Assembly: GCA_013540605.1 (NCBI GenBank)
Contig: JABVCK010000007.1
Span: forward strand, 27,231 to 91,230
Direction: 5' to 3'
DNA from: Bacillota bacterium
GTDB lineage: Bacteria; Bacillota; Clostridia; Ch29
Length of the DNA stretch: 64,000 bases
Shown: positions 1-64,000 of the stretch, piece after piece
How positions within the stretch are numbered: the stretch's first letter is position 1
How the letters are laid out: the number at the start of each line of letters is the position of its first letter
Notes under the pieces: model-generated
Databases searched by the model: none
What the model was told of the DNA's origin: nothing
Seen by the model: the letters and a program-made list of their open reading frames with translations, nothing else
Program-made: the position numbers and the translations under genes

Positions 1-165
1 GCTCTTTCCCAGAAGCTCATAGAACTGCAAAGGGGTCAAATCAACGCCATCCCTGTAAGTTCTATCGCCAAAATTCACAGTAAGCGGAAGAACTTTAATA
101 TCATACTCTTCTATTATTTCCTTTGGTAAATCAGCGGTACTGTCGGTTATGATTGTAACAGACAT
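1..165 (-). CDS. DegV family protein, N-terminal part (gene continues past window start)
   Basis: Own minus-strand translation from the ATG at 165..163 gives MSVTIITDSTADLPKEIIEEYDIKVLPLTVNFGDRTYRDGVDLTPLQFYELLGKS. The N-terminal pattern (I.TDS..DLP ... V.PL.V.F) matches the neighbouring DegV ORF. AAGGAGG RBS just upstream. Confidence 0.8.
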   Translation of the reverse strand, partial: MSVTIITDSTADLPKEIIEEYDIKVLPLTVNFGDRTYRDGVDLTPLQFYELLGKS

Positions 166-198
166 ATTACACCTCCTTACTTAATCAGGTTCCCTTGC

Positions 199-1041
199 CT
201 AATAAATGTACACACCGATAGCTAAGTCAGGACCGGAATATGTGCCTATCACGCTTCCAACGGTCCCCACGATGAATTCACTTACTTTAAATCTGCCTGA
301 GATAGCCTGCTTCAGTTCCTCGACCAGTTCATCGCACCCTACGTAGTTGATACCCAGACTCTTTCCTGCCAGATCAATGTTAAGACTTTCCATGTGATTC
401 ATTATCCATTTTATCATTCTCTTTTTGCCCCTTATCTTGTCAATCATTTTGACTTCCCCGTTGTTAAAGGTAAGAATGGGCATGATGTTCAGAAGATTGC
501 CTACAAGGGCTGTGCCGCTCCCTATCCTGCCCCCTTTCTGGAGATAAGTAAGGGTACCCAGTATTATTACTGTGTGTAGGTTGTCGGATATATATGTAAT
601 CCTGTTCTTTATCTCATCCGCATCCTTACCCTCCCTTGCCATTTTTGCAGCTTCCATGACCATTAAACCAAGGGCAAGGGTTGCCGCCCTGGAGTCAAGA
701 ATGTGTATTTGCTGTAATCCAAGTACATTTTTTGCTATTACTGCAGATTGGTAGGTACCGCTCAGTTTGCTGGAAATAAATATACCGACGATTTCATCGT
801 AATCCTTGGAAAGTTCCTCAAAGATTTCTGTAAACTGCCCTACAGACACCTGGGATGTGGTTGGAAATGTCTTCGAGTTTTTCAGTTTATAAAAAAACGC
901 TTCTGAGGTAATATCGACCCCATCCCTGTAGATTTCCTGTCCGAACCTTACCGTCAAGGGTGCTACAGTAATATCGAGTTCCTTGACAATATCCTGAGGC
1001 AAATCGCAGGTGCTGTCAGTAACTATCTTAATTTTTGGCAT
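199..1041 (-). CDS. DegV family fatty-acid-binding protein
   Basis: 280 aa ORF. MPKIKIVTDSTCDLPQDIVKELDITVAPLTVRFG... is a typical DegV N-terminus and the length fits the family. Confidence 0.88.
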   Translation of the reverse strand: MPKIKIVTDSTCDLPQDIVKELDITVAPLTVRFGQEIYRDGVDITSEAFFYKLKNSKTFPTTSQVSVGQFTEIFEELSKDYDEIVGIFISSKLSGTYQSAVIAKNVLGLQQIHILDSRAATLALGLMVMEAAKMAREGKDADEIKNRITYISDNLHTVIILGTLTYLQKGGRIGSGTALVGNLLNIMPILTFNNGEVKMIDKIRGKKRMIKWIMNHMESLNIDLAGKSLGINYVGCDELVEELKQAISGRFKVSEFIVGTVGSVIGTYSGPDLAIGVYIY

Positions 1042-1122
1042 TGACTGGACCCCCCTTGCAGCAACTTTTACCCCCCAAGTCTTATTTTATATTAATTGGA
1101 TATGCACTTCAATACAAAGGTA

Positions 1123-2727
1123 TTATTTTAACCTGTCCAAAACAGCCAGGGCTATATTTGAACAATGGTCTGCTATCCTTTCCAGGTTGCTGATTACGTC
1201 AAGGAAGATTACCCCCGAACTCGGTATGCACTGGAATTTGTTGAGCCTTCCGATATGTCTCTCCCTAAGCTCTCTTTCCATTCTGTCGACCTCGTCTTCC
1301 CTCTTTCTGACATCCCTGGCGAGGGCAAAGTCCTTCTTTTCCAATGCAGTTATTACGTCATCGACCATGGAGTACACATAATCGATCATGTCTTGGAGTT
1401 CCTTGATAGCCATATCTGAAAAGACCAGGCGATTGTCAAGCCTGTACTGGCCAAGCTCGGCAATATTCTCAGCATGGTCTCCGATCCTTTCTATATCGTT
1501 GATCGTATGAAAAAGTCCTGTTACCAGATTGTTTTCCACCGATGACAGCCCGCTGTTGGCCAAGGAAACCAGAAACTGGGTCAGTTCCCTTTCCATAGCG
1601 TTGACCATCTTTTCCCGATGAAATGAATGGTTTAAAAGTCTCTCATCCTCTTTCATAAATCCATCTGCAGCAAGCTTGAGTGTCTCCTGGGAAGTACGAC
1701 CCATCCTTGCCACTTCCTTCACCGTTTGAACTACAGCTATGCTCGGAGTTTCCAGTATTCTCTGGTCAAGATATTTTAATACCCCGTCCTTTTCTTCTTC
1801 ACCGGGAACCAGCTTCCTTGAGGCTACCACGAGCAGGGACGCAAAGGGAAGCAGTAAAATTGTGTTGGCAATGTTGAAGAACGTATGTGCATTTGCAATC
1901 TGCCTTACCGTATCCCCTCCGAAGTATTGAACTATTTTTACTACAGGTCCCGTTATCCCAATGAAAATAGCAGTTCCTACTATGTTAAATATGAGGTGTA
2001 TCATTGCTGCCCTTCTGGCTGTTATACTTGTACCAATGCTTGATAAAAGCGCCGTCACGCAGGTCCCTATGTTTTGCCCGAACAGGATGGGCAGCGCGAT
2101 GTTAAGCGTTATCAGGTTGTTAACCGCAATGGCCTGTAATAACCCTATTGAAGCGCTGCTGCTCTGTATTATCGCTGTTACAACAAAACCGGCCAGAATG
2201 CCGAGAAACCTGTTCCGGCCGAAGCCTGCCATAAGATCGCTGAAGGCTTGAAGTTCCCTGAGCGGTTTCATGGAAGAAGACATGAGGTGCATACCGATAA
2301 AGAGTATACCGAAACCCGTAAGTATTTCGCCGATTTGGCGGTATCTTTTCTTCGGCGCAAAGAGCAGCAAGGCAACGCCTATAGCAACTACAACCGGCGC
2401 AATATCGGTAAGCTTGAAGGCAACCAATTGGGCTGTAACGGTTGTCCCGATGTTAGCCCCCATGATAACCCCAGTTGCCTGCATAAGGCTCATCAGCCCT
2501 GCGTTTACAAAACCCACAACCATTACTGTCGTAGCACTGCTGCTTTGAATAATAACGGTAATCAATGCTCCTACCATAACACCCATAAGCCTGTTGGTGG
2601 TAAGTATTTCAAGCAATTTTTTCAGCCTGTCTCCCGCTGCCTTCTGTAGGCCTGACCCCATAACGTTCATACCGTAAATGAAAAGCCCAAGTCCTCCAAG
2701 CAGCTCAAAAACCATTTGCGCAGTCAT
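1123..2727 (-). CDS. Na/Pi cotransporter family protein with C-terminal PhoU-like domain
   Basis: 534 aa. The N-terminal half is polytopic membrane with the duplicated QSSSA(T/S) motif of Na/Pi cotransporters. The C-terminal soluble half carries PhoU-like repeats (ERIGDHAENI / ERIADHCSNI). Confidence 0.88.
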   Translation of the reverse strand: MTAQMVFELLGGLGLFIYGMNVMGSGLQKAAGDRLKKLLEILTTNRLMGVMVGALITVIIQSSSATTVMVVGFVNAGLMSLMQATGVIMGANIGTTVTAQLVAFKLTDIAPVVVAIGVALLLFAPKKRYRQIGEILTGFGILFIGMHLMSSSMKPLRELQAFSDLMAGFGRNRFLGILAGFVVTAIIQSSSASIGLLQAIAVNNLITLNIALPILFGQNIGTCVTALLSSIGTSITARRAAMIHLIFNIVGTAIFIGITGPVVKIVQYFGGDTVRQIANAHTFFNIANTILLLPFASLLVVASRKLVPGEEEKDGVLKYLDQRILETPSIAVVQTVKEVARMGRTSQETLKLAADGFMKEDERLLNHSFHREKMVNAMERELTQFLVSLANSGLSSVENNLVTGLFHTINDIERIGDHAENIAELGQYRLDNRLVFSDMAIKELQDMIDYVYSMVDDVITALEKKDFALARDVRKREDEVDRMERELRERHIGRLNKFQCIPSSGVIFLDVISNLERIADHCSNIALAVLDRLK

Positions 2728-2807
2728 AGTCTACCCCCTAAAAACATAAAGTTTTACTTCTGCACCAATTAATATAATAAACTATTTTGGGACAGCTTAT
2801 GTTAAAT

Positions 2808-3290
2808 CTATGTTAATTTTGTTAAATTTCCTTTAATCGCAACCTGCCTCAAGGCTTCATAAACAATTATGGCCACAGAGTTGGAAAGGTTGAGAGAGCG
2901 GGCTGCGGTATTTTCCACCATGGGTATTCTTATACAGTAATCTCTGTTGGCGTCGATAATCTCCTTGGGCAGTCCGGCGGTTTCCTTCCCGAACACCAGA
3001 AAGTCACCCTCTTTATAGGCTGGTTCGGTATACAACCGCTTGCCCTTTGTTGTGGCAAAATAGTACGTTGCCTCGTTATACATCTCCTTTAACGATTGAA
3101 AACTGTCATAATACCTTATATCCACAAGATGCCAGTAATCAAGCCCTGCCCTTTTCAGGTGTTTGTCATCTGTAGAAAAACCCAAAGGCTTAACCAGGTG
3201 CAGGGTGGAACCGGTGGCGGCACAGGTCCTTACGATGTTGCCGGTGTTTTGTGGTATTTCCGGCTCAACCAGCACGATATTAAAACTCAT
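2808..3290 (-). CDS. trmL: tRNA (cytidine/uridine-2'-O)-methyltransferase TrmL (SpoU/TrmH family)
   Basis: 160 aa. IVLVEPEIPQNTGNIVRTCAATG ... LNLSNSVAIIVYEA are SPOUT motifs. Size is typical of TrmL. Confidence 0.85.
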   Translation of the reverse strand: MSFNIVLVEPEIPQNTGNIVRTCAATGSTLHLVKPLGFSTDDKHLKRAGLDYWHLVDIRYYDSFQSLKEMYNEATYYFATTKGKRLYTEPAYKEGDFLVFGKETAGLPKEIIDANRDYCIRIPMVENTAARSLNLSNSVAIIVYEALRQVAIKGNLTKLT

Positions 3291-4461
3291 TGCGAAACCT
3301 CCTTGTTCGTTTCTTGCGCCGGTGTATTGCCCTCAGCAGCCATGGGCGGTATATCTTCACCGACCCGTGAAAGCACAGCTCCTGACAGCAAAAGCACCTT
3401 ATGCACTTATCCAGGTCTACCCTGGGTTTGTTGTCCTGCATGGTTATTGCCCCGGGCGGGCAGACCCTGTAACAGTCACCGCACGCAGCGCAGGATTCCA
3501 GATCAAAAACCGGTTCAGGCTTTACCATCCTATTTATCATATCTACGATAAACCGCGGATATTTGCCTTCTATAAAGGATGCATTGACAATAGCCGGTGT
3601 GTTAAACCTCTTTATCGCCAAACCGCCCATGCCGTCGCCCAATAGCTGGATGTTGTTCATATCCCCGGTGAACAATCCCCTATGTCTGGCTTTGATTATG
3701 GTCGGAACATCGTTTGGATCAATGCCTATCAGGCTTACGGCTGCAAAATCAAGCGCAAAGGGGTTTTCGGATGCCAGGATAATGCCCGAATTCACCAGCC
3801 GGCCAGATGAAGGTCCTTCCCCTTCCATACCCACAACCCCATCGATTATTGAGAGCTTTGGTTTTATATAGGTGCATACATCCACCAGCATGTTTGCAAA
3901 ATCTCCGGTATCAGGCATGTTGAAATGATACTCGGCCTTGAGGATTCCCGGGATAACCCCAAACAGGTTTTTCACTGCACCGGTGAACAACATCATGCCA
4001 TGTGTCTTAAGCTTGGCAAAGGATATGACTACATCTGCTTTCTCCACACAGTTCATCACGGTCAGGTTTTTTATAACGGAACCCTGTGGATGGGATACTT
4101 CCCTGATATCCGTGTCATAGTTGAGCACTGCCCCCGTCGTTTTAGCCACATCTTCCATCCCCGTTGCCCTATATACAGCTCGCAGCGCAGTCTGATTGTA
4201 CGGACCCCCGGGGCTGTCCCCTATGATCGGTACGCCCCCGGCTTCAAGGACCTCCCTGCATAGAGCTTCGACAAGGGAAGGATGGGTTGTCACACCATCC
4301 CCGGGCTTTTTCCGCATCACAAGATTGGCCTTTACGAGAACCTTATCCCCGTTTTTCACAAACTTATGTATTCCTCCGAGGTTGTTCAATGAAGCATGCA
4401 TAGCTTTAGCAGCGTTTTGTCTTTCGTAGTTTTCGCATTTCACCACTGATACTCTATACAC
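3280..4461 (-). CDS. DUF362 domain protein with C-terminal 2x[4Fe-4S] ferredoxin motifs
   Basis: 393 aa. N-terminus VSVVKCENYE...GDKVLVKANL is DUF362-like. C-terminus has CAACGDCYRVCP and CIRCFCCQELC cluster motifs. Overlaps the trmL start by 11 nt. Confidence 0.75.
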   Translation of the reverse strand: MYRVSVVKCENYERQNAAKAMHASLNNLGGIHKFVKNGDKVLVKANLVMRKKPGDGVTTHPSLVEALCREVLEAGGVPIIGDSPGGPYNQTALRAVYRATGMEDVAKTTGAVLNYDTDIREVSHPQGSVIKNLTVMNCVEKADVVISFAKLKTHGMMLFTGAVKNLFGVIPGILKAEYHFNMPDTGDFANMLVDVCTYIKPKLSIIDGVVGMEGEGPSSGRLVNSGIILASENPFALDFAAVSLIGIDPNDVPTIIKARHRGLFTGDMNNIQLLGDGMGGLAIKRFNTPAIVNASFIEGKYPRFIVDMINRMVKPEPVFDLESCAACGDCYRVCPPGAITMQDNKPRVDLDKCIRCFCCQELCFHGSVKIYRPWLLRAIHRRKKRTRRFRNEF

Positions 4462-4649
4462 GGCTATTCCCCTTCAGTTATTTTTGGTGAACTTCTAATA
4501 CTTTTTCTTTGATGCTACTTGTTATCATTTTCCGCGGTTTTGCGTTAAATATCCTCAGAATCATTTTACTATTTTGTTATTAAATTGACAAAAGGCCGAT
4601 AATGGTATATATTGTAGTTAGCCTGTATACAATTTGGGGTGGTGTTGTC

Positions 4650-5060
4650 ATGGAACTGGATGTCTTGTTAAGGGAAAGGGGTTACAAAGTTACCCCTCAG
4701 AGGCTTGCTATCTATGAGGTGCTTCAGAGTTGTAACATGCACCCTACCGCTGAGAACATATACAGAATTATTTCCAGCGATTATCCCACAATGAGTTTGG
4801 CAACGGTATACAAAACATTGGACCTGCTTAAGGAAGCCCATATTATTCAGGAAATCAACATTGGAGGAAATATCTCCAGGTACGACGCAATGACTCAACC
4901 TCATCCCCATATTATTTGTGTAAAATGTAACAAAGTAGAAGACCTAGATATGCAGATAACCAAAAGCCTCATAAATAAGGCAAAAAAGATTACGGATTAC
5001 AGGATCCAGAACTCTCAGGTATATTTCTACGGATTGTGTCCCTATTGTCAAAGCACCTAA
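4650..5060 (+). CDS. Fur family transcriptional regulator (Fur/PerR/Zur type)
   Basis: The ORF track starts at 4602. The ATG at 4650 follows a GGGGTGG RBS. RGYKVTPQRLAIYEVL is a winged-helix segment, followed by the HPHIIC..C ... CPYC metal sites. Confidence 0.85.
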   Translation: MELDVLLRERGYKVTPQRLAIYEVLQSCNMHPTAENIYRIISSDYPTMSLATVYKTLDLLKEAHIIQEINIGGNISRYDAMTQPHPHIICVKCNKVEDLDMQITKSLINKAKKITDYRIQNSQVYFYGLCPYCQST

Positions 5061-5076
5061 ACCAAGGTGCTTTTTT
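5051..5076 (+). terminator. Rho-independent terminator of the Fur-family gene
   Basis: AAGCACC(taaacca)GGTGCTT followed by TTTTTT. It overlaps the stop codon. Confidence 0.7.
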
Positions 5077-5087
5077 GATTATACAAA

Positions 5088-5116
5088 ATATAGACGGCCT
5101 GTGCCGTCTATATTTT
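5088..5116. terminator. Bidirectional hairpin terminator between convergent genes
   Basis: AATATAGACGGC(ctgt)GCCGTCTATATT is a 12-bp stem flanked by an A-run on one side and a T-run on the other. Confidence 0.65.
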
Positions 5117-5321
5117 AGCTCTTATGCTGCAAGCGGATGACTAGCTTATCTAGACATCTGTAGGCATCAATAATCTTGATTCCTAGATCTACTGTCTCTA
5201 CCCCATACTGCTCTATTAGGCGGTTTATTTCTTCTTCATGTCCGCTATTTATCTTGTGAAGAAGCTCATGACCCGAAATCCTGTTTTCTATTCGGGTCAG
5301 CACCTGGTGAATTGCTGCCAT
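5115..5321 (-). CDS. Hypothetical small protein (68 aa)
   Basis: The ORF track gives 5115..5384. The ATG at 5321 follows a GAGGAAGGTG RBS. The sequence MAAIHQVLTRIENRISGHELLHK... is not recognised. Confidence 0.5.
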   Translation of the reverse strand: MAAIHQVLTRIENRISGHELLHKINSGHEEEINRLIEQYGVETVDLGIKIIDAYRCLDKLVIRLQHKS

Positions 5322-5572
5322 AAAATCACCTTCCTCAGCCACACTTATCACCTCAATAAGCAGTATCAGCTTTAATTTAATCAAGCTCCGCTTCGCTATT
5401 CATACTCAGCTTGATTATGGAATAATTCTCCAAAGAATTCAAATACCCTTCCTGCTTTGCCCAGTTTGTTAAAAATAATTTCCGGTCTACCGTTCATTTA
5501 CGTGATAGGACAAGCCGTAATAATATCCCCAACGGTGGATAAGCTGTCTGCAAATTGGCTTAATCGGTACCG

Positions 5573-6184
5573 TTAATCCCTTTCGAGATGGGATATATCG
5601 TTGAACAATGACATTACCGGAAACCCGTCAAATACTTTTATTACCGTAACACTGCAGTTTGATATTTGATAGCTCCAATGGCTTTCAATTCCCTTGCCCA
5701 CAAGGTGTGATACCATAGTCCTTATTGCACCTGCGTGACTTACAATTAAAAATCGTCCGCTCCTATTCTCTCTGATTACTCTGTCGAGCCAGGAGTTTAT
5801 TCTCTCATAAGCGATCTCAAGGCTCTCGCCACCCGGTACGGCATAGTTCCTCCAGTCGCTTCGCCACTCTTTCATATATCCGGGGTAAAGTTCTTCCAGT
5901 TGTATACGGCTCATGTTTTCCCACTCGCCAAAATGTATTTCTTTTATGTTATCCACTTTGATTATTTCAAGACCATGAAACCTGTTGATTATTGTCGCTG
6001 TCCTGAGTGCCCTTAAAAGAGGACTGCTGTATATCCTGTCAAACTCCTCCCCCCTCAACCTTAGCGCAAGTCTTTCAGCCTGTTGAACACCTTTCCGGTC
6101 AAGTTGGGTATCAGTCCAGCCCTGATAAAGCATCTGCTGATTACCTTTTGTTTCCCCGTGCCTTACTATAGTGAGTTCAAGCAC
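5573..6184 (-). CDS. cobC: Histidine phosphatase family protein, probable alpha-ribazole phosphatase
   Basis: 203 aa. RHGETKGN catalytic motif, GTG start after a GAGGTGG RBS, and position directly downstream of cobU-cobO-cobS. Confidence 0.8.
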   Translation of the reverse strand: MLELTIVRHGETKGNQQMLYQGWTDTQLDRKGVQQAERLALRLRGEEFDRIYSSPLLRALRTATIINRFHGLEIIKVDNIKEIHFGEWENMSRIQLEELYPGYMKEWRSDWRNYAVPGGESLEIAYERINSWLDRVIRENRSGRFLIVSHAGAIRTMVSHLVGKGIESHWSYQISNCSVTVIKVFDGFPVMSLFNDISHLERD

Positions 6185-6203
6185 TAGTTTCCACCTCTCT
6201 TGG

Positions 6204-6385
6204 TAGTTCGTAGTTGGTAGTTCGTAGTTCGTAGTTCACAGATCGCAGATCACAGTTTGCAGATCCTAGATCCTAGATCTTAGATCTTAGGTGCTAGTCA
6301 CTAATCACTGGCCACTAGTTACTGATTTCTGAAGTCTGACGTCTGTCATCTGGTCACTGATCACTGACCACTGATCACTGTACTG
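6204..6385. repeat. Heptad array A: 25-26 consecutive 7-nt units in perfect register
   Basis: Units counted by hand: TAGTTCG TAGTTGG TAGTTCG TAGTTCG TAGTTCA CAGATCG CAGATCA CAGTTTG CAGATCC TAGATCC TAGATCT TAGATCT TAGGTGC TAGTCAC TAATCAC TGGCCAC TAGTTAC TGATTTC TGAAGTC TGACGTC TGTCATC TGGTCAC TGATCAC TGACCAC TGATCAC. Confidence 0.95.
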
Positions 6386-7116
6386 AGAACCGCAAAAACT
6401 GTCAGGAACAGCACCGAGCATATTTCCCCAACAGCCCCCAGCGTATCTCCTGTCATCCCCCCTATTTTCCTGTCAAACAACCGGATATAGCCAAGAACAG
6501 CAGCAGTAGCCGCAGCGATGGATATTACCGTGCATAACGCTCCCGTTAAATAGTAAAGTATCATACCGGTCAGGGCCCCGGAAAAAAGCGCATCCTTCCA
6601 TCCCACACCCTTTATAAAGAGGCTCCCCAGACCGTCTTCCCTCGCGTTTTTGGAAAATGACGCCCCTAGAACCATGGAAAGTCTGGACAGCACGGGCATG
6701 GCCAGAACAGCCACCGGATTATTTATCGCCCTTATCAGGGACACCTTTAGCAGCAGGACTCCCGTTATGGCAAGGACGCCATGGGTACCTAAGCGGCTGT
6801 CCTTCATTACGGCTATCATCTCGTCCCCGTTTTTATTACTGAAAAGGCCGTCGAAGGTATCCCCAAGGCCATCCTGGTGCAGCCCGCCGGTGATCACGGT
6901 TTCCAGCAACACGGCAGCAACCGCTGCAACCAGGGTGTCAAATGCGGACAGCATCCTATAGGACGCCCAAAGGATTAGACCTATCACTGCCCCAACAATG
7001 GGAAACAGCTTCATCCCTTTCTGAAAGTCTGAGTCTTCTACCTGCAGTTGAATTGGTATGGGTAGAATCGTAGTAAACTGGAGCATTAACAGCAGCCTTT
7101 TCATCTCACCACTCAA
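6361..7116 (-). CDS. cobS: Adenosylcobinamide-GDP ribazoletransferase (cobalamin synthase)
   Basis: 251 aa polytopic membrane protein. LQFTTILPIP ... HQDGLGDTFDG are CobS motifs. The start is ambiguous (TTG at 7116 or ATG at 7104). The last 7 codons and the stop lie inside heptad array A. Confidence 0.88.
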   Translation of the reverse strand: MSGEMKRLLLMLQFTTILPIPIQLQVEDSDFQKGMKLFPIVGAVIGLILWASYRMLSAFDTLVAAVAAVLLETVITGGLHQDGLGDTFDGLFSNKNGDEMIAVMKDSRLGTHGVLAITGVLLLKVSLIRAINNPVAVLAMPVLSRLSMVLGASFSKNAREDGLGSLFIKGVGWKDALFSGALTGMILYYLTGALCTVISIAAATAAVLGYIRLFDRKIGGMTGDTLGAVGEICSVLFLTVFAVLSTVISGQ

Positions 7117-7651
7117 TTCCTTCTCTCGCTGCTATACCCTGTTCAAAGGGATGCTTGACCATCTTCATCTCTGTCACAAGGTCAGCAATCTCTCTAATCG
7201 TGTCCGGAACATTCCGTCCGGTCAGTATAATTTCCATATTAGGAGGTTTTTCCTTCAGAAATTGGCATACTTCTTCCTCGGTTAACAATCCGTTATGCAG
7301 TACACCCATAATCTCATCAAGTATCAGTATATTGCAGTGCTCCTCACTGCATACTTTTTTTGCAAAATCGAAGGCATCCCTTATCTCTCTTCGCAGCTCT
7401 TCTTTCTCCTTATCATTAAGCGTCCAGAAAAATCCTCTATTCTTTTCAAATCGAAAAATCTGAAACCACGGCTCCAATTTCTTCACGCTTATCAGTTCCC
7501 CTGAATCTCCGCCCTTGAGAAACTGAACCATATAAACGGTATAACCATTGCCCACAGCCCTTAAGGCCTGCCCTAATGCTGCGGTGGTTTTACCCTTTCC
7601 ATCGCCGGTATAAATCTGTATCAAACCCTTATCAAGCTTCTTTTCTAGCAT
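7106..7651 (-). CDS. cobO: Cob(I)yrinic acid a,c-diamide adenosyltransferase
   Basis: IQIYTGDGKGKTTAALG P-loop and YMVQFLKG motif. The ATG at 7651 lies 9 nt after AGGAGG (the ORF track starts at 7657). Confidence 0.88.
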   Translation of the reverse strand: MLEKKLDKGLIQIYTGDGKGKTTAALGQALRAVGNGYTVYMVQFLKGGDSGELISVKKLEPWFQIFRFEKNRGFFWTLNDKEKEELRREIRDAFDFAKKVCSEEHCNILILDEIMGVLHNGLLTEEEVCQFLKEKPPNMEIILTGRNVPDTIREIADLVTEMKMVKHPFEQGIAAREGIEW

Positions 7652-7675
7652 CTGCACACACCTCCTGTTAAGGCC

Positions 7676-8233
7676 CTATTTTAGTCTGACAGGAATCCCC
7701 GACACCACCATAAAAACCCTGTCAGCATCGGCAGCAACGAGTTGATTAGCCCGTCCGGCGATATCCCTGAATATTCTGCCCAACGGATTATCGGGAACCA
7801 GCCCCATGCCAACCTCATTCGATACCACCATTCCCAGATTCGACCATGTCCTTATCCCCTTCAACGTCTCGGTTACCTCTCTCATTACCGCTTTCTCAAA
7901 CGCGTCTATCCGTTTTCTGTCCCACTTCTCAGGGTCCTCGCCCGTATCCATAAGGAGGTTGGTAACCATGACCGTAAGGCAGTCCAGAAGAATCCCATGA
8001 TACCTTTCCCCGTCGCTGTCAAGTTTCGCCTTTATCGACCTGTAGGCTTCAAGGGTCTGCCAGAATGACGGACGGCTTTCCCGGTGGCGCTTTATCCTTT
8101 CCTTCATCTCTTCATCTATCGGCAGCGCAGATGCAATATACAGGATTTTGTGACCCTGTTCCATGGCCAGTCTCTGGGCATAGGTGCTTTTCCCGCTCCG
8201 GGCGCCGCCGGTTATAAAAATCAGTTCTCCCAT
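7676..8233 (-). CDS. cobU: Bifunctional adenosylcobinamide kinase / adenosylcobinamide-phosphate guanylyltransferase
   Basis: 185 aa. LIFITGGARSGKS P-loop, with length and context typical of CobU/CobP. Confidence 0.88.
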   Translation of the reverse strand: MGELIFITGGARSGKSTYAQRLAMEQGHKILYIASALPIDEEMKERIKRHRESRPSFWQTLEAYRSIKAKLDSDGERYHGILLDCLTVMVTNLLMDTGEDPEKWDRKRIDAFEKAVMREVTETLKGIRTWSNLGMVVSNEVGMGLVPDNPLGRIFRDIAGRANQLVAADADRVFMVVSGIPVRLK

Positions 8234-8763
8234 CCTTCTACCTTCCCTTTTGCGATCGTTACGCCTTCCAACTCCAAAAGCCTCCTTTTTATGTCAATCC
8301 CCCCGCCATAGCCTACAAGACTTCCGTCACTTCCGATCACCCTATGACAGGGTACTATAATAGGCACGGGATTCCTGTTATTGGCCTGGCCTACCGCCCG
8401 GACCGCTCGGGGGGCTCCTGTTGCGGCTGCTATATCCTTATAGGTTGCCGTTCTCCCATAGGGTATTTGCAGCAGTGCCTGCCAGACGCGGCGCTGAAAG
8501 GCTGTGCCTTTAAGGTCAAGCCCAACCGAAAAGTGGCTCCTCCGGCCCGCCAGGTATTCTGTGATCTGTCTTTCTATGTCTCTGGCTGTATCATCGCAGG
8601 CTTCTTCCAAAGTATACCCTCTGAAAAACCTGTCGGCCCAGCGGGCCAATCCTTCTTCCGTTTCCTTTGGCAGGGACAGCCGGCACAGCCCCTTTCCGGT
8701 ATATGCTGCCGTCATACTGCCTATGGCGGTTTCGAAAGAATAGCACTTCAAAACATTACCCAT
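8221..8763 (-). CDS. ogt: Methylated-DNA--protein-cysteine methyltransferase
   Basis: PCHRV active site with GYGGG downstream. Start chosen at the internal ATG 8763 (MGNVLKCYSF...). It overlaps the upstream DUF2225 stop by 8 nt and the cobU start by 13 nt. Confidence 0.85.
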   Translation of the reverse strand: MGNVLKCYSFETAIGSMTAAYTGKGLCRLSLPKETEEGLARWADRFFRGYTLEEACDDTARDIERQITEYLAGRRSHFSVGLDLKGTAFQRRVWQALLQIPYGRTATYKDIAAATGAPRAVRAVGQANNRNPVPIIVPCHRVIGSDGSLVGYGGGIDIKRRLLELEGVTIAKGKVEGWEN

Positions 8764-9445
8764 TTTTTCTATCCTCCTCTGCCTGCTGCCTGGCAGCAGA
8801 CCATTGCTCCCTTGCCATTTTCTCAATTATCGGCTTATTGTGCCGGGCTTCGTGGGACACCACCTGGCTGAACCATTTTATAGCATCGTTATAGTGCCCA
8901 AGCCTCCTGTTCAACTCACCTATCAAATATATTACCGCAATCTCATCGGATTTGTCCATCAGCCTCTCATGCTGGTAGGCTTCCCTGTAATGCTCGAGGG
9001 CATACTGCAGGAACCTCTTTTCCTCAGCTCTATCTTCCTTATACCGGTTGATCCACGCAAGCCTTAGACAGATTTGTGCAAAAGTGCCGGGCCTCTTATC
9101 CCTCCTCAACTGGCTGCATATCAGAACCAGCTTATAGGCATCCAGGGCATCATCCAGGGTTCTCCGCCCTCCCAGATCCCTTTGCTTCCATTTCCTGCCT
9201 ATCCCTTCAAATATCCTGTTAACATCTTTTTCATCAATGCTGCTAAAACTGTTGTATATAGAGGAATAGCCGCACATCGGGCACACCACTGCCTCGTATA
9301 GCATGGGATTTTCAAACTTGTAATGTAGACAAAAATCCGCATCCCTGCTTTCAACTATGCTCCTGCTGGTTTTTACCCTGGTAGTTCTGAATTCCACTCC
9401 GCACACCGGACAGTTCATTTTTACCTGATACAACGCATTGTCCAT
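8756..9445 (-). CDS. DUF2225 domain protein (zinc-ribbon + TPR-like)
   Basis: 229 aa. Two CxxC pairs (CPVCG ... CPMCGY) followed by a helical repeat region, as in DUF2225. Confidence 0.75.
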   Translation of the reverse strand: MDNALYQVKMNCPVCGVEFRTTRVKTSRSIVESRDADFCLHYKFENPMLYEAVVCPMCGYSSIYNSFSSIDEKDVNRIFEGIGRKWKQRDLGGRRTLDDALDAYKLVLICSQLRRDKRPGTFAQICLRLAWINRYKEDRAEEKRFLQYALEHYREAYQHERLMDKSDEIAVIYLIGELNRRLGHYNDAIKWFSQVVSHEARHNKPIIEKMAREQWSAARQQAEEDRKNG

Positions 9446-9508
9446 CTGTCACATTCCTCATTTCGTCATCTGATTTTGTTATTTCCTGATTCCTATAAAA
9501 ATGTTCTG

Positions 9509-9541
9509 TATAAAAAATAAAATTCCTGCATAAACAGGAAA
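9509..9541 (-). terminator. Rho-independent terminator (minus strand)
   Basis: Minus strand reads TTCCTG(tttatg)CAGGAA followed by TTTTATTTTTT. Confidence 0.8.
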
Positions 9542-9728
9542 CTCAATCTTTAAACTACACAAACAGGGGGACACAGGACAAACATGGGGACAGGGACCAT
9601 ATTTGGTTGTTGTAAGCCCAGGGCTGTCAAACGAACTACCTGTCCCCTTGTTTGTGTGTGATAATACCCGCTGCCGCTTTTGATTCTCTGTTGCCTTGGC
9701 ATCCTTCATCACCCAATTTATAGTTTAT
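9510..9728 (-). ncRNA. Candidate sRNA with two C-rich GUCCCCNUGUUUGU motifs (RsaE/RoxS-like)
   Basis: Minus-strand promoter TTGACG-17 nt-TAAACT (9763..9735). About 215 nt downstream is a strong terminator. The RNA contains GUCCCCAUGUUUGUCC and GUCCCCCUGUUUGUGU just before the terminator, plus a complementary G-rich segment CACAAACAAGGGGACAGG. Confidence 0.45.
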
Positions 9729-9734
9729 AGACAT

Positions 9735-9763
9735 AGTTTACCAATAAAGGATGTATTCGTCAA
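9735..9763 (-). promoter_or_regulatory. Sigma-A-like promoter of the sRNA candidate
   Basis: TTGACG, 17-nt spacer, TAAACT, read on the minus strand. Confidence 0.45.
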
Positions 9764-9769
9764 GACACC

Positions 9770-9805
9770 AGAACCGTCCCCTTGTCTAGAACCGTCCCCT
9801 TGTCT
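9770..9805. repeat. Perfect 18-bp tandem duplication AGAACCGTCCCCTTGTCT x2
   Basis: Read directly. Lies immediately upstream of the sRNA-candidate promoter. The same 16-mer CAGAACCGTCCCCTTG recurs twice at 49131-49176. Confidence 0.9.
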
Positions 9806-9862
9806 ATACGCAACCTGGGCAATTCTTTGACACTTAGAATGGGTAGTAACAGTAACAAAAAA

Positions 9863-10165
9863 CTACTTTTCGAGGTTACCTAATGGTTCAAAACTATTAA
9901 ATATTCCAAGAATTCGATAAATTTCACCATCTTCAAGCCGTATCTTATAAATTGAGAAAAGATAATGGTTCTCTCTTTCTACATTTCCCTTATCATAAAA
10001 TACATATTGAATTATTTCTTTTTGTAAATACGACCTCAACACCTCATCTTCTATCTCATACTGTCCACCTTCCATTATCCAATTAGCAAGATATCCTCCA
10101 CCTGGATTTGTGATAAACAGTATTATTACTATTGCAATTACTGCAATTGCTATTTTATTGTACAC
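9863..10165 (-). CDS. Hypothetical small membrane-anchored protein
   Basis: 100 aa with an N-terminal TM helix (IAIAVIAIVIILFI). Sits in a visibly AT-rich stretch. No family recognised with confidence. Confidence 0.5.
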   Translation of the reverse strand: MYNKIAIAVIAIVIILFITNPGGGYLANWIMEGGQYEIEDEVLRSYLQKEIIQYVFYDKGNVERENHYLFSIYKIRLEDGEIYRILGIFNSFEPLGNLEK

Positions 10166-10341
10166 AACCGTGCTACCCCCTTCCTAGTATAATCGCTTTT
10201 CTTTATTATACAGAATTATACAGAGGTAGTATCCCTATAGCTATTATATGTTTACTATGTCAGCACAATGATATGGAATACTACCTCAAGATTTAATCAG
10301 GTGTTTTGATGTTGTTGTTTATACATCGGCATCTATTATTC

Positions 10342-11445
10342 CTAGTCAACTATTGTAAATATATAGAATATATATTGATTATCTTCACTATATTTTCTAT
10401 AAACATTTACTGGAGTATTGGACCAAGTATCATGAATTATATAATATTCTTGATCTGGGTAATCAATATTGTATCTATATCCTGTAAAAGTAACATAGTG
10501 ATTTCCATATTCTGGGTGGAAAAGATAAAGAAGGGCACCTGGCCTGTCAGCATTTATTTCATTTTTTATCTTTGTATAAGAAACTGACATACTACGAGAC
10601 ACATCGAATACCCCATTATATGGAATATCCATATAATCTTGCAGACCATACCAGAATCCTATCGGTTGTGTTACCATGCCTTCACAATCCATTAGCTCAT
10701 ACAGCCTATCAATTACATCCTCTTCATCTTGTGTTGCCTGATTAACTAGGTTAGGATACCCATTTCCATCCCAATAATACACGATATTTGCACCTGTAGT
10801 TGGGCCACATGCTCTATACCATTGGATATCAGGAACATTAAGGTTTTTTTCTACTATAGTTGCCATCGGTATAACATCTTCAAATTCCTTGTTAGAATAG
10901 CCTGCTGATATTTCTTTTACTTCCATTAGTTTTCTTGCAGCGCTAGCCGCATCAACCGATACTCGAACTTCACTATCCATTGTGAAGTCTATTATTTCCT
11001 CTTTTGCGTTTTCATCATTCTTACCCTTTACGGCAATGCCATACATAGTAGGGCCATCATATAACATCTTAATATCTTTATTTTTAAATTTATCGCCCTT
11101 GGCTTTAATGTATTCTGATAAGTAATCATCATAGGGTGATTGCGATGCAGCAAATTCAATTATTTCTTCACTATTTGGATTTACTAACAGATATCCTACT
11201 ATATCTTCACTATGTTTAACATGAAATAGGTAAGCTGAAAGGTTCCCTTCTGAATTATAGAGTTCAATCCTTTTCCCTAGCTTTTCTCCATCCCATATCT
11301 GAAAACCTTCGTGTTTTGATATTTCGTTGATGAAGCCTTCAACTTTTCTTTCTATTGAATTTTTTGAATTTTCATTTGCCAATGCACCGACTGATAGCAT
11401 ACTAATTAGCATGCATGCAATTAACAACCCAATTAGCTTTTTCAT
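10342..11445 (-). CDS. Secreted protein with C-terminal papain-like/C39-like cysteine peptidase domain
   Basis: The ATG at 11445 follows a GGAGGA RBS (the ORF track starts at 11463). Signal peptide MKKLIGLLIACMLISMLSVGALA. The YRACGPTTGANIVYYW motif resembles the catalytic Cys region of C39-like/BtrH-type peptidases, with a later HYVTFTGY His region. Confidence 0.6.
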   Translation of the reverse strand: MKKLIGLLIACMLISMLSVGALANENSKNSIERKVEGFINEISKHEGFQIWDGEKLGKRIELYNSEGNLSAYLFHVKHSEDIVGYLLVNPNSEEIIEFAASQSPYDDYLSEYIKAKGDKFKNKDIKMLYDGPTMYGIAVKGKNDENAKEEIIDFTMDSEVRVSVDAASAARKLMEVKEISAGYSNKEFEDVIPMATIVEKNLNVPDIQWYRACGPTTGANIVYYWDGNGYPNLVNQATQDEEDVIDRLYELMDCEGMVTQPIGFWYGLQDYMDIPYNGVFDVSRSMSVSYTKIKNEINADRPGALLYLFHPEYGNHYVTFTGYRYNIDYPDQEYYIIHDTWSNTPVNVYRKYSEDNQYIFYIFTIVD

Positions 11446-11463
11446 TCGAATTCCTCCATTCAT

Positions 11464-11695
11464 ATTTTTTTAATTCTTATTTACGCTAATATTTAACAGA
11501 CAAAATCCTCATAAGCACCACTCCTCCCTCTCCGAATCTCCTTTACCTTTACAGAGACCGGAGAGGGAGATATAATAGACTTAACTCCCGGCCTGTCTCT
11601 GGCAGGTAAAGGGTTGGTCCCTGCCGGTGTCGGTCTTGGCTAGAGCTTGTGCATCGGCAGGGATGTTTATTTGCTGTGATGTCTTTCCGTGATCT
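11464..11695 (-). promoter_or_regulatory. Long structured 5' leader of the peptidase gene with alternative helices
   Basis: Extended -10 promoter TGTATAAT on the minus strand near 11700. The leader contains CCCTGCCG...CGGCAGGG, CAGAGAC...GTCTCTG and an 11-bp perfect stem CTCCCTCTCCG...CGGAGAGGGAG that competes with an upstream CCGGGAG. Confidence 0.4.
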
Positions 11696-11881
11696 GTATC
11701 TTAATTATACAGCGAACGAGATGCAAAATGCGGATTTCGGAACGAAAGTGTCATTTTCGGGAACAAAAATGCATTTTTATCCTAATATTTTTCATATGTA
11801 GCCTAAATATTGAACTTTTTCATCATTTCATCTGTCTTTTCCACCATTCTTTTCCCGAAACGGGTAAGCAACAGAGTCTGC

Positions 11882-11914
11882 ATAAAAAAATAAAATTCCT
11901 GTTTATGCAGGAAT
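11882..11914 (-). terminator. Rho-independent terminator of the VanW gene
   Basis: Minus strand reads TTCCTG(cataaa)CAGGAA followed by TTTTATTTTTTT. It is a near-copy of the terminator at 9509-9541. Confidence 0.8.
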
Positions 11915-11923
11915 TTTATATCC

Positions 11924-13321
11924 TTAGGCCGGTGTATCCGCTTCTTCGACATCAGTATTGGCGCTGATGTCGTCAGGACCCCTTCGTATCAAGCCGTTCT
12001 CCGGTTTGTAATAATCGGATGACAGCAGCTCTTCCTTCTGTGGTTCCCCGTTGATTATCACTTGCCTATAGGTTTTGACCCTGTATCCTTTCCGCGCTTC
12101 CTTTTCTACAACCTGTTCGCCAACTCCGAGGGTGGGGTCTATAACGGTCTCCACAACTGGCTCAATGACATTCACGGTTTCGGTCCGGATTTTGACCTTG
12201 ATGTCCTCCTCCCTTTCCTCGCCGTAAATGGCTGCATATATCCTGTTACCGCTGACCCAGCTGGCGATATAAATATGCCCATCCGTATTGTTTCTGAACC
12301 GGAAATCCAGTACCTTATCCACCACCGTGGCGTCCTGCCCCATATTAACATAGGCCGACGGAATTGTATGGTTGTGCCTCTCTACAATCTCCAGGTTGGC
12401 ATAGAGAACAGCATTGTAAAGGGTGCTTGATACCTGGCATACTCCGCCTCCGATCCCGGGAACCAGTTCCCCTTTGAAAATTACAGGGGCTTCCTGGTAA
12501 CCGTTTTCAGCAATTCTCGGACCCGTTACCTGGTTAAAGGAAAACTCCTCTCCAGGCTTCAGCACACTACCCTCAATAGCTGTCGAAGCAATTTTCAGGT
12601 TTTCGCTTCTGCCTGTGCTCTGGGTGTTAAAAACCGTGGAAAAAACACTCCATCGTGAGCTTATTCTTTCAAGCTTTTGCCCGGTTACTTCCGGTATCTT
12701 AGTCTCAACAACAAGCTGCTTTGGCGAAAAATCCATTCTCCGCAAATCCGCTGCGATTTCATCAACTGTTGTATCTATATCTACTCCTATTCCGTATACT
12801 TCAGGAGTAACAATAAACTCTTCTCCCGCCCGTCTAATGGTCGCATTTACGGGTGGTGTCGAGATTTCCCTGTCAATTCTCTCAAGAAAAGCCCTCAAAG
12901 CAAGGGCATCAAAATTGAATTCGAGCTCGACCTCCTCTCCGTTCTCTTTTAAGTCCATGATTTTTTTGATCCTATCCATAGGATTGCCATCCCTGCCAAT
13001 CCCGTAGGCCTTCTCGACCGCCTTATAATAACTGAATGTGCCTCCGATACCGTCGAGGTTTATTTCCCACGTGCCGCCGCCGTAGTTTAACGTTAATTTC
13101 TCCCGCTGCAGCACAGGCTTCATCACAGCTTCAACAGCATTTACCGCTTCCTGCTGGCTCATGCCCCCCACGTCTATACCGTTGATTTTTATTCCTTCAT
13201 AGATTATTTCCCTGTTCAGGGAAAAGAAGACCAGGGCAAGGCTCATAAGCAATGCCAGTCCCATCAATCCTGCTCCGATTTTTGGCCATCGTGGTGCAAA
13301 GGCCCTTTCTGCTGTACTCAT
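11924..13321 (-). CDS. VanW family protein with C-terminal G5 domain
   Basis: 465 aa. N-terminal TM anchor, VanW core (GGGVCQVSSTLYNAVLYANLEIVERHNH) and a C-terminal G5-like segment (KGYRVKTYRQVIINGE). Confidence 0.85.
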   Translation of the reverse strand: MSTAERAFAPRWPKIGAGLMGLALLMSLALVFFSLNREIIYEGIKINGIDVGGMSQQEAVNAVEAVMKPVLQREKLTLNYGGGTWEINLDGIGGTFSYYKAVEKAYGIGRDGNPMDRIKKIMDLKENGEEVELEFNFDALALRAFLERIDREISTPPVNATIRRAGEEFIVTPEVYGIGVDIDTTVDEIAADLRRMDFSPKQLVVETKIPEVTGQKLERISSRWSVFSTVFNTQSTGRSENLKIASTAIEGSVLKPGEEFSFNQVTGPRIAENGYQEAPVIFKGELVPGIGGGVCQVSSTLYNAVLYANLEIVERHNHTIPSAYVNMGQDATVVDKVLDFRFRNNTDGHIYIASWVSGNRIYAAIYGEEREEDIKVKIRTETVNVIEPVVETVIDPTLGVGEQVVEKEARKGYRVKTYRQVIINGEPQKEELLSSDYYKPENGLIRRGPDDISANTDVEEADTPA

Positions 13322-13466
13322 GATAATCCCCCAAACAATGAAATCCCCTTAATAAATACATATTATTATAATGCAAAATAATACTATGTACCCTTGAAAC
13401 AATCATATATTTAAAACCGGTCTTGTTCAATATCCAATAATCACTCTTACTGGCATCTATTTGAAG

Positions 13467-15455
13467 TCAGCTTCTCGTCCAGGATATGGATATTTCATCA
13501 CCATCGCTTATAATATCAGTATATCTCGCTTTAATCCCGTTCACGGCCAGCTCTACCTTTCCCTTCGCCCTGCTCAGGTCTACATCAATATGGTTGAAAA
13601 TATCAACAAAAATATATGGCTCCGGCCTCTGGGGAAGTTTGACCTCCTCTCCGTTAACTCTTACTGTTATTCCAACCCCGTCCGGGATTGGTTTATCCAT
13701 GCAATATTCTATGCTGTCGCCATTGCTGAGCGCATATTCATAAGCAGCGGGCCTGCCATTGACCCTGTATGAGCAGCCTTGCTTTGGAAGTTCGCAGCTG
13801 TCAATGAGTTCTCCGAGGGTCCTGATTCTTGTTATTTCAAGCCTATCGCCATCCGAAATATACCGGTCGGGAGGTGCAGCAGCACCATTGATGCTCCACC
13901 TGGCCGGAAGGGTTATCCTTTTACCTGCGACTATAACCTGACAGGATTCCGAATGAACAATATCCTTTATTGTAATACGGGCTTTCTCTCCTTTCAGGGC
14001 ATCATACACAAAAACTTCATCTCCATTTTTCAGAGGCCGGTCAAGGGATCCTGCTTCTCCGTTTATCAGTATCCTTGCCGGCTGCCCCGGTTCTCCCTTG
14101 ATTTCCCTTGCCTCGCCGTTGACGAAGAACCTTAACGGCTCGCCCCTGGAAGAAATGAGTTTCCTTGGGTTGAACCCTATTGCCAGCAGGGCGTCGCTCA
14201 CGGTCATCTGCCTGGTGTTCAGCATTCTGAGATTATTACCGTTGACGGATATGCCGATAAAATGGTCTCCGGATGCCCTATAACCGGCTAAAGCTATGCC
14301 AACCGGAGTAATCATCTCTGGTCCGGAGAAATCCGGCACCAATAGTTTTAAGGCGCTGTTCTCCTCCAGGTGTTTTAAGCCCACCCTGGTGACAGGCAGA
14401 CCCAGGTGGCAGGACAGGCTTTCCTTAAGCCCCGGTGTCAGACTGCCTCCTCCAACGCAGAATACTGCGCTCGGTGCCCCTTGATTGTTTTCCTTTATGC
14501 TGTCAGCTATATCAGCCGCAAGTTTTTCAACAATAGGATGTATTATATCAATCAACTGTGCCCTGCTTATCTCCGCCTCATCTCCCAGGGCATTTCTATA
14601 ACTAACTCTGTCCTTGCCCTTTGACGCCTCCAGCTTGATTCTTTCTGCCGTGTTGAAGTCGGTTAAAAGTTTCTGGGCGATTTCTTCTGTGATTTCGTCC
14701 CCTGCCACCGAGACCATGGAGTATGCAGTTATCGTACCGGCCCGCGTTATTGCTATATCCGAAGTCCCGGCGCCGATGTCCACCATTGCAAGGTTGAGCA
14801 GCCTCAGGTTTTCCGGGATGGCAACTCTTATGGCCGCAATAGGCTCCAGAGTGAGATTGATTACTTCAAGACCTGCCCGCTCCATCACTGTATAAAGGCT
14901 GTCAACAACCGTTCTGGGCAGGAATGTGGAAATGACTTCCACTCCCATGCTTGTTCCCCTATGTCCCTCCAGGCTTTTTATTATCATGTTGTCAAGATAG
15001 TAGTTTATCACGCTGTATCCAACACAGTAATAGTTGGAGTGGTTCTTATAGCGCTCCTGGACTTCCTGCTGGGCTTTCTGCATGGCCTTGAGCTCAAGAC
15101 CGCTGATAAACGCCTTATCTGCAACATCCATACCCTCTACATCCATTTCAGCCAAAGCTCTATGGGTTATCAAGGACCTTCCTGCCGCAGCAATGGCAAC
15201 GTGATTGAGGGTACAACCGTTCCTTTCCTCCAGTTTTTCCTTAACCCGTTTGACAACGCCGGTTACCTGGGTAATGTCGTGTATTTGTCCATCATACATA
15301 TTTCTATCCGTATGCTCCATGATCTCCGCATCAAAGATTTCAAAGTAATCCCGGTCCGGACTACCGTTTCCCAGTATGCCTACAACCGTACGCGTCCCGA
15401 TATCTAAAGCAAAAATCGTATTAGCGCACTTATCATGCACAGTACTCACCACCAA
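13467..15455 (-). CDS. FtsA/actin-like ATPase domain protein with repeated C-terminal beta-grasp-like modules
   Basis: 662 aa. N-terminal about 400 aa is an FtsA-like sugar-kinase/actin fold (FALDIGTRTVVG, DIGAGTSDI, GGGS). The C-terminal about 260 aa contains 4 copies of (I/V)NG-x9-12-(N/D)GD-x-(I/V/L). Confidence 0.7.
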   Translation of the reverse strand: MVVSTVHDKCANTIFALDIGTRTVVGILGNGSPDRDYFEIFDAEIMEHTDRNMYDGQIHDITQVTGVVKRVKEKLEERNGCTLNHVAIAAAGRSLITHRALAEMDVEGMDVADKAFISGLELKAMQKAQQEVQERYKNHSNYYCVGYSVINYYLDNMIIKSLEGHRGTSMGVEVISTFLPRTVVDSLYTVMERAGLEVINLTLEPIAAIRVAIPENLRLLNLAMVDIGAGTSDIAITRAGTITAYSMVSVAGDEITEEIAQKLLTDFNTAERIKLEASKGKDRVSYRNALGDEAEISRAQLIDIIHPIVEKLAADIADSIKENNQGAPSAVFCVGGGSLTPGLKESLSCHLGLPVTRVGLKHLEENSALKLLVPDFSGPEMITPVGIALAGYRASGDHFIGISVNGNNLRMLNTRQMTVSDALLAIGFNPRKLISSRGEPLRFFVNGEAREIKGEPGQPARILINGEAGSLDRPLKNGDEVFVYDALKGEKARITIKDIVHSESCQVIVAGKRITLPARWSINGAAAPPDRYISDGDRLEITRIRTLGELIDSCELPKQGCSYRVNGRPAAYEYALSNGDSIEYCMDKPIPDGVGITVRVNGEEVKLPQRPEPYIFVDIFNHIDVDLSRAKGKVELAVNGIKARYTDIISDGDEISISWTRS

Positions 15456-15528
15456 TTCTTCACTTCTCTAATATATTCCTTAATATATTCTTTGCATTGG
15501 AAGCAATTCCTTCTTTGTCTCCCTTACC

Positions 15529-16215
15529 TTATTCCGATTCCCCGTAATTATGGTAATAACTGCACAAATCGTAATTATGGTAATAACTGCACAAATGCAC
15601 AATAGGGCACTGACTGCACTTAGGCTTCCTTGCGCTGCAGATTTTTCTCCCGTGATGTATGAGCCAGTGATGCGCCCTTGACCATTTGCTCTGCGGTATC
15701 CTTTCCATGAGCTGTCTTTCCGTCTCTTCCACATCCTTGGAATCGGCAAGCCCTATTCTATTGGAAACCCTGAAAACATGGGTATCTACAGCGATTGCAT
15801 CGACACCGAAGGCGTTGCTCACGACCACGTTGGCGGTTTTCCTTCCCACACCGGGAAGTGAAGTCAGCTCTTCAACGGTACGCGGTACTTGACCTCCATA
15901 TTTCTCTTCTATAATCCTGCTTGCTTCCTTTATGTTCGCAGCCTTTGTCTTATAAAACCCACACGACCTGATTATTTCTTCAATTTCCTCCAAAGGTGCG
16001 TTGGCCAGGGTACCGGCGTCAGGGTATCTGCCGAATAATTCCGGGGTTACCCTGTTAACCTGCCTGTCGGTTGTCTGCGCTGAGAGCATTGTAGCAATAA
16101 GCAGCTGAAACGGCGTCTTAAATATAAGCTCGGTGGTGGCTTTCGGATAGGCCTTCTCAAGTATACCGAGGATTTGTTTTATCCTTTGACTGTCTGTACC
16201 ATTTTTTTGTTCCAT
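15529..16215 (-). CDS. nth: Endonuclease III
   Basis: 228 aa. HhH-GPD region (LTSLPGVGRKTANVV) and a C-x6-C-x2-C-x5-C cluster loop. The C-terminus is extended by a 27-bp tandem duplication. Confidence 0.9.
   Translation of the reverse strand: MEQKNGTDSQRIKQILGILEKAYPKATTELIFKTPFQLLIATMLSAQTTDRQVNRVTPELFGRYPDAGTLANAPLEEIEEIIRSCGFYKTKAANIKEASRIIEEKYGGQVPRTVEELTSLPGVGRKTANVVVSNAFGVDAIAVDTHVFRVSNRIGLADSKDVEETERQLMERIPQSKWSRAHHWLIHHGRKICSARKPKCSQCPIVHLCSYYHNYDLCSYYHNYGESE
15543..15596. repeat. Perfect 27-bp tandem duplication inside the 3' end of nth
   Basis: CGTAATTATGGTAATAACTGCACAAAT x2, encoding LCSYYHNY(D/G) twice. Confidence 0.95.
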
Positions 16216-16254
16216 GGAAATCCTCCCCAGTCCCCTTTCCTTATATACTATCTA

Positions 16255-16387
16255 CAGATAACAGTTGTCAGTTGTCAGTTACCAGTGATCAGTTATCAGA
16301 AATCAGTTACCAGTTGTCAGTGGCTAGTGATCAGTGACTAGCACCTGTGATCTGTGATCTGTGATCTACCAACTACGAACTAACATG
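16255..16387. repeat. Heptad array B (inverted orientation relative to A), 18-19 units in register
   Basis: CAGATAA CAGTTGT CAGTTGT CAGTTAC CAGTGAT CAGTTAT CAGAAAT CAGTTAC CAGTTGT CAGTGGC TAGTGAT CAGTGAC TAGCACC TGTGATC TGTGATC TGTGATC TACCAAC TACGAAC. Shares GTGACTAGCACCT with the reverse complement of array A. Confidence 0.95.
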
Positions 16388-16404
16388 AGGTGTGTCCCCT
16401 TTCC

Positions 16405-16686
16405 CTATACCCTATCTATATGATACCCTGAGATTTCAAACCTACCATCCATTTCAATAAATTTCATCACAGAATCCAGTATCCTGTCAACCTGGACTGA
16501 GCTGTTCGCCACGCATGCAATACCAAGGGATGCAACCTGCCACTTGTCGTTATTCCCGACCTCTGCCACCGAAGCATTAAATTTGGCCCTCAGCCTCTCG
16601 GTAAGGCTTTTCAATGCCCGTCTCTTATCCTTCAGGCTGAAAGAATCGTGCAAAAATATTTCCAATCTGCATATGCCGGTTATCAT
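16405..16686 (-). CDS. DUF503 domain protein (YlxP-like)
   Basis: 93 aa. The pattern CRLEIFLHDSFSLKDKRRALKSL is typical of DUF503. Confidence 0.8.
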   Translation of the reverse strand: MITGICRLEIFLHDSFSLKDKRRALKSLTERLRAKFNASVAEVGNNDKWQVASLGIACVANSSVQVDRILDSVMKFIEMDGRFEISGYHIDRV

Positions 16687-16740
16687 GGCGCTTACCCTCC
16701 AATCAATAAGCCGCCTCTTAACCGGAAGCGGCTCACCTGA

Positions 16741-17928
16741 CTATATTACTTTCATTTCTTCTCCAACTTTTCTGAATACTTCTACTGCCCTGTCAAGCTG
16801 CTCCTTTGTATGCCCCGCGGTCACTATAGTCCTAACCCTCGCGGTACCCTTTGGAACCGTCGGGTATGCAATGCCCTGGGCAAACACCCCCTCTTCGAAC
16901 AGCTTGTCGCTGAATTTCATGGCCTTGGCCTCTTCCCCGATTATCACCGGAGTTATTGGCGTCTCGCTCTTACCCGTATTGAAACCGAGGTCCTTCATCT
17001 TAGCCTTGAAGTACTTTGCATTCTCCCAGAGCCTTTCGGTATATTCCGTGGATTCCATCAACATCTTAACCGCTTCAATTATAGCGCCCACCACCGCCGG
17101 CGGTTGGGCTGTGCTGAACAGGAAAGGCCTTCCCCTATGCTTAAGCCAGTCGACCAATACCTGCCTGCCGGCAACGTATCCTCCCATTACTCCGATTGCC
17201 TTGGAGAGGGTACCGATGGTAAAATCAACCCTGCCGTGAAGTCCAAAGTGGTCCACCGTACCCCTTCCGCTTTGCCCGAGCACACCGCTGGCATGGGCAT
17301 CGTCAATGTAGGTCATGCAGTCATATCTTTCCGCAAGCCCTACAATATCCGGAAGTTTAGCTATATCCCCATCCATGCTGAACACACCGTCGGTGATTAT
17401 CATTCGGTTCCTGTATTTATGGACGTTTTCCTTCAATACCCTCTCCAGGTCATTCATATCCGAATGCTTATACCTGACTGTATCTGCCTTCGAAAGCCTG
17501 CACCCGTCTATGATGCTTGCGTGGTTTAACTCGTCGGATATTATAAGGTCGCCCTCCTCCATGACCGCAGGGATTGTTCCTGAATTACACGTTAAGCCCG
17601 ACTGAAACACAATCACGGCTTCCTCCCTCTTAAATTCCGCCAGAATCCTCTCCAGCTCGTTATGTATATCCATGGTGCCGATGATTGTCCTGACAGCCCC
17701 TGCACCGGCACCGTACTTTTCAACCGCATCTATTGCCGCCCTTTTAAGTCTGGGGTGATTGGCAAATCCAAGATAATTATTTGATGACAGGTTGACGACC
17801 TCTTTTCCATTGATTACGGATACGGCTCCGGAAGGCCCCTGCAATTCAGGAAGCCTTCGGTATACTCCCTGTTCCTTCAGCTCATTTATCTTTTCTTTTA
17901 AGAATTCCAACTCGTGCACACTAGCCAT
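16741..17928 (-). CDS. kbl: Glycine C-acetyltransferase (2-amino-3-ketobutyrate CoA ligase)
   Basis: The ATG at 17928 follows AAGGAGGA (the ORF track starts at 17988). PLP-dependent alpha-oxoamine synthase motifs (DDAHASG, GTLSKA). Lies directly downstream of tdh. Confidence 0.88.
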
Positions 17929-17960
17929 TAACCATTCCTCCTTTAATTGTGGTTCCCAAT

Positions 17961-19001
17961 TTATGGATATAGAATTACCTTGCCGCAATCGCCTGAATCC
18001 ATAAGCTCCATACCCTTTTTAAAATCCTCCAGGGGAAGCCTGTGGGTTATTACCGGCTGCAGGTCCATTCTTCCTGATTCAAGCAAACCCTTAACCTGGA
18101 ACCATGTATCATACATCAGCCTTCCCGTTATGCCTTTAACCGTCACGCCTTTAAAAATTAGTTTTTCACTGATGTCCAGTTCAACGGGTTTTGCCGGAAG
18201 TCCCAGAAGGGATATCCTTCCTCCCTGCTTAACCATGTCAAAGGCCTGGCTAATAGCCTTAGGGTTACCCGACATCTCGGCAACAACATCAACCCCGTAG
18301 CCGCCGGTTGCCTCAAGGATGCCCTTCACCGCATCTTCCCTAGCCGGATTGAACACTCTTTCCGCTCCCATTTTCATGGCCAGTTCAGCCCTGTACCCGT
18401 TAATCTCTGTGGCATAAACCGCGGCCGCTCCAACGGCCTTTGCTACTGCAATAGCCATCAGTCCTATGGGTCCACAGCCTGTTACAGCCACCGTACGTCC
18501 TGCTATGTCGCCAGATAGCACAGTATGAACGGCGTTCCCTAAAGGCTCCTGGATTGACGCGAGTTCCGGCGGGATATTTTTTCCATTAATCCATGCGTTA
18601 GCTTCGGGTATTACTACATATTCCGCAAAGGCGCCGTTGATATCCACCCCAAGAATGGTGGTGTTTTTACATACGTGTCCCTTTCCGGTCAGGCACAATG
18701 GACACCTGCCGCAAACAACATGGGTTTCTGCGGAAACCAAATCTCCCACTTTTATTGATTCGGTACCATCTCCCAGCTCTACAACCTCACCATAGAACTC
18801 ATGTCCCATAATCTTCGGCGGTTTTATCCTTCCCTGCGCCCATTCATTCCAGATGTAAATGTGATGGTCCGTTCCGCATATGGAAGCTGAGTGGACATTC
18901 ACAAGCACCTCCCCGGGACCCGGAGATGGTATATCAACCATAACCAGCTCTGCTCCCGGTGCGGACGTCTGCTTCACCACCGCTTTCATTTTTCCTTTCA
19001 T
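17961..19001 (-). CDS. tdh: L-threonine 3-dehydrogenase (Zn-dependent MDR family)
   Basis: 346 aa. GHEFYGEV zinc motif, CGRCPLC structural zinc site and GCGPIG Rossmann motif. Paired with kbl. Confidence 0.85.
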
Positions 19002-19178
19002 ATGATTTCCCCCTCCAAGTTTAAGGTTACAAACTGTAAATTCCCTCCAACTATATAATATACTATAGTGTAATCCATTTTCCTACGCAAAATCATCTCA
19101 CCTTTTATTTTTTTTATTTTTGTTTTAAAATATAATATTAAGTGGATATACTATCCTTGATATTTGGAGGCGTATAAA

Positions 19179-20354
19179 ATGGATAACAACGAATTCTTAA
19201 ACAGCAACCTTGATAATAGCCAGGCCTATAAGCACCACCGGCGGCCTCCGGGTCCCTTCAGAGGATTCTTTTATGCCCTTGTAGGGGCTATAATCGGCGG
19301 TCTGCTGGTATCGCTGCTCCTGCCCCAGATGATTGAAAATAAGCTGATAAGCCTGCCAAACGGCCAGCAGAACATTGTAATAGAGCCGCGTACCGAAGAC
19401 CTGACAGTGATACCTGCGGTTGCCCAGAAGGCTGCCCCAACGGTTGTGGGGGTAACAACGGTCACAATACAGCGGGATATGTTTTTTGGTATCCTCCGGG
19501 AAGGTCAGGGAGTTGGTTCAGGGATAATTGTGCATTCTGACGGTTATATACTTACCAACGACCACGTTGTAAACAGTGGAAAGGCCGAGAAAATAAACGT
19601 CCTTTTCAGCGACGGCACCGAAAAACCGGCCAAAGTCCTGTGGACAAATAATGTACTGGACCTCGCCGTTTTAAAGGTTGACGCAAAAAACCTGCCCACA
19701 GCAGACCTGGGAGATAGTGACGAGCTTGCCGTGGGTGAAATGGCAATCGCGATCGGAAACCCTCTGGGATTGGATTTCCAGAGAAGTGTTACCTCCGGTA
19801 TAATCAGCGGCTTGCACAGGAGCATTCAGATATCAAACAATGTTACAATGGAGAACTTGATTCAAACGGACGCGTCCATCAACCCGGGCAACAGCGGGGG
19901 GCCGCTTCTCAACTCCAGGGGCGAGGTTATAGGAATTAATTCGGCCAAGGTTTCCTCAAGCGAAGCGGAGGGCTTAGGATTTGCAATACCGATAAACCAG
20001 GCCAAGCCTATAGTTGAGCAGATCATAGAAAAGGGTAAGTTCACCATGGTGTACCTTGGAATAACCGGGGTAGACGTGGAAACCATCAAGCAGCAGTACA
20101 ACACCGAACTCAGCGTCGATGAAGGAGTCTACGTATTTAAAGTGGAAAAGGGCTCCCCCGGTGAAGCAGCCGGTCTGGGTAACGGGGACATAATAACAGA
20201 GCTAAACGGAAAGAAAATAAGCGGTATGAGCCAGTTGATCAGGGAATTGTACAAGTATAAGCCCGGCGATGTGGTCAAGGTGAAAATATCAAGAGGGGAT
20301 GCCTTTAAAGAAGTGGATGTAAAGCTGGAGGCGCGGCCTGAAAACCTCCAGTAG
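19179..20354 (+). CDS. S1C (HtrA/DegP-like) serine protease with one PDZ domain
   Basis: The ATG at 19179 lies 8 nt after GGAGG (the ORF track starts at TTG 19164). TM anchor, catalytic TNDHV ... D ... GNSGGPL triad and a C-terminal PDZ domain. Confidence 0.88.
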   Translation: MDNNEFLNSNLDNSQAYKHHRRPPGPFRGFFYALVGAIIGGLLVSLLLPQMIENKLISLPNGQQNIVIEPRTEDLTVIPAVAQKAAPTVVGVTTVTIQRDMFFGILREGQGVGSGIIVHSDGYILTNDHVVNSGKAEKINVLFSDGTEKPAKVLWTNNVLDLAVLKVDAKNLPTADLGDSDELAVGEMAIAIGNPLGLDFQRSVTSGIISGLHRSIQISNNVTMENLIQTDASINPGNSGGPLLNSRGEVIGINSAKVSSSEAEGLGFAIPINQAKPIVEQIIEKGKFTMVYLGITGVDVETIKQQYNTELSVDEGVYVFKVEKGSPGEAAGLGNGDIITELNGKKISGMSQLIRELYKYKPGDVVKVKISRGDAFKEVDVKLEARPENLQ

Positions 20355-20479
20355 CAGCTTGTAGTTCGTAGAATATAGATCTCAGTTGGCAGATCGCAGT
20401 TCGCAGGATTTTTAACTGACATCTGATAACTGATCACTGGCAACTGGCAACTGATAGCTGAACACTGTCCACTGGCAAA
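20352..20479. repeat. Heptad array C, about 17 units with one -1 register slip
   Basis: Begins at the htrA TAG stop. Reads TAGTTCG TAGAATA TAGATCT CAGTTGG CAGATCG CAGTTCG CAGGATT ... TGATAAC TGATCAC TGGCAAC TGGCAAC TGATAGC TGAACAC TGTCCAC. Confidence 0.9.
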
Positions 20480-20485
20480 GATTTA

Positions 20486-20507
20486 AGCCGGTCCTGACGG
20501 ACCGGCT
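20486..20507. terminator. Hairpin terminator between convergent htrA-like and B3/4 genes
   Basis: AGCCGGTCC(tgac)GGACCGGCT is a 9-bp GC-rich stem. T-tracts are weak on both sides. Confidence 0.55.
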
Positions 20508-20517
20508 GTAACTTTGA

Positions 20518-21219
20518 TTATATGTTAATCTCCATATTTCGGCTGTCAACGAAATGCTTTTCCACCTTACATTTAAAATATTTCTCCAGAAAACTTGCCA
20601 GCCTGTTCCTTGCTTCCAAAACCCTGTCGCAGTTTTCTCCCCTGAACCCGTCTATCGGGAAGAAAATGTTCCGGCTTTCTTCGGTTATTTTACCCCTGTC
20701 ACTCTGCCGCCAAATCCACCTTCTTGTTCTGACCCGTTTGCTGTCTGCATAAACCAGTTCGCCAACGTCGACCTGCTCTTCTTCTTCTGTTCCCAACGGA
20801 ATGAAAGTATCGCCTTCTACCGCCAGTCTTACCTCAATATTTCCTTCCAGGGCATCCATGTCATGGGCTCCCATGGGCAGTAAATACGTCAATGACATAG
20901 CATTACACAGGTCAACAACACCGTTTATGGAAGGCAGATCATTTCCTTTAGCTACCCTTTTCACCATCGCCTCGATCGAGCTTGGATATTTGTTGGGATT
21001 AAATCCGAGCTCGCTGAAGGCGTTCCTGTAGGGCACAATGCTTCTGTGGACTTTTATATCATTCCCGTTTATTTCGGCCCTGATGCTTTCGCATGCTCTC
21101 TCAAGCAATTCTTGTATTTCGGCTATCTTCTTTTTATTGTTTATGCCGTACCCAACAACTACCCCGAAGCATGCATTTGGCAATTTTTCAAATACTTCTG
21201 GATATACAACGAACTTCAT
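20518..21219 (-). CDS. B3/B4 tRNA-binding-domain-like protein
   Basis: 233 aa. Resembles stand-alone B3/4 domain proteins (related to PheT B3/B4). N-terminus MKFVVYPEVFEKLPNACFGVVV. Confidence 0.65.
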   Translation of the reverse strand: MKFVVYPEVFEKLPNACFGVVVGYGINNKKKIAEIQELLERACESIRAEINGNDIKVHRSIVPYRNAFSELGFNPNKYPSSIEAMVKRVAKGNDLPSINGVVDLCNAMSLTYLLPMGAHDMDALEGNIEVRLAVEGDTFIPLGTEEEEQVDVGELVYADSKRVRTRRWIWRQSDRGKITEESRNIFFPIDGFRGENCDRVLEARNRLASFLEKYFKCKVEKHFVDSRNMEINI

Positions 21220-22098
21220 TTACTTAACCTCCTTCTTCTCAGTTGCAGTTATGAATATATACAGTCCTGCTATGATCACAGCGCCACCCACAGCCTGGAC
21301 AAGGGTGGGAAGTTCCCGCAGGACAAGTATTGCCAGTATTGTAGCTCCCACCGGTTCTCCCAGCATTGCAATAGAAACTACCGTGGCCTGAACATACTTC
21401 AATGCCCAGTTAAATATGCTGTGCCCCAACAAAGTAGGTACAATCGCCAGGGCAAGGTAAAGCGCAATATTCATCGGAGGACCCGGGCTTAACGGTGTTG
21501 ATGTTCCCAATGCAATCATCAGCAACACCAGGGTACAACTCCCATAAACGACAAAAGTGTACGGCGTCAGCGACATCCTCTGCCTCAAGCCTCTGCCGAT
21601 CAAAAAATAGCCCGCAATAAAGAATGCCCCGGCAAGGGCGAGAATATCCCCCAAAAATGCCTCACTGTTCAGCCGGAAATCCGAAATGCTTATAAAGATG
21701 CCGCCCGCAAGCGCCAGAAACGTACCGAACAGCGCCCTGTTGGAAACCCTCTCCCTGAAAAGAATATAGGAGCCTACAAGGACAAAAATGGAATGGGTGT
21801 TTACTAAAACCGTAGAACTCGAAACCGTAGTATACCAGAGTGAGGATATCCATGTGTAAAAATGCAGGGCAAGAAAAATTCCGCTAAGGGCTGCCGTCAT
21901 TAGATCCTTTTTGGTTAGAGCTTTGAGCTCATCCCTGTACTTCAGAAGGGTGGACGGAGTCAATAAAACAAAGGTTATTCCCAGCCTGTAAAGGGATATT
22001 ATAATGGGAGGCGCCTCCACAAGCCGTATCATTATGGACGCGCTTGACACGCCCAAAACCCCAAAAAGTACAACAAGATATGGATTTAGCGCCATCAT
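21220..22098 (-). CDS. DMT superfamily (EamA-like) transporter
   Basis: 292 aa, about 10 TM helices in two EamA-like halves. Confidence 0.8.
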   Translation of the reverse strand: MMALNPYLVVLFGVLGVSSASIMIRLVEAPPIIISLYRLGITFVLLTPSTLLKYRDELKALTKKDLMTAALSGIFLALHFYTWISSLWYTTVSSSTVLVNTHSIFVLVGSYILFRERVSNRALFGTFLALAGGIFISISDFRLNSEAFLGDILALAGAFFIAGYFLIGRGLRQRMSLTPYTFVVYGSCTLVLLMIALGTSTPLSPGPPMNIALYLALAIVPTLLGHSIFNWALKYVQATVVSIAMLGEPVGATILAILVLRELPTLVQAVGGAVIIAGLYIFITATEKKEVK

Positions 22099-23204
22099 GT
22101 TATCCTCCTTTCCCGAACCTCCTTCAGGGAGAGTTCCGCTTCTGATCTCACATCAGCATCCTTTTCACAATCAAGCATATTCTGAAGAATCCTGACCGCT
22201 CTGCTTCCGCCAATCCTCCCCACCGCCCACGCAGCATGCGCCCTTAGCATCGGTGAAGGGTGTTTCGATATACTTGCAAGGATGTCAAGCCCTTCCTCTT
22301 TTTTAAAATTGCCCAGGGCTATGACCGCATTTCTTTTTAGAACGTTCAGACCCCTCCATGCCAGGGACCTGGTGCCAAATTTTTTGTTGAATTCCCTTTT
22401 ATCCATCTGAAGCAATTCAATCAGATCTATAGCATTATCCCGATCCTTAAAGGATATAGTATCTCTATTATGGGGGCACGCCTGCTGGCACCTGTCACAG
22501 CCGTATATGCTTGTCCCCATTTTGGGCCTTAGTTCCCTGGGCACTATACCCCTCATTTGTGTCAGATAGGATATGCATTTTTTTGCGTTGAGAGTATACG
22601 GGGCTATCAGCGCCCCTGTAGGGCACGTATCTATGCATAGGGTACATGCGCCGCATTCTCCGGAGCCTGGCGTGTCCGGTTCAAGCTCGATATTGGTAAG
22701 CATCTCTCCCAACAGGATGCCGGAGCCGAACCCCGGACAGATAATCGAACAGTTTTTGCCATACCACCCGATACCGGCCCTGTAGGCAACCTCCCTGTCC
22801 ACCAAAGGCCCTGTATCCACCATTATACTATACCTGAAGCCTTTAATTCTACTTTTTATATATAACGCCAGCTGTTCAAGGCGGGATTCGATAACCCTGT
22901 GGTAGTCTTCTCCTACAGCAAACCCGGACAAAACGCCTTTGGGACAATCTCCTTGTTTTTCACATCCTCCTGGCGGGAACTTATAGGATAGCCCCACTGC
23001 GATTATGCTTTTAACATCTTCAAGATGGAGACCGGGGCATATCCTATCATCCCGGCTGCCTGGCTCCATTCCCGACAAGTACCCGCATCTCTCTCTTTCC
23101 TCAAGGATTTCCCTTATCCTTTCCAATTCACCGGCGTGGGTAAACCCTACCAAATCGAGACCTATTTCATTCGCTGTTTTTCGTATCTCTTCCCTGGTAA
23201 TCAT
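22095..23204 (-). CDS. queG: tRNA epoxyqueuosine(34) reductase
   Basis: 369 aa. Two 4Fe-4S motifs (CGACTLCIDTCP, CDRCQQACP) and C-terminal HEAT-like repeats, as in QueG. 4-nt overlap with the downstream gene. Confidence 0.85.
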   Translation of the reverse strand: MITREEIRKTANEIGLDLVGFTHAGELERIREILEERERCGYLSGMEPGSRDDRICPGLHLEDVKSIIAVGLSYKFPPGGCEKQGDCPKGVLSGFAVGEDYHRVIESRLEQLALYIKSRIKGFRYSIMVDTGPLVDREVAYRAGIGWYGKNCSIICPGFGSGILLGEMLTNIELEPDTPGSGECGACTLCIDTCPTGALIAPYTLNAKKCISYLTQMRGIVPRELRPKMGTSIYGCDRCQQACPHNRDTISFKDRDNAIDLIELLQMDKREFNKKFGTRSLAWRGLNVLKRNAVIALGNFKKEEGLDILASISKHPSPMLRAHAAWAVGRIGGSRAVRILQNMLDCEKDADVRSEAELSLKEVRERRIT

Positions 23205-23336
23205 ATATACCCATTACCTCCGCTGCCAAACGCTGTCCTAGAGTTATAGTTATATTATAACATTTCCTTATCTCTTCCAAAACTTTAAACTAACTTCTGT
23301 ATCTTTTGCGGCCTCATATGGTGTAAAATAGTAATA

Positions 23337-23480
23337 TAGTTCGTAGATCACAGATCGCAGGTCGCAGGTGCAAGATCACAGATCACAGGTACTAGATTAT
23401 AGTTCGTAGTTCGTAGTTCGTAGTTGGCTGCTGGCAACCTAGAACTGATAACTGGGAACTGACAACTGAGAACTGATATG
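23337..23480. repeat. Heptad array D, 20 units in perfect register
   Basis: TAGTTCG TAGATCA CAGATCG CAGGTCG CAGGTGC AAGATCA CAGATCA CAGGTAC TAGATTA TAGTTCG x3 TAGTTGG, then TGGCAAC CTAGAAC TGATAAC TGGGAAC TGACAAC TGAGAAC. Ends 10 nt before the AGGAGG RBS of the next gene. Confidence 0.95.
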
Positions 23481-23506
23481 ACATTAAAAAAGGAGGTTTG
23501 AATCTT

Positions 23507-24673
23507 ATGAAGTTTTCGAGTAAAATGGACAAACTGGGTTCGGCAATATTTGCTGAGCTTAAGGCCAGAAAGGACGCCTTAACCGCGCGCGGCATAAGTC
23601 CCATAGACCTGAGCGTGGGCTCACCGGACCGCCCTCCGGCGCCGCATATTCTGCAAGCGCTAAAGGAAGAAGTGGCTGACCCGGGCAATTATGTCTATGC
23701 CATAAGCGATCTTCCTGAACTCCTCGAAGCGGTGAAGGGATGGTATAAAGTGAGATTCGGCGTGGAGCTTGACCCGGCTGCGGAGATCACTTCACTGATA
23801 GGATCCCAGGACGGTCTGGCCCATATCTCCCTTACCATTGTTGACCCCGGCGATGTAGTCCTGGTTCCCGATCCCGGCTACCCGATTTTCAGCGCAGGTC
23901 CTGCCATAGCGGGCGCAGAGCTTGTGAAGATGCCTATGCTTGAAGAAAATGGTTTTCTGATCGACTTCGATTCCATAGACCCTGCCGATGCAAAAAGGGC
24001 AAAGTTTATGATCGTATCCTACCCGAATAATCCGGTTACAGCCCTTGCCACCGATGAGTTTTACCGGGACCTGATTGATTTCGCCAAAAAATACGATATT
24101 GTTGTGCTGCATGACAACGCCTACTGCGAGCTGGTCTTTGACGGTTACAGGGTTGGGAGTTTCCTGTCCTATCCGGGGGCCATGGATGTTGGAGTAGAAT
24201 TCAATTCTCTGTCAAAAACTTACAATATGGCAGGATGCAGAATAGGCTTCGCCATTGGCAACAGGGAGGTTATTAAAAACCTCAAGATAATGAAATCAAA
24301 TATAGATTACGGCATATTTTTGCCCATACAGAAGGCAGGTATTGCCGCGCTGACCGGCCCCCAGGACACAGTGAGAGAAACAGCTTTAGCTTACCAGAAC
24401 AGGCGGGATGTACTTATCAACGGATTGAACGAAATAGGATGGCCGATTGAAAAACCCAGGGCAACCATGTTTGTATGGGCAAAAATCCCTGAGAAGTTCG
24501 ATAGTTCCATGAACTTCGTACTTCAGTTGATAGAGAATACCGGAGTACTGGTGACACCGGGAATTAGTTTCGGAGACAGGGGTGAAGGTTTTGTCCGTAT
24601 GGCCCTTGTTCAGAACGAAGACCTTATGAGGGAAGCCATAGACAGAATCGATGCCAGCGGGATACTGAGGTAA
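23507..24673 (+). CDS. Class I/II PLP-dependent aminotransferase
   Basis: The ATG at 23507 follows AAGGAGG (the ORF track starts at TTG 23498). SLSKTYNMAGCRIG PLP-lysine motif and NPTG-like YPNNPV segment. Confidence 0.85.
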   Translation: MKFSSKMDKLGSAIFAELKARKDALTARGISPIDLSVGSPDRPPAPHILQALKEEVADPGNYVYAISDLPELLEAVKGWYKVRFGVELDPAAEITSLIGSQDGLAHISLTIVDPGDVVLVPDPGYPIFSAGPAIAGAELVKMPMLEENGFLIDFDSIDPADAKRAKFMIVSYPNNPVTALATDEFYRDLIDFAKKYDIVVLHDNAYCELVFDGYRVGSFLSYPGAMDVGVEFNSLSKTYNMAGCRIGFAIGNREVIKNLKIMKSNIDYGIFLPIQKAGIAALTGPQDTVRETALAYQNRRDVLINGLNEIGWPIEKPRATMFVWAKIPEKFDSSMNFVLQLIENTGVLVTPGISFGDRGEGFVRMALVQNEDLMREAIDRIDASGILR

Positions 24674-24694
24674 ATGTAAAGGGCACGTCTCAGC

Positions 24695-25618
24695 TCATGC
24701 AATAACCTCCAGGGCATGGGGAACAACCTCTATATCCAGCGGAGGTTTTGGTCCCGCCTCCCCATCTAAGTCGGTAGCGGAACAGCCTTCACATCCTATA
24801 GTCAGTTTTTCCGTTTGGAAGTAGTAGATATTTGGATCAGAAATATGTACACCCATTAAAAACTTTATCAGCATGGGCAGAAGCTCTGCAAGGTTGCAAA
24901 ACTTGAGTGCAATGACATCAAATTTGCCATCGTTCACAATTGCGCCGGGCGCTGCCCTGTTAAACCCCCCTACCGAATTGCTGTTAAGAACTGCCACAAA
25001 AAGCATCTGATCGGAAATAACGCCTCCCTTGTAGGCTATATCCATTTTGATGGGTCGGAAGTGCGGGAGTTCCTCTATACCTTTAAGATAGTAAGCCGCC
25101 CTCCCCAGGACGTTCTTGTAGTTAATCTTTGTTTTATAGGGTACATCGGTAAAAAACCCAAGGCTCGCAGTGTTTATAAAGTACCTGTCTCCAACCCTGC
25201 CGACATCAACCATGCTCCTGATTTTACCCAACAGCAGGTCGCAGCACTGCTCAATATCCGCCGGTATCCCAAGGGCCTGGGCAAAATCATTTACTGTTCC
25301 AGCCGGTATGATGCCCAGCGGAAGCTTAACCTTCCTGTCCATCATGCACTGCACCACCCGGTGCACCGTACCGTCACCACCGGCCGCAATTATGCTGTGG
25401 TAATCGCCCGGATTATCTGTTATATCCCGGAAGGCGTCATCCACTGCCTCACCGGACATTCTATAGGGTACAATCTGCAGCCCCTTTTTTTGATACCTCT
25501 CGATTATATAGTCAATCTTGTTCCTGATACCCCTATCACCGGCCACAGGGTTATAGATTAGACCTACCTTTTTTCTATATGTCCCAATACAATCACTCCT
25601 TTTTCCAGCTTTGTTCAA
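24695..25618 (-). CDS. Diacylglycerol/lipid kinase family protein (YegS/BmrU type)
   Basis: 307 aa. NPVAG ... AAGGDGTV motif of the DAGK catalytic domain. Start codon uncertain. Confidence 0.8.
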   Translation of the reverse strand: MNKAGKRSDCIGTYRKKVGLIYNPVAGDRGIRNKIDYIIERYQKKGLQIVPYRMSGEAVDDAFRDITDNPGDYHSIIAAGGDGTVHRVVQCMMDRKVKLPLGIIPAGTVNDFAQALGIPADIEQCCDLLLGKIRSMVDVGRVGDRYFINTASLGFFTDVPYKTKINYKNVLGRAAYYLKGIEELPHFRPIKMDIAYKGGVISDQMLFVAVLNSNSVGGFNRAAPGAIVNDGKFDVIALKFCNLAELLPMLIKFLMGVHISDPNIYYFQTEKLTIGCEGCSATDLDGEAGPKPPLDIEVVPHALEVIA

Positions 25619-25626
25619 AACGACGG

Positions 25627-26643
25627 TTATCTCTCAGGAGGTACCAGTGTTTCCACATCAACCATCCATAAACCCTTGCCCGAAGCCGCAACATACAGCT
25701 TTTTGCCATCACTGCTGTAATTCAGGTCTATAATTCTAGCATCCGCCATCTGCTCAACCTCTATCCATTTTTTACCCCCGTCAAAGGTATAATAAAGACC
25801 GCCCGTACCCGATGGATAATCCCACATGCCCAGAGCCCATTCATCCGGATTTGATGGATTAAACTCCAGACGAGTTATACCTCCCGGAAGGCGAAATTCC
25901 TGTTTGGGACCTATCCTTCCCTGATGATCGGCAGGCACCACGCCACGGGCATATGCCAGATAAGCTATTTCCGGCCGGAGCGGGTGTATCAGCACTCCAT
26001 AGTTTGCCCCTGTGTCAAGCTTGGTCCAGTTTACCCCGCCATCCCTTGACATGTATGTCAGCTTATCCACAATGTATATTACCTCCCGTTGTTCGGGATG
26101 GACCGCAATACCCCTTACGGTAATATCGGTCATCTTGTCCCAGGTAATACCCCCATCGCTGCTTTTCCACAGGCCTCCGCCCTCTTTGGCCGATTGTCCC
26201 ATCCATAGCTCACTCTTATCGGTACTGCCTGTAATAAAATCGATCGCGTCTTCAAGGGTTTTTGCGCTCCCCTCTATCCATCTGTCAGAACCATCAGGCA
26301 GTATGTGCACAGAGCCCTTGTCGGTACCTGCAACCACAGTTACCCCTTCAGTTCCCTCCAGCAGATAATAAGCTGTGATGGTACGGTCGAAGTCAATCCT
26401 TTTCCAGTTTCTTTCTTCCATGACATACAGGCTTCCCTCCGACAGGGAATAAATATCTCCCCTGCTGGATACCTTCACGCCCTCCACATCACTATCCTTA
26501 AAACCCAACTGGCCTCCCCGTCCTTTTTTATCAGCAGTATTTCCTTTACCTGGGGGCTGCGGCATATCATCCTGCGTGTGGCATCCTATGATCGAGAAAA
26601 TCATGGCTCCTATCAGTATTATTGTTATAGTTTTTTTCCCCAT
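25627..26643 (-). CDS. Lipoprotein with BNR/Ycf48-like beta-propeller repeats
   Basis: The ATG at 26643 follows GAGGTGA. Lipobox IIGC. Repeated S.DGG..W motifs (SSDGGITW, SRDGGVNW, TFDGGKKW). Confidence 0.7.
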   Translation of the reverse strand: MGKKTITIILIGAMIFSIIGCHTQDDMPQPPGKGNTADKKGRGGQLGFKDSDVEGVKVSSRGDIYSLSEGSLYVMEERNWKRIDFDRTITAYYLLEGTEGVTVVAGTDKGSVHILPDGSDRWIEGSAKTLEDAIDFITGSTDKSELWMGQSAKEGGGLWKSSDGGITWDKMTDITVRGIAVHPEQREVIYIVDKLTYMSRDGGVNWTKLDTGANYGVLIHPLRPEIAYLAYARGVVPADHQGRIGPKQEFRLPGGITRLEFNPSNPDEWALGMWDYPSGTGGLYYTFDGGKKWIEVEQMADARIIDLNYSSDGKKLYVAASGKGLWMVDVETLVPPER

Positions 26644-26656
26644 GACCTTAATCACC

Positions 26657-28027
26657 TCACTGCTTCCCTATAATCTCAGACACTGTAACAAACCTGTATC
26701 CCCTATCTTTCATCGTCGCAATGATTCCGGGCAGGGAGTCGACGGTAGTCTCCCGGTTCAAATGCATAACAACAATAGCACCGGGATGAGCCCACTGCGT
26801 AACAACCCCTTTTATTCTACCCGCACTGTTTTTCTTGTCTGCATCCGTTGAGTTCAGGGACCACAGGACAGTCTGCAAGCCTATGTCCTGTGCGATTCTA
26901 ACCATATTCCGGTCGTAGTATCCCCCCGGCGGCCTAAAGTAGCGGGGTTTTTGACCGGTATACCTGTGTATTAGAACCTGGGTGGAAATAAGCTGCGCCC
27001 TTACCTCGTCATCCGTCAGAGTATGGTTGTTATAATGATCCCAGGTATGGTTAGCCAGCTCATGTCCCCTTTCCGAGATCTCCATCAGCAGTTCCTTATT
27101 GGCTTCGATGCTGTTTCCTATTACAAAGAAAGTCCCCTTAACACCGTAGCGGTCAAGCACATCCAGCAGAGGCCACACCTTATCCCCCAGATAATCATCA
27201 AAGGTAAGGGCCATCACCTTCTCCTCCGGGCCTTTGCTGATGACAGGCATCAACTGGTCCTCTGAGGGGGTAAGATTCCTAAACTCAAAGGTGAGTTCTC
27301 CTGTATCTTCAACATTCTTTAACTGCTCAAGGGTAGAATAGGCATCCCCATCAACAAAGATACCCTCTATAGTATTATCGTCAATATAAGCAAGCCCCTG
27401 GGTTGCATCATACCTGAATACTCTTCCGAGAGACATGGCAAAAATTCTGGAAGGTATGTATTGCTGTCCCTGATACTCAATAGCCCTATCCGTCATCTTC
27501 ATACCATCCATATAAAATGTCAACCTTCTAACCCTTCCAATGTCGATCGATGCAATCCTTACCCCCGGGTGATATATTTCTATATTTCCACCATGTATCA
27601 TAGGTTTTTCAAATTTCAGCAGCTCCTCAAGCCTTTCCAGGGATACGTATCCCTTGCCGAAAAAATTCACAATATCCACGTAGGCCTCTTCTTCATCCTT
27701 CACCAACTGTATAACTCCCAGATCGGGTATCCAGTTTGCCTGCCAGTTTAAGCTTTCACTTATGCTCCTGATAGGAACATATATCACACCATCCCAGTCA
27801 TAGCCGACATCGAGGAATATACCATTAACAAAAACATAGAATTTCTTTTCCAACCTCTCTTCTGCCAGTGCATTACCGTTCTCTATCTCTTTCTGGGTTT
27901 TCGCCTCATACCAGTTGAACCTGGTCTTGCTAAGGATTTCCCCTGTTTGCGTAATGAACCGGCTGAAAGTAAGAACCACAGCCAAAACCACTACCGCTGC
28001 AAGGAATGATACAATGATTCTTTTCAC
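26657..28027 (-). CDS. Polysaccharide deacetylase (NodB homology) with N-terminal stalk domains
   Basis: 456 aa. TM anchor. C-terminal NodB motifs LTFDD ... HELANHTWDH. Confidence 0.82.
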   Translation of the reverse strand: MKRIIVSFLAAVVVLAVVLTFSRFITQTGEILSKTRFNWYEAKTQKEIENGNALAEERLEKKFYVFVNGIFLDVGYDWDGVIYVPIRSISESLNWQANWIPDLGVIQLVKDEEEAYVDIVNFFGKGYVSLERLEELLKFEKPMIHGGNIEIYHPGVRIASIDIGRVRRLTFYMDGMKMTDRAIEYQGQQYIPSRIFAMSLGRVFRYDATQGLAYIDDNTIEGIFVDGDAYSTLEQLKNVEDTGELTFEFRNLTPSEDQLMPVISKGPEEKVMALTFDDYLGDKVWPLLDVLDRYGVKGTFFVIGNSIEANKELLMEISERGHELANHTWDHYNNHTLTDDEVRAQLISTQVLIHRYTGQKPRYFRPPGGYYDRNMVRIAQDIGLQTVLWSLNSTDADKKNSAGRIKGVVTQWAHPGAIVVMHLNRETTVDSLPGIIATMKDRGYRFVTVSEIIGKQ

Positions 28028-28105
28028 GGTTTCTCCCCCATATTTTAATGTCAGGTATACAAGATAATTTTAAACCATGCAACGGTTGTATACAATACGC
28101 AAACC

Positions 28106-29077
28106 TCAACTGTTAAAAAGTTCATATTCCATCCTTGACAGGTTTTCAGGCAGTGTTGTAACAATTTCCTTTCCTTCAAGGTAATCGAACAATGGTGTTG
28201 CCCTTTCAAAAACCAGCTTATCCGCATATAAAAACTGCCGCTTCAGGCCATACCTGTCCCGTAACTGTTTGTTCACATCCGCATCTCCGTATTTGGCGTC
28301 GCCGACAATAGGATGGCCGCTGTAAGCAAGATGCGCTCTTATCTGATGTGGCCTGCCCGTTACAAGCTTGATCTCCAGGAGCGTAAATCCCAGGTCGCTT
28401 ATGTCCAGGGGCCTATACACCGTATGTATTCTTTTACTCCCTTCAACATTATGGTTGTAGACCTTGACCGTATTAGTAGTTTCTTCTTTTTTCAAAAATC
28501 CTTCCATGCTGCCGTCCCTGCTTATTATTCCTTTGACCACAGACTTGTAATACTTGCCCACCCATTTCTCCTTGATCATATGGTTCATTTCCTGTAATGC
28601 CTTGAGATTTTTGGCCGCAATAACCAGCCCTCCTGTGTTCCTGTCCAGCCTGTTGCAGAGAGCCGGAGCAAAGGTCTGCTCCCTCTCCGGAGAGTACTCG
28701 CCCTTTGCATAGAGGTAAAATATGACCTGGTCCACAAGGCTTTCCTGATTCTGCTTGTCGGGATGCGACAGAAGCCCTGCGGGCTTATCCACCACAACTA
28801 TGTTTTCATCTTCGTAGACCACTTTGAAGTCCACTGAAGTCTCCGGTACGGTCGCACCAGACCGGGGCCTTCGCGCATTGTCAAGTTGTGCGTATATCTG
28901 TATAGCATCTCCCTCTGTCAGGATGTGGGAAGGATGCACCCTTTGATTATTCAGCTTGACCATTTTCTTTCTCAGCATCTTGTAGACAAGCCCGGCAGGC
29001 ACCCCGTCAAGGTATTTTTTAAGGAACTTATCCAGCCTCTGCCCGCTGTCATTCCTGCCAACCCTTATTTCTTCCAT
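28106..29077 (-). CDS. RluA family pseudouridine synthase with N-terminal S4 domain
   Basis: 323 aa. S4-like N-terminus, HRLDRNTGG-like catalytic motif (NRLDRNTGG) and a HQIRAH segment. Confidence 0.85.
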   Translation of the reverse strand: MEEIRVGRNDSGQRLDKFLKKYLDGVPAGLVYKMLRKKMVKLNNQRVHPSHILTEGDAIQIYAQLDNARRPRSGATVPETSVDFKVVYEDENIVVVDKPAGLLSHPDKQNQESLVDQVIFYLYAKGEYSPEREQTFAPALCNRLDRNTGGLVIAAKNLKALQEMNHMIKEKWVGKYYKSVVKGIISRDGSMEGFLKKEETTNTVKVYNHNVEGSKRIHTVYRPLDISDLGFTLLEIKLVTGRPHQIRAHLAYSGHPIVGDAKYGDADVNKQLRDRYGLKRQFLYADKLVFERATPLFDYLEGKEIVTTLPENLSRMEYELFNS

Positions 29078-29102
29078 AAATCACTCACCAACCTCTTTTT
29101 AA

Positions 29103-29234
29103 GGTATGGGGACACACCGCTGCTACGCGGGTATTCCTTGCCGCGGAATGTCCCCGATCGGTATGGGGACACACCGCTGCTACGCGGGTATTCCTTGCCG
29201 CGGAATGTCCCCGATCGGTATGGGGACACACCGC
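29103..29234. repeat. 57-bp tandem repeat x2.3, each unit a GGGGACA...TGTCCCC-closed hairpin element
   Basis: The unit GGTATGGGGACACACCGCTGCTACGCGGGTATTCCTTGCCGCGGAATGTCCCCGATC occurs at 29103-29159 and 29160-29216 (identical), with a third partial copy at 29217-29234. Confidence 0.95.
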
Positions 29235-29238
29235 CTGT

Positions 29239-29411
29239 CAGTTCCCAGTTACCAGATGACAAACTTCAGTTGTCAGTTCCCGATTCCCAGTTGCCAGTGC
29301 ATAGGGTAAAGCTAGAGGGAAAAGACCTATAAGCTTTGCCTTAGCAACTACGAACTACCAACTACGAACTACGAACTAATATCGGGTACCTGCGATCTGC
29401 CATCTGCCATC
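29239..29411. repeat. Heptad array E (inverted orientation), two arms split by a 40-bp spacer
   Basis: Arm 1, 29239-29301: CAGTTCC CAGTTAC CAGATGA CAAACTT CAGTTGT CAGTTCC CGATTCC CAGTTGC CAGTGCA. The spacer has an AAAGCT/AGCTTT hairpin. Arm 2, 29342-29411: TAGCAAC TACGAAC TACCAAC TACGAAC TACGAAC ... TGCGATC TGCCATC TGCCATC. Confidence 0.9.
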
Positions 29412-29493
29412 TATAACCTAAATAATAGTCATATCAGCCAGTGTGTCAATATATCTATATATTAATATCAGCCCGGATATTTGTAAATAAAAC

Positions 29494-29655
29494 ATGAGGG
29501 AGATGTGCAGTTTGAACCCGTATATACTTCTATTATGCGTTTTTATTGTATTTGGATTGCTCCAGTACATTTACTCGGTCCGGACGGCAAAAAAACTACT
29601 GGCTAAGCGATACAGCCGGTTTTGCGCATCCCGTCGGTATCGCCGATATCAGTAA
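29494..29655 (+). CDS. Possible small membrane protein (53 aa, below ORF-track cutoff)
   Basis: Own translation: MREMCSLNPYILLLCVFIVFGLLQYIYSVRTAKKLLAKRYSRFCASRRYRRYQ. One TM helix plus a basic tail. RBS weak or ambiguous. Confidence 0.3.
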   Translation: MREMCSLNPYILLLCVFIVFGLLQYIYSVRTAKKLLAKRYSRFCASRRYRRYQ

Positions 29656-29743
29656 TCCTGGACACAGCTAACCCGCTGCCTGAATAAATCGGGTATATGT
29701 TGCACAAAATTATAGTGTTACCCAAGTCCGGGAGGATCTGTAC

Positions 29744-30421
29744 ATGCTAATAGTATTTATTAGGGCTCTTATACTATACACAATAGTCGTGATTACTATG
29801 AGAATAATGGGCAAACGACAGATAGGCCAACTGCAGCCCTTCGAACTCGTAATAGCTGTCCTTATCGCCGAACTGGCAGGTATACCCATGAGCGACACGG
29901 ATATACCATTGATCAACGGTGTTGTGGCCATACTCACGCTTCTGATTTCGCAGGTGTTCCTGTCCTACATAACCCTTAAAAGCAACAGGGCGCGGAAAGT
30001 AGTATGCGGAGCCCCGAGTATTCTGATTGAAAACGGAAAGATAGCTGAAAAGGAGCTCCGCCGTCTGCGGTATAATATCAACGACCTTATCGAGCAGCTG
30101 CGGTTAAAGAATTATGCGAATATCTCCGATGTCGAGTATGCAATACTGGAAACCGACGGCCAGTTGAGTGTGATTCCAAAATCATCGAAACGTCCGGTTA
30201 TCACAGAGGATTTACATATTGCCGCCGAATACGAAGGATTGCCCCTAAGCCTTGTAATAGATGGAAGGGTGATCGACAAGAACCTTCATGCATTGGGCAA
30301 GGACAGGGAATGGTTGGTACAGCAGGTTCAGGCTATGGGTTTCGGTAGCTGTAAAGAGATACTGTTTGCCAGCCTGGACAGCAGCGGCAACCTATTTACA
30401 CAAAGAAAAACAGGAGGCTGA
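29744..30421 (+). CDS. DUF421 domain protein (YetF-like membrane protein)
   Basis: 225 aa. The N-terminus ...MRIMGKRQIGQLQPFELV is characteristic of DUF421. Confidence 0.82.
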   Translation: MLIVFIRALILYTIVVITMRIMGKRQIGQLQPFELVIAVLIAELAGIPMSDTDIPLINGVVAILTLLISQVFLSYITLKSNRARKVVCGAPSILIENGKIAEKELRRLRYNINDLIEQLRLKNYANISDVEYAILETDGQLSVIPKSSKRPVITEDLHIAAEYEGLPLSLVIDGRVIDKNLHALGKDREWLVQQVQAMGFGSCKEILFASLDSSGNLFTQRKTGG

Positions 30422-30425
30422 TTCT

Positions 30426-30806
30426 GTGAAACCTATTATTATCATAGTGATATCTCTGGTTTTTATCATAGGCATGGGTTGCTGGACACTCAACCAGGTC
30501 ACCCGTTCTTCAGATAGACTGTTATCCCTGTCCGGAGAGCTGGAAGAAAAGATCGGTCAAAACCTTTGGAATGACGCAGGAAAAGTCCTGGAGGATATAA
30601 AATCCACATGGAACAGTACAAAGACAGTATGGACAATTCTATTGAACCATAAAGAGATAGATAACATAGATATAACCGTAGTCAAACTGGAACAGTACAT
30701 TAATACAGGTGAAGTCGGGCTTTCCCTTGCCGAAGCAGCGTCCCTTAAGTTTCTTTTCCAGCATATACGCGACAAGGAAAGGCCCACTTTGAAGAACATT
30801 TTTTAA
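30426..30806 (+). CDS. DUF4363 family protein
   Basis: The GTG at 30426 follows CAGGAGG (the ORF track starts at an upstream in-frame ATG inside the previous gene). N-terminal TM helix. This family commonly pairs with DUF421. Confidence 0.65.
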   Translation: MKPIIIIVISLVFIIGMGCWTLNQVTRSSDRLLSLSGELEEKIGQNLWNDAGKVLEDIKSTWNSTKTVWTILLNHKEIDNIDITVVKLEQYINTGEVGLSLAEAASLKFLFQHIRDKERPTLKNIF

Positions 30807-30837
30807 AAACTTCCTACATTTTGGCATCGGTTTGTAA

Positions 30838-31812
<975 letters not shown>

Positions 31813-31872
31813 ATGATGGCAAGCCCGTTTTAGGGCTTGTCATTTTATTTTACCTGATTTCACTGCCCAGTT

Positions 31873-32349
31873 CTATATAAACAGCTGTAAATCCGCCTGG
31901 GTGGCATCATTCAGGTACTGAGTGACATCCATCACTTCCACTTCAGGGATTAATTCGCCCTTTTTAAAACCCATGACTTCCATCGAAAGCTTGCATGCAC
32001 AGAACTTGACATCTCTCTTCCGTGCGCCTTCAAACAGCCGGGTTAAGCTAGGCGCATCATCTTCCTCCATCATATCCTTCATCAATGCCTTCCCTATCCC
32101 CATAAAGTTCATCCTTGACAATCCCAGGTCTTCGGGCCCCTTGGGGGTCACTGCTCCAAGCATCTGCTCATAGGTGGTTTTAGCGTCGTTATCCACCCTC
32201 TCGGGATCGCGGAGCAGGAACAATCCCCAGAAAGCGAAGAACATGGAGACTTCCATGCCGTTATTCCTGGCACCATTTGCTATCATCAGGGCAGCAAACG
32301 CTTTGTCGTAATCACCGCTGAAAACCAACAGATTGACTTTCTTCGCCAA
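31873..32349 (-). CDS. DsrE/DsrF/DrsH-like family protein
   Basis: 158 aa. The pattern LLVFSGDYDKAFAALMIANGA ... FFAFWG is typical of the DsrE-like family. Confidence 0.7.
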   Translation of the reverse strand: MAKKVNLLVFSGDYDKAFAALMIANGARNNGMEVSMFFAFWGLFLLRDPERVDNDAKTTYEQMLGAVTPKGPEDLGLSRMNFMGIGKALMKDMMEEDDAPSLTRLFEGARKRDVKFCACKLSMEVMGFKKGELIPEVEVMDVTQYLNDATQADLQLFI

Positions 32350-32553
32350 CTCAAGTACCCCTTTCGTTTTCCTTCTCTAGTATAGTTATTTCCTGTGACG
32401 GCTGTATAAATTCATCGAAGCATCCTGCCTTCACTCTATATTCTCCAGAGGTGTGTCAATAAACGTTATGCGCACGAAGCAGCCCACCGTTGATATGGTG
32501 GGCTGCTTGGTCTGATCATCTGCATAATGCAATCTGTGGGTACCGGTGGTCAA

Positions 32554-33543
32554 CTAAACCAGGAAGCCATACTTGAGAGGATCCCTTTCATCCAGCACAT
32601 AGTTGTTAAAGCCGGTAATAAATGCCTTGCCGGTAATCTCAGGAATTACCGCATCGAATTCTCCAACCCTGGTTACACCGATAAGCCTGCCGGTAAAGGC
32701 AGTATCGATTATGCTCCTGTAAACAAAGTCCTCTCCCAGCTTCAGTTCACCTTTTTTATAAAGGACGGCCATTTTAGCGCTGGTTCCGGTTCCGCAGGGG
32801 GACCTGTCGAACTGTCCTGCTCCGAACACCACAACATTTTTATATCCATCTTGACGCTTTTCATAGATCTCGACGAGTTCCACAGCTTTTATATGAGGTC
32901 TCTCCGGATGATATACCTTTATCTTTTTGTTTATTACCTCCTGAAGCTCCATAGCTTTGCTCACGAGAGCGTTAATATGCTCCGTTTCAACGCTCAGTCC
33001 GAACTCCTTCACATCTACCAGCGCAAAGAAGCTCCCGCCAAAGGATATATCAAAGGTTACCTTCCCGGATGAAGGTGTTTCAACGCTCATCCCTTCACCG
33101 AACATGAAAGCGGGAACGTTTTGTATGGTTACTTCTTCTGCCTTTCCACCGGATACTCTGACTCTGGCTTCAACCAATCCTGAAGGGGAATCAAGCTTAA
33201 CTATGGTCTCAGGCTCGGTGACCTTCACCATCCCTGTTTCAACAGCTATGCTGGCTGCTCCGATTGAACCGTGCCCGCACATGTTCAGGAAGCTTCCTGA
33301 ATGCATGAACACGATTCCCATGTCAGCCTCCGGATTGCATGGCTCTGTTATTATCGAGCCAAACATATCCCTATGGCCCCGGGGTTCATGCATAAGTGCT
33401 GTTCTCACATAGTCTAAGTTTTGCTCAAGATATGCTTTCTTTTCTGCCATTGTGTTCCCTGGAATTGCCGGCAAACCACCAACCACTACCCTGGTTGGCT
33501 CTCCCATGGTATGGGAATCTACGGCCTTGATAGTAAGTTCCAT
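32554..33543 (-). CDS. Proline racemase family enzyme (proline racemase or 4-hydroxyproline 2-epimerase)
   Basis: 329 aa. DSHTMGEPTRVV N-terminus. Both catalytic Cys regions are present (NMCGHG and SPCGTGTSA). Confidence 0.85.
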   Translation of the reverse strand: MELTIKAVDSHTMGEPTRVVVGGLPAIPGNTMAEKKAYLEQNLDYVRTALMHEPRGHRDMFGSIITEPCNPEADMGIVFMHSGSFLNMCGHGSIGAASIAVETGMVKVTEPETIVKLDSPSGLVEARVRVSGGKAEEVTIQNVPAFMFGEGMSVETPSSGKVTFDISFGGSFFALVDVKEFGLSVETEHINALVSKAMELQEVINKKIKVYHPERPHIKAVELVEIYEKRQDGYKNVVVFGAGQFDRSPCGTGTSAKMAVLYKKGELKLGEDFVYRSIIDTAFTGRLIGVTRVGEFDAVIPEITGKAFITGFNNYVLDERDPLKYGFLV

Positions 33544-33703
33544 TGATAAACCCCCTTAGCATGCAATTAGTCGTATCTATACATCTGCTTTTTTGTATAT
33601 ATTCTATCACCGGAAGCAAATATCCTTCACAGGACCTTTAAACTATTATGCATTATTTTATTATTACTAAAGACGCCGTCAGGCGAATAATAACCCACCC
33701 TCA

Positions 33704-34456
33704 TCATTCCATTTTACCAACCGTTGCTGCATATATAGCAAACTCATCACTGCCATCGACTCCCAGCAGAGCATCCATCTTGCCCTGGTCATATTTGCCG
33801 ATGGCGCAGGTCCCTGCCCCAACAGCTTCGCTTGCGAGATACAGATTCTGGCATAGATGTCCCACATCTATGGCAATCATCTTGTGGGCGATTATGCTGT
33901 AACGCCATTCCGCCCTGTAGGGAACCGCCGTCCAGATAAATACAACAGCGCTGTTCTTAACGAATTTCTGGTTGTGGCAGGCTGCGGACATATCCTCAAT
34001 GCTCTCAGCACAGCCGTGGCTCACCACCAGCTTGTGTTCCAGGGGCAGGTATCTGTACAACCCCGGTTCCAGTCCGATTACATTGCTTATATAAAGATAC
34101 GTCTCAAAGGGGTGCCTGCCCCCTGCAGAGGGCGCATTCCTCAGATTTGGCTTATCCCCCGACAGTCCCTGGGTCGACCAAAGCATGAATGACAGCTCCT
34201 CAAGGGATAACGGTTGGCCGGAATACTTCCTCCTGCTTCTCCGTTTTTTTATCACGTCCTTGAGGAATACTTCCCCTACTGTAAAATCATCAGGTGAAAT
34301 CAAATCAATCAGTTTATCCCCGTCTGCATAGGGCTTCTGAGGCGCGGGCTGGGCTATACCCTTATCCTGGTCCTTCTCCAGTTCATTGGCATCCCACCTA
34401 TCCCAGTACAAAGACTTGAGAAATTCACGGTTGCTGTTTATATCCTTCATACTCAT
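33704..34456 (-). CDS. SagB/ThcOx-type nitroreductase family dehydrogenase
   Basis: 250 aa. RRSRRKY motif and an SAGGRHP segment typical of SagB-type dehydrogenase domains. Confidence 0.75.
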   Translation of the reverse strand: MSMKDINSNREFLKSLYWDRWDANELEKDQDKGIAQPAPQKPYADGDKLIDLISPDDFTVGEVFLKDVIKKRRSRRKYSGQPLSLEELSFMLWSTQGLSGDKPNLRNAPSAGGRHPFETYLYISNVIGLEPGLYRYLPLEHKLVVSHGCAESIEDMSAACHNQKFVKNSAVVFIWTAVPYRAEWRYSIIAHKMIAIDVGHLCQNLYLASEAVGAGTCAIGKYDQGKMDALLGVDGSDEFAIYAATVGKME

Positions 34457-34485
34457 TCCTCCATTTATTTTTTATATAGAACCGC

Positions 34486-35367
34486 TTAAATGTCCACCCC
34501 AAGGAGCACCCTTACCAGATAACCGATACCGAAAGACAAGGCGGCAACTCCAAGGCTTATCAAAGCCATTTCAAAAAATCTTTTCCTGAAATCCAGATCC
34601 TTTGCAACGGATATGTAAAAGTTGAATACAAGAATAATCATAATGGCCGCAAGTATAGTCAATGCCAGGCAGACGAGATAGTTCCCAAGGACAAGGAAAG
34701 GCAGTATTAGAAATATAACCGTAAAGATATACGCACATCCCGTATATATTGAGGACTTGAGCGCATGGCTATGGTCGCTTTCCGATTTTGTTGACAGGTA
34801 TTCAGACGCTGCCATTGAAAAGGACGCTGCGATGCCCGTAATCAGCCCGGCCAGGGCGATAAGCCGCGTATCCCTCAGCGCAAAGGATAGGCCCGCCAGT
34901 GTACCTGTGAGCTCAACGAGGGCATCGTTGAGCCCCAGCACCACAGAACCGATGTACTGCAGGCGCTCCTCCTGCAGCAAGCTGATCAATTCCCTTTCGT
35001 GTTTGTCTTCATCGTCAACCAGCCTATGTACTTCGGGAATTTTTTCGGAAACTCTTTCATAAAGGTTTTGAGCTTTCTCTTCCCGTTTCTCAAGAAGTTT
35101 GATTCCAAAGGTCAATCCAAATATCCTGCAAATCCAGTAATACCAAAATATCAGAAGCCTCTTTGGCTTTACGCTTTGCCCGGTGATTTTCTGCCAAAAG
35201 TGAAAGTGGCTCAGTTCATCCTCCGAAATATCCTTTAATACTTCACTGTTCGTCTTATCCTTCGTGATGGCGGAAAGTCTTTTATAGATATGGTACTCGG
35301 TAATTTCATCCCTTTGGGAGTTAATTATCGCATCTAAAGTTTTGTTGTCCAGCCTGATTTCCTCCAT
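34486..35367 (-). CDS. VIT1/CCC1 family iron/manganese transporter with N-terminal ferritin-like domain
   Basis: 293 aa. N-terminal ferritin-like region (E..H pairs), then the LGLNDALVELTG motif and C-terminal TM helices of the VIT family. Confidence 0.8.
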   Translation of the reverse strand: MEEIRLDNKTLDAIINSQRDEITEYHIYKRLSAITKDKTNSEVLKDISEDELSHFHFWQKITGQSVKPKRLLIFWYYWICRIFGLTFGIKLLEKREEKAQNLYERVSEKIPEVHRLVDDEDKHERELISLLQEERLQYIGSVVLGLNDALVELTGTLAGLSFALRDTRLIALAGLITGIAASFSMAASEYLSTKSESDHSHALKSSIYTGCAYIFTVIFLILPFLVLGNYLVCLALTILAAIMIILVFNFYISVAKDLDFRKRFFEMALISLGVAALSFGIGYLVRVLLGVDI

Positions 35368-35460
35368 TGTTCATGCACCTCTCAGTCTACAATGAACAGC
35401 TTTGCCCCTTTCTCCGTGCGGGATCTGTGGGGATTGATTCCCCTCTTTATTTCTGAAGCC

Positions 35461-36156
35461 TTATAGTGCTTTAAGCTTATCAATTCCTGCTAAATTGGGA
35501 CATACTCTCCTGCAAATACTGCATTTCTTAAGTACATAGCCCTTCTCGGTGCGAAAATTTGACAGGGGCCTGCATAATTCCTGGTTAACCGTAATACCGT
35601 CCAATGCACCCTGGGGACATGCATCGATACAAAGGCTGCACCCTTCAGGACAGCTGCTGTAGCGTGCAATTTCATCCGGTTCAAGTTCAGCATCAACCAA
35701 CACAGCCCCTATTTGAATCATATTCCCCAGATCTTCGTTAATCAGCAGAGTATTTTTCCCAAGTACACCTAATCCCGCCAGCCAGGCTGCATGCCTCATG
35801 GACAGGATTGCCCTGCCATACTGGCGTTTCTGCTCCCAGTGCTCATAGGGGTCGTCGGAAGGTACAGGTACAGCTCTCACGCCCATTCTTTCAAGGTATA
35901 GGGCCAGTTCTACGGTAATCCCGTCAACCATCTGCGTTACGACATTGTTGACCATTGTATATGGAACGCAGCTTGCAGCAAATATCGCATCGGTGGGCAA
36001 TTTCTTGGCAAAGACTATTACAGACCGGCATTCGCTATAAATATCCATAGGTCGGAATCCCTCCGGGGCTTCATTAAACCTATCGCCAGGGGCAATGCCG
36101 CATAGGTCGGCGCCCAGATTTTTAGCCGCAGCCTTTATTTGGATTGCATCTATCAT
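35461..36156 (-). CDS. 4Fe-4S dicluster protein of the QueG/reductive-dehalogenase-like family
   Basis: 231 aa. N-terminus resembles QueG (LGADLCGIAP). Two cluster motifs: CPEGCSLCIDACP and CSICRRVCP. Confidence 0.6.
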   Translation of the reverse strand: MIDAIQIKAAAKNLGADLCGIAPGDRFNEAPEGFRPMDIYSECRSVIVFAKKLPTDAIFAASCVPYTMVNNVVTQMVDGITVELALYLERMGVRAVPVPSDDPYEHWEQKRQYGRAILSMRHAAWLAGLGVLGKNTLLINEDLGNMIQIGAVLVDAELEPDEIARYSSCPEGCSLCIDACPQGALDGITVNQELCRPLSNFRTEKGYVLKKCSICRRVCPNLAGIDKLKAL

Positions 36157-36252
36157 AATTATCCCCCTCAGCTCAATGAATATATTCCATTGCTTTTACC
36201 GTACCCCCTAGCTGATGCCATGTATGCGGGCTCCCGGCTGCCGGCGCAGTAA

Positions 36253-37299
36253 TTAGGGCAGTATCACAATATTGTTTGCTACGGGACGCTCCTTCCCATC
36301 AGAAGGTTTGTTTAATACCTTACCGTTATAATAGATAGCGCTTGAACCTCCTCCATCAAGGTTATACGCTTCCTTGACACCCAGTTTGAGCAGTTTATCC
36401 TGCAAATGCTCCAGGGTTACGCCTATGCTCCAATTCCCCTGCCTTCCGTCTATGACGATCATTATCAGGTCATCGTTTGCATATTTCCCTATTATTGTGC
36501 GGGGCTGGTTAGTCGCCATCCATTTTTCAGGGATGTCTACTTTTTTCCCGTCCTTAAGTAGTACCGGGATAAAACTGACTCCCTGGTAGGGCTTGAGCCT
36601 CATAATATCATTCTCTGTGCTGGGTACTGTACCTATCACCTGGCCGTTCCTATTGATGCCTGCAAAAAAGAGATCCCCGGGATACCCATTGAACGGTTCT
36701 ACAAGTTTGCCGTCCACAACGGTGTTCCCTATCAGCTGGGCATAGCTTTTTCCATTTCGGTTCTCGGTGTAAAAGCCTCCTCCATTGATTGCAAGTATGG
36801 CCCCTTTCCTCTTCGCGGCGCTGGAGGTTGTCTCCAGCTCGCCGAGGGTATCCCCTGCAATAACCACCTTAAACGCTTTCGGGTCAAACAGCTTTACCTT
36901 TGCAATATAGCCCCTATAACCCAACTCCGCCAGTTCAAAGATTTTTATCTCCACCCTGTCGGATATGTGAGCTGCAACTGCCGGCCCAAGCATGTCAAGG
37001 ATTTTCTGTTCATAGATATCGTCAGAGAGCTTTCTTTGTGATGCGCTAAGCTCGGATAGTCCGGCCAGATCCTTGTACTGCTCGCTAAAGGTCTGCTGCT
37101 GCTCTTCAGCGAGCATCCCCAAACTGTATATACTCTCCTGGAGATCGTAGATGCCGTTATGGAGCTCATCTACCTGTTCAGCCAGTACCGTTGTAGGCAG
37201 CTGCATGTGTTTACTGCTATCCGCAAAGCCTGTGCTGACAAGGAAGAGTGCCAAAAAGGGCGCCGCCAGAAATAACATGAAATAATTAATTCTGTACAT
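36253..37299 (-). CDS. Phosphodiester glycosidase family protein (DUF2233/NAGPA-like)
   Basis: 348 aa. Signal/anchor sequence, then AINGGGF ... NLDGGGSS motifs. Confidence 0.78.
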   Translation of the reverse strand: MYRINYFMLFLAAPFLALFLVSTGFADSSKHMQLPTTVLAEQVDELHNGIYDLQESIYSLGMLAEEQQQTFSEQYKDLAGLSELSASQRKLSDDIYEQKILDMLGPAVAAHISDRVEIKIFELAELGYRGYIAKVKLFDPKAFKVVIAGDTLGELETTSSAAKRKGAILAINGGGFYTENRNGKSYAQLIGNTVVDGKLVEPFNGYPGDLFFAGINRNGQVIGTVPSTENDIMRLKPYQGVSFIPVLLKDGKKVDIPEKWMATNQPRTIIGKYANDDLIMIVIDGRQGNWSIGVTLEHLQDKLLKLGVKEAYNLDGGGSSAIYYNGKVLNKPSDGKERPVANNIVILP

Positions 37300-37702
37300 T
37301 TGGGGCCTCCTTTAAGATGTTTAGGCTTCGCTGCAGTTCCTGAAGCCGCTCGTCCAGTTCTTCCAGCTTCTTGTCAATATTTTTCTGCACCGACCGGGAG
37401 CTGGATATGGTTGAATCCGCATCCTCTATGCTCTCTTTCAGCTTGCTGATCTCCTGTGTCATAATCTCTATCCTGTCAGACAGCCCCTGGAGGTTGAGCG
37501 CATTCTCCTGCTGTACATTCCTGATGGCAGTGTCTACGTATTCCTTGGCATAAGTATACCCATAGTACGCTGCAGCCGACCAAACACCCGCACTAACCAG
37601 AAATATTATTATATTAATCCAGACCTTGCGGCTCTTCCGTTTTTCCCTCTTTGCCCTGGTCCTGCCTTGTCCTATTTCCTGCGGCGTAAGGTTATTTTCC
37701 AT
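37286..37702 (-). CDS. Hypothetical membrane-anchored coiled-coil protein
   Basis: 138 aa. Basic N-terminus, one TM helix, then a heptad-rich helical tail. Overlaps the downstream gene by 14 nt. Confidence 0.55.
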   Translation of the reverse strand: MENNLTPQEIGQGRTRAKREKRKSRKVWINIIIFLVSAGVWSAAAYYGYTYAKEYVDTAIRNVQQENALNLQGLSDRIEIMTQEISKLKESIEDADSTISSSRSVQKNIDKKLEELDERLQELQRSLNILKEAPNVQN

Positions 37703-37807
37703 GATAGCTACTTCATCCTTTCTAAAATATCCTTATAGAAAATATGCTAACTTAAATCCTCCCACTTATCAAGCCAAATTCCATATTAAGGAATGTACCC
37801 CTATGTA

Positions 37808-37847
37808 AATAAAATAAAGTAGTAGCCCACCCTTAAGGGTGAGCTAC
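37808..37847 (-). terminator. Rho-independent terminator of the nitroreductase gene
   Basis: Minus strand reads GTAGCTCACCC(ttaa)GGGTGGGCTAC followed by a T-rich tract. Confidence 0.7.
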
Positions 37848-37858
37848 GTCTACGTCGA

Positions 37859-38389
37859 CTAGTACTTGTTTCCGTATGTGTTCCTATAAACCTTCTCGTA
37901 TGGAAGGCTTTCTTCGCTGTGCGGCTCTTTAATCTCATCGGGATAACCCAGCGCAACAATCGCTTCAACATTTATGTTGGCGGGTATTCCTAATATTTCT
38001 TTTACGCATTCCTCGGCTGTCTTATTTCCATCGTGCATCCTTTTTCTTATCTGAATCCAGCATGAGCCCAATCCCAGATCTTCAGCAGTAAGCTGGATAA
38101 TTGTCGCTGCTATTGAGGCATCCTCTACCCAGACATCACTTTTAGCGCTGTCCGCAAGAATAACGATACCGACAGGAGCGTTCTTCAGGAAGGTTGAACC
38201 GTAATCCTTTGCCCTTGACAGTTTCTGCAAGATTTCCCTGTCGTCCACTACTACAATCTCCCACGGTCTGCTGTTCTTTGAAGTGGGGGATAATAGCGCT
38301 GCCTTCACCAGTTTATCCACCACCTCCCTGGGCGGCACCTCATCCTTATACTTTCTTATACTCCTTCTCTTGGTAAGCAGCTCAAGCAT
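37859..38389 (-). CDS. Nitroreductase family protein
   Basis: 176 aa. The RRSIRKY motif and overall pattern match FMN nitroreductases. Confidence 0.82.
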   Translation of the reverse strand: MLELLTKRRSIRKYKDEVPPREVVDKLVKAALLSPTSKNSRPWEIVVVDDREILQKLSRAKDYGSTFLKNAPVGIVILADSAKSDVWVEDASIAATIIQLTAEDLGLGSCWIQIRKRMHDGNKTAEECVKEILGIPANINVEAIVALGYPDEIKEPHSEESLPYEKVYRNTYGNKY

Positions 38390-38465
38390 TCCAAAACCTC
38401 CTATTCACATTTTTATTTATAATTAATATACACCTGTAACCGCTCATATCATACTAACTTATGAG

Positions 38466-39368
38466 CTAAGGAAACCTCCTGAAGCTATCCCTGGTAAAAG
38501 TCCATTCGGGAGTATACAGCTTGTCTGCAAAATCCAGTTCGTACCACGGACTTATTTCCTTGTTCACCGGGTTTTTCAGTATATGGATTTCCTGGGCGGG
38601 CATATAGCTTTGCGCGAGCATGAATACCCGCTTGCCGGTATCTTTGTCCTCCGCCATATCCACAACTATCACCGCATGCCCCGGACTGCCTCCCTGTATT
38701 ATCACGTCCCCTATCATAAGCTGCTCCGGCTCAATGGGCTTCAGTTCTTTTTCCAAAGAGAGCGTCCCTGCATAAGCGAACACTATGTTCAAGTAGCTTC
38801 TAAAATCCGAATAGGTGTTGGACCGTTCCGCCCTCTGGACCCAGGACGTTGAGTTCCCGTTGATTGCTATCCGGTTCCCCTGCATCCACTTTGAATAATC
38901 CGCCCTGAACCCGTTTGTAAAGTTAAAATGTATTTCATCGTATCTCTGCCGCTTGTACAAATACTCCGCCCTCAGCCTCATAACCGCGTCTGCACACTGC
39001 TGCAGGTCCCTGTCCCCAACGTCCATGTCCACTACTGCTTCATATACATCATTATGCTTGACCCGCCCGTCAAAATACAGCACTTTGGACCCATGGGGCT
39101 TTAACGGCAGGTTCCTCAGATATTCGCCGAAGGACCCCTCCTCAACTGCCACCCTTTCAAATCCCTTAGGGACTATTATTCTCGTTTCCACAGTATTCCC
39201 CTCTTGATCTATCAGTCCATCGTACGTTTCCCTGGAGGCGTCGTCTACATCTCCTATTGTTATGGGGCCTTTCTCCGTATCCGAATGATTAATCGCACAT
39301 GATGCCGGTATCAATACACCCAACATCAGTACTGCCAGTGCTGATGCAACAAGTTTAGCATTTCCCAT
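38466..39368 (-). CDS. DUF4846-like lipoprotein
   Basis: The ATG at 39368 follows AGGAGAGGTG (the ORF track starts at 39458). Signal peptide with a Cys lipobox (IPASC). The DUF4846 assignment is from memory of family features. Confidence 0.55.
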   Translation of the reverse strand: MGNAKLVASALAVLMLGVLIPASCAINHSDTEKGPITIGDVDDASRETYDGLIDQEGNTVETRIIVPKGFERVAVEEGSFGEYLRNLPLKPHGSKVLYFDGRVKHNDVYEAVVDMDVGDRDLQQCADAVMRLRAEYLYKRQRYDEIHFNFTNGFRADYSKWMQGNRIAINGNSTSWVQRAERSNTYSDFRSYLNIVFAYAGTLSLEKELKPIEPEQLMIGDVIIQGGSPGHAVIVVDMAEDKDTGKRVFMLAQSYMPAQEIHILKNPVNKEISPWYELDFADKLYTPEWTFTRDSFRRFP

Positions 39369-39438
39369 ACTCAGCACCTCTCCTGTCAAGGGTTGATATA
39401 GTCTATTGCATAGTCTTCGTTTTTCTACCAATTTACCA

Positions 39439-41649
39439 CTACTGTACAATATTGTCAACTAAACCGTCGTGACAGCCCTTTTCAGCCAGTCTTCTTGCAA
39501 GCATTGTATTCCTTTTTGTCGTTTTATTGTTTCTGACCGCCATCCCCAGAGCCTTTTTAGTGCCTATTGCTACAAATATCTTCTTTGCCCGCGTAACACA
39601 GGTGTAGAGGAGGTTTCTTTGCAGCATCATATAGTGCTGCATCGTGAAGGGCGCAACAACAATGCTGAACTCGCTGCCCTGGCTCTTGTGCACCGTTATG
39701 GCATATGCCAGCACTACCTCATCCATTTCGGTTATATCGTATTCCACATCTTTTTCATCAAAGCTTAACAAAAGCTTCTTCTCCTCAAGGTCGATGTGCT
39801 TGATTGTTCCAATATCTCCGTTGAAGACGCCCTTGTCATAGTTATTTTTAACCTGCATGATTTTATCGTTTGTTTTGAATACGGTCCCGCCATACCTGAT
39901 TGAAACCTTTGATGGATTCAGCGCTTCCTGGAGTACCGCGTTCAGGTTTACCGCCCCCGCATCCCCCCTCTGCATCGGACAAAGTACCTGAATATCCCTT
40001 ATTGGGTCTACCCTGTAATACGCGGGCAGCCTGCTTGTGCACAACTGTTTTATGTGTTCGGGTATTCTTTCGGGCAGTTCCTCCTCTATGAAGAAAAAAT
40101 CACTGTTTCTTCCGCCCTGTATTTTGGGAAACTCACCCCTGTTGATGCGATGGGCATTCGTAATAATCGCGCTTCCCTGGGCCTGCCTGAAAATCCTGTT
40201 TAGTTTCACCACTTCAACGCTTTCCGATTCTATGATATCCCGGAGGACATTTCCCGCTCCCACCGATGGTAGTTGGTCGGCATCTCCAACCAGAATTACC
40301 GTAGCAGCATCCGGCACCGCTTTGAGCAGGTTATACATTAGAATTACATCTACCATTGAGGTCTCATCTACTATAAGCACATCACACTCCAGAGGCTGCC
40401 CGGCATTTTTCTTATAGCCCTCCGCAGGCTTGTACTCAAGCAGTCTGTGAATCGTTCTGGCCTCCATACCCGTAGTTTCTGTCATGCGCTTGGCAGCCCT
40501 TCCTGTGGGGGCGGCAAGCAGCACTCTCCTTCCCATCGCGGTAAACGCCTTTATTATCGCCAGGGTTGTGGTGGTCTTCCCCGTACCGGGCCCGCCGGTC
40601 AGGACCATGAATTTGGACGATAAAGCAGTCTTTATTGCCTCTACCTGCACTTCATCATATTTTATCCCGCATTCCGCCTGAATTCTTTCTATGAGTTTTG
40701 AATAATCCGATGTTTGAAGGGGAGTATTCAGCTCCCTAACTCTCCTGGCAATTCCCACTTCGCTGTGAAAAAACGGAGGCAGGTATATGGCATCCTCATA
40801 ATCCGGTATTATTGTTTTTTCCGACAGCATCTTTTCTATTGCCGGATTTATGTTTTCTTCCTCCTGTTCAAGTACCTTCATGGATTCCTCCGTAAGCTGC
40901 TGCCGGGTGGCATAGCAGTGGCCTTCGTTGGAAAGCTCATTCAGCACATATATTATCCCTGCCCTGCATCTTTCGTAGGAATCCTTGTCAAACCCCATCT
41001 TTTGAGCAATCCTGTCGGCAGTCTTAAACCCTATTCCCCAAATTTCATCCGCCAGCCTATAGGGATTTTCCCTGACCACTTTGATACTCTCGTTACCGTA
41101 GGCCTTAAATATTTTAACCGCATAGGCGGTAGATACGCCGTTGCTCTGGAGGAACAGCATAACGTTCTTTATTTCCTTCTGGTCCTGCCATGCCTTTTTT
41201 ATCATCTCTACCCTTTTGGGACCTATTCCATCGACCTCAATAAGGCTGTCCGGTTCTTCCTCGATTATCCTGATGGTATCTTCCTTGAACTGCCTTACAA
41301 TCCTTTTGGCGTTAACCGGCCCTATTCCTTTTATTAGGCCGCTTCCAAGGTATTTTTCAATACCTGCCACCGTTGCCGGTATGGCCTCCCGGTAATCCTG
41401 GACAACAAACTGTTTCCCGTACTTGCCGTCCATCTTCCAGTCGCCTCTCAGTTTGACAATAGCTCCCACATTGACGCCAGCAAGGTTCCCAACAACAGTA
41501 ACAAGCTCCCTAAAACCCATGGACTTGATTTTTAGCACGCAAAACCCGTTTTCTTCATTTTCAAATGTTATTCTTTCAACAACACCCATCAGCGTTTTCA
41601 TAGTAAACCTATAGGCCTCCGTTAAAAGGTGATCTTTTATCGTTTTCAC
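39439..41649 (-). CDS. recD2: SF1B ATP-dependent RecD-like DNA helicase
   Basis: 736 aa. N-terminal OB/HhH region, Walker A GGPGTGKTT, DETSMV motif and a C-terminal SH3-like/2B region. Confidence 0.9.
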   Translation of the reverse strand: MKTIKDHLLTEAYRFTMKTLMGVVERITFENEENGFCVLKIKSMGFRELVTVVGNLAGVNVGAIVKLRGDWKMDGKYGKQFVVQDYREAIPATVAGIEKYLGSGLIKGIGPVNAKRIVRQFKEDTIRIIEEEPDSLIEVDGIGPKRVEMIKKAWQDQKEIKNVMLFLQSNGVSTAYAVKIFKAYGNESIKVVRENPYRLADEIWGIGFKTADRIAQKMGFDKDSYERCRAGIIYVLNELSNEGHCYATRQQLTEESMKVLEQEEENINPAIEKMLSEKTIIPDYEDAIYLPPFFHSEVGIARRVRELNTPLQTSDYSKLIERIQAECGIKYDEVQVEAIKTALSSKFMVLTGGPGTGKTTTTLAIIKAFTAMGRRVLLAAPTGRAAKRMTETTGMEARTIHRLLEYKPAEGYKKNAGQPLECDVLIVDETSMVDVILMYNLLKAVPDAATVILVGDADQLPSVGAGNVLRDIIESESVEVVKLNRIFRQAQGSAIITNAHRINRGEFPKIQGGRNSDFFFIEEELPERIPEHIKQLCTSRLPAYYRVDPIRDIQVLCPMQRGDAGAVNLNAVLQEALNPSKVSIRYGGTVFKTNDKIMQVKNNYDKGVFNGDIGTIKHIDLEEKKLLLSFDEKDVEYDITEMDEVVLAYAITVHKSQGSEFSIVVAPFTMQHYMMLQRNLLYTCVTRAKKIFVAIGTKKALGMAVRNNKTTKRNTMLARRLAEKGCHDGLVDNIVQ

Positions 41650-41698
41650 GCCATATCTTTCTTATAAGTCTATTTAAATAGTTGCCACGCTTCCTGTC

Positions 41699-43579
41699 CT
41701 AGACTGCTTTTTCGGCAGGTTTCCCACCCGCAAACTGGCTGTTGTAAAGATCCGCATAGAAGCCTCCCCTGGCCATAAGCTCTTTATGGCTACCCTTTTC
41801 TACGATGCTGCCCTCATTCATAACGAGTATGAAATCTGCATCGCGGATTGTAGACAGCCTGTGGGCAATTACAAAACTCGTCCTGCCTTTCATAAGCTCT
41901 GCCATGGCCCTCTGTATATGGACCTCGGTTCTTGTATCCACACTGCTTGTGGCCTCATCAAGAATAAGTATTGCCGGATTAGCCAGTATTGCTCGGGCAA
42001 TAGTCAAAAGCTGCTTTTGACCCTGGGAAATATTTGAGGCCTCTTCATTGAGTACGGTGTCATAACCATCGGGAAGGGTCCTGATAAAGTGGTCGGCGTG
42101 AGCCGCCTTTGCTGCCCGAACAATCTCTTCGTCGGTAGCCCCCTCACGGCCGTAAGCTATATTATCCCTTATTGTACCGTTAAACAGCCATGTATCCTGA
42201 AGCACCATGCCGAAAATGCTGCGTAGGCTTTCGCGTTTCAATTCTCTTATGTCTACGCCGTCAACGGTTATCTTACCACCGCTTATTTCATAGAAACGCA
42301 TCAACAGGTTCACCAGCGTCGTTTTGCCTGCGCCGGTCGGACCCACGATTGCAACGGTCTGCCCGGGCTTGACATCAATATTCATATTCCTGATAAGGGT
42401 AACGTCTTCGCTGTAGCCGAAATCCACGTTTTGGAATTTAACCTCACCCCTCGGAAACCGGATTGCCATGGCATCTGTGCTGTCTGGCGTCTCTTCGACC
42501 TCGTCAAGAAGTTCAAAAACGCGCTCAGCCGATGCAACGGTGGACTGAATAATATTTGAAATATTGGCAGTCTGGTTTAACGGCTGGGTAAACTGCCTGG
42601 AGTATTGGATAAAGGCCTGGACATCACCTATTTCAATGGCCCTTCTGGTTACAAGGATACCGCCAACGACACTGACGAACACGTATGCAATATTATTGAG
42701 GAAGGTCATAAAGGGCATGATGATACCGGAAATAAACTGTGCTTTCCAGCCCGCCTCATACAGCCTATCGTTTATTTTATTGAAAGCATCGATCGATGCG
42801 CTCTCCCGTCCGTAAGCCTTTACTATCCTATGCCCGGTATACATCTCTTCAACATGGCCGTTAAGCTCACCGAGCGCCTTCTGCTGTGCGGCAAAGTATT
42901 TTTGCAAACGGGATACTATGGGTTTTGTCACAAAGACATAAAGGGGCAGCGTCATTATGCAAATAAAGGTCATCAGGGGGCTGATAGTCAACATCATAGC
43001 CACAACACCAACGAGGGTGATTATGGAGGTAATGAGCTGTGTAATACTCTGCTGCAGTGTATTGCTGATATTATCAACGTCATTCGTAACACGGCTCAAG
43101 ATTTCACCATGGGTATGCGAATCATAGAATTTCAGAGGCAGCCGTGAAAGCTTGTCGTTAATATCCTTACGCATATCAAAAACGGTCTTCTGCGCTACGC
43201 CCGCCATGACGAACTGCTGTACATAGCTGAAAAAGGCGCTTATAAGATACAGGCCACCCAGAATCACGAGTATCCGAAGTATATAGTCAAAATCCACTCC
43301 GGCGCCGGGAACGCCCTTATATTTCGCCATAAGGCCTTCAAATAGCTTGGTTGTGGCTTTACCCATAACCTTGGGGCTAACAATGCTGAAAATCACACTG
43401 AGTATAGCCGTCAGCAGCACCTGAAAAAGCTGAAATTTTCGGGGTTTTAAGTAACCTATAAGCCTTACCAGCGTGCCTTTAAAATCCTTCGCCTTTTCTA
43501 CGGGCATTCCCATGCGCGGCCCTCCAAAAGCCCTGCCGGGCATCCCTATTGGATTATGCCTTCCACGCTCTTCACTCAT
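41699..43579 (-). CDS. ABC exporter, fused permease/ATPase
   Basis: 626 aa. 6-TM domain followed by GPTGAGKTT, LSQGQKQLL and ILILDEATS motifs. Confidence 0.9.
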   Translation of the reverse strand: MSEERGRHNPIGMPGRAFGGPRMGMPVEKAKDFKGTLVRLIGYLKPRKFQLFQVLLTAILSVIFSIVSPKVMGKATTKLFEGLMAKYKGVPGAGVDFDYILRILVILGGLYLISAFFSYVQQFVMAGVAQKTVFDMRKDINDKLSRLPLKFYDSHTHGEILSRVTNDVDNISNTLQQSITQLITSIITLVGVVAMMLTISPLMTFICIMTLPLYVFVTKPIVSRLQKYFAAQQKALGELNGHVEEMYTGHRIVKAYGRESASIDAFNKINDRLYEAGWKAQFISGIIMPFMTFLNNIAYVFVSVVGGILVTRRAIEIGDVQAFIQYSRQFTQPLNQTANISNIIQSTVASAERVFELLDEVEETPDSTDAMAIRFPRGEVKFQNVDFGYSEDVTLIRNMNIDVKPGQTVAIVGPTGAGKTTLVNLLMRFYEISGGKITVDGVDIRELKRESLRSIFGMVLQDTWLFNGTIRDNIAYGREGATDEEIVRAAKAAHADHFIRTLPDGYDTVLNEEASNISQGQKQLLTIARAILANPAILILDEATSSVDTRTEVHIQRAMAELMKGRTSFVIAHRLSTIRDADFILVMNEGSIVEKGSHKELMARGGFYADLYNSQFAGGKPAEKAV

Positions 43580-45318
43580 GCGAGTTCCTCCTCCGAAAGC
43601 TGTGATGATACAATTTCACGATATATCCCGCAGGTGCTCATAAGCTCCTTATGTTTGCCGATCCCTGCAACCCGGCCCTCATCCATAACAATAATCCTGT
43701 CCGCATCCATAACGGTGCTAACTCTCTGCGCTACGAGAATCACGGCAGCATCCGCCGTTTCCCTTTTGAGCGCCTCACGCAGCTTTGCATCGGTTTTAAA
43801 ATCAAGGGCTGAAAAACTATCGTCAAATACATATATTTCGGGCCTTCTAACCAGCGCCCGGGCGATGGAAAGGCGCTGTTTCTGGCCTCCCGATACATTG
43901 GTTCCCCCTTGGGCTATAACCGTTTCATACCCTTCTTTCATGCCCGAGATAAATTCGGCTGCCTGGGCGATTCTAGCGGCGCGTTCAATTTCTTCGTCGG
44001 TCGCGTCTTCCCTGCCATACCTTATATTGTCCGCAATGGTTCCGGTAAAAAGGATAGAGGTTTGCGGAACAAAACCTATTTTTGTTCTAAGGCTTTCCTG
44101 GGTCATTTCCCTGATATCGACACCGTCAATCAGAATGCTGCCGCTGTCGACGTCGTAGAAGCGGAGAATAAGGTTTACCAGCGTTGATTTGCCTGACCCT
44201 GTACCGCCGATGATAGCAGTCACTTCGCCTGGGCGGGCGCTGAAAGAAATATTGCTGACGGCAGGCCTTTCCGCACCCGGATAGCTGAATGTAACGTCAT
44301 TGAATTCCACCAGGCCTTTGCCAAAATCAGCATTTTTGGCATGCTCCGGGTCCTGGATTCCCGGGGCAATGTCAAACACCTCATTAATTCTTACGGCAGA
44401 AGCTGAAGCCCGGGGAATCATGACAAACACCATCGAAACCATGATAAGAGAGAACATAATCTGCATAACATACTGAATAAACGCCATCAGGCTACCGACC
44501 TGCATGTTTCCGTTGTCGATGCGGATACCGCCGAACCAGATTATTGCAATGGTGGTAAAGTTAAGGACCAGCATCATACCCGGCATCAGCACAGCCATTA
44601 TCCGGTGGACCTTTATCGTCGTATCAGTAAGATCAAGGCTTGCATCGCTAAAACGCTTCTTCTCGTAGTTGATACGGTTAAAAGCCCTTATTACCCTGAT
44701 GCCGGTGAGACCCTCCCGCAGAACCAGGTTTAATCTGTCGAGCTTCCCCTGTATTGTTTTAAAGAGGGGCATGCCCTTACGTGCAACGACAAGGATTGCG
44801 GCGGCAAGCAGCGGAATGACAGCAACAATCACCAGCGAAAGCGTCGCATCCATCGATACCGCCATGATCACTCCTCCAACACACATCATAGGCGCCATTG
44901 CCATCATCCGCAGCAGCATCAGCACTACCTGCTGGATCTGTGTGATATCATTTGTGGTCCTTGTAATGAGAGACGCTGTGCCTATCCTGTCAAACTCATG
45001 CAAAGAAAAACTTCCAACCCTTGAAAAAACCCTGTTCCGGAGGGTTTTGCCGAACCCCGTTGCAGTTTTCGCTGATAAAAGGCTTGCCAGTATTGCACAT
45101 ATAGAACCTGCGGCGGCAACAAGAAGCATTAGCCCTCCAACCCTTATCATATAATTGGTATCGCCGTTGACTATACCGATGTCCACAATATCCGCCATCA
45201 ATGTAGGCAAATACAGCTGGGAAAGGGATTGAAAAAACATGAGGGCCAAAACCGCGATCACAGAGCCTGTATACGGCTTCAAGAACCTGAATAATCTAAT
45301 CATAATCTTCATCTCCAT
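43576..45318 (-). CDS. ABC exporter, fused permease/ATPase (heterodimer partner)
   Basis: 580 aa. GGTGSGKST, VSGGQKQRL and IYVFDDSFS motifs. 4-nt overlap with the partner gene. Confidence 0.9.
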   Translation of the reverse strand: MEMKIMIRLFRFLKPYTGSVIAVLALMFFQSLSQLYLPTLMADIVDIGIVNGDTNYMIRVGGLMLLVAAAGSICAILASLLSAKTATGFGKTLRNRVFSRVGSFSLHEFDRIGTASLITRTTNDITQIQQVVLMLLRMMAMAPMMCVGGVIMAVSMDATLSLVIVAVIPLLAAAILVVARKGMPLFKTIQGKLDRLNLVLREGLTGIRVIRAFNRINYEKKRFSDASLDLTDTTIKVHRIMAVLMPGMMLVLNFTTIAIIWFGGIRIDNGNMQVGSLMAFIQYVMQIMFSLIMVSMVFVMIPRASASAVRINEVFDIAPGIQDPEHAKNADFGKGLVEFNDVTFSYPGAERPAVSNISFSARPGEVTAIIGGTGSGKSTLVNLILRFYDVDSGSILIDGVDIREMTQESLRTKIGFVPQTSILFTGTIADNIRYGREDATDEEIERAARIAQAAEFISGMKEGYETVIAQGGTNVSGGQKQRLSIARALVRRPEIYVFDDSFSALDFKTDAKLREALKRETADAAVILVAQRVSTVMDADRIIVMDEGRVAGIGKHKELMSTCGIYREIVSSQLSEEELA

Positions 45319-45764
45319 TCAGCTTTCTTATCACAAACCTTTGCAAGATTGTCGCGCATTTGCAGCAGCAGCCTGCGGAGCAGAACCTGTTCTTCTGCCG
45401 TAAAATTATGAAAGCATTCCGCTTCCAGGATTTCTAAGGTCCCCTTAACCTCTTCGACGACTTCTTGTCCCCGCTCGGTAAGATAAACCCTCGAAACCCG
45501 CTGGTCATCAGGGTCCTGGCGGCGCTCCACAAGCCCCATCTTTTCCATTCTCCTCAGCATTACCGTAATAGTAGCAGGCTTAATATTTAGCTTGCCGGCC
45601 AGGTCGGTCTGGCTCTGACCGCCTTCCCGGTATAGCTCAAGCAGCATCGGAGGCTGCCCGGGATAAAGCCCTACTTTGTCAAGCAGCATATGGGCACGGT
45701 GATGGTGAAGCCGCATCACCTGTGAAAATACATGATACAAAGAATCGGGTTTGTTAAAGTACAT
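45309..45764 (-). CDS. MarR family transcriptional regulator
   Basis: The ATG at 45764 follows GGGAGGAA (the ORF track starts at 45860). Winged-HTH segment (QTDLAGKLNIKPATITVMLRRMEKMGLV). Heads the ABC pair. Confidence 0.85.
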   Translation of the reverse strand: MYFNKPDSLYHVFSQVMRLHHHRAHMLLDKVGLYPGQPPMLLELYREGGQSQTDLAGKLNIKPATITVMLRRMEKMGLVERRQDPDDQRVSRVYLTERGQEVVEEVKGTLEILEAECFHNFTAEEQVLLRRLLLQMRDNLAKVCDKKAEWR

Positions 45765-45914
45765 TTGCTTTCCTCCCAATTTATTTAGTCGGCTAAACAT
45801 ATCTATATGATAGCATTGCATATATCTTTTAGTCAATCCCTTTATTTTTCTTGTTAGCACGATTATGGAAAACGAATAACAGGCCTATATCGCTGTCGTG
45901 GAATACTTAGCTGG

Positions 45915-46313
45915 CTAAACAGCTAAGCCGTTATAGAGATACTTACAGTAAATATATTTGATTTTTAATACATATAATAAAGGCGGATATTGTATTTCTT
46001 TTTCTGTGCGAAGTACGAACAGGTAGTATCCCCTTTCCCTGGGCAATATAATCTGTCTCTTTCCATCTGTACTGATCAGGGCAAGATCGTCCTGGTCTAT
46101 CTCTTTATCCACCATCTGCGCTGTTAATTTTAGAATGCAGCAATCCAATAGTTTTCTTTGTTCCGGATACACAACCTCAAGCGTTTCTCCGGCCGAGAAA
46201 CTCGCAGACCATGAAGAATTGTTCGCGAGATAAAAGGACCTGATGTTCTCAAGTAAAACAGACGAATGCACGCGTTTTATGTGCCCTGCCGGTCTCAAAT
46301 AGAGGGCATTCAT
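45915..46313 (-). CDS. Hypothetical protein
   Basis: 132 aa ORF, no recognisable family. Preceded on the transcript by a 12-bp stem hairpin. Confidence 0.4.
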   Translation of the reverse strand: MNALYLRPAGHIKRVHSSVLLENIRSFYLANNSSWSASFSAGETLEVVYPEQRKLLDCCILKLTAQMVDKEIDQDDLALISTDGKRQIILPRERGYYLFVLRTEKEIQYPPLLYVLKIKYIYCKYLYNGLAV

Positions 46314-46396
46314 ATTGCCGTTTTCAAATGGGTTAAACCATACTTTCTTTAGTTTAACCCATTAAACCGGAAATGCCAATATATTGGACAATGCAA

Positions 46397-47278
46397 TCAT
46401 ATAATTTTACTATGGCCTTTTTCATCGATATTCTTCAAAATCAGAACCAAGCAATAAATCGTAATCAAATTGAATAGTGGAAACATGGCCATCTCCACAA
46501 AACTCATCGGCACTCCGGCATAGGCCTGACCAATTATCATTGCTGTAATTGAAGTTAACATTGTAATACCTTTCATGATTATGACAGATGACAGCAGGTA
46601 ACCAAAGGGCTTTCTCTTTAATATCAGTACCCCTGATAAAACTGCTGCAGGTACTATGAATCCCAAATCCATGGCCTGAATGACCAAGGTGGTATAATGC
46701 TCCAACCCAAAAGGGATAGTGTTATTTATCAGCGGAGGTATAATCCTTCCCAGCCAGAGCATACCAACGGCTGCGCCAATGAATATTTGAAAACCCCCCA
46801 CAAATTTTACAGGCAGTTTTTCATTGAAAGATGATCTCAATCCTTCAATATCGAATGACATCATAGATAATATGAATGCAAAAAAGCTTGCCGACATAAG
46901 TATTACATATACCAGAAACAGGGGATTATACATCCATAAAAACGCATACGAAATATAAGTATAAAGGAAATAGCCTAAAGTACCTGTAAGCAGCAGCCTG
47001 CCTTTAAGCAATCCCTTTCGCGATAAATAGAGCGATATTATAAGTACCGGGACGCCCAGGAGCATGGTTGCAATATCCTGCGCTATACCCTGGGCAACCA
47101 CTGCTATAGAGTCATGCTGATATATTCCTTTCCCGTAAATTGTAACCGTTTCCCCATGTATGGATTCAAACTCATATTGGCCTGGTCCTTGATTGGAAAG
47201 TATTCCAACTGCTGCAGCCACTAATGATAATACTGCAATGCACAGCACAAGTATGCTTATAGGTTTTTTGAATTTCAT
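46397..47278 (-). CDS. Hypothetical polytopic membrane protein
   Basis: The ATG at 47278 follows AGGGTGG. About 7 predicted TM helices. No family recognised. Confidence 0.6.
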   Translation of the reverse strand: MKFKKPISILVLCIAVLSLVAAAVGILSNQGPGQYEFESIHGETVTIYGKGIYQHDSIAVVAQGIAQDIATMLLGVPVLIISLYLSRKGLLKGRLLLTGTLGYFLYTYISYAFLWMYNPLFLVYVILMSASFFAFILSMMSFDIEGLRSSFNEKLPVKFVGGFQIFIGAAVGMLWLGRIIPPLINNTIPFGLEHYTTLVIQAMDLGFIVPAAVLSGVLILKRKPFGYLLSSVIIMKGITMLTSITAMIIGQAYAGVPMSFVEMAMFPLFNLITIYCLVLILKNIDEKGHSKII

Positions 47279-47344
47279 AGTGCATTTACCACCCTTCAAT
47301 CTGTCATAAAATAATATGAATTATGCCCTTTTACTTGGAACAGC

Positions 47345-47824
47345 TCAGGCATTGTTCATTAGCTGTGAAAACCTGTTAATATTATCCTCCAAGATATTTG
47401 ATATATCCTTATCCGTTTTAGAAACCTTCTTGACTATAAATCTATCTAAAGCATTCATCTTTTTGAATATGAATTCCCCTCCGAAGTATTCCTTTGCAAC
47501 GGCATTGGACAACAACTCCTGGGGAAAAGAAGTGTTCAGCTCTGTTTCTGCGATATCCCCTTCTCGCATACAACATATAAAGAACCCGGTTTTTTTGTCC
47601 ATTAACCGGCTAAGGTTTTTTGAACAGAACTCGCTTACTTCTTTCTGAATTCTCCCCATATAAATCGAGCCACCGATGATCACTTTATCATATTGTGAAA
47701 GATCTACAGCCCTGGCCCCTTTCAAATTATATAGGTCAACTTCCCCCGTAAGTTTTTCCGACAGCATTGAAGCGCACCTTTCCGTACAGCCGTATTTGCT
47801 GGCATACGCAATTAATGTTTTCAT
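47345..47824 (-). CDS. Flavodoxin domain protein
   Basis: The ATG at 47824 follows GGAGGTAGG. The MKTLIAYASKYGCTE N-terminus is typical of flavodoxin-like proteins. Confidence 0.78.
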   Translation of the reverse strand: MKTLIAYASKYGCTERCASMLSEKLTGEVDLYNLKGARAVDLSQYDKVIIGGSIYMGRIQKEVSEFCSKNLSRLMDKKTGFFICCMREGDIAETELNTSFPQELLSNAVAKEYFGGEFIFKKMNALDRFIVKKVSKTDKDISNILEDNINRFSQLMNNA

Positions 47825-47849
47825 TTTCCTACCTCCAGTAATCATATTT

Positions 47850-48473
47850 TCAGACCTCATTCCTTGACATAATTCCGTTGAATAATACGGTAAATTGATG
47901 ATCTATCAACCGGTTTACCTGATCCCGGGAAATATCCTTTTCCACCATGAGTTTTATTATCAGACCAAATGTGGATGTCCAGAGTATTTGAGCTGTGAGC
48001 TCGATGTCACAGGGCGTAAAGCGGCCTTGATTCACCCCCCTCTGTATGCTGCTACACAGCATTTGCAGGGTCTGGCTCCTTTCAGAAATTCCTTTTTCCA
48101 GCAGACGAGTTCTTTTTAGCACGGCAGGGTCATCATTGAGCATGACAGCCCTGTAATACTCCGGGGACTCCAAGGCTGCTGCAATATACCTGGTAAATGC
48201 TTCCCTTATCTCTTTTTCCGGCTCGTTCTCGTTTCTTTTTACCGAACCTATTGAGGCCAGTATCCGTTCATACCCCTCCCTTACCAGTGTCTCGACTATC
48301 TCGTTTTTGTCTTTAAAGTAGTGGTAGATAATAGCAGGAGAATAGTCTATTGCATTGGTGATTTTACGTATCGACAGTCCCCGAATACCATCCTTGGCAA
48401 TTATATCCCGCGCCGCATCCAGGATTGTATTTCTAACCTCTTCCTGCTTGCGCAGTTGGCGTTCCTTGCTCAT
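47850..48473 (-). CDS. TetR/AcrR family transcriptional regulator
   Basis: N-terminal HTH (ILDAARDIIAKDGIRGLSIRKITNAIDYSPAIIYHYF). The ATG at 48473 follows AGGTGA. Confidence 0.85.
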   Translation of the reverse strand: MSKERQLRKQEEVRNTILDAARDIIAKDGIRGLSIRKITNAIDYSPAIIYHYFKDKNEIVETLVREGYERILASIGSVKRNENEPEKEIREAFTRYIAAALESPEYYRAVMLNDDPAVLKRTRLLEKGISERSQTLQMLCSSIQRGVNQGRFTPCDIELTAQILWTSTFGLIIKLMVEKDISRDQVNRLIDHQFTVLFNGIMSRNEV

Positions 48474-48686
48474 ATGTATCACCTGCCCTTTGCATATTAA
48501 ACAGCGTTTATTTCATTGAACACTGTTTAATTATAAAATATGCTATCGCTTCCGTCAAGTATAATCATGGATGAATTCCCGTCATTCGAACAGGTTTTGG
48601 ATGCCCAAAACAAGTGCACGGAATTGGAACACCTGCATTGGCGCAAACATGAATTGTTTACCTTTCAATTCTGACTGCTTTTAGCA

Positions 48687-49076
48687 ATGTTGATTTTACC
48701 ATGGTTTATATTGTGGAAACTGGTAGACAGGAGAAGATTGCTTGAAATACTCGTATACGGATTGTTAATATCAACGATTGTAACTGTGCTTGATGAGGTG
48801 GGCTGCCAGTTGAACCTGTGGGAATACCGCTTCGACCTTGAACCTTTGTTCCCAAGGTTAATACCCATGAATTTTACAATGCTGCCCGTCTGGTATATGC
48901 TCATTTATCAGTACTTTACGAAATGGAAGCCATTTATAACGGCGAATATCGTATCGGCAGCAATATTTACTTTTATCGGAGAACCCCTTTTTGTGATGCT
49001 TGGTATATATGAACTGATCAAATGGAAACATATCTATTCGTTTCCTATTTTATATTATACTGGCGATAATCTTTAA
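48687..49076 (+). CDS. CBO0543 family membrane protein (possibly the 3' part of a gene interrupted by an in-frame TGA)
   Basis: 129 aa with the WKLVDRRR...LDE.G...LW.Y pattern recalled for the CBO0543 family. An in-frame 35-codon ORF (48567-48671) is separated only by the TGA at 48672-48674. Confidence 0.65.
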   Translation: MLILPWFILWKLVDRRRLLEILVYGLLISTIVTVLDEVGCQLNLWEYRFDLEPLFPRLIPMNFTMLPVWYMLIYQYFTKWKPFITANIVSAAIFTFIGEPLFVMLGIYELIKWKHIYSFPILYYTGDNL

Positions 49077-49123
49077 AGCAATTTTAAACTCGATCATGAA
49101 AGTACACCAGCAGGCTTCTTAAA

Positions 49124-49190
49124 TATATCAACAGAACCGTCCCCTTGATATATATCAACAGAACCGTCCCCTTGATATACCCTTGATATA
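49124..49190. repeat. 27-bp tandem repeat x2.4, each unit a hairpin TATATCAA(cagaaccgtcccc)TTGATATA
   Basis: Units at 49124-49150 and 49151-49177, plus a partial third. The loop carries the same CAGAACCGTCCCC string as 9770-9805. Confidence 0.9.
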
Positions 49191-49202
49191 TGTCACCCGT
49201 GT

Positions 49203-50042
49203 TCACTCGAACTTCAGGCTTATATCCAGAGCTTTAACCGAATGGGTCAAAGCTCCCATGGAAATAATATCCACCCCCGTTGCAGCTATATCCCTCAACC
49301 GCTCCTCCGTCACATTTCCCGATGCCTCCAGCAGCGCCTTCCCCTTTGCTTTGATTACCGCCTTTTTCATGTCCTCAAGGGACATATTGTCGAGCATGAT
49401 AACCTCCGCACCCGCCTCAAGGGCCTCGTCCAACTGCTGCAGGTCCTCTACCTCTATTTCGATTCTCAAGGTATGGGGTGCCCTTTCCCTTACCCTGGCT
49501 ACGGCTTCGGCTATTCCGCCGGCAGCCTTTATATGGTTGTCTTTGATAAGCACACCGTCCGACAGGTTGAACCGGTGGTTGCTGCCGCCGCCTATTGCTA
49601 CCGAGTACTTGTCGAGAATCCTCAGACCGGGGGCCGTTTTTCTCGTATCAGCTATTCTCACGCTGTAGCCGGATACTGTTTCTACGCACCTCCGGGTCCT
49701 TGTCGCAATCCCCGACATCCTCTGCAGAAAATTCAGGGCAGTCCGCTCTCCCCAAAGCACAGGAGATGCGGGACCTTCAATTGTGGCTATGACTTGGCTG
49801 ATGCTTACCCAACCGCCCTCTTCAACCTTGCGGTTCACTGCAATGCTGCCGTCCAGGATTTTAAAGACCTTTTCGAGAACCGGCAGGCCAGCTATAACCC
49901 CTTCCGCCTTTGCAATAAACATCCCCTTGATCGGCTTTTGCGCACCTGCCATGATACAGCCGGTAGTTATATCCCCTACCCCCAAATCCTCTGCCAGCGC
50001 ATTTTTGATTATTCCCTCAAGATAGCTATCGGGTATATTCAT
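49203..50042 (-). CDS. nadC: Nicotinate-nucleotide diphosphorylase (carboxylating)
   Basis: 279 aa. QPRTase motifs and context with nadB and nadA. AGGAGG RBS. Confidence 0.9.
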   Translation of the reverse strand: MNIPDSYLEGIIKNALAEDLGVGDITTGCIMAGAQKPIKGMFIAKAEGVIAGLPVLEKVFKILDGSIAVNRKVEEGGWVSISQVIATIEGPASPVLWGERTALNFLQRMSGIATRTRRCVETVSGYSVRIADTRKTAPGLRILDKYSVAIGGGSNHRFNLSDGVLIKDNHIKAAGGIAEAVARVRERAPHTLRIEIEVEDLQQLDEALEAGAEVIMLDNMSLEDMKKAVIKAKGKALLEASGNVTEERLRDIAATGVDIISMGALTHSVKALDISLKFE

Positions 50043-50051
50043 ATAATCCTC

Positions 50052-51590
50052 CTAACTGGTAATATAGTGTGTACCGCAGCTCTCTCCCCTGCGTGCGGCA
50101 GCCCTTGCTATCTGCATGGCCCCGTGCAGCATATTCTTTGTTTCCATCTGCGCCGGGCTTACGCAATCCTTATTCCTCAACTCCCACCATATTTCGTCCA
50201 GTTCCGACACTGCCTCCGTGATGCCTGTTCTGCTCCGGATAATACCGGCTTTTTCCGTCATGATATTGCCAATTCTTTCCCTTATGACATTCCAGTCTCG
50301 AGAAGAGGACCCGGTACACCGGTCGTACTCGAAGTCTGTCGGCATAATATCCAGTCTGTCCACGATTCTGTTGATGTCCGTGGCGATACGCCTCCCGAAT
50401 ACCAAGCCTTCCAGCAGAGAATTGCTTGCAAGCCTGTTGGCTCCATGGACCCCGGTACATGAACACTCCCCGCAGGCATACAGACAGGAAATACATGTTC
50501 TGCCGTCAAGGTCCACCGGTATTCCCCCTATCATATAATGGGCGGCAGGGGTAACGGGTATGTAGTCCCTGGATATATCCAGCCCGATACTCAAGCAGGT
50601 GTTGTATATAGTAGGAAACCTTCCGGCCAGAAATTCCCTATCCCTATGCGTTATGTCAAGATAAAGGCAGTCCGCCTGTTCGCGGGACATTTCCTCAAAC
50701 ATGGTCCTTGCTACCACATCCCGGGGAGCGAGTTCCTTCCTTGGATGAACTCCCTCCATAATCCTCCTGCCCTCCTTGTTTATAAGCGCTGCTCCCTCAC
50801 CTCTGACCGCCTCGGAGATCAGGAAACCGCGCCCGTGCCTCTTTTTGTACTCTTTGCTGTAAAGGGTTGTGGGATGAAACTGTACAAATTCCATATCCTT
50901 CAATACCATCCCTGCCCTGAAGGCCATGGCGAGACCATCACCCGTTGAAATGGGTGAATTGGTAGTGTCGCAGTATATTTGTCCTATTCCCCCCGTCGCC
51001 AGGACCAGCGCTTTACAGTATAGAACCCTTTTTCCCCCCTCTATCTGAACCAGTATGCCGCAGCACCTGCCGTCCCTTACCAGAAGGTCTACAGCAAAGG
51101 CATTGTCCATCACCGCGGTATTCTCCCTGGAAAGCAGTGCTGCCAGTAAAACCCTGTGGACTTCTCTGCCGGTTGCGTCCCCGCCGGCATGTACGATTCT
51201 TCTGCTGCTATGCCCGCCCTCCAGGGTTGAAAGCAGGTTGCCTTCCTCATCCCTGTCATATTCAACTCCCATTTTTGTGGTTGCGGTGATGTTCTCCAAT
51301 GCCTCTGCCACCATTACTTGTACCGCTTCCCTATTGTTTATCCAGCTTCCCGCCTTCATTGTATCCGCCACATGCAGGGTCCTGTCCTCTTCCTTCATGG
51401 CAACTGCAATACCCCCCTGGGCGAGACAGGTATTGTTCTCGCTCAGGCTGTTTTTGCTTATCACTGCAACCCTCAGATCTTTCCGGAGATTAAGGGCAGT
51501 ATACAGTCCTGCTATCCCGCTTCCTACAATAACCACATCATGCTGCTCCTTTTCCAGTCCAAAGGTGGAAAAGTTGGCTACAAAATCCAC
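50052..51590 (-). CDS. nadB: L-aspartate oxidase
   Basis: FAD-binding VVIVGSGIAGL motif and succinate-dehydrogenase-like core. The GTG at 51590 lies 9 nt after AGGAGG (the ORF track starts at 51611). Confidence 0.88.
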   Translation of the reverse strand: MDFVANFSTFGLEKEQHDVVIVGSGIAGLYTALNLRKDLRVAVISKNSLSENNTCLAQGGIAVAMKEEDRTLHVADTMKAGSWINNREAVQVMVAEALENITATTKMGVEYDRDEEGNLLSTLEGGHSSRRIVHAGGDATGREVHRVLLAALLSRENTAVMDNAFAVDLLVRDGRCCGILVQIEGGKRVLYCKALVLATGGIGQIYCDTTNSPISTGDGLAMAFRAGMVLKDMEFVQFHPTTLYSKEYKKRHGRGFLISEAVRGEGAALINKEGRRIMEGVHPRKELAPRDVVARTMFEEMSREQADCLYLDITHRDREFLAGRFPTIYNTCLSIGLDISRDYIPVTPAAHYMIGGIPVDLDGRTCISCLYACGECSCTGVHGANRLASNSLLEGLVFGRRIATDINRIVDRLDIMPTDFEYDRCTGSSSRDWNVIRERIGNIMTEKAGIIRSRTGITEAVSELDEIWWELRNKDCVSPAQMETKNMLHGAMQIARAAARRGESCGTHYITS

Positions 51591-51603
51591 AGGAACACAC
51601 CTC

Positions 51604-52515
51604 CTATACAACCGATAGCATTCTTTCCAGGGACAGAACAGCTCTGCGCCTTACCTCATCTTCCACTTCTATAAGATACTTACCCTTCTCCAGGGCCTGG
51701 AGAACGTCTTCCAGCCGGGTCTTTTTCATATCCGGACATATCAACCCCTTTGACAGCAGGTAGAACCTTTTACGTGGGTTATCCTTCTGCAGCCTGTACA
51801 GAAGACCTGCTTCGGTACCTATTATAAAGGCTCCGCAGCTGCTCTTTGAGACTCTCTCTATGATGCCGGAAGTGCTCCCGACATAATCCGCCATGCGGGC
51901 TACGGCAGGAGAGCACTCGGGGTGGACTGCCACCTCTGCTCCAGGATGGGCAATCCTCGCTTCTTCCACATCCCTTTCTGTAACAGCCGAGTGGGTGGCA
52001 CAAAATCCCTCCCATGGTATTATCTCTTTTCCGGGGACATGCCCCGCGACATAGCTGGCGAGGTTTTTGTCCGGTACAAACAATATCCTCTTATTTGGCA
52101 TGGAAAGCACCACCTTTACTGCGTTGGATGACGTGCAGCAGATATCGCTTTCTGCCTTGACCGCCGCTGACGAATTTATATAGCACACCACTGCAGCATC
52201 CGGATACTTTTCCCTTGCTCTCTTCAGAGCCTCAGGGGTTACCATATCTGCCATCGGACATCCCGCCTCCATAACAGGGAGGAGGACCTTCTTTTGCGGG
52301 TTGAGCAGCTTAGCGCTTTCAGCCATAAAATGGACCCCGCAAAAGACTATGGTGCTGCACTCAACCTTTGTTACCTCCCTGCTCAATTCCAGAGAATCTC
52401 CAACAAAGTCCGCAACCTCCTGAACTTCCTTCACCTGGTAACTATGCGCCAGAATTACCGCGTCCCTTTCCTTTTTTAATTTTATTATGGTATCGATAAC
52501 AGCCTGCCTTGACAT
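51604..52515 (-). CDS. nadA: Quinolinate synthase
   Basis: 303 aa. ILAHSYQ ... conserved Cys ligands. First gene of nadA-nadB-nadC. Confidence 0.9.
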   Translation of the reverse strand: MSRQAVIDTIIKLKKERDAVILAHSYQVKEVQEVADFVGDSLELSREVTKVECSTIVFCGVHFMAESAKLLNPQKKVLLPVMEAGCPMADMVTPEALKRAREKYPDAAVVCYINSSAAVKAESDICCTSSNAVKVVLSMPNKRILFVPDKNLASYVAGHVPGKEIIPWEGFCATHSAVTERDVEEARIAHPGAEVAVHPECSPAVARMADYVGSTSGIIERVSKSSCGAFIIGTEAGLLYRLQKDNPRKRFYLLSKGLICPDMKKTRLEDVLQALEKGKYLIEVEDEVRRRAVLSLERMLSVV

Positions 52516-52719
52516 CCTGCGGTCCCTCCCGTAACAATATGTGTATATACATCTGTCTTGTCATATATTGATAAAGAAAATATACCATTTAACCGCTAAA
52601 TAATCAAGTAAGGCTTTCGCAGCGAAAAAATGACACACGTACCGAATAAAAATCTTGACTTCTCAATGGAAGATATTTATAATATAATAGTTGATAAGTC
52701 AACTAAGGGAGGGGTGATT

Positions 52720-53160
52720 TTGAAAAAGGCCATCGGACGTCTGGTATCCATCCTGCACCGGCAATCACAGGTATATATTAATTATACTTTAAAGGAATTT
52801 GACATCACTTCGGCAGAATATTCTTTTCTCCTTCGTCTATACAATAAAGACGGGATAACCCAGGATGATTTGTCTGCCTATTTATATATAGACAAGTCTG
52901 CAACAGCTCGAGCGATAAAATCACTGGAACAGAAGGGCTATGTGATAAGGGATAAGGATGATGCGGACAAAAGATTTAATAGAGTCTATCTCTCCGATAA
53001 GGCAATGCTTTATAAGGACGAAATAAGGAAAAGAGTATGGCAATGGAGTGAATTTCTGACAGAGGAACTGGATGAAGAAACTGTCGATATGGTCTTATCC
53101 GTGCTGCAAAAGATGGTGGATAAAGTGGAGCGTACCAATTTAAAAAAGAAAATGGAGTAA
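52720..53160 (+). CDS. MarR family transcriptional regulator
   Basis: A TTG at 52720 (or GTG at 52714) follows AGGGAGGGG (the ORF track starts at 52630). Winged HTH (ITQDDLSAYLYIDKSATARAIKSLEQKGYV). Confidence 0.8.
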   Translation: MKKAIGRLVSILHRQSQVYINYTLKEFDITSAEYSFLLRLYNKDGITQDDLSAYLYIDKSATARAIKSLEQKGYVIRDKDDADKRFNRVYLSDKAMLYKDEIRKRVWQWSEFLTEELDEETVDMVLSVLQKMVDKVERTNLKKKME

Positions 53161-53167
53161 TTATGAT

Positions 53168-54538
53168 ATGGAATATGTAAATCCATTAGGTGAAGAGAAG
53201 GTATCAAAGCTTTTGGTGAAATTTTCGGTGCCCGCAATTGTAGGCATGATGGTTAACGCCTTATATAATGTCGTTGATAGGATTTTTATCGGCAACTGCA
53301 GGGATTTAGGCTCCTATGGTTTAGCAGGAATTACCATAGGTTTTCCAATTATGATAATACTTCTGGCAATCGGCATTTTATTCGGCGTAGGTGGAGCAAC
53401 CCTATTCTCCATAAGATTAGGCGAAAAACGGCAGGAAGAGGCTGAAAACGCCCTCGGCAATGCCTTTGTCCTATTGGTTATGGCAGGCCTTACATTTATG
53501 ATTTTGGGCCAGATCTTTTTAAAGCCCATATTATCCCTGTTCGGCGCCAGTGAAGCGGTGCTGCCTTATTCCATGCAATATATGCGAGTGATTTTCTTTG
53601 GAGCGGTTTTTCAGGTATTAAGCATTGGCATGAACAATTTTATACGCGCCGATGGCAACCCTAACATAGCAATGCTGACCATGTTTTTAGGTGCAGGTAT
53701 AAATACCTTGCTGGATCCGGTATTTATCTATGTTTTCGGAATGGGTATGGCCGGTGCGGCTCTTGCTACCATTCTGGCGCAGGCAATTTCAGCTGCATGG
53801 GTGGTAACATACTTTATAGGTAAACGCAGCAGAAACAAGCTTAGACTCAAATACATGAAACCAAAACTCCATATTGCAGTCAAAATAACCTCTCTTGGAC
53901 TCCCCGGATTTTCGATGCAGCTTGCCAACAGCCTTTTAAACATGATACTTAACAAGAGCCTGCTTATTTACGGCGGGGATATAGCCGTATCGGGCATGGG
54001 CGTGATAAATAGTCTCCAGACTATTCTTCTGATGCCTATTACCGGTTTAAACCAGGGCGTTCAGCCTATAATCAGCTTTAATTTCGGAGCGAGAAAATAC
54101 GGCAGGGTCAAAACTGCAGAAAAGCTTGCAATTATGGTTGCTACTGCGATCGTGGTGACAGGTTATATCATAACAAGACTGTTCCCTACGCAGATGATAG
54201 CCATGTTCAACCGGGAACCGGAGTTATTAAAATTTGGCAGTTATGCGCTGGTGCACTGGTTCCTGTGTTTGCCGGTTATCGGCTTTCAGATTATTGCAGC
54301 AAATTTTTTCCAGGCTATCGGCAGACCAAAGTCCTCCATGTTTTTAATCCTTACAAGACAGATTATACTTCTTATTCCGGCGCTAATTATATTCCCCAGA
54401 TTCTGGGGCATTACCGGTTTACTGCATGCGGCGCCGTTTGCAGATTTCTTCTCAAGCTTACTGACAGGTTTCTGGTTTTACTACGGTATTAGAAATCTAG
54501 AATCTGCACCACTCCTTGTCCGCCGTCAACCCTTCTAA
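53168..54538 (+). CDS. MATE family efflux transporter
   Basis: 456 aa, 12 TM helices, N-terminal KLL.KFS.PAI.GM..NALYN..D motif. Confidence 0.9.
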   Translation: MEYVNPLGEEKVSKLLVKFSVPAIVGMMVNALYNVVDRIFIGNCRDLGSYGLAGITIGFPIMIILLAIGILFGVGGATLFSIRLGEKRQEEAENALGNAFVLLVMAGLTFMILGQIFLKPILSLFGASEAVLPYSMQYMRVIFFGAVFQVLSIGMNNFIRADGNPNIAMLTMFLGAGINTLLDPVFIYVFGMGMAGAALATILAQAISAAWVVTYFIGKRSRNKLRLKYMKPKLHIAVKITSLGLPGFSMQLANSLLNMILNKSLLIYGGDIAVSGMGVINSLQTILLMPITGLNQGVQPIISFNFGARKYGRVKTAEKLAIMVATAIVVTGYIITRLFPTQMIAMFNREPELLKFGSYALVHWFLCLPVIGFQIIAANFFQAIGRPKSSMFLILTRQIILLIPALIIFPRFWGITGLLHAAPFADFFSSLLTGFWFYYGIRNLESAPLLVRRQPF

Positions 54539-55810
54539 GAAATAGGGCTGCAATTTTTCCTTCCATAAGGACAGCAATTCTTCCTTTGTCTTTGCTTTTT
54601 CAATACGCTCCCGTATTCCTATGCACCAATTGGGTGTACATTTCAGAAACCGGGACAAATTTTTAGAAGCTTTTAGTGAACTTTTTACCATGCGCATTAT
54701 TCTTGGAAACATCACCTTAATCACCTCTAAACGTGAAAAGGGGTGAAGGGGCATACCCATTCCCTCAGGTAATTCTCCATATAAATCGCTGATTAGCCTC
54801 AATGCGCCTTTGGCATTCTTGCCAAGTAAGGACGTTATCACAGATACCCTTCTGCTGATATTCATGTAGGGTCTTCCGCAAATGTTGCCGGAAAACACAT
54901 AATATCCAGGGATAAAATTCATAGCATCATCCAGCAGTCTTGCTATACTCCAGGAAAATGGAGGATAAACATCGGGTATTGCTTCTGCAACATTGGTATT
55001 GGTCCAAAGTTCATCACCCATCAGGGAATAATTAATTTCATAGGTGTCCAGGTTGCCTGCCGACAATGTTGTTATCGGCCTCGATTGCAGAAGGTATAAT
55101 TTTCCGTCCGCTACAGCCCATTCGATATCCTGAGGTTTGCCTAATTCCTTCTCAAGCTTTGCTGCATATTGATAAAGCTTTGTGGCGTATTTCTCGAACT
55201 CAGCGGGGCCTTCATATTTCCCTTTAGGTCTTGTCAGCTTGAAATCATAGGCGTTGGCCTCTCCTGATACAAGCTGCTCTCCCAATCCATGGACATAGTT
55301 GCCTATCATGCTTACAAAGCTTCCTGTAATGGGATCAGCGGTAAACAGTACGCCCGAAATTTCCGACTGCACCATCAATTGGACCACTACAGCAATCTCA
55401 TGAGACTGTTCCATACCCTGGACAGAGCTGTATGCCCTTACCCGCTCTGACTCCCTTGATCTGAAAACCGTATGGATGGCTTCCTGTATCTCTTCATCGG
55501 TTTTAGCATTTAAAACTGTTTCAAACTCTCCGGCAAAGGAGGCCTGGTCCGAATCTTCACTTAACGCGGATGACCTTACTGCAAACAAGGAGCCTTTATG
55601 CTTTTTGCGCATGTCATTCAAATAACCTTGTATCTGATGCCAGGCTTCAGGATTCAGTTCCTCCCCTTGAAAAGCCGGCGGTAAAACAACAAACCCTTCC
55701 GGTACAGGATAGCCTGCCTGATGCATTCGGGCCAGCATGCCACCCTTCCCTCCCGCAAGCGGCTGCAGTTCAGGCGTCAACTCTCTAAAGCTTTTAACCA
55801 TATTTGCCAT
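54497..55810 (-). pseudogene. PEP/pyruvate-binding (PPDK_N, rifampin-phosphotransferase-like) protein, apparently 3'-truncated
   Basis: 437 aa covering the ATP-grasp region plus the start of the middle domain. No phosphohistidine swivel domain. The last 14 codons are antisense to the end of the MATE gene (42-nt convergent overlap). Confidence 0.6.
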
Positions 55811-55822
55811 ATAAATACCTTC

Positions 55823-56452
55823 TTAAAATATTCGTAGCTCCTTGCCGTCTATTCCCAGAGCCCTGGCCATTATTGCTTCCAGAGAGGCTTTATACTTTAA
55901 TGATTTTGTTTTATCCTCGATATATTCACTGAAGAACACGCTTTGCGGGACAGAAGTCACAGCCCTTAACAATATATCCGCTGTTTCACGGGGAAACTCC
56001 ACGTCAAAAATGCCTTCCTCCACCCCCTGCCCAATAATCCGGGCCAATGGTTCAACATACCTTTGAGCGATTGTCTGACAGTATTTATAGAGCGTAAAAT
56101 CCGACCTCATTATCATACACAGGTACTTTGCGAGTTCTTTTTTTGGCTTTTGGAAAGCTACCTTTTTTTCCATAAACCGGTTCAGTTTTTCCAAAGCATT
56201 AAGCCTCGGGTCCTCAATTATGCGTTCAGCTTCTTCCAGCAAACTTTCCGCTAAATTATTAATACTTTCCGCCAGCACTTCTTCTTTTGATTTAAAGTAA
56301 TGATAAAAGCCGCCCTTTGAAAGCCCTGAAGCATTTAGAATGTCATCAACACTTGTTTCCTCATAGCCTTTTTCTAAAAACAACTTTTCTGCAATCTCCA
56401 CAAGCTCATTCTTCTTTGCACTATGATTTTTTGCTGTTTTCACCATATTCAC
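55823..56452 (-). CDS. TetR/AcrR family transcriptional regulator
   Basis: 209 aa. HTH segment (LVEIAEKLFLEKGYEETSVDDILNASGLSKGGFYHYF). Confidence 0.85.
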   Translation of the reverse strand: MNMVKTAKNHSAKKNELVEIAEKLFLEKGYEETSVDDILNASGLSKGGFYHYFKSKEEVLAESINNLAESLLEEAERIIEDPRLNALEKLNRFMEKKVAFQKPKKELAKYLCMIMRSDFTLYKYCQTIAQRYVEPLARIIGQGVEEGIFDVEFPRETADILLRAVTSVPQSVFFSEYIEDKTKSLKYKASLEAIMARALGIDGKELRIF

Positions 56453-56460
56453 ACCTCCTA

Positions 56461-56489
56461 AAAACAGACCGACGTCGGTCTGTTTTTTT
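56461..56489. promoter_or_regulatory. Perfect 22-bp palindrome AACAGACCGACGTCGGTCTGTT (TetR operator or bidirectional terminator)
   Basis: Flanked by an A-run and a T-run. Lies directly upstream of the RBS of the TetR gene at 55823..56452. Confidence 0.5.
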
Positions 56490-56772
56490 AGTGTATACTA
56501 TTCCATTAAATTTGTAAAGCCCAATTGATAGAATTCTAATCTTTTAAAAACGCGGCTAAAAATGCAATACAAATCACCATCATCAATAAGGTAACTGTCA
56601 GTACAGTCCAATGCACTGAGGCCCTGTAAAAGACAATTCCATATACCAATGCACCGAATGGCATGCCACCCCTTGGACAGATCATAATGGGAGCGTTTTC
56701 CCACCTGTTCTATCCAATTCATGCCGCCCAGGTTGGCCGGTAGATCGCCTGCCGCTAAAATGACAGGTTCAA

Positions 56773-56825
56773 TAGCTAATATAAATTGACAAAGTAGCTA
56801 ATAATGCTTTATAATAATAGCTAAT
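56773..56825 (+). promoter_or_regulatory. Promoter with three TAGCTAAT operator repeats for Phd-Uma2 gene 1
   Basis: TTGACA (56786-56791), 18 nt, TATAAT (56810-56815). Exact TAGCTAAT copies at 56773, 56795 and 56818 (22-23 bp spacing). Confidence 0.65.
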
Positions 56826-56845
56826 ATAAGGGGTGAGGTGATATC

Positions 56846-57580
56846 ATGCGTATTAATACAACTGATTTGCAGAATGCTTTTGGAAAATATCTTTCGCTGG
56901 TAGAGAAGGAAGATATTATTATTACCAAAAACGGGAAGAGCGTCGCCAAACTCATCCGTTATAACGAACCTGATTTTTTTCTTGTTCATGAAGAATCTTT
57001 AAAATACAAATCGACCAAAAGAATCAGCTATGAAGAATATATGGCTCTGGTTGATTCCTCTGACCAAAGATATGAACTCATCGACGGTGAGGTTTATCTG
57101 CTGGCTTCACCAAGGTTTAACCATCAGGTTGTGGTGAACGAAATAGCATGGCATTTTTACAACTACTTTAGAGGAAAGCCCTGTCGGTCATTAACGGCGC
57201 CATTGGACGTGAGGCTGTTCGGTTATGCGACCAAGTTCGAAGAAGATCCCAATGTCGTCCAGCCGGATATTGTTGTGATTTGCGATCAAGACAAGGTCAA
57301 TGAGGACAACAAGTATGAGGGCATACCGACGCTGATTGTCGAAGTCTTGTCTCCATCTACCAAAGGCAAGGATATGGTTGCTAAACTAAGCCTGTACATG
57401 AAAAGCGGCGTTTCAGAATACTGGATTGTAAACCTGGAAAATAAAAGTATTCTTCAATACTCCTTTTCTCAAGAAAGGGATATAGAAGGCTTAACAAGCC
57501 TTCGGGAAGGAGATACCATAAAATCAACGGCTTTTGAGGGTCTGGAGATACCATTAAGGGATATTTTTGCTGAAATCTAG
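56846..57580 (+). CDS. Fusion protein: Phd/YefM-type antitoxin-like N-domain + Uma2 family (PD-(D/E)xK) endonuclease, paralog 1
   Basis: 244 aa. N-terminus MRINTTDLQNAFGKYLSLVEKEDIIITKNGKSVAKLI is Phd/YefM-like. C-terminus has YELIDGEVYLLASP ... VVQPDIVVICD ... LIVEVLSPSTKGKDMVAKL ... EYWIV, which are Uma2/DUF820 motifs. Confidence 0.8.
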   Translation: MRINTTDLQNAFGKYLSLVEKEDIIITKNGKSVAKLIRYNEPDFFLVHEESLKYKSTKRISYEEYMALVDSSDQRYELIDGEVYLLASPRFNHQVVVNEIAWHFYNYFRGKPCRSLTAPLDVRLFGYATKFEEDPNVVQPDIVVICDQDKVNEDNKYEGIPTLIVEVLSPSTKGKDMVAKLSLYMKSGVSEYWIVNLENKSILQYSFSQERDIEGLTSLREGDTIKSTAFEGLEIPLRDIFAEI

Positions 57581-57613
57581 CCAAACAGCAGCTCCATCAG
57601 CAGTCGCCGGGTT

Positions 57614-58381
57614 TTAAGGAAATATTGAAGACCCTGCAACTTCTAGGTCGGCAAACCAATAAGACCGGATTACATCCTGTTTTTGGTATGTCATAAAATG
57701 GTCGACATCCAAGTCTTTAAACCCATAGACCAGCACGACTTCCTGTTTGGGATCGATAATCCAATACTCCTTAACACCGGAAATCATGAAGGTATTCAGC
57801 TTATCCACCATATCTTTTGAGCGGGTGCCCGGCGACAATATCTCAACGACCAGGGCCGGCGTGCCCATGTACCGTCCTTTTTCATTGGTATTCTCATCCA
57901 CATCGCAGGCAATAATCAGATCCGGCTGCATAACATCGGGCTCCTTAAAGCCTTGTTTATGAAAATGCACATCAAAAGGAGCATAAAATACCTTGCACTG
58001 TTTGCCCTTGAGATACTCTCTTAATACAACATACAAGTTTCCGGAGATCTCCTGATGGGTTGTGCTTGGCGAACCTAACAACACGATTTCGCCATTGATG
58101 AATTCCATTCGCAAATCGCTTTTTTCATAGATCTCCATAAATTCCTCATAGGAGACCTTTTTACCGCCATACTGGTAATCCAAGGCCTTTTCTTTAATGG
58201 CGAAATAGCGGTCATAGTCCGTGATATAGGGCGCCAGCCGCACTGCTTTCTTACCGTTTTTGGTAATCACCACTTCATTATCGTCCATTACATAATCCAG
58301 ATACATGCCAAGATTGCTCTTTAGTTCTGTCGCGGTTATTGTTTTTTTGGCTTTGCCGTTGCCTCTGTCTTTATCTTTCAT
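57614..58381 (-). CDS. Fusion protein: Phd/YefM-like N-domain + Uma2 family endonuclease, paralog 2
   Basis: The ATG at 58381 lies 9 nt after GAGGTG (the ORF track starts at 58393). ITATELKSNLGMYLDYVMDDNEVVITKNGKKAVRL, then MEFINGEIVLLGSP ... VMQPDLIIACD ... LVVEILSPGTRSKDMVDKL ... EYWII. Confidence 0.8.
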   Translation of the reverse strand: MKDKDRGNGKAKKTITATELKSNLGMYLDYVMDDNEVVITKNGKKAVRLAPYITDYDRYFAIKEKALDYQYGGKKVSYEEFMEIYEKSDLRMEFINGEIVLLGSPSTTHQEISGNLYVVLREYLKGKQCKVFYAPFDVHFHKQGFKEPDVMQPDLIIACDVDENTNEKGRYMGTPALVVEILSPGTRSKDMVDKLNTFMISGVKEYWIIDPKQEVVLVYGFKDLDVDHFMTYQKQDVIRSYWFADLEVAGSSIFP

Positions 58382-58394
58382 AATTTCAATCACC

Positions 58395-58454
58395 TCGTAC
58401 GATTATTACAACACATCGTACGACTATTATAATAAATCGTACGATGTGTTGCAA
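58395..58454 (-). promoter_or_regulatory. Promoter with three TCGTACGA palindromic operators for Phd-Uma2 gene 2
   Basis: Minus strand: TTGCAA (58454-58449), 17 nt, TATAAT (58431-58426). TCGTACGA at 58395, 58416 and 58437, exactly 21 bp apart. Confidence 0.65.
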
Positions 58455-58490
58455 GCAATATTTTTTATATTCTTTGGCAAATAAAAGTTA

Positions 58491-59192
58491 TTAGTCCAAA
58501 ATATTCCTGAATTGTTCTACTATATTCTTACCTGTCTTTTTATCCTGTGGGATTGGAATATCAAATTCGTCTTCCTCATCATCATCAAAATCTCCATATT
58601 TTTCCCATACTGCATATAAAGTCCTGTAATCCTCATTTATAAGCTGCTGACGTACTTGAATTAGCAGGTTCAGCAATCCATCTTCAGCAGCAAAACTTAC
58701 GCCGTCTTCTCCATCACTTTCATCTTCCTCATTCTCGTCTTCGTAATCATCTTCATAATAACCCTCGTATTCGTCATATAAATCACCAATAAATGCCATA
58801 TCAACTCTGCAATATATGGCTACTACCACCCGGCTACCCTTGCTTTCTATGGAAATACCCAAATCATCATATCCACTGAATTCATATTTGCTTAAATTTT
58901 CTATCTGTTCTTCAGTGGTATTAAATGCAAGCGCAAAGGTCCACCAGTCATAACTCTCCCGGTACATCACATCATAATACTTCTCCATCAGCTTCTCCCA
59001 TCCGCCGGGTATGTCATATCCGTCAACGTTGTAAACAAAGCTGACTCTTCTTGATGTGGGGTCAGCCCTTCTGGAAAGGGAGGCTACCTCTGCTTTCTCT
59101 TTCTTGCCGAGCGCCTTATCTACGGCTAAGAACTCATAGGATGTAGAACTGTGGTCTGAAGCAAAGCCTTTTCTGATGCTTATTATCCTCAT
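58491..59192 (-). CDS. Hypothetical highly acidic protein
   Basis: The ATG at 59192 lies 8 nt after AGGAGG (the ORF track starts at 59216). D/E-Y-rich tracts (DLYDEYEGYYEDDYEDENEEDESDGEDG and GDFDDDEEDEFD). No family recognised. Confidence 0.6.
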   Translation of the reverse strand: MRIISIRKGFASDHSSTSYEFLAVDKALGKKEKAEVASLSRRADPTSRRVSFVYNVDGYDIPGGWEKLMEKYYDVMYRESYDWWTFALAFNTTEEQIENLSKYEFSGYDDLGISIESKGSRVVVAIYCRVDMAFIGDLYDEYEGYYEDDYEDENEEDESDGEDGVSFAAEDGLLNLLIQVRQQLINEDYRTLYAVWEKYGDFDDDEEDEFDIPIPQDKKTGKNIVEQFRNILD

Positions 59193-59218
59193 TTCAATTA
59201 CCTCCTGTAAGCTCATTC

Positions 59219-59704
59219 TTATATATTATTCATCCAAGACGGATAATTCCTATTATTATCCTCTTCAAGCCATTTCTCAATTTCCTCACGGGTTGCGTAT
59301 GGAAATCCTGCGTCAGTATAGCCTATGACATCCTGTATATCAGCTATGACATCATATCCATCTTCAGCATATTTTCTTTCATATAAAGGCTCGGGACATC
59401 CGGGGTCAGAACCGATGGCATCCTCTGCAAAGACTCTGCACCCGCCGCAGAAGGCTTTTGCCTGACATTTGCCACAGCTGCCGTTTTTAAAACTCTTTTT
59501 TTCTCTGAAGTCCCTGTATTTTTTAACTATATTGTTTCGATTCCAAATAGCTTCAAAATCCTCATTCAGCAAATTACCTGCGTAAAAAATATTCCCTACA
59601 AGCTGTGAGCAAGGATAAACAGAACCATCAGGCGCAACGGATATTATCCTCTCCCCTGCAACGCATCCTCTTATTCCTGAATATAAGGCTGTCTGCGGAT
59701 TCAA
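59219..59704 (-). pseudogene. SPASM/twitch-domain C-terminal fragment of a radical SAM enzyme (no radical SAM core)
   Basis: 161 aa ORF opening with TTG directly after an in-frame stop. GCVAGERIISVAPDGSVYPC ... CGKCQAKAFCGGC is the SPASM pattern. The CxxxCxxC core domain is absent. Confidence 0.6.
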
Positions 59705-59748
59705 TCTCCTCTTGCATCATTTACCAATAATATTCTATATTCTTTGAA

Positions 59749-59958
59749 TTAAACCCCTCCGCAGCATTTCTTATACTTTTTCCCACTTCCACATGGACAA
59801 GGGTCGTTTCTGCCTATCTTGGTCCTTGTCTGATTAACCATTTCCGTATATTGCCTAAGCGTTTTATTGAATGTTTCCGAATTAGTTATATCCAGCATGC
59901 CGCTTTTTAGCCCCTCCATAATAAATGTTTTTGCAGGACCCCAGCTGTCTGGATTATC
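59749..59958 (-). pseudogene. 3' fragment of a SEC-C-motif protein gene, cut by the IS remnant
   Basis: Own translation: ...[69 protein letters not shown]. The reading frame stays open up to the IS inverted repeat at 59959, where a TGA inside the IR closes it. Confidence 0.65.
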
Positions 59959-60598
59959 GGTTCAACAACGAATTTTGTGCTAAGTGGTAATACCCTGGTG
60001 TCAACTGGTAAATTCAAGAAATGAACTCATCGATTTTACCAGCGACTTGGAAACTTACAAATGTAAATCTCACTATATTTTATATAGTTTGGGTCAGGTG
60101 AGCTGAATACGATAATTGTTCCAGTAGTAATGGTTAGACCTAACCGCGGAATTCTTCCTTTAAGGCAAAACATTCACCGAGTTTTGGGTATTCATCGCAT
60201 ACTTTGAAAAGTCGATTCATCTCATCAGCCTCAAGGTCTTCGAAGTTCTTAAGCAATGCCCAGCGGATGCCGAATACCTTTTGTTTATCGCCTTCCTCCT
60301 CCCTGACTTTATTTTGAATGTGTTTTCTTGCATCGTCTACCTGGTCATGAAGCAGCTGTGATACATGAAACCTGTCAATAACCGGTTTAGCATTGGGAAG
60401 GGTTTCAAGCACCCCGTTACAATAACCCCTGCTCATATCCATCGCAACACCTTCTATACCATCGGTACACCTCCTTTTTGTTTTTATTGGCGTATAAAAC
60501 TATAAGGGAGGTTGCCGGATTTTTAAATACTTTTTACCAGGCATTTTCCAAGGTATTTTTTGGAGTTTTCAATGTGTCACAAACTTTAGGGATGAACC
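59959..60598 (-). mobile_element. Internally deleted ISL3-family insertion sequence remnant (about 640 bp)
   Basis: Terminal inverted repeats GGTTCAACAACGAATTTTGTGCTA (59959->) and GGTTCATCCCTAAAGTTTGTGACA (60598<-) match at 16 of the first 24 positions. They enclose an ISL3 transposase fragment. No matching 8-bp target duplication. Confidence 0.6.
60140..60442 (-). pseudogene. ISL3 family transposase fragment
   Basis: 100 aa. The pattern AMDMSRGY...PNAKPVIDRFHV...R is that of the DDE_Tnp_ISL3 central region. N- and C-terminal parts are missing. Confidence 0.75.
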
Positions 60599-60655
60599 AA
60601 TAAAAAAGATGAATCCCATGAGCGATATAAAGGTTGCAAAACCTTATTAATCCGC

Positions 60656-60714
60656 TTGACAGCACCAGCATTATTAAATACAATTAAATTAGCTAAAATA
60701 ATATATTAGCTAAT
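60656..60714 (+). promoter_or_regulatory. Promoter plus TAGCTAA(A/T) operators for Phd-Uma2 gene 3
   Basis: TTGACA (60656-60661), 17 nt, TACAAT (60679-60684). TAGCTAAA at 60690 and TAGCTAAT at 60707. Confidence 0.6.
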
Positions 60715-60729
60715 ACGGAGGTATATGCT

Positions 60730-61449
60730 ATGGAAATATCATCCACAGATGCGCAGAACAATTTCGGCCGCTATTTGAAACTGGCGCGGTTTGAAGACAT
60801 AATCGTCACTAAAAACGGAAAAAAGACGGTGGTCATTAAAGCATTTGAGGAACCCGAGAAAGGCTTTTCAACCATAGCCGAAAAAGCTGAAGGATATGAT
60901 TGGAAGAGTGAGAAGATATCCTATGAGGATTTCCTAAAGCTTTCGGAGGAAAGTGAAAATCGATATGAGTATATTGACGGGGAAGTGTACTTGCTTACCT
61001 CACCCTCCTATGATCATCAGAATATCATTATGGAAATATCCAATGTGTTTTATAACTGGTTTAAAGGGAAAAAATGCAGACCGCTGACGGCACCCTTTGA
61101 TGTAACGCTAACCAAGGATGGCAACAAGCATGTTGTTCAACCGGACATTATTGTGATTTGCGATACCGAAAACATTAATGAAAGGCGCAGATATACAGGC
61201 ATACCCACCATGCTAGTCGAAGTTCTGTCCGAGTCGACACAGCAGAAGGATATGCTGAAAAAACTTGATTTGTATTTCCATGGCGGTATAAAGGAATATT
61301 GGATCGTCAGCCCTTTGCGCAAAGAAGTCTATGCGTACTGCTTTGAAGAGCAGGACATCAAAGAGTACCGGGTGTATAAAGGGGCTGAGATAGTGCAATC
61401 TATGGCTTTTGACGGTTTGGAGATTCCCCTCGGGCAGATCTTTGCATAA
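60730..61449 (+). CDS. Fusion protein: Phd/YefM-like N-domain + Uma2 family endonuclease, paralog 3
   Basis: 239 aa. MEISSTDAQNNFGRYLKLARFEDIIVTKNGKKTVVI, then YEYIDGEVYLLTSP ... VVQPDIIVICD ... MLVEVLSESTQQKDMLKKL ... EYWIV. Confidence 0.8.
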   Translation: MEISSTDAQNNFGRYLKLARFEDIIVTKNGKKTVVIKAFEEPEKGFSTIAEKAEGYDWKSEKISYEDFLKLSEESENRYEYIDGEVYLLTSPSYDHQNIIMEISNVFYNWFKGKKCRPLTAPFDVTLTKDGNKHVVQPDIIVICDTENINERRRYTGIPTMLVEVLSESTQQKDMLKKLDLYFHGGIKEYWIVSPLRKEVYAYCFEEQDIKEYRVYKGAEIVQSMAFDGLEIPLGQIFA

Positions 61450-61483
61450 ACGATAAGACGCCCTCGGTTATGAGAAGATAGCT

Positions 61484-62536
61484 TCATTTTAGATTATATT
61501 TTTTCAAACGATAATGTAAGCGTTGTCTACTCATACCTAAGTCAGCTGCTGCTCTGGCAACGTTCCCCCTATTCCGTCTAACAGCCGCAATAATCGTCTC
61601 TCTTTCCTCCTTATTAGATAGGGACGTTCCTCCCGCTGAGGTGTGTCCCCCTTCATTATAGTGGCGCATGAACAGCTCTTCCAGTGTAGGAGGCTCCGCC
61701 GTCAGGGATTTGATCCCCAGGGGCGCCAGGGTCCGCATGACCTCCTCCATGGCGTTTGCGTCCACTGAAAAACGCCACTTTGTCCCCTGGCGGGATAGAT
61801 CATGGGCTCCGGGCAATCTGTCCAAACCTTCGGCAGAGTTGGCAGTCTCCACAGTAACAGTGGTACGGGTCAGGTGGCGCAGCTCCGCCAGGGTCCCTGA
61901 TTCCACAACCCGGCCTTGCCGGATGATGCCGATGCGGTCGCATGTAGCCTCAACTTCCGCCAGAATATGGCTGGACAGGAATACTGTCTTGCCTGACTGC
62001 TTTATTTCAGCGATATACTCCCGGAAGACCAGCTCCATCAGCGGGTCCAATCCCGATGTGGGCTCATCCAGGATGAACAGTTCGGCGTCGGAAGCGAAGG
62101 CCGCTACCAGGGCCGCCTTCTGCCGGTTGCCCTTGGAGTAGGCACGGCATTTCTTGGTGGGGTCCAGTCCAAAACGTTCCAGCAGTTCTTTGCGCCGGTC
62201 AGGGTCAACCCCCCCGTGCAATCTGCCAAGAAGGTCGATTACCTCACCGCCGGACAGATTGGGCCAAAGGGTGACATCCCCAGGCACATAGGCGATACGC
62301 CGGTGCAATGCCACCGCGTCACGCCAGGGATCGCCCCCCAGCAAAGCAACCTCTCCCGCATCCTTGCGCAGCATGCCTAACAGGATACGGATGGTAGTGG
62401 TTTTTCCTGCTCCATTGGGGCCGATAAATCCATACACCTCCCCTTTCTCCACTGTAAGATCGACACCACGTAAGGCCTGCTGCTTGCCAAAGGCCTTAGC
62501 GAGCTTCTTTATTTCGATAATATTCACGCTTAGCAC
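61484..62536 (-). CDS. ABC-2-type transporter ATP-binding protein whose ORF runs on into a Fis-type (HTH_8) DNA-binding tail; probable chimera
   Basis: Residues 1 to about 293 are a complete ABC ATPase (GPNGAGKTT, SKGNRQK, LFILDEPTSGLD, ending ..LEELFMRHY). The last 57 aa (..ERETIIAAVRRNRGNVARAAADLGMSRQRLHYRLKKYNL) look like the C-terminus of an NtrC-type activator. Confidence 0.7.
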   Translation of the reverse strand: MLSVNIIEIKKLAKAFGKQQALRGVDLTVEKGEVYGFIGPNGAGKTTTIRILLGMLRKDAGEVALLGGDPWRDAVALHRRIAYVPGDVTLWPNLSGGEVIDLLGRLHGGVDPDRRKELLERFGLDPTKKCRAYSKGNRQKAALVAAFASDAELFILDEPTSGLDPLMELVFREYIAEIKQSGKTVFLSSHILAEVEATCDRIGIIRQGRVVESGTLAELRHLTRTTVTVETANSAEGLDRLPGAHDLSRQGTKWRFSVDANAMEEVMRTLAPLGIKSLTAEPPTLEELFMRHYNEGGHTSAGGTSLSNKEERETIIAAVRRNRGNVARAAADLGMSRQRLHYRLKKYNLK

Positions 62537-62552
62537 CTCCAGTTATTATCCT

Positions 62553-63176
62553 TCACTTATAGAAGCATTTCCGGAGCATCTCGAGATAAGCATCAAATTC
62601 CGAAAGAATCCCATCGTAGTCCACTTGGCTTAATTCCAATTCCTTGACTTCCTCTAGTATCTCGTTTCCAAACCCTCCAATTGCCCAGAAGATAATCTTC
62701 ATAGCCCTTTTGACATCGACTCCGTCCTTGAATTTAGATACATCGATATTTTCAAATAATTTCTCATAACCAGTTGACAGTACATCCTTTTTTCGGCTTT
62801 CCATCTCCGCCTTGACTTCCTTAGACTCTGTGTAAACCGCAACCTTGGTGAAATCGAACAGCCAGGGATGCTTATGGTATACCTCTAGCTTCAGGAGATA
62901 AATTTGACGCAATCTTGTGAAAATGTCCCTTTCATTGGTATTGATTAACCCGTAATACTCTGTTTTAGTAATCTCCACACTGTAATCATACAGGAATAGA
63001 AAAAGGTCCTTCTTGGTGTTGAAGTAGTGAAACAAAAGTCCCTTGGAAATCCCTGCTTCCTTTACAATCTCATTGGTGGAGGCATCGTCATAGCCCTTCT
63101 GGGCAAATTCCTTTAATGCCGCATTTAAAATACGTTCTTGCTTTTCCTTTTCTAAGCTTAAGAATTTCGAAAACAT
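62553..63176 (-). CDS. TetR/AcrR family transcriptional regulator
   Basis: 207 aa. HTH segment (ILNAALKEFAQKGYDDASTNEIVKEAGISKGLLFHYF). Heads the ABC ATPase gene. Confidence 0.85.
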   Translation of the reverse strand: MFSKFLSLEKEKQERILNAALKEFAQKGYDDASTNEIVKEAGISKGLLFHYFNTKKDLFLFLYDYSVEITKTEYYGLINTNERDIFTRLRQIYLLKLEVYHKHPWLFDFTKVAVYTESKEVKAEMESRKKDVLSTGYEKLFENIDVSKFKDGVDVKRAMKIIFWAIGGFGNEILEEVKELELSQVDYDGILSEFDAYLEMLRKCFYK

Positions 63177-63218
63177 GATGCTTACCTTCTTTCTTCATTA
63201 ATGTTCCCGATTAACTTT

Positions 63219-63268
63219 TTGACCATAATGGTCAATAATATTGTAATATTTTTGACCGTTATGGTCAA
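63219..63268 (-). promoter_or_regulatory. Two 17-bp palindromic operators overlapping the TetR gene promoter
   Basis: TTGACCATAATGGTCAA (63219-63235) and TTGACCGTTATGGTCAA (63252-63268). On the minus strand the second supplies a TTGACC -35, followed after 17 nt by TACAAT. Confidence 0.65.
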
Positions 63269-63289
63269 ATAATTTTTATAATTATTTAA

Positions 63290-63336
63290 AAAATAAAGTA
63301 AAATAGAGCGGAGTCCTGTGCAACTCCACTCTATTT
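63290..63336 (-). terminator. Rho-independent terminator of the aminotransferase-like gene
   Basis: AAATAGAGCGGAGT(cctgtgca)ACTCCACTCTATTT. On the minus strand it is followed by a long T-rich run. Confidence 0.7.
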
Positions 63337-63433
63337 TATAATTTTCTATTTAGCCCATGCATATACAAAACAGTGATGCATTTGCGGATTATTCTTCTTT
63401 CCTCAGCAAGCCATAGAGGAACAGCCTGAATGT

Positions 63434-64000
63434 TTAGATGATCGGCCTTATATCCTTTTGGGGAATGACATATTGACCCTTTTTGCACTTCATTAGCGCC
63501 CTTTCCAGCCTGCTGATCCCATCCAGAAGGACTTCTTCGCTATGCCGGGAAAAACAGAGCCTCAGTTCCTTATCCTCACCGGGGTTGGCATAAAATGCCT
63601 CCCCAGGGACAAAGGAGACCCCGGTTTTTAGCGCCTCCTGCAGCAACCTCTTTGACGGGATACCCTCATTGATCCGGCACCACAGGTAAAAGCCGCCCTC
63701 AGGATTGTTAAAGGAGAGCTTGTCGCCAAGGCTGCTGTTTATGGCTTCAACCATCGCATCCCTTCTCTTTTTGTAAATGCTCCGCATCTTCTCCAGGTGT
63801 TTTACCAGGTATCCGTTTTTAATGAACAAATCGACCAACCACTGGCTGATATTATTGCTGTGCAGGTCCACGTACTGTTTTTCCAGTACCACTCTGTTGA
63901 TCAATGACGGGTGGGCAACCATATATCCCAGCCTTAACCCCGGCATGAGGATTTTAGAGAAAGTGCTCAGGTATATGACCCCTCCATAATTATCCAGGGC
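63434..64000 (-). CDS. PLP-dependent aminotransferase-fold protein, C-terminal part (gene continues past window end)
   Basis: The frame is open to the window end: ...DNYGGVIYLSTFSKILMPGLRLGYMVAHP..., with the SKIL PLP-lysine motif. Could be a stand-alone aminotransferase or the effector domain of a MocR/GntR regulator. Confidence 0.75.
   Translation of the reverse strand, partial: ALDNYGGVIYLSTFSKILMPGLRLGYMVAHPSLINRVVLEKQYVDLHSNNISQWLVDLFIKNGYLVKHLEKMRSIYKKRRDAMVEAINSSLGDKLSFNNPEGGFYLWCRINEGIPSKRLLQEALKTGVSFVPGEAFYANPGEDKELRLCFSRHSEEVLLDGISRLERALMKCKKGQYVIPQKDIRPII

Follow-up and report, generated by a model that had tools for sequence, protein, structure and literature searches.

Results

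Five heptad arrays between genes

Five arrays of contiguous, head-to-tail 7-nt units, here called A to E, lie in the window (the whole 64-kb stretch of DNA that was analysed, whose source is an uncultured Clostridia-like bacterium), and all five fall between Pfam-supported genes. The arrays and the elements beside them are, by window position:

6204–6385, plus strand: array A, 26 in-phase heptads, (TAGTTSG)5, (CAGATCR)4, (TAGATCY)4, TAGGTGC, then TAGTCAC...(TGAYCAC)n
16230–16254: first copy of a 25-nt direct repeat, 88% identical to 16394–16418; the pair brackets array B
16255–16387, minus strand: array B, 18 in-phase heptads, YAG-first on the minus strand
16394–16418: second copy of the 25-nt direct repeat, overlapping the DUF503 stop codon
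20352–20479, plus strand: array C, 7 YAG-type and 9 TGR/ACTG-type units, with one register shift
20487–20506: GCCGGTCCTGACGGACCGGC, a GC-rich inverted repeat in the spacer where HtrA and B3_4 converge; the sister species has it conserved
23337–23480, plus strand: array D, TAGTTCG, (CAGRTCR)n, CAGGTAC, TAGATTA, (TAGTTCG)3, TAGTTGG, a short loop, (AACTGRN)5
29103–29234: perfect 57-nt tandem repeat, 2.3 copies, abutting array E and strongly self-complementary
29239–29411, minus strand: array E, YAG-first on the minus strand, (CAGATNG)3, CAGGTAC, (TAGTTSG)5, a spacer of ~50 nt, (AACTGRN)n
29422–29449, minus strand: promoter-like site TTGACA-16-TATTAT, a match to consensus (11/12 positions), just ahead of array E as transcription runs

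Array A has CobS on one side (stop 6361–6363, minus strand) and a His_Phos_1 phosphatase on the other (start 6184, minus strand), and is antisense to both. Its right end encodes the last ~25 nt of CobS. Array B is intercistronic and sense, between DUF503 (stop 16405) and endonuclease III (start 16215); the 25-nt repeat around it is possibly a duplication made when the array was acquired. Because array C runs from the TAG stop codon of an HtrA-like protease gene (plus strand) to shortly before the inverted repeat GCCGGTCCTGACGGACCGGC, its location is a sense 3' UTR. The inverted repeat is likely a terminator; a simple terminator scan did not return it.

Array D occupies part of the spacer between the divergent QueG and aminotransferase genes, ending ~10 nt upstream of the aminotransferase AAGGAGG (ATG at 23507). 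Array E is likely the 5' UTR of an RluD-like pseudouridine synthase gene (start 29077), and its ~50-nt spacer holds a small hairpin of its own, GGCAAAGCT...AGCTTTACC.

Periodicity and composition

Identity at lag 7, measured in 84-nt sliding windows over the 64 kb, exceeds 0.5 only at about 6160–6425, 16201–16437, 20342–20507, 23307–23516 and 29221–29451, with peaks of 0.64–0.81 at the five arrays; the scan detects no array in 30–64 kb. Among the other lags from 2 to 15, lag 14 reaches 0.77, as the second harmonic of lag 7, and the rest stay at or below 0.56 throughout the window. Tandem Repeats Finder returns rows of period 7 for each of the five arrays, so that both approaches bear out the five phased loci originally described. 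The register is kept without a slip through the 26 units of A and the 18 of B, and with one shift each in C, D and E.

The consensus of the 49 left-arm units is Y-A-G-N-T-N-N, with A in 48, G in all 49 and T, three positions after the A, in 47. The right arm (45 units) reads T-G-R-N-N-A-C, or ACTGRNN in the other register. These units agree with the vocabulary given in the initial annotation, as does the richness in GATC (27.6/kb within arrays vs 1.9/kb elsewhere) and CTAG (11.8/kb vs 0.47/kb). That annotation also had the arrays closing all three reading frames. This is true of the YAG-first strand, where the longest open stretch is ~39–60 nt (116 nt in one frame of E), but the opposite strand can stay open, as in a stop-free frame of array C and the CobS end in A.

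Array E folds significantly better than its shuffles, a hint that it may be more than neutral sequence.

Homology and mosaic structure

A 13-nt core, GTGACTAGCACCT, is present in both A and B as originally claimed, and these two arrays also have the strings CAGGTGCTAGTCACTRATCAC...TGATTTCTGA in common. Arrays D and E share CAGGTRC-TAGATTA/CCGATAT-(TAGTTCG)n-TAGTTGG with a copy from another metagenome (L087). Such common unit strings support the proposal, made from sequence comparison, that the five loci represent a single type of element in homologous copies and not random low complexity. The constant order that was proposed along with it survives in part: a (YAG)n arm is followed by an (ACTG)n arm, but the order of modules differs. 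The CAGATCR units come ahead of the TAGTTCG block in D and E, and the copies are therefore mosaics. Within arrays, the mean Hamming distance between units climbs with their separation, from 1.9 at distance 1 to 4.8 at distance 12 in A and from 2.1 to 5.8 in B.

The initial annotation had suggested looking for more copies, and they exist beyond the window. A sixth (F) lies ~9 kb outside it in a same-species MAG, 3' of the adjacent gene and antisense, which brings the count in this species to 6 in ~74 kb. The seventh family member, L087, is a mosaic relative in the sense 3' UTR of lonB. In the 3.24 Mb of DNA scanned, the layout of a YAG arm followed by an ACTG arm occurs only in the window and in same-species contigs; compound in-phase heptad arrays were found elsewhere in Natrialba and Mycetohabitans plasmids and in Bacteroidales. 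With respect to transcription, four arrays of the window are sense and one is antisense; counting F and L087, five are sense and two (A and F) antisense, and the bias is not significant.

Variation between strains and species

The arrays are no artefacts of assembly, a concern that the initial annotation had raised: at least five samples, assembled independently (NCBI, JGI and three Logan runs), yield the same ones. Near-identical strains differ mainly by whole units. Relative to the same-species contigs L001 and L002, array B carries two exact 7-nt indels between identical flanks, one unit gained on the left and one lost on the right, and the TAGTTCG/TAGTTGG block of array D is one unit longer in the window than in L204, L205 and L207; these counts come from short-read assemblies and may include some assembly error. 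Contigs L003 and L004 break within array B, and short-read contig ends fall inside B, D and the 57-nt repeat. Array A is identical in three assemblies, array C has one SNP among five, and beside array E strains differ by one 57-nt unit; the flanks of the arrays add two point differences.

A sister species is syntenic (QueG is 80% identical) and the flanks of the arrays align. Conservation there, which the initial annotation had made a test of its proposal, is uneven: array C has a diverged orthologue with 7- and 8-nt indels, but array D is essentially absent, being down to two units (TAGATGA AAACTGA), and only the first ~5 units of array E remain. The corresponding presence/absence gaps are ~142 nt at D and, at E, a 292-nt block that also includes the 57-nt tandem repeat. 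Both species have an array at three of four sites, which could reflect selection.

Discussion

Relation to known heptanucleotide repeats

The initial annotation stated that no described repeat class matches these arrays. This was mistaken, as intergenic heptanucleotide tandem repeats are already documented (PMC4679880, PMC4692102). Heptamers are the commonest class of long SSR in prokaryotes, and long SSRs are non-coding and have been ascribed to polymerase slippage, according to Mrázek et al. (2007) as cited in these two papers. Heptamer classes have been reported in cyanobacteria, sulfur bacteria, Bacteroidetes and Xanthomonas, with heterogeneous units, mixed 'assemblages', inverted arrangements, 7-nt strain indels and contig breaks (PMC4679880, PMC4692102). 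In the cited account of Mrázek et al. (2007), long SSRs resemble our arrays in being heptanucleotide and non-coding; those SSRs are homogeneous, whereas the arrays here are compound, degenerate and homologous between loci.

Heptamer direct repeats of TAACTGA are known from Beggiatoaceae, Cyanobacteria and a few Bacteroidetes (MacGregor 2015, PMC4679880). Like the arrays here, they consist of tandem 7-nt units in intergenic DNA (in the TAACTGA case frequently a short way before a start codon), have stops in every frame of the forward strand and an open reverse strand, differ between strains in 7-nt steps and have contigs ending within them. Other heptamers are interspersed with them, and intergenic regions made of several heptamers recur in near-identical form at more than one site (PMC4679880). 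Our right arm is a degenerate NAACTGR array in which exact TAACTGA appears five times (three in B, two in C); no two exact copies are adjacent in the arrays, whereas MacGregor (2015) took at least two adjacent units as the criterion. Unlike TAACTGA repeats, the units here are degenerate, there is an additional YAGNTNN arm at a fixed 5' position, and the host belongs to Bacillota, a phylum absent from the GenBank search results of PMC4679880.

The STRR heptamers of Calothrix PCC 7601, as cited in PMC4692102, and the G-rich GGGAATC / GGGGAYT repeats of Xanthomonas and Nostoc (Rehm 2015, PMC4692102) form hundreds of intergenic arrays per genome, of 2–26 perfect or heterogeneous units, at times as inverted pairs and with wide variation in length and sequence at the same sites between sister species. 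Our arrays differ from these in unit sequence, are not G-rich, have no G-quadruplex capacity, and combine several unit types in a conserved order.

A REP element is one palindrome of ~35 nt with a strong stem. The arrays are like REP/BIME in being dispersed, intergenic and co-transcribed with hairpin potential, and unlike them in their weak periodic pairing and tandem-array body, in which no inverted repeat was detected. A CRISPR array, with repeats of 23–50 nt and unique spacers of similar length, was rejected because the units here are 7 nt long, contiguous and spacer-free. Nothing in Rfam 15, to which the initial annotation had pointed, matched the window at gathering thresholds, and relaxing the cut-off to E <= 1 over 5900–23800 and 28900–29800 brought up no family either.

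Judged by their sequences, then, the arrays are real members of the known class of compound heptanucleotide tandem repeats. The initial annotation had named a match to a catalogued repeat as evidence against its proposal; since heptamer tandem repeats are documented, there is such a match at the level of the class, but not for the exact sequence family. What appears to be new is the host phylum, Bacillota, together with a lineage-specific two-arm architecture. With a probability of about 0.7, we regard the arrays as dispersed homologous compound heptanucleotide elements, the Bacillota counterpart of LSSR, STRR and TAACTGA-type heptamers, made by slippage and with any effect most likely a by-product.

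Alternative explanations

It is tempting to see in the two arms a periodic imperfect RNA hairpin, with 5-bp steps separated by 2x2 internal loops, that would act in UTRs in the manner of REP/BIME, as an mRNA stabiliser, an RNase III or RNase Y processing site or a modulator of translation. The cores are complementary (5'-YAG(U)(U)-3' with 5'-(A)(A)CUG-3', Y-G as G-C or G.U), and every array is predicted to adopt, at minimum free energy, a single long arm-to-arm hairpin. The YAG-first strand is predicted to be the stabler in five of five arrays and to have more G.U pairs in four of five. Sense orientation at five of seven independent sites fits this idea, as does the frequent presence, in other organisms, of an exact inverted (CGAACTA)n 60–160 nt downstream of a (TAGTTCG)n array. 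However, array E alone clearly beats its shuffles (z = -2.9 to -3.2), with A to D reaching only -0.4 to -1.4, and an inverted-repeat search of the five regions reported none. B, D and L087 have arms of unequal length, indels between strains in one arm are not matched in the other (B gains a unit on the left and loses one on the right, D changes on the left only), copies A and F are antisense, and array D is dispensable in the sister species. We therefore consider it unlikely, if still worth entertaining, that the arrays act as such hairpins.

We think there is a slim chance that a non-autonomous mobile element with a heptad body, either MITE-like or hairpin-mobilised, gave rise to the arrays as its copies, and that its insertions account for presence and absence between species. 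Several unlinked homologous copies, the clean gaps at D and E, the 25-nt repeat bracketing B and the family member at lonB, in a second genome context, would all fit. Yet the D and E boundaries have no terminal inverted repeats or common termini, and neither these features nor a transposase or consistent target duplication was found at the five regions. A MITE proper was rejected, as inverted repeats were lacking in the five regions and a flanking direct repeat (25 nt) occurs at B only. The 'empty' D site retains one YAG and one ACTG unit, which fits collapse or expansion in place equally well, and copies vary as mosaics rather than as a consensus plus decay.

By analogy with HutP, the YAG-N4 arm might offer many sites to an oligomeric RNA-binding protein, as a platform on which one trinucleotide in every 7 nt is read. 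The HutP hexamer binds (XAG-N4)3 on each face; in the model RNA (UUUAGUU)3, three XAG motifs 4 nt apart are bound, with specific contacts to A, G and U7, three positions 3' of the A, and HutP was characterised in Bacillota, the phylum of our host (PMC2425495). The left-arm consensus agrees with these contacts, and XAG motifs at 7-nt spacing stand on the sense RNA strand of B, C, D and E (YAGNTNN, 5–13 units). But in the Bacillus subtilis hut leader the HutP sites are two three-motif sets flanking a terminator upstream of hut genes (PMC2425495), and at the five arrays there are neither hut genes nor a terminator so flanked. Units number 5–13 per array and not 3+3, the right arm has no XAG, and ten small ORFs scanned in 30–64 kb included no HutP-like gene. 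The invariance of AG is partly circular, as AG helped to set register and arm, and heptad arrays of other units occur in phyla that are not known to encode HutP. We consider a HutP-like platform highly improbable.

Contingency (rheostat) loci, in which unit number in a 5' UTR would tune the downstream gene, as in the Haemophilus influenzae hmw1A/hmw2A 7-bp repeats, are a far-fetched analogy: such repeats are known phase-variation devices (PMC12721329, PMC8262952), D and E sit between a promoter-like site and a start codon and D varies in unit number between strains, but the genes beside the arrays serve housekeeping (an aminotransferase, a pseudouridine synthase, endonuclease III and cobalamin synthesis) rather than the cell surface or host interaction, three of seven copies (C and L087 sense, F antisense) lie on the 3' side of the gene next to them, A is antisense and intercistronic, and degenerate units lower slippage rates.

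Probable origin and consequences

We return to the reading of the arrays as slippage-made compound heptanucleotide elements. Runs of 7-nt units would lengthen, shorten and diversify by slipped-strand mispairing in whole-unit steps, together with point mutation. Such an origin would explain why the 7-nt register is kept across changes of unit type and why the nearest units are the most alike. The long unit strings common to different sites and the mosaic look of the copies suggest duplicative spread, or else non-allelic recombination or gene conversion. Slippage by itself leaves unexplained the same ordered unit strings at at least six unlinked sites.

Changes are rarer in the AG and ACTG cores than elsewhere in the unit (2 of 42 changes in a minimum spanning tree fall on AG), although this comparison is partly circular because the assignment of units to arms used those cores in part; selection could account for it.

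Stops in all frames of the YAG-first strand may be why the arrays persist in spacers that are non-coding and mostly transcribed. Their cellular effect, if any, would most likely be a by-product, that of spacers whose length varies, in 5' and 3' UTRs and between cistrons. As the YAG arm would be weakly prone to pair with the ACTG arm (5'-YAGUU-3' with 5'-AACUG-3') in a periodic imperfect hairpin, these spacers could also modulate mRNA stability or translation.

Five phased arrays with a two-arm layout

When lag-k identity was computed in 84-nt windows over the whole 64-kb window, lag 7 reached a maximum of 0.81 and exceeded 0.6 at 377 window positions. Its second harmonic, lag 14, reached 0.77 (145 positions), and no other lag from 2 to 15 rose above 0.56. 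The only lag-7 segments above 0.5 in the window were the five loci listed here, none of them in 30-64 kb, and Tandem Repeats Finder gave period-7 rows, together with periods 14, 21 and 28, at all five. The initial annotation had proposed five strictly phased 7-nt arrays and no copy in 30-64 kb; the lag-7 scan picks out exactly these loci, and the arrays are real.

Heptad arrays in the window (strand on which the YAG arm comes first) and their gene context
6204-6385, + strand: array A, between CobS and a phosphatase, antisense
16255-16387, - strand: array B, intercistronic, DUF503 to nth, sense
20352-20479, + strand: array C, HtrA stop codon to a GC-rich inverted repeat, sense, putative 3' UTR
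23337-23480, + strand: array D, ending ~10 nt before an aminotransferase Shine-Dalgarno sequence, sense, putative 5' UTR
29239-29411, - strand: array E, after a promoter-like, near-consensus TTGACA-16-TATTAT and before a 57-nt tandem repeat and an RluD-like start, sense, putative 5' UTR

The window, from an uncultured Bacillota, encodes among others cobalamin synthesis functions, DUF503, endonuclease III, QueG, an HtrA-like protease and aminotransferases; a glycine reductase cluster lies shortly beyond its edge, and no tRNA or tmRNA was found. From position only, we infer that the arrays are transcribed as 5' UTR, 3' UTR or intercistronic sequence.

Read with the YAG arm first, on the + strand for A, C and D and on the - strand for B and E, array A (26 units) and array B (18 units) run with zero slips, and C, D and E have one register shift each. 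The 5' arm is built from TAGTTSG, CAGATCR and TAGATCY, often with CAGGTRC last, and follows the consensus Y-A-G-N-T-N-N over 49 units (A in 48, G in 49, T in 47). The 3' arm follows T-G-R-N-N-A-C (45 units), which is ACTGRNN in the other register; in array E, a spacer of ~50 nt separates the arms. Arrays A and B have CAGGTGCTAGTCACTRATCAC...TGATTTCTGA in common, and D and E have CAGGTAC-(7 nt)-(TAGTTCG)n-TAGTTGG. These common unit strings agree with the homology proposed initially, and judged by their sequences the copies are truly related, homologous mosaics. Unit dissimilarity within an array climbs smoothly with the distance between units, as expected from repeated local duplication and point mutation.

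The arrays hold 15% of the GATC sites of the window in 1.2% of its length (27.6/kb inside versus 1.9/kb outside), and CTAG occurs at 11.8/kb inside versus 0.47/kb outside, so that the density noted initially amounts to a 15- to 25-fold enrichment. In the rest of the window, no other 4-nt palindrome is as under-represented as GATC (observed/expected 0.54) and CTAG (0.39). A GATC-specific restriction or methylation system, active now or in the past, may lie behind this pattern. The suggestion that the arrays close all three reading frames holds on the YAG-first strand and fails on the other, which can be open. Array A encodes the last ~25 nt of CobS.

Other repeats were seen in the window. A perfect 57-nt tandem repeat (GGTATGGGGACACACCGCTGCTACGCGGGTATTCCTTGCCGCGGAATGTCCCCGATC, 2.3 copies, 29103-29234) separates array E from the RluD-like start codon; it has a strong predicted fold of -65.6 kcal/mol (z -4.2), is absent from the sister species and has no Rfam match. 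It has the motif GGGGACACACC in common with the flank of array B; an extra copy of this motif at 61640 falls within an ORF and is probably a chance match. Two intergenic sites, 9771-9802 and 49134-49174, each carry a tandem pair of the 14-mer GAACCGTCCCCTTG (spacing 18 and 27 nt); against these four copies, chance would give 0.3 matches, and the 14-mer resembles a shared operator or a small repeat. Tandem Repeats Finder also reported two perfect copies of a 27-nt unit within the endonuclease III ORF (15543-15596) and a 21-nt x 3 repeat with 80% matches (58383-58445). A stretch of ~1 kb (59705-60729) that separates a SPASM-domain gene fragment from the gene after it holds no ORF of at least 120 aa, and Rfam searched at gathering thresholds gave no match there.

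A known repeat class in a new phylum

The initial annotation knew of no described repeat class that would match, but heptanucleotide tandem repeats have already been described. Among the long SSRs of prokaryotes, those with 7-nt units are the most abundant and are ascribed to slippage of the polymerase (Mrázek 2007, as cited in PMC4679880 and PMC4692102), and three tandem heptanucleotides are known from Calothrix (cited in PMC4692102). Each Xanthomonas genome carries ~185 GGGAATC-type arrays, and Nostoc has related arrays; heterogeneous and inverted forms occur, and the same site can vary between sister species (PMC4692102). In Beggiatoaceae, Cyanobacteria and Bacteroidetes, TAACTGA repeats join other heptamers in 'assemblages' that show 7-nt indels and break contigs (PMC4679880). 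These two papers, and the Mrázek and Calothrix reports as cited there, do not include Bacillota, and all leave function unexplained. Arrays A-E thus belong to a known class and are not a categorically new element; what appears to be new is the class in the phylum Bacillota, with a distinctive two-arm layout. A search of Rfam, proposed with the annotation, gave no match at gathering thresholds over the whole window and none at E <= 1 over 5900-23800 and 28900-29800.

Variation between strains and species

The same arrays occur in contigs of the same-species NCBI MAG GCA_030017455.1, one JGI metagenome (3300001095) and three Logan runs (SRR6186653, SRR9855028 and SRR17347038), and are therefore not the assembly artefacts that the annotation had considered. 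Array flanks are near-identical between strains: an A-run that differs in length by one base and one SNP are the only two point differences. Within the arrays, B has two exact 7-nt indels, the TAGTTCG/TAGTTGG block of D is one unit longer in the window than in the same-species contigs, C has one SNP and A shows no difference. Beside array E, the 57-nt repeat changes in copy number, with 1.3 copies in the MAG. Several short-read contigs break within array B, array D or the 57-nt repeat.

Elsewhere on the MAG contig (4614-6329), a 571-aa DDE_Tnp_1 transposase gene lies between a Fur-family gene and a DUF362 gene, at a site corresponding to about 4461-4602 of the window. The window and one Logan contig lack the transposase, which points to an IS insertion polymorphism between strains.

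In the syntenic sister species (SRR30852966), QueG is 80% identical. The C site of this species carries an orthologous, diverged array, and heptads directly follow DUF503 before the contig ends. The D site holds only TAGATGA AAACTGA, with a spacer of 160 nt versus 302 nt. The E site has no more than the first ~5 units; the 292 nt missing comprise the TAGTTCG block, spacer, ACTG arm and 57-nt repeats. Array changes, by whole units between strains and by gain, loss or resizing between species, far outpace changes in the flanks.

The MAG carries a sixth copy, antisense between plsX and rpoN and ~9 kb past the start of the window, and a mosaic relative with an E-like spacer (CCCTCTAGCTTT) begins at the lonB stop codon on another metagenome contig. 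In 3.24 Mb of scanned DNA, at least four YAGNTNN followed by at least three ACTGRNN within 200 nt occurred only in the window and same-species contigs. Among GTDB species genomes, the best QueG matches were 56-57% identical (Clostridium-labelled MAGs) and none exceeded 57%; most came from distant Clostridia and Bacteroidales, and the three closest loci had no arrays within ±10 kb.

Heptad arrays in other organisms

A scan with the 15-mer TAGTTCGTAGTTSGT placed 19 of the 119 metagenomic matches listed, and 4 of the 120 viral-contig matches listed, in strong local heptad arrays; most listed matches in both sets were short or chance. Among the matches listed, hosts of strong arrays ranged from 38 to 70% GC, and about one in ten of the metagenomic matches had an exact inverted arm, (CGAACTA)n, 60-160 nt downstream. 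TAGTTCG arrays are widespread, and these scans say little about the two-arm family. Seven unrelated metagenomic or viral contigs pair a (TAGTTCG)n-type array with its exact reverse complement 60-160 nt downstream, forming long heptad-built palindromes, in some of which (contig L137) the unit order is mirrored.

A BLAST search with array A found no match in the phage collection. Among plasmids, it found compound in-phase arrays in two, each of ~26 strictly phased units whose sequence drifts stepwise.

Compound heptad arrays in plasmids (record positions)
~216150-216335, Natrialba magadii pNMAG01: between ppsA and an NDP-sugar synthase; GATTCGT, AGTTCGT, AGCTCGT, AGCTCAT in order
~138985-139175, Mycetohabitans rhizoxinica megaplasmid: between prpR and a GNAT gene; CTGATTA, CTGGTTA, CTGATCA, TCGGTCG in order

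The compound heptad phenomenon therefore spans Archaea and Proteobacteria. Seven unrelated Bacteroidales loci that encode QueG also carry heptad arrays, with units such as (CAATTGA/CAATGGA)n, (AACTTTA/AACCTTG)n and (GAATGTT)n; such arrays seem common in Bacteroidales intergenic DNA.

Origin and possible role

We suggest that slipped-strand mispairing generates and maintains the 7-nt register, and that non-allelic recombination or another copy mechanism spreads unit strings between sites. The arrays might instead act as RNA hairpins formed by the YAG and ACTG arms, whose cores, YAGUU and AACUG, are complementary. Folding both strands of every array against dinucleotide shuffles, we found that the YAG-first strand is predicted to fold better than its complement in all arrays, with more G.U pairs in four of five. 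However, only array E beats the shuffles (z about -3; A-D, -0.4 to -1.4), and we therefore down-weight a general stable hairpin; moreover, the strain indels in B and D are uncompensated between the arms.

By analogy with HutP, which reads XAG every 7 nt and contacts the A, the G and a U that lies three nucleotides 3' of the A (PMC2425495), the YAG arm could be a multi-site platform for an XAG-reading protein. The contacts fit its consensus, but the arrays lack every contextual feature of a HutP site and no HutP gene was among ten small ORFs tested in the window. The core-conservation test (position-specific constraint on unit types, chi-square p = 0.02) is partly circular, since arm and register were assigned by the same cores, and is not relied on. 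A MITE-like element seems unlikely: around the arrays there are no inverted repeats, TIRs or target duplications, bar a 25-nt direct repeat bracketing B.

Combining slippage with a role, sense (YAG-N4)n might be read at the 7-nt register by an oligomeric HutP-like or other protein, gated by pairing with the (ACUG-N3)n arm, with slippage as heritable tuning of site number; or the arrays might be a new heptad-built mobile hairpin element. We regard this as a long shot, at roughly one chance in ten.

For heptamers, the commonest type of long simple repeat in prokaryotes, the Bacillota lineage studied offers a clear composite family of fixed polarity, with the YAG arm first and the complementary ACTG arm second. 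It can be compared in near-identical strains whose differences are mainly whole units, and in a sister species with reduced sites, one essentially empty and another with ~5 units only. This is a concrete system in which to test slippage rates and any RNA-level effect. The arrays disrupt short-read assemblies of this lineage and could serve as strain-typing markers. If the RNA-level proposal were true, the two-arm arrays would be a lineage-specific post-transcriptional device and not neutral satellites.

Follow-up and report, generated by a model that had tools for sequence, protein, structure and literature searches.

A heterogeneous heptanucleotide repeat array between cobS and cobC in an uncultured Clostridia lineage

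Introduction

Few long simple repeats are as common in bacteria as heptanucleotide arrays, which are still unexplained in both origin and function after more than 30 years. The STRR sequences of heterocystous cyanobacteria are represented by a report of three heptanucleotides in Calothrix (cited in PMC4692102), and the same source cites an intercistronic array of 26 GGGGATT units between pecE and pecF of Anabaena/Nostoc PCC 7120. Long simple sequence repeats (LSSRs) have units of 5-11 nt; as the work of Mrazek et al. (2007) is relayed in PMC4679880 and PMC4692102, the 7-nt class is the most abundant of these, is over-represented in intergenic DNA, occurs sporadically across phyla and has been proposed to arise by polymerase slippage. 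Direct repeats of the heptamer TAACTGA have been described in marine Beggiatoaceae, Cyanobacteria and Bacteroidetes (MacGregor 2015, PMC4679880). These are mixed with other heptamers, differ between strains by 7-nt indels, are missing in close relatives that have the same neighbouring genes, and carry stop codons that limit their overlap with genes (PMC4679880); the sets found in the Guaymas 'Maribeggiatoa' have 2-6 copies, are uniform, and are mostly forward-oriented just upstream of start codons (PMC4679880). Other examples include GGGAATC/GGGGATT arrays in Xanthomonas and Nostoc and the heptanucleotide repeat elements of Geobacter. The one heptameric repeat with a worked-out mechanism is that of the hmw1A 5'-UTR in Haemophilus influenzae, where the (ATCTTTC)n repeat of hmw1A and hmw2A forms one arm of a long hairpin that is cut by RNase III, and expression is inversely proportional to repeat length (PMC12721329).

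Here we describe a heptad array, array A, at the cobS-cobC junction of an uncultured Clostridia lineage, within a 64-kb stretch of DNA that we refer to as a whole as the window. Arrays of this kind are known but poorly understood, and this one is a new occurrence in a Clostridia lineage. The window holds four other such arrays, which the first-pass annotation of this DNA had overlooked.

Results

Extent and composition of array A

By direct reading and a lag-7 scan, array A occupies positions 6203-6384 and comprises 26 in-register 7-nt units (182 bp) with no indel. The first-pass annotation had rightly described it as free of indels, and its counts of 8 GATC and 4 CTAG sites are exact; however, its size of 25 units (175 bp) is one unit short and its span of 6204-6385 is displaced by one base from the in-register reading. 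On the plus strand, five GTAGTTS units (6203-6237: GTAGTTC GTAGTTG GTAGTTC GTAGTTC GTAGTTC) are followed by four of the form RCAGWTY (6238-6265: ACAGATC GCAGATC ACAGTTT GCAGATC), four of the form YTAGRTS (6266-6293: CTAGATC CTAGATC TTAGATC TTAGGTG) and 13 of the form CTRNNNN (6294-6384: CTAGTCA CTAATCA CTGGCCA CTAGTTA CTGATTT CTGAAGT CTGACGT CTGTCAT CTGGTCA CTGATCA CTGACCA CTGATCA CTGTACT). Read on the minus strand, which is that of the mRNA, the array passes from CAGTNNN-type units through TAGSAYC/TAAGATC and TGYGATC to TACSAAC, and YAG or TAA recurs at an exact 7-nt spacing throughout the first 17 units.

Lag-7 identity in array A peaks at 0.80-0.84 in the lag-identity scan. Adjacent units differ by 2.2 nt on average, compared with 4.4 nt for random pairs of units. 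Tandem Repeats Finder (TRF) reports just the purer sub-blocks, whereas the lag-7 scan covers the whole of the array. At the other lags from 1 to 13, no region of the 64 kb rose above threshold, and the lag-7 scan of 20 shuffled windows returned no heptad array. An assembly artefact was ruled out because three further assemblies, obtained independently and with 99.3-100% DNA identity to the window, have the same array A over the part that they cover: an NCBI MAG (L124, GCA_030017455.1), a JGI contig (L126) and a Logan contig (L125) that ends at window position 6208, five bases short of the far end of the array. Among these four conspecific assemblies, window included, array A shows no length variation where it is covered. 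Array A displays the features by which 7-nt arrays of the LSSR/STRR type are recognized, namely exact head-to-tail 7-nt units beyond chance, several dispersed non-coding arrays, and whole-unit copy changes between relatives.

The cobS-cobC junction

The cobS gene (adenosylcobinamide-GDP ribazoletransferase; 6361-7116, minus strand) matches Pfam CobS and TIGR00317 above cut-off, and its true start is likely the ATG that gives the 247-aa product of public gene calls. The cobC gene (5573-6184, minus strand) encodes a His_Phos_1 protein of the alpha-ribazole phosphatase type, whose best NCBIfam match, TIGR03162 (alpha-ribazole phosphatase), scores 160.9 bits, just under the 162.9 cut-off; it begins at a GTG, and its N-terminus, MLELTIV, is conserved in relatives. 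As previously annotated, array A fills the gap between the two genes, which measures 176 nt from the cobS stop (6361-6363) to the cobC GTG (6184-6182), and supplies the end of CobS. The first 3.4 units of the array code for the last seven codons and the stop (6361-6384, minus strand; AGT ACA GTG ATC AGT GGT CAG TGA), so that the protein ends ...AVL STVISGQ with its last 24 nt inside the array. The ribosome-binding site of cobC was likewise correctly placed at the far end, where the Shine-Dalgarno sequence GAGAGGTGGA (6199-6190, minus strand) directly follows the last heptad, 5-6 nt upstream of the GTG. Array A has stops in all six frames, its longest open run being 25 codons. This would explain both why such arrays are confined to non-coding DNA and why CobS ends seven codons in.

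Does the array damage CobS? Past a conserved FL motif, the CobS tail varies among 13 homologues, and that of the window is the longest. Truncation of CobS by array A was ruled out on these grounds, and the array-coded tail is thus an extension or a replacement; it is probably harmless because the C-terminal tail of CobS is naturally variable.

Upstream of cobS, the identities of CobO, CobU, Ogt and DUF2225 were confirmed with Pfam and NCBIfam. The first-pass annotation had these genes right, but its premise that the operon is otherwise tightly coupled is weaker than it appeared, as cobS-cobC is the one operon junction that has a spacer in every relative examined.

Other arrays in the window

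All five heptad arrays detected by the lag-7 scan of the window are intergenic and lie between Pfam-supported genes. Array B (16255-16380, 18 units) is located between the DUF503 stop and the nth start, two genes on the same strand, and has the unit order of array A, although the strand that carries it is the other one with respect to transcription. On either side of array B is one copy of a 25-nt direct repeat (16230-16254 and 16394-16418, 88% identity) that includes a decayed copy of the DUF503 3' end; no flanking duplication was found at arrays A, C or D. Array C (20361-20479, about 17 units) lies between convergent htrA-like and B3_4 genes, with a terminator-like hairpin just after it at 20484-20505. 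Array D (23336-23482, about 21 units) is in a divergent queG-like/aminotransferase region and ends 15 nt before the aminotransferase start, and both B and D end within 15-40 nt of a start codon. Array E (29239-29420), in a divergent pseudouridine synthase/DUF421 region, consists of a CAGTNNN block (29239-29301) and a TACSAAC plus TGCSATC block (29346-29420), and is colinear with array D. On the canonical strand array A is sense on the mRNA and B and C are antisense, while D and E are in divergent regions. This lack of a fixed orientation, as between A and the pair B and C, is evidence against an RNA function that all members would share and that would depend on the strand.

TRF gave the consensus TAACTGA for array C and CAGTTAT for array B. 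Five of the seven TAACTGA copies in the window are inside these two arrays, where they stand 14 nt apart and alternate with other units; there is no window-wide enrichment of the heptamer (7 found vs 7.3 expected) and no exact copy in array A.

Several other repeats were seen in the window. Array E adjoins a perfect 57-nt tandem repeat (29103-29234, 2.3 copies), next to its CAGTNNN block, in which each unit has an inverted pair GGGGACA...TGTCCCC. The core of this repeat, GGGGACACACC, has two further copies on the minus strand, one at 16392 on the left flank of array B and one at 61643, and may represent another small family of dispersed repeats that accompanies the arrays. Perfect tandem repeats with CAAGGGGACGGTTCT on the minus strand were found at 9770-9806 (18 nt, two copies) and 49123-49179 (27 nt, two copies), and also at 9642. 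The octamer AAGGGGAC has 10 copies in the window, all of them on the minus strand with none on the plus strand, and could be a regulatory site or a dispersed repeat.

Unit order shared between arrays

The blocks of the five arrays follow the same canonical-strand order, CAGTNNN to TGYGATC to TACSAAC. Furthermore, a non-repetitive stretch of array A (minus strand; TAGTGGC CAGTGAT TAGTGAC TAGCACC T) is colinear with one in array B (plus strand; CAGTGGC TAGTGAT CAGTGAC TAGCACC T), and approximately this sequence (CAGTGGC TAGTGAT CAGTGAC TAGCACC) is found in arrays A and B and in two loci outside the window, L001 (a relative described below) and L129. Arrays D and E have TACGAAC TAWWATC NRGTACC TGYGATC in common, and arrays A, B, C and D share a TACGAAC-TA end. 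Unit-order shuffles never matched the observed alignment scores (A-B, z 6.8; D-E, z 5.5), values that are inflated by runs of like units.

The locus L129 was the one further match in a metagenome scan with a 22-mer common to A and B. Its array continues with units known from D and E (TAGTACC TGCGATC TGCGAAC) and lies antisense in a 3' region before a terminator. It has no overlap with the genes of the window, and its tetranucleotide signature (r 0.67) is as close as those of 7-kb chunks of the window itself and far exceeds that of unrelated loci, which is suggestive, but only suggestive, of a place in the window's lineage. Slippage alone does not account for a specific, non-repetitive unit order at unrelated loci; thus, some process of dispersal or gene conversion is needed.

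A wider scan for TACSAAC x3, with one genome per species, gave at least 118 stretches in many phyla, often composite arrays of drifting units; the phyla among the matches listed include Cyanobacteria, Bacteroidota, Planctomycetota, Acidobacteriota and candidate-phyla bacteria, together with several Clostridia. The scan covered this heptamer alone and is taken only as evidence that such arrays are widespread. A general rule across phyla, by which CAGT-type and TACSAAC units would occur on the same strand, found no support among 121 arrays of other phyla.

Comparison with relatives

The homologues of CobS all came from uncultured Clostridia/Bacillota, the named neighbours being Mahellales, Thermotaleaceae and similar groups. 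The first-pass annotation had proposed that the junction be compared in related genomes, and it proved to differ among them: array A has 26 units in conspecifics and 12 in one close relative, while four distant lineages have non-periodic spacers of 21-106 nt. The close relative (L001; CobS 90%, DNA about 88%) has the same array and the same CobS tail, and its alignment to the window leaves a gap of exactly 98 nt, equal to whole units, with 5/84 differences over the 12 shared units. In the distant lineages, the cobS-cobC spacer is 106 nt in L002-L004 (CobS 69%), 29 nt in L130 (62%), 21 nt in L005 (61%) and 50 nt in L131/L132 (57%). The earlier suggestion of a recent insertion is therefore borne out in substance, as the array is absent from the junction in four distant lineages and its unit number differs (12 vs 26) within the close pair.

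Similar differences were seen at other arrays. The DUF503-nth spacer, which holds array B in the window, is 189 nt there, as against 18-20 nt in L002 and in L005. L002 does carry one array of the family elsewhere, in the htrA/adh divergent region, which is array-free in the window; no arrays were found in 42 kb of L005, L130 and L131. Array B differs by one +7 and one -7 nt change even from its counterpart in L124, which is 99.3% identical, and all five indels between the window and L124 over 12.6 kb are copy changes in tandem repeats, L124 lacking one copy of a 27-nt repeat (window 15543-15596) and one of an 18-nt repeat (9789-9806). By these alignments the arrays are young, clade-restricted and subject to change by whole units, because they are absent in distant lineages, differ between L001 and the window (12 vs 26 units) and show 7-nt changes relative to L124. 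Relatives have the genes around arrays A, B and C in the same order.

The Shine-Dalgarno sequence of cobC is AGAGGTGG in L001, which has the array, and in the array-less L002, L131 and L132; in L005 and L130, cobC is preceded by other purine-rich sites instead. The retention of AGAGGTGG in L001, L002 and L132 indicates that cobC starts independently, array or no array.

At 5115-5573, downstream of cobC, the window has an 89-aa ORF without a family match, and then fur, and the same arrangement is present in L001 and L131. In two relatives at 61-62%, cobC is followed by cobyric-acid-synthase-like (CbiA/GATase_3), CbiB/CobD, aminotransferase and GHMP-kinase genes (L005, 11392-15834; L130, 4052-8563), and these are missing after cobC in the window, L001 and L131. 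By gene content, this part of the operon has been rearranged in some lineages. In L124, a 571-aa DDE_Tnp_1 transposase gene (12740-14455) lies between fur and DUF362 and is absent from the window (about 4461-4602). The public call for cobC of L001 (3401-4039) begins at an ATG inside the array, giving 212 aa, and is nine codons too long relative to the conserved MLELTIV start.

Logan short-read contigs of the window species end inside arrays, at runs of identical units: L125 in A (6208), and L127 in D (23426) and B (16353). As the arrays break short-read assemblies, they are probably under-counted in metagenome-assembled genomes.

Signals of function

The predicted fold of the mRNA strand of array A with its flanks (-58.3 kcal/mol) is no different from that of dinucleotide shuffles (-57.7 +/- 4.9; z -0.13), and a structured RNA or attenuator was ruled out on this basis. 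Rfam 15 gave no match at gathering score over the whole window and none at E<=1 over 5900-6700, which rules out a known RNA family. Promoter-like matches in the region show a modest excess (14 vs 7.9 +/- 2.4 in shuffles). Within array A, the search for an internal promoter or terminator gave only 9-of-12 promoter-like matches at the array edge and no terminator, and this candidate was rejected. Binding sites of the HutP/TRAP type would be triplet motifs at a fixed spacing that overlap a terminator or antiterminator. In array A, YAG/TAA recurs every 7 nt in 17 units, with no terminator or alternative structure, and orientation varies among the arrays.

The first-pass annotation had favoured a regulatory or processing role for the array in cobC expression. 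We found nothing to sustain this: the same kind of array occurs at four other intergenic sites, the fold is that of shuffled sequence, Rfam has no match, there is no notable promoter or terminator, and the array-less L002, L131 and L132 use the same Shine-Dalgarno sequence. By sequence comparison, a dedicated role for array A in cobC regulation is unsupported.

The arrays are dense in GATC (21 in 644 bp) and CTAG (8 in 644 bp). Elsewhere in the window, GATC is about 2-fold under-represented (119 observed vs 238 expected) and CTAG about 8-fold (31 observed vs 238 expected). We read this density as the result of amplifying units that happen to contain these sites, although it could be a sign of function. 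The avoidance of GATC outside the arrays might reflect a GATC-specific restriction system of the lineage.

Discussion

Array A is probably a lineage-specific, heterogeneous heptanucleotide tandem-repeat array of the STRR/LSSR/TAACTGA kind, which lengthens through slippage and is a passive part of the cobS-cobC transcript, with any effect on cobC a by-product. The arrays are found in non-coding DNA only, gain and lose whole 7-nt units, are made up of neighbouring units that are more alike than random ones, and have a unit order common to unrelated loci, the last of which slippage alone does not explain. Change in unit number at array A itself is seen between species and not among the four conspecific assemblies. 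We envisage that the window species and its ~88% relative (L001) inherited the array from a common ancestor in which it had been seeded where cobS ends, at the 3' edge of the gene, and that it would have grown by slipped-strand mispairing in replication or repair to 12 units in the latter and 26 in the former. Because nearly every unit has TAG, TGA or TAA, a period of seven would place a stop in each frame within <=25 codons, and CobS would read seven codons into the array and then stop. The remainder would be an unstructured spacer, a passive passenger on a transcript that cobS and cobC presumably share, and cobC would be translated from its own conserved Shine-Dalgarno sequence and GTG, as in array-less relatives. 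Any effect on cobC would be incidental to this history and not dedicated control.

Could the array instead be a cis-acting RNA platform? A protein with a 7-nt register, either S1/Csp/CsrA-like as proposed for TAACTGA repeats or HutP-like and reading NAG-N4 repeats, might bind the cobS-cobC mRNA and tune cobC translation or mRNA stability, with unit number serving as a rheostat, as with the hmw1A repeats. The exact spacing of YAG/TAA over the first 17 mRNA-strand units is consistent with such a platform, as are the termination of array A at the cobC Shine-Dalgarno sequence, the similar placement of arrays B and D shortly before start codons, and the variation in unit number between species; moreover, effects on expression have been proposed or shown for heptamer repeats near start codons of Beggiatoaceae, Nostoc and H. 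influenzae. However, the arrays do not keep one orientation on the mRNA (sense for A, antisense for B, C and L129), two of them (C and L129) are in 3' regions, and the heterogeneous units offer no single binding motif. The array is also absent in four related lineages in which the operon and the type of ribosome-binding site before cobC are retained, and, on the fold statistics given above, it has no hairpin comparable to that of the hmw 5'-UTR. We therefore regard an RNA platform as unlikely. The density of GATC and CTAG, both avoided elsewhere in the window, raises the further idea of a role at the level of DNA, in which the clustered sites would serve for methylation-dependent or restriction-related binding, as a hot spot of recombination or as a structural element of the DNA. 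The lack of an orientation preference fits a function of double-stranded DNA, but GATC is confined to some unit types and its count scales with how far these are amplified, a 7-bp period is out of step with the helical repeat, and the conserved gene order around A, B and C gives no sign of rearrangement there. Such a role is very improbable.

The shared unit order bears on how the arrays arose. They might be discrete mobile or templated insertions, either of a non-autonomous heptad element or of filler DNA copied from another array during repair, with no growth in place. This would agree with the common unit order and TACGAAC-TA end at the unrelated loci A, B, C and D, with the way in which the A/B 22-mer led to L129 and on to units of D and E, with the 25-nt duplication that flanks array B, and with a Chroococcidiopsis genome in which two arrays of the same composite order are on different contigs (L050 and L107). 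Yet there are no terminal inverted repeats at the array ends as read, A, C and D lack a flanking duplication, no associated transposase is present, and the shuffle test behind the unit-order argument is inflated by runs of like units. The difference between 12 and 26 units and the +7/-7 changes in array B also show growth in place after any insertion, and pure insertion is, in our judgement, quite unlikely. A miniature transposable element with target duplication was rejected, given the lack of inverted termini in the array ends as read and a duplication at B alone. It is more doubtful still that the arrays are dispersed copies of one composite heptad element (a CAGTNNN block, then CAGTGGC-TAGTGAY-TAGCACC, TGYGATC and TACSAAC-TA), spread among intergenic sites by copying, with a lineage-specific protein of 7-nt register as their possible reader, rather than independent microsatellites. 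If this were so, operons without other relation to each other (those of cobalamin salvage, nth, htrA, queG and others) would be linked by the arrays in a single network.

Whatever their origin, these arrays offer useful material. The cobS-cobC junction is a natural series (no array, 12 units and 26 units) in a conserved operon with a simple read-out, CobC. Together with array B, which has the opposite orientation between co-directional genes, it makes questions of slippage, spacer length and orientation directly testable. There is also a practical side, in that short-read assemblies break in the arrays and gene callers mis-set adjacent starts, as with cobC of L001.

How, then, does array A compare with the systems described so far? 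Like the hmw1A repeat, it is a heptamer array located upstream of a start codon (also, we infer, transcribed) whose length probably changes by slippage; unlike that repeat, it has mixed units, no hairpin and the same length in four conspecific assemblies where covered. It thus lacks both the uniform unit and the within-species length heterogeneity of a phase-variable contingency SSR, as judged from those four assemblies. The LSSRs, to the extent that their description is relayed in the papers cited above, are characterized by statistics of perfect or near-perfect repeats, whereas here a unit order is common to dispersed arrays.

The STRR sequences, too, are tandem 7-nt units in many dispersed intergenic arrays, including some within operons, and CAGTNNN is the commonest unit type in the arrays described here. 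Two of the three classic STRR units, those of Mazel et al. in 1990, reportedly take this CAGTNNN form on rotation (CCCCAGT and CAACAGT). Nonetheless, array A falls outside a strict definition of STRR: among named sources, the closest relatives of its CobS are MAGs of Clostridia/Bacillota, and the units differ from STRR1-3, although many have the CAGTNNN form. The host is an uncultured Clostridia and not a cyanobacterium, the arrays have blocks of drifting units where an STRR has one repeated unit, and they are not G-rich and are without quadruplex potential.

Finally, the TAACTGA repeats resemble these arrays in being intergenic, in mixing heptamers, in varying by 7-nt indels between strains, in being absent from relatives with the same gene order and in carrying stop codons that restrict how far they reach into genes. 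Unlike the 'Maribeggiatoa' sets, the arrays here have 12-26 mixed units, alternate TAACTGA with other units and vary in orientation, and array A, with 0 exact copies, is outside a strict definition that calls for two or more consecutive exact units. TAACTGA itself is nevertheless present in arrays B and C, so that the heptad phenomenon, this unit included, extends to an uncultured Clostridia lineage. Furthermore, the mRNA of array A carries CAGTNNN, the reverse-complement form of the TAACTGA repeats, with orientation varying among the arrays, and the 'reverse' translation given for those repeats, LSVISYQ, matches the CobS tail STVISGQ (PMC4679880).

Follow-up and report, generated by a model that had tools for sequence, protein, structure and literature searches.

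Gene organisation of the locus

The window analysed here (the whole 64-kb stretch of DNA) contains three genes, referred to as copies A, B and C, each coding for a protein with a Phd/YefM-type N-terminal domain (N-domain) followed by a Uma2 nuclease domain. The genes, their promoters and the intervening features are:

56756..58473, both strands: convergent A-B pair with both promoters, a 1.72-kb block
56773..56825, + strand: promoter/operator of copy A, with TTGACA at 56786-91, TATAAT at 56810-15 and three TAGCTAAT boxes
56846..57580, + strand: copy A gene, 244 aa; residues 1-40 Phd/YefM-type domain, 41-60 helix/linker, 61-244 Uma2 PD-(D/E)xK domain
57614..58381, - strand: copy B gene, 255 aa from ATG 58381; architecture of copy A plus a 12-residue basic N-terminal extension
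58395..58454, - strand: promoter/operator of copy B, with TTGCAA at 58454-49, TATAAT at 58431-26 and three TCGTACGA palindromes
58491..60442, - strand: rearranged patch between copies B and C (context, outside the system)
58491-59216, in this patch: acidic ORF of 241 aa, without a family match
59219-59704, in this patch: SPASM-domain fragment
59749-59919, in this patch: SEC-C-motif ORF
60140-60442, in this patch: ISL3 transposase fragment
60656..60714, + strand: promoter/operator of copy C, with TTGACA at 60656-61 and TACAAT at 60679-84, then ATTAGCTAA at 60688-96 and ATTAGCTAAT at 60705-14
60730..61449, + strand: copy C gene, 239 aa; architecture as in copies A and B

All three ORFs are found in the ORF listing of the window as an earlier note on this DNA gave them, including the start of copy B at ATG 58381. 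The upstream GTG at 58393, which the listing uses as the start of copy B, was rejected, since it falls within the ribosome-binding site GAGGTGA and the close homologues are 255 aa long.

The copies show 39–50% pairwise identity, and a search of the window with an HMM built from all three found no further copy. Each falls in a separate clade with relatives of 85–95% identity in other Bacillota; for each, relatives at 88–99% identity were also found elsewhere (the orthologues of copy A are 76–99% identical). The earlier note regarded the genes as triplicated; because their mutual identity is far below that to relatives elsewhere, the sequences instead indicate three old lineages lying side by side, with no local amplification. 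The A-B block has 93% nucleotide identity to contigs L081 and L082, where its flanks are different and the B-C patch is missing. The description of the surroundings as decayed and rearranged holds: an ISL3 transposase, a SPASM domain and an Rph-like gene are all present as fragments. The copies were also said to lack a separate toxin or antitoxin gene, and indeed no partner ORF was found in the window and no conserved neighbour across 80 loci, in which neither a stand-alone N-domain ORF nor a split two-gene Phd and Uma2 form was seen. In this respect the fusions differ from the Phd/YefM type II antitoxins (YefM-YoeB, Phd-Doc, Axe-Txe), as no cognate toxin gene (Doc-, YoeB- or ParE-type) adjoins them downstream in an operon.

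Domains, predicted fold and active site

The proposed domain architecture is confirmed in all three copies above the curated Pfam cut-offs, with PF02604 (PhdYeFM_antitox) at the N-terminus at 31.7, 33.4 and 34.0 bits (gathering score 29.8) and PF05685 (Uma2) at the C-terminus at 100–108 bits (gathering score 27), and the fold search agrees. The NCBIfam model TIGR01552 (phd_fam) is also passed by all three (25.7–33.5, cut-off 20.8). In phmmer the Uma2 part matches the structure 9y1l with E = 3e-23; a sequence profile of the N-domain only, searched against PDB sequences, gave no convincing E-value for any solved Phd/YefM structure.

The AlphaFold2 model of copy A has a mean pLDDT of 86.8. The N-domain is modeled as b1-a1-a2-b2-b3 at residues 2–36 (pLDDT ~90), the topology of Phd/YefM antitoxins (b1-a1-a2-b2-b3(-a3)), and is followed by a helix at residues 44–53, of low model confidence (pLDDT 49–56), and by the Uma2 fold, in which residues 90–244 (pLDDT mostly >90) adopt a restriction-endonuclease-like fold. 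In Foldseek the Uma2 part matches 6okh, 9y1l, 3ot2 and 1wdj with E-values of 3e-15 to 6e-11 and target-normalised TM-scores of 0.78–0.88. The local matches of the N-domain (6jqy, 4zlx, 3hs2, 2odk) have probabilities of 0.99–1.0 but weak E-values of 0.06–0.2, owing to the shortness of the domain; it superposes on the VapB46 N-terminal domain with an rmsd of 1.1 Å over 41 residues, and also on the Phd DNA-binding domain (4zlx/3hs2).

By sequence and predicted fold alike, the last 185 residues clearly belong to the Uma2/DUF820/COG4636 family. E77, D141 (of QPD), E166 (of EVLS) and K180 are kept in 80/80 diverse family members in the alignment, and position 175 is K or R in 79/80. The catalytic positions are therefore intact in all three copies, as the earlier note had it, except that the invariant lysine is K180 and not K175 of the T..KD motif named there. 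This arrangement of acidic residues and a relocated lysine corresponds to the PD-EXX-K variant that PMC551604 reports for COG4636. No biochemical report on any Uma2 member was found in the literature, and nuclease activity and toxicity are predicted properties. The fusions also resemble COG4636 in being solo genes with several paralogues per genome and paralogue cassettes (PMC551604, PMC2701414). Typical members, however, are of ~188 aa, lack a DNA-binding domain and are best known from cyanobacteria and Thermus, whereas the fusions, from anaerobic Bacillota, add a Phd/YefM-type N-terminus of 55–75 residues and a conserved operator-promoter.

The family is under purifying selection, with dN/dS of 0.06 for the N-domain, 0.16 for the linker and 0.09 for Uma2 at dS of ~1.1–1.5 (about 0.09 for copy A against its orthologues). 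In the segment after the N-domain E49 and Y54 are nearly invariant (77/80 members each) and A51 is kept in 63/80.

The match to PF02604 covers only profile positions ~2–53 of 74, ending at 47–53 across the copies, and the nuclease then begins, so that the C-terminal toxin-binding segment of Phd/YefM is missing and the Uma2 domain, of an unrelated superfamily and covalently joined, stands in its place (PMC1802561). This bears on the suggestion of the earlier note that each gene could be a single-chain toxin-antitoxin. In such a module the Phd-type part, together with the conserved helix 44–54, would inhibit Uma2 in cis until a phage trigger or proteolysis set it free, as with CapRel or YefM-YoeB fusions. 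Fused single-gene modules (CapRel; YefM-YoeB, HigB-HigA, ParE-Phd), some of them anti-phage, are a recognised class in which one polypeptide carries both an antitoxin-type and a toxin-type domain, and YefM-YoeB fusions are predicted to form dimers via YefM and to bind the promoter of their own gene (PMC11980606, PMC9712102). The present proteins share this layout, the toxin status of Uma2, earlier termed a 'likely solo toxin', being only a prediction (PMC2701414). The conserved E49/A51/Y54 segment, under purifying selection, would fit cis-inhibition, since it must do more than link two domains. The helix 44–53, however, is the counterpart of alpha-3 in the YefM DNA-binding fold (topology in PMC11980606) rather than of a neutralising tail, and, in contrast to the fused class, no two-gene ancestor was found (0/80 loci) and the domain content does not support cis-inhibition. 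As only the DNA-binding and dimerisation part is present, the sequences do not support an antitoxin tethered for neutralisation, and we regard the single-chain toxin-antitoxin as rather unlikely.

The Uma2 domain also matches the PADLOC models PDC-S03 (E = 4e-60 to 1e-16; for model PDLC04832, E = 4e-60, 1.5e-56 and 7e-60 with the three copies), which likewise lends the toxin-antitoxin view some support. These models, unlike the fusions, span 188–207 residues with no N-domain, and the sampled neighbourhoods of the fusions consist of ordinary housekeeping or transport genes, with no defence islands. No paper on PDC-S03, a phage defence candidate only, was found in the literature.

Promoters and palindromic boxes

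Each copy has its own sigma-A promoter with palindromes, as previously claimed: TTGACA-18-TATAAT in copy A matches the consensus at 12/12 positions, TTGACA-17-TACAAT in copy C at 11/12 and TTGCAA-17-TATAAT in copy B at 10/12. Two to three boxes lie over each promoter, of the TAGCTA type in copies A and C and TCGTACGA in copy B. In copy A the TAGCTAAT boxes are located upstream of the -35 element (56773-80), within the spacer (56795-802) and just past the -10 element (56818-25). In copy B the palindromes (58437-44, 58416-23 and 58395-402) are spaced by 21 bp, within and past the promoter, and the last adjoins the ribosome-binding site. All the TAGCTAAT (6/6) and TCGTACGA (3/3) words of the window sit in these three promoters, spaced by 17–23 bp; three matches to TCGTACGA were reached in 0/100 shuffles.

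The boxes are conserved throughout the family. At least two TAGCTA within 100 nt upstream were counted for 62/95 fusion genes, versus 11/1178 other ORFs and 58/9674 background windows, and CGTACGA-type boxes are present in 7/7 clade-B promoters examined. In 28 clade-A loci the box layout of copy A is the sole conserved non-coding block, the conserved DNA extending from box 1 through the stop codon, and the layout of copy C is repeated in its clade-C relatives (L040, L049, L044, L057, L063, L069 and L078). By simple word count 16/95 family promoters have neither box type; in some of these the start codon is misplaced, or a variant box such as TTAGCTGA or TAGCCA is present. The box type co-varies with residue 9 of the N-domain, which is Q in 61/62 TAGCTA-type genes and K in 7/7 CGTACG-type genes. 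In YefM and Phd the N-terminal domain binds operators built of palindrome pairs, which have a GTAC core and lie across the -10 element (PMC1802561); repeated short palindromes likewise lie over the fusions' own promoters as putative operators, and the GTAC core recurs in the copy B box. The box conservation and the co-variation with residue 9 are sequence patterns that support the self-repression suggested in the earlier note.

Two other readings are touched by the distribution of the boxes. The Uma2-like domain could be a non-catalytic oligomerisation or ligand-sensing module of a protein acting only as a transcription factor; dead PD-(D/E)xK folds that just bind nucleic acid are known (PMC551604), and the very high conservation recalls a housekeeping regulator. 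With the predicted catalytic residues invariant and the paired boxes in the window confined to the genes' own promoters, we find this highly improbable.

Alternatively, the N-domain could direct the nuclease to TAGCTA/CGTACG boxes or related sites in naive DNA, as a restriction- or homing-like, selfish mobile gene, which would explain the scattered single-gene insertions. COG4636 genes have been proposed as selfish elements that multiply within genomes (PMC551604); conservation covers the promoter and the ORF and nothing beyond, the flanks being unrelated between genera; the A-B block recurs in another context; and TAGCTA falls somewhat short of expectation outside promoters (6 observed, ~15 expected). 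Unlike a homing target, however, the predicted binding sites are intact and present in 2–3 copies beside the gene. Terminal repeats or target duplications were not seen at the block ends, nor a methyltransferase partner in the loci with inspected gene annotations, and the fusion was not found on plasmids or phages. The locus position is syntenic within Dehalobacter, pointing to vertical inheritance, and dS is saturated, so that the spread of the fusion is not recent. Such a site-directed endonuclease is therefore very unlikely.

Family spread and proposed role

The architecture is not rare but abundant, and already named: thousands of database proteins carry it, at least 294 loci were found in a one-genome-per-species set, it is widespread in anaerobic Firmicutes, and NCBI uses the names "Phd/YefM family antitoxin" or "Uma2 family endonuclease". 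Among the top 150 Uma2 representative clusters (24,479 in total at the 50% identity level, E <= 0.001) the N-domain occurs in 46. No functional study of the fusion was found in the literature, in line with the earlier note. Other Uma2 paralogues in the same neighbourhoods carry HTH_17 and HTH_3 DNA-binding domains, and AGTTGA words are repeated in two HTH_17 Uma2 promoters.

In our preferred reading, to which we give a probability of roughly 0.55, each gene codes for a stand-alone Uma2 nuclease and is a self-contained unit under tight autorepression. The N-terminal 40–55 residues would form a dimeric DNA-binding domain like that of Phd/YefM antitoxins and bind the 2–3 palindromic boxes over their own near-consensus sigma-A promoter (TAGCTA-type for A and C, (T)CGTACGA-type for B), so that transcription would be held low and self-limiting; copies A and C could cross-regulate, and B would be orthogonal. 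The effector would be the C-terminal Uma2 domain, an intact predicted PD-EXX-K nuclease. Since a toxin-neutralising tail is missing, the N-domain would set the dosage, perhaps with DNA tethering and dimerisation, rather than mask the active site. The nuclease, possibly toxic, defensive or addictive, may be a potentially toxic solo enzyme kept as a defence or addiction gene. The amino-acid identity of ~80% across bacterial classes exceeds what is usual for genes of defence or toxin function and, like the ordinary neighbourhoods sampled, counts against this explanation. The operator boxes, their family-wide conservation, the co-variation of residue 9 and the missing tail are new evidence here.

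A bolder extension, in our opinion unlikely, is a one-gene sensor-effector: the N-domain dimer would park a few nuclease molecules on its own boxes, repressing the gene and sequestering the enzyme, until active Uma2 is set free by a lost tether or by a de-repression burst (for example upon phage attack, DNA damage or locus loss), while the Q9/TAGCTA and K9/CGTACG pairings keep the paralogues orthogonal. If true, the very large Uma2 superfamily would gain its first mechanism and its first tractable model.

Uma2/DUF820 is among the larger bacterial families with no experimentally known function, in spite of crystal structures since 2004 and two decades of predictions ('selfish element', 'solo toxin', 'defence candidate'). 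Thousands of nuclease fusions of 240–260 aa are labelled just 'type II toxin-antitoxin system Phd/YefM family antitoxin', an annotation to be corrected. The Phd-fused subfamily offers a handle on the family, with a defined, predicted protein-DNA pair, a strong promoter and a predicted specificity-switch residue, and a single 4.7-kb stretch holds three copies predicted to be naturally orthogonal or cross-talking.

Domain architecture and predicted fold

Three genes of the window each encode, in a single chain, a Phd/YefM-type N-terminal domain (N-domain) joined to a C-terminal Uma2 domain, a predicted PD-(D/E)xK nuclease (residue numbers below follow copy A):

56846-57580, plus strand: copy A, 244 aa
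57614-58381, minus strand: copy B, 255 aa
60730-61449, plus strand: copy C, 239 aa

Copy B is taken to start at ATG 58381, as in the earlier note, since the GTG at 58393 given by a mechanical ORF listing lies inside the ribosome-binding site (GAGGTGA) and the close homologues of copy B are 255 aa long. The domain assignment made from the sequence holds in profile searches. In the three copies PF02604 (PhdYeFM_antitox) scores 31.7, 33.4 and 34.0 bits (gathering score 29.8) and PF05685 (Uma2) 100–108 bits (gathering score 27), and the NCBIfam model TIGR01552 also exceeds its cut-off in copies A–C. The copies are 39–50% identical to one another, and an HMM built from them detects no fourth copy in the 64-kb window, either as a fusion or as a stand-alone Phd-like or Uma2 ORF.

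All computational criteria tested place the C-terminal part in Uma2. The AlphaFold2 model of copy A, calculated from an alignment of 80 sequences (mean pLDDT 86.8), shows a confident Uma2 fold from about residue 61, and a Foldseek search of the PDB with this part retrieves all solved Uma2 proteins (6okh, 9y1l, 3ot2 and 1wdj; E = 3e-15 to 6e-11). Among 80 diverse members, E77, D141 (of QPD), E166 (of EVLS) and K180 are invariant, likewise R75, H93, Q94, D121, D147, T172 and D176, while position 175 is K or R in 79/80. The conserved residues fit the "PD-EXX-K" variant with a relocated lysine, described for COG4636 by Feder and Bujnicki (PMC551604). The catalytic motifs proposed earlier were essentially right, but the invariant lysine in the 80-member alignment is K180.

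The N-terminal part belongs to the Phd/YefM DNA-binding domain family. Residues 2–36 are modeled as b1-a1-a2-b2-b3 (pLDDT about 90) and match locally the N-terminal domain of VapB46 (rmsd 1.1 Å over 41 residues), as well as the DNA-binding domain of phage P1 Phd (4zlx, 3hs2) and 2odk. The probabilities of these Foldseek matches are 0.99–1.0, with E-values that are weak because the domain is short; the sequence profile of the N-domain gives no convincing match among the solved Phd/YefM structures (best 3k6q, E = 0.009). The topology of YefM is b1-a1-a2-b2-b3-a3 (PMC11980606), and the helix modeled at residues 44–53, within a low-confidence stretch, would correspond in order to its alpha-3. E49 and Y54 of this region are nearly invariant (77/80 each).

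The PF02604 match spans only positions about 2–53 of the 74-position model, a region corresponding to the DNA-binding and dimerisation half; toxin binding in YefM and Phd is the job of the C-terminal half (PMC1802561). Phd/YefM antitoxins possess a toxin-binding tail and a partner toxin, both missing here, and the fusion is therefore not a Phd/YefM antitoxin in the functional sense. The stronger claim of the earlier note, that the N-domain neutralises the tethered effector in cis, could draw on the conservation of helix 44–54; it is not supported by the domain content, which is devoid of the toxin-binding half.

Promoters and predicted operator boxes

Each copy has its own promoter carrying palindromic repeats (boxes), as had been noticed in the sequence:

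Copy A: perfect TTGACA-18-TATAAT, 56786-56815; boxes TAGCTAAT at 56773 (upstream of the -35), 56795 (in the spacer) and 56818 (just after the -10)
Copy B: TTGCAA-17-TATAAT, 58454-58426, minus strand; 8-bp palindrome TCGTACGA at 58437, 58416 and 58395, spaced by exactly 21 bp
Copy C: TTGACA-17-TACAAT, 60656-60684; boxes after the -10, ATTAGCTAA (60688) and ATTAGCTAAT (60705)

All six TAGCTAAT words and all three TCGTACGA words of the window fall in these three promoters, and three matches to TCGTACGA are reached in 0/100 shuffles. Outside the promoters TAGCTA is mildly low, a value obtained from too little sequence (64 kb) and against shuffles that ignore codon effects. Two or more TAGCTA words occur in the 100 nt upstream of 62/95 fusion genes, compared with 11/1178 other ORFs and 58/9674 background windows of 100 nt. 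In the lineage of copy A (clade A, 28 loci) the conserved stretch runs from box 1 to the stop codon, and its non-coding part reads TAGCTAA-N-TTGACA-N3-TAGCTAAT-N-TTAnAAT-ATAGCTAA-...-GGTGA-ATG; no other non-coding sequence is conserved. In clade B, CGTACGA-type boxes are found instead (7/7 promoters examined). The box type varies in step with residue 9 of the N-domain, located in helix 1, which is Q in 61/62 TAGCTA-type genes and K in 7/7 CGTACG-type genes. Where sub-clades combine K9 with an otherwise A/C-like N-domain, the boxes are variants, for example TTAGCTGA or TTAGCCAA.

YefM and Phd repress their own operons through paired palindromes with a TGTACA/GTAC core, placed over the -10 region and bound by the N-terminal domain (PMC1802561). 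The copy B box has the same GTAC core. Negative autoregulation is the most economical reading, in which the dimeric Phd/YefM-type domain would occupy two to three boxes overlapping a very strong promoter, and box occupancy would set the level of a potentially dangerous nuclease. Copies A and C may cross-regulate, because the box type and Q9 are common to both, and copy B would be orthogonal to them. Weaker than negative autoregulation are two other readings, one in which the N-domain targets a site-directed nuclease and one in which the protein acts purely as a regulator.

The copy B promoter differs between two related contigs. In L082 (2400-2525), compared with L081 (2930-3060), the DNA separating CGTACGA boxes one and three is lost, the -10 included, and a single box is left in front of the ribosome-binding site, which looks like a deletion through recombination between operator repeats.

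Surroundings, lineages and selection

Contigs L081 and L082 contain a 93% identical counterpart of the convergent A–B pair including its two promoters (56756-58473), flanked there by an ABC transporter on one side and a TetR/Rph/MFS cluster on the other. Neither contig has the stretch at 58.5–60.5 kb, which copy C follows. This stretch contains:

58491-59216, minus strand: 241-aa ORF, same strand as copy B and immediately upstream of it
59219-59704, minus strand: C-terminal fragment of a radical-SAM enzyme with the SPASM domain, 161 aa
59749-59919, minus strand: SEC-C-motif ORF, 56 aa
60140-60442, minus strand: ISL3 transposase piece, 100 aa (profile positions 60–156 of 240)

The C-terminal half of the 241-aa ORF is very acidic, with D and E runs, and searches of Pfam, NCBIfam, PADLOC and PHROGs give no match to this ORF; because L081 and L082 lack it, it does not count as a conserved partner of copy B. 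The gene fragments, together with the missing stretch, make "decayed, rearranged patch" a fair description. Left of copy A, a 437-aa ORF (54497-55810, minus strand) looks like a truncated copy of an 873-aa protein intact in L081 (5453-8074; PPDK_N/Rph_4th/PEP-utilizers, similar to rifampicin phosphotransferase), and 56460-56675 matches the 3' end and downstream region of the L081 MFS gene at 76–86%. Both suggest that the DNA immediately left of copy A was deleted or rearranged. At 61484-62536 (minus strand) the end (…GNVARAAADLGMSRQRLHYRLKKYNLK) of a 350-aa ABC-transporter ATPase-like ORF resembles by eye a Fis/NtrC-type helix-turn-helix, which would be an unusual fusion; many long spurious opposite-strand ORFs in this region suggest locally raised G+C.

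All-against-all clustering of the ORFs flanking 80 loci reveals no conserved partner gene, the families that emerge all being generic (ABC ATPase, ECF sigma factor, PadR, MatE, MarR), on which grounds a two-gene toxin-antitoxin system is rejected. No stand-alone N-domain ORF, as in a split Phd plus Uma2 version, occurs at the loci compared, and the view that no separate toxin or antitoxin gene accompanies the fusion is borne out. The annotated neighbourhoods are ordinary: aldehyde dehydrogenase and pseudouridine synthase genes on either side in one Dehalobacter, comEA/comEC and leuS in a second Dehalobacter, and alcohol dehydrogenase and S-layer-homology protein genes in Syntrophomonas wolfei. 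The fusion is not found on plasmids or phages, where the bare Uma2 domain alone matches (under 40% identity), and neither terminal repeats nor conserved downstream sequence mark a mobile cassette at the 28 clade-A loci or the ends of the A–B block.

In 13/79 loci there is another family member, a second or a third, no more than 6 kb away, which agrees with the remark of Makarova et al. (PMC2701414) on "cassettes of paralogous genes" in Uma2. Some of these neighbours are fusions of Uma2 to a different DNA-binding domain, and such fusions are often found beside Phd::Uma2 genes. Genes for HTH_17::Uma2 (HTH_17 being MerR/excisionase-like) are present in four loci (L004 6005-6817, minus strand; L007 7509-8261; L036 6548-7108; L046 9995-10753), two of them (L007, L046) with repeated AGTTGA words in the promoter, and protein P0485 combines HTH_3 with two Uma2 domains. 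The theme of a DNA-binding domain plus Uma2 is thus broader than the Phd fusion.

Relatives of the three copies (proteins at E <= 1e-5; identity range of the best 120)
Copy A: 3489 proteins; 77–100%
Copy B: 2643 proteins; 69–95%
Copy C: 1817 proteins; 63–100%

Nearly all close relatives of each copy are about 240–260 aa long with both domains, and are named "type II toxin-antitoxin system Phd/YefM family antitoxin", "prevent-host-death family protein" or "Uma2 family endonuclease" in databases. A scan of one genome per species gives at least 294 fusion loci, the best 80 of which all belong to Bacillota or Bacillota-type genome bins (including Syntrophomonas, Desulfosporosinus, Desulfitobacterium, Dehalobacter, Pelotomaculum, Anaerovirgula, Paenibacillus, Lentibacillus and Halanaerobiales). 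At the 50% identity level, 24,479 representative clusters match the profile at E <= 0.001, and the N-domain is present in 46 of the best 150. Tandem Uma2-Uma2 proteins of 380–600 aa are frequent among the representative clusters (P0383, P0387, P0388, P0392, P0395, P0432, P0468).

Since each copy retrieves its own set of close relatives, the three represent old lineages, and "triplicated", as the earlier note had it, does not describe genes that are 39–50% identical with closer kin elsewhere. Dehalobacter genomes, for instance, have an A-type as well as a C-type gene. Clade A has an overall dN/dS of about 0.09 (N-domain 0.06, linker 0.16, Uma2 0.09) and saturated synonymous sites (dS about 1.1–1.5), which shows strong long-term purifying selection on every segment, and neither recent transfer nor decay. 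Clade-A orthologues (L001–L029) retain 76–86% amino-acid identity between different Bacillota classes, a conservation far above what an accessory toxin gene or a defence gene would be expected to show. With dS at about 1–1.4, the idea that the about 80% identity stems from recent horizontal spread is rejected.

Possible role of the nuclease

The Uma2 nuclease may serve a toxic, selfish or defensive purpose. In the literature Uma2 figures as a selfish element in one paper (PMC551604) and as a likely solo toxin in another (PMC2701414), and the Uma2 domain matches the PADLOC single-gene defence candidate PDC-S03 (E = 4e-60). Two features count against a typical defence gene: the housekeeping type of the neighbourhoods and the unusually high conservation, with about 80% identity across classes.

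Single-gene fused toxin-antitoxin modules are a recognised class, including CapRel and YefM-YoeB fusions (PMC9712102, PMC11980606). The Phd-domain::Uma2 fusion is not among the fused modules described in the literature searched, which likewise yielded no functional study of Uma2, DUF820, COG4636 or PDC-S03, no publication on PDC-S03 and, consistent with the earlier note, no functional description of the fusion. The architecture is abundant, already named in databases and functionally undescribed. A Phd::Uma2 fusion is unsurprising in principle, and it offers a clean, testable way into a very large uncharacterised nuclease family.
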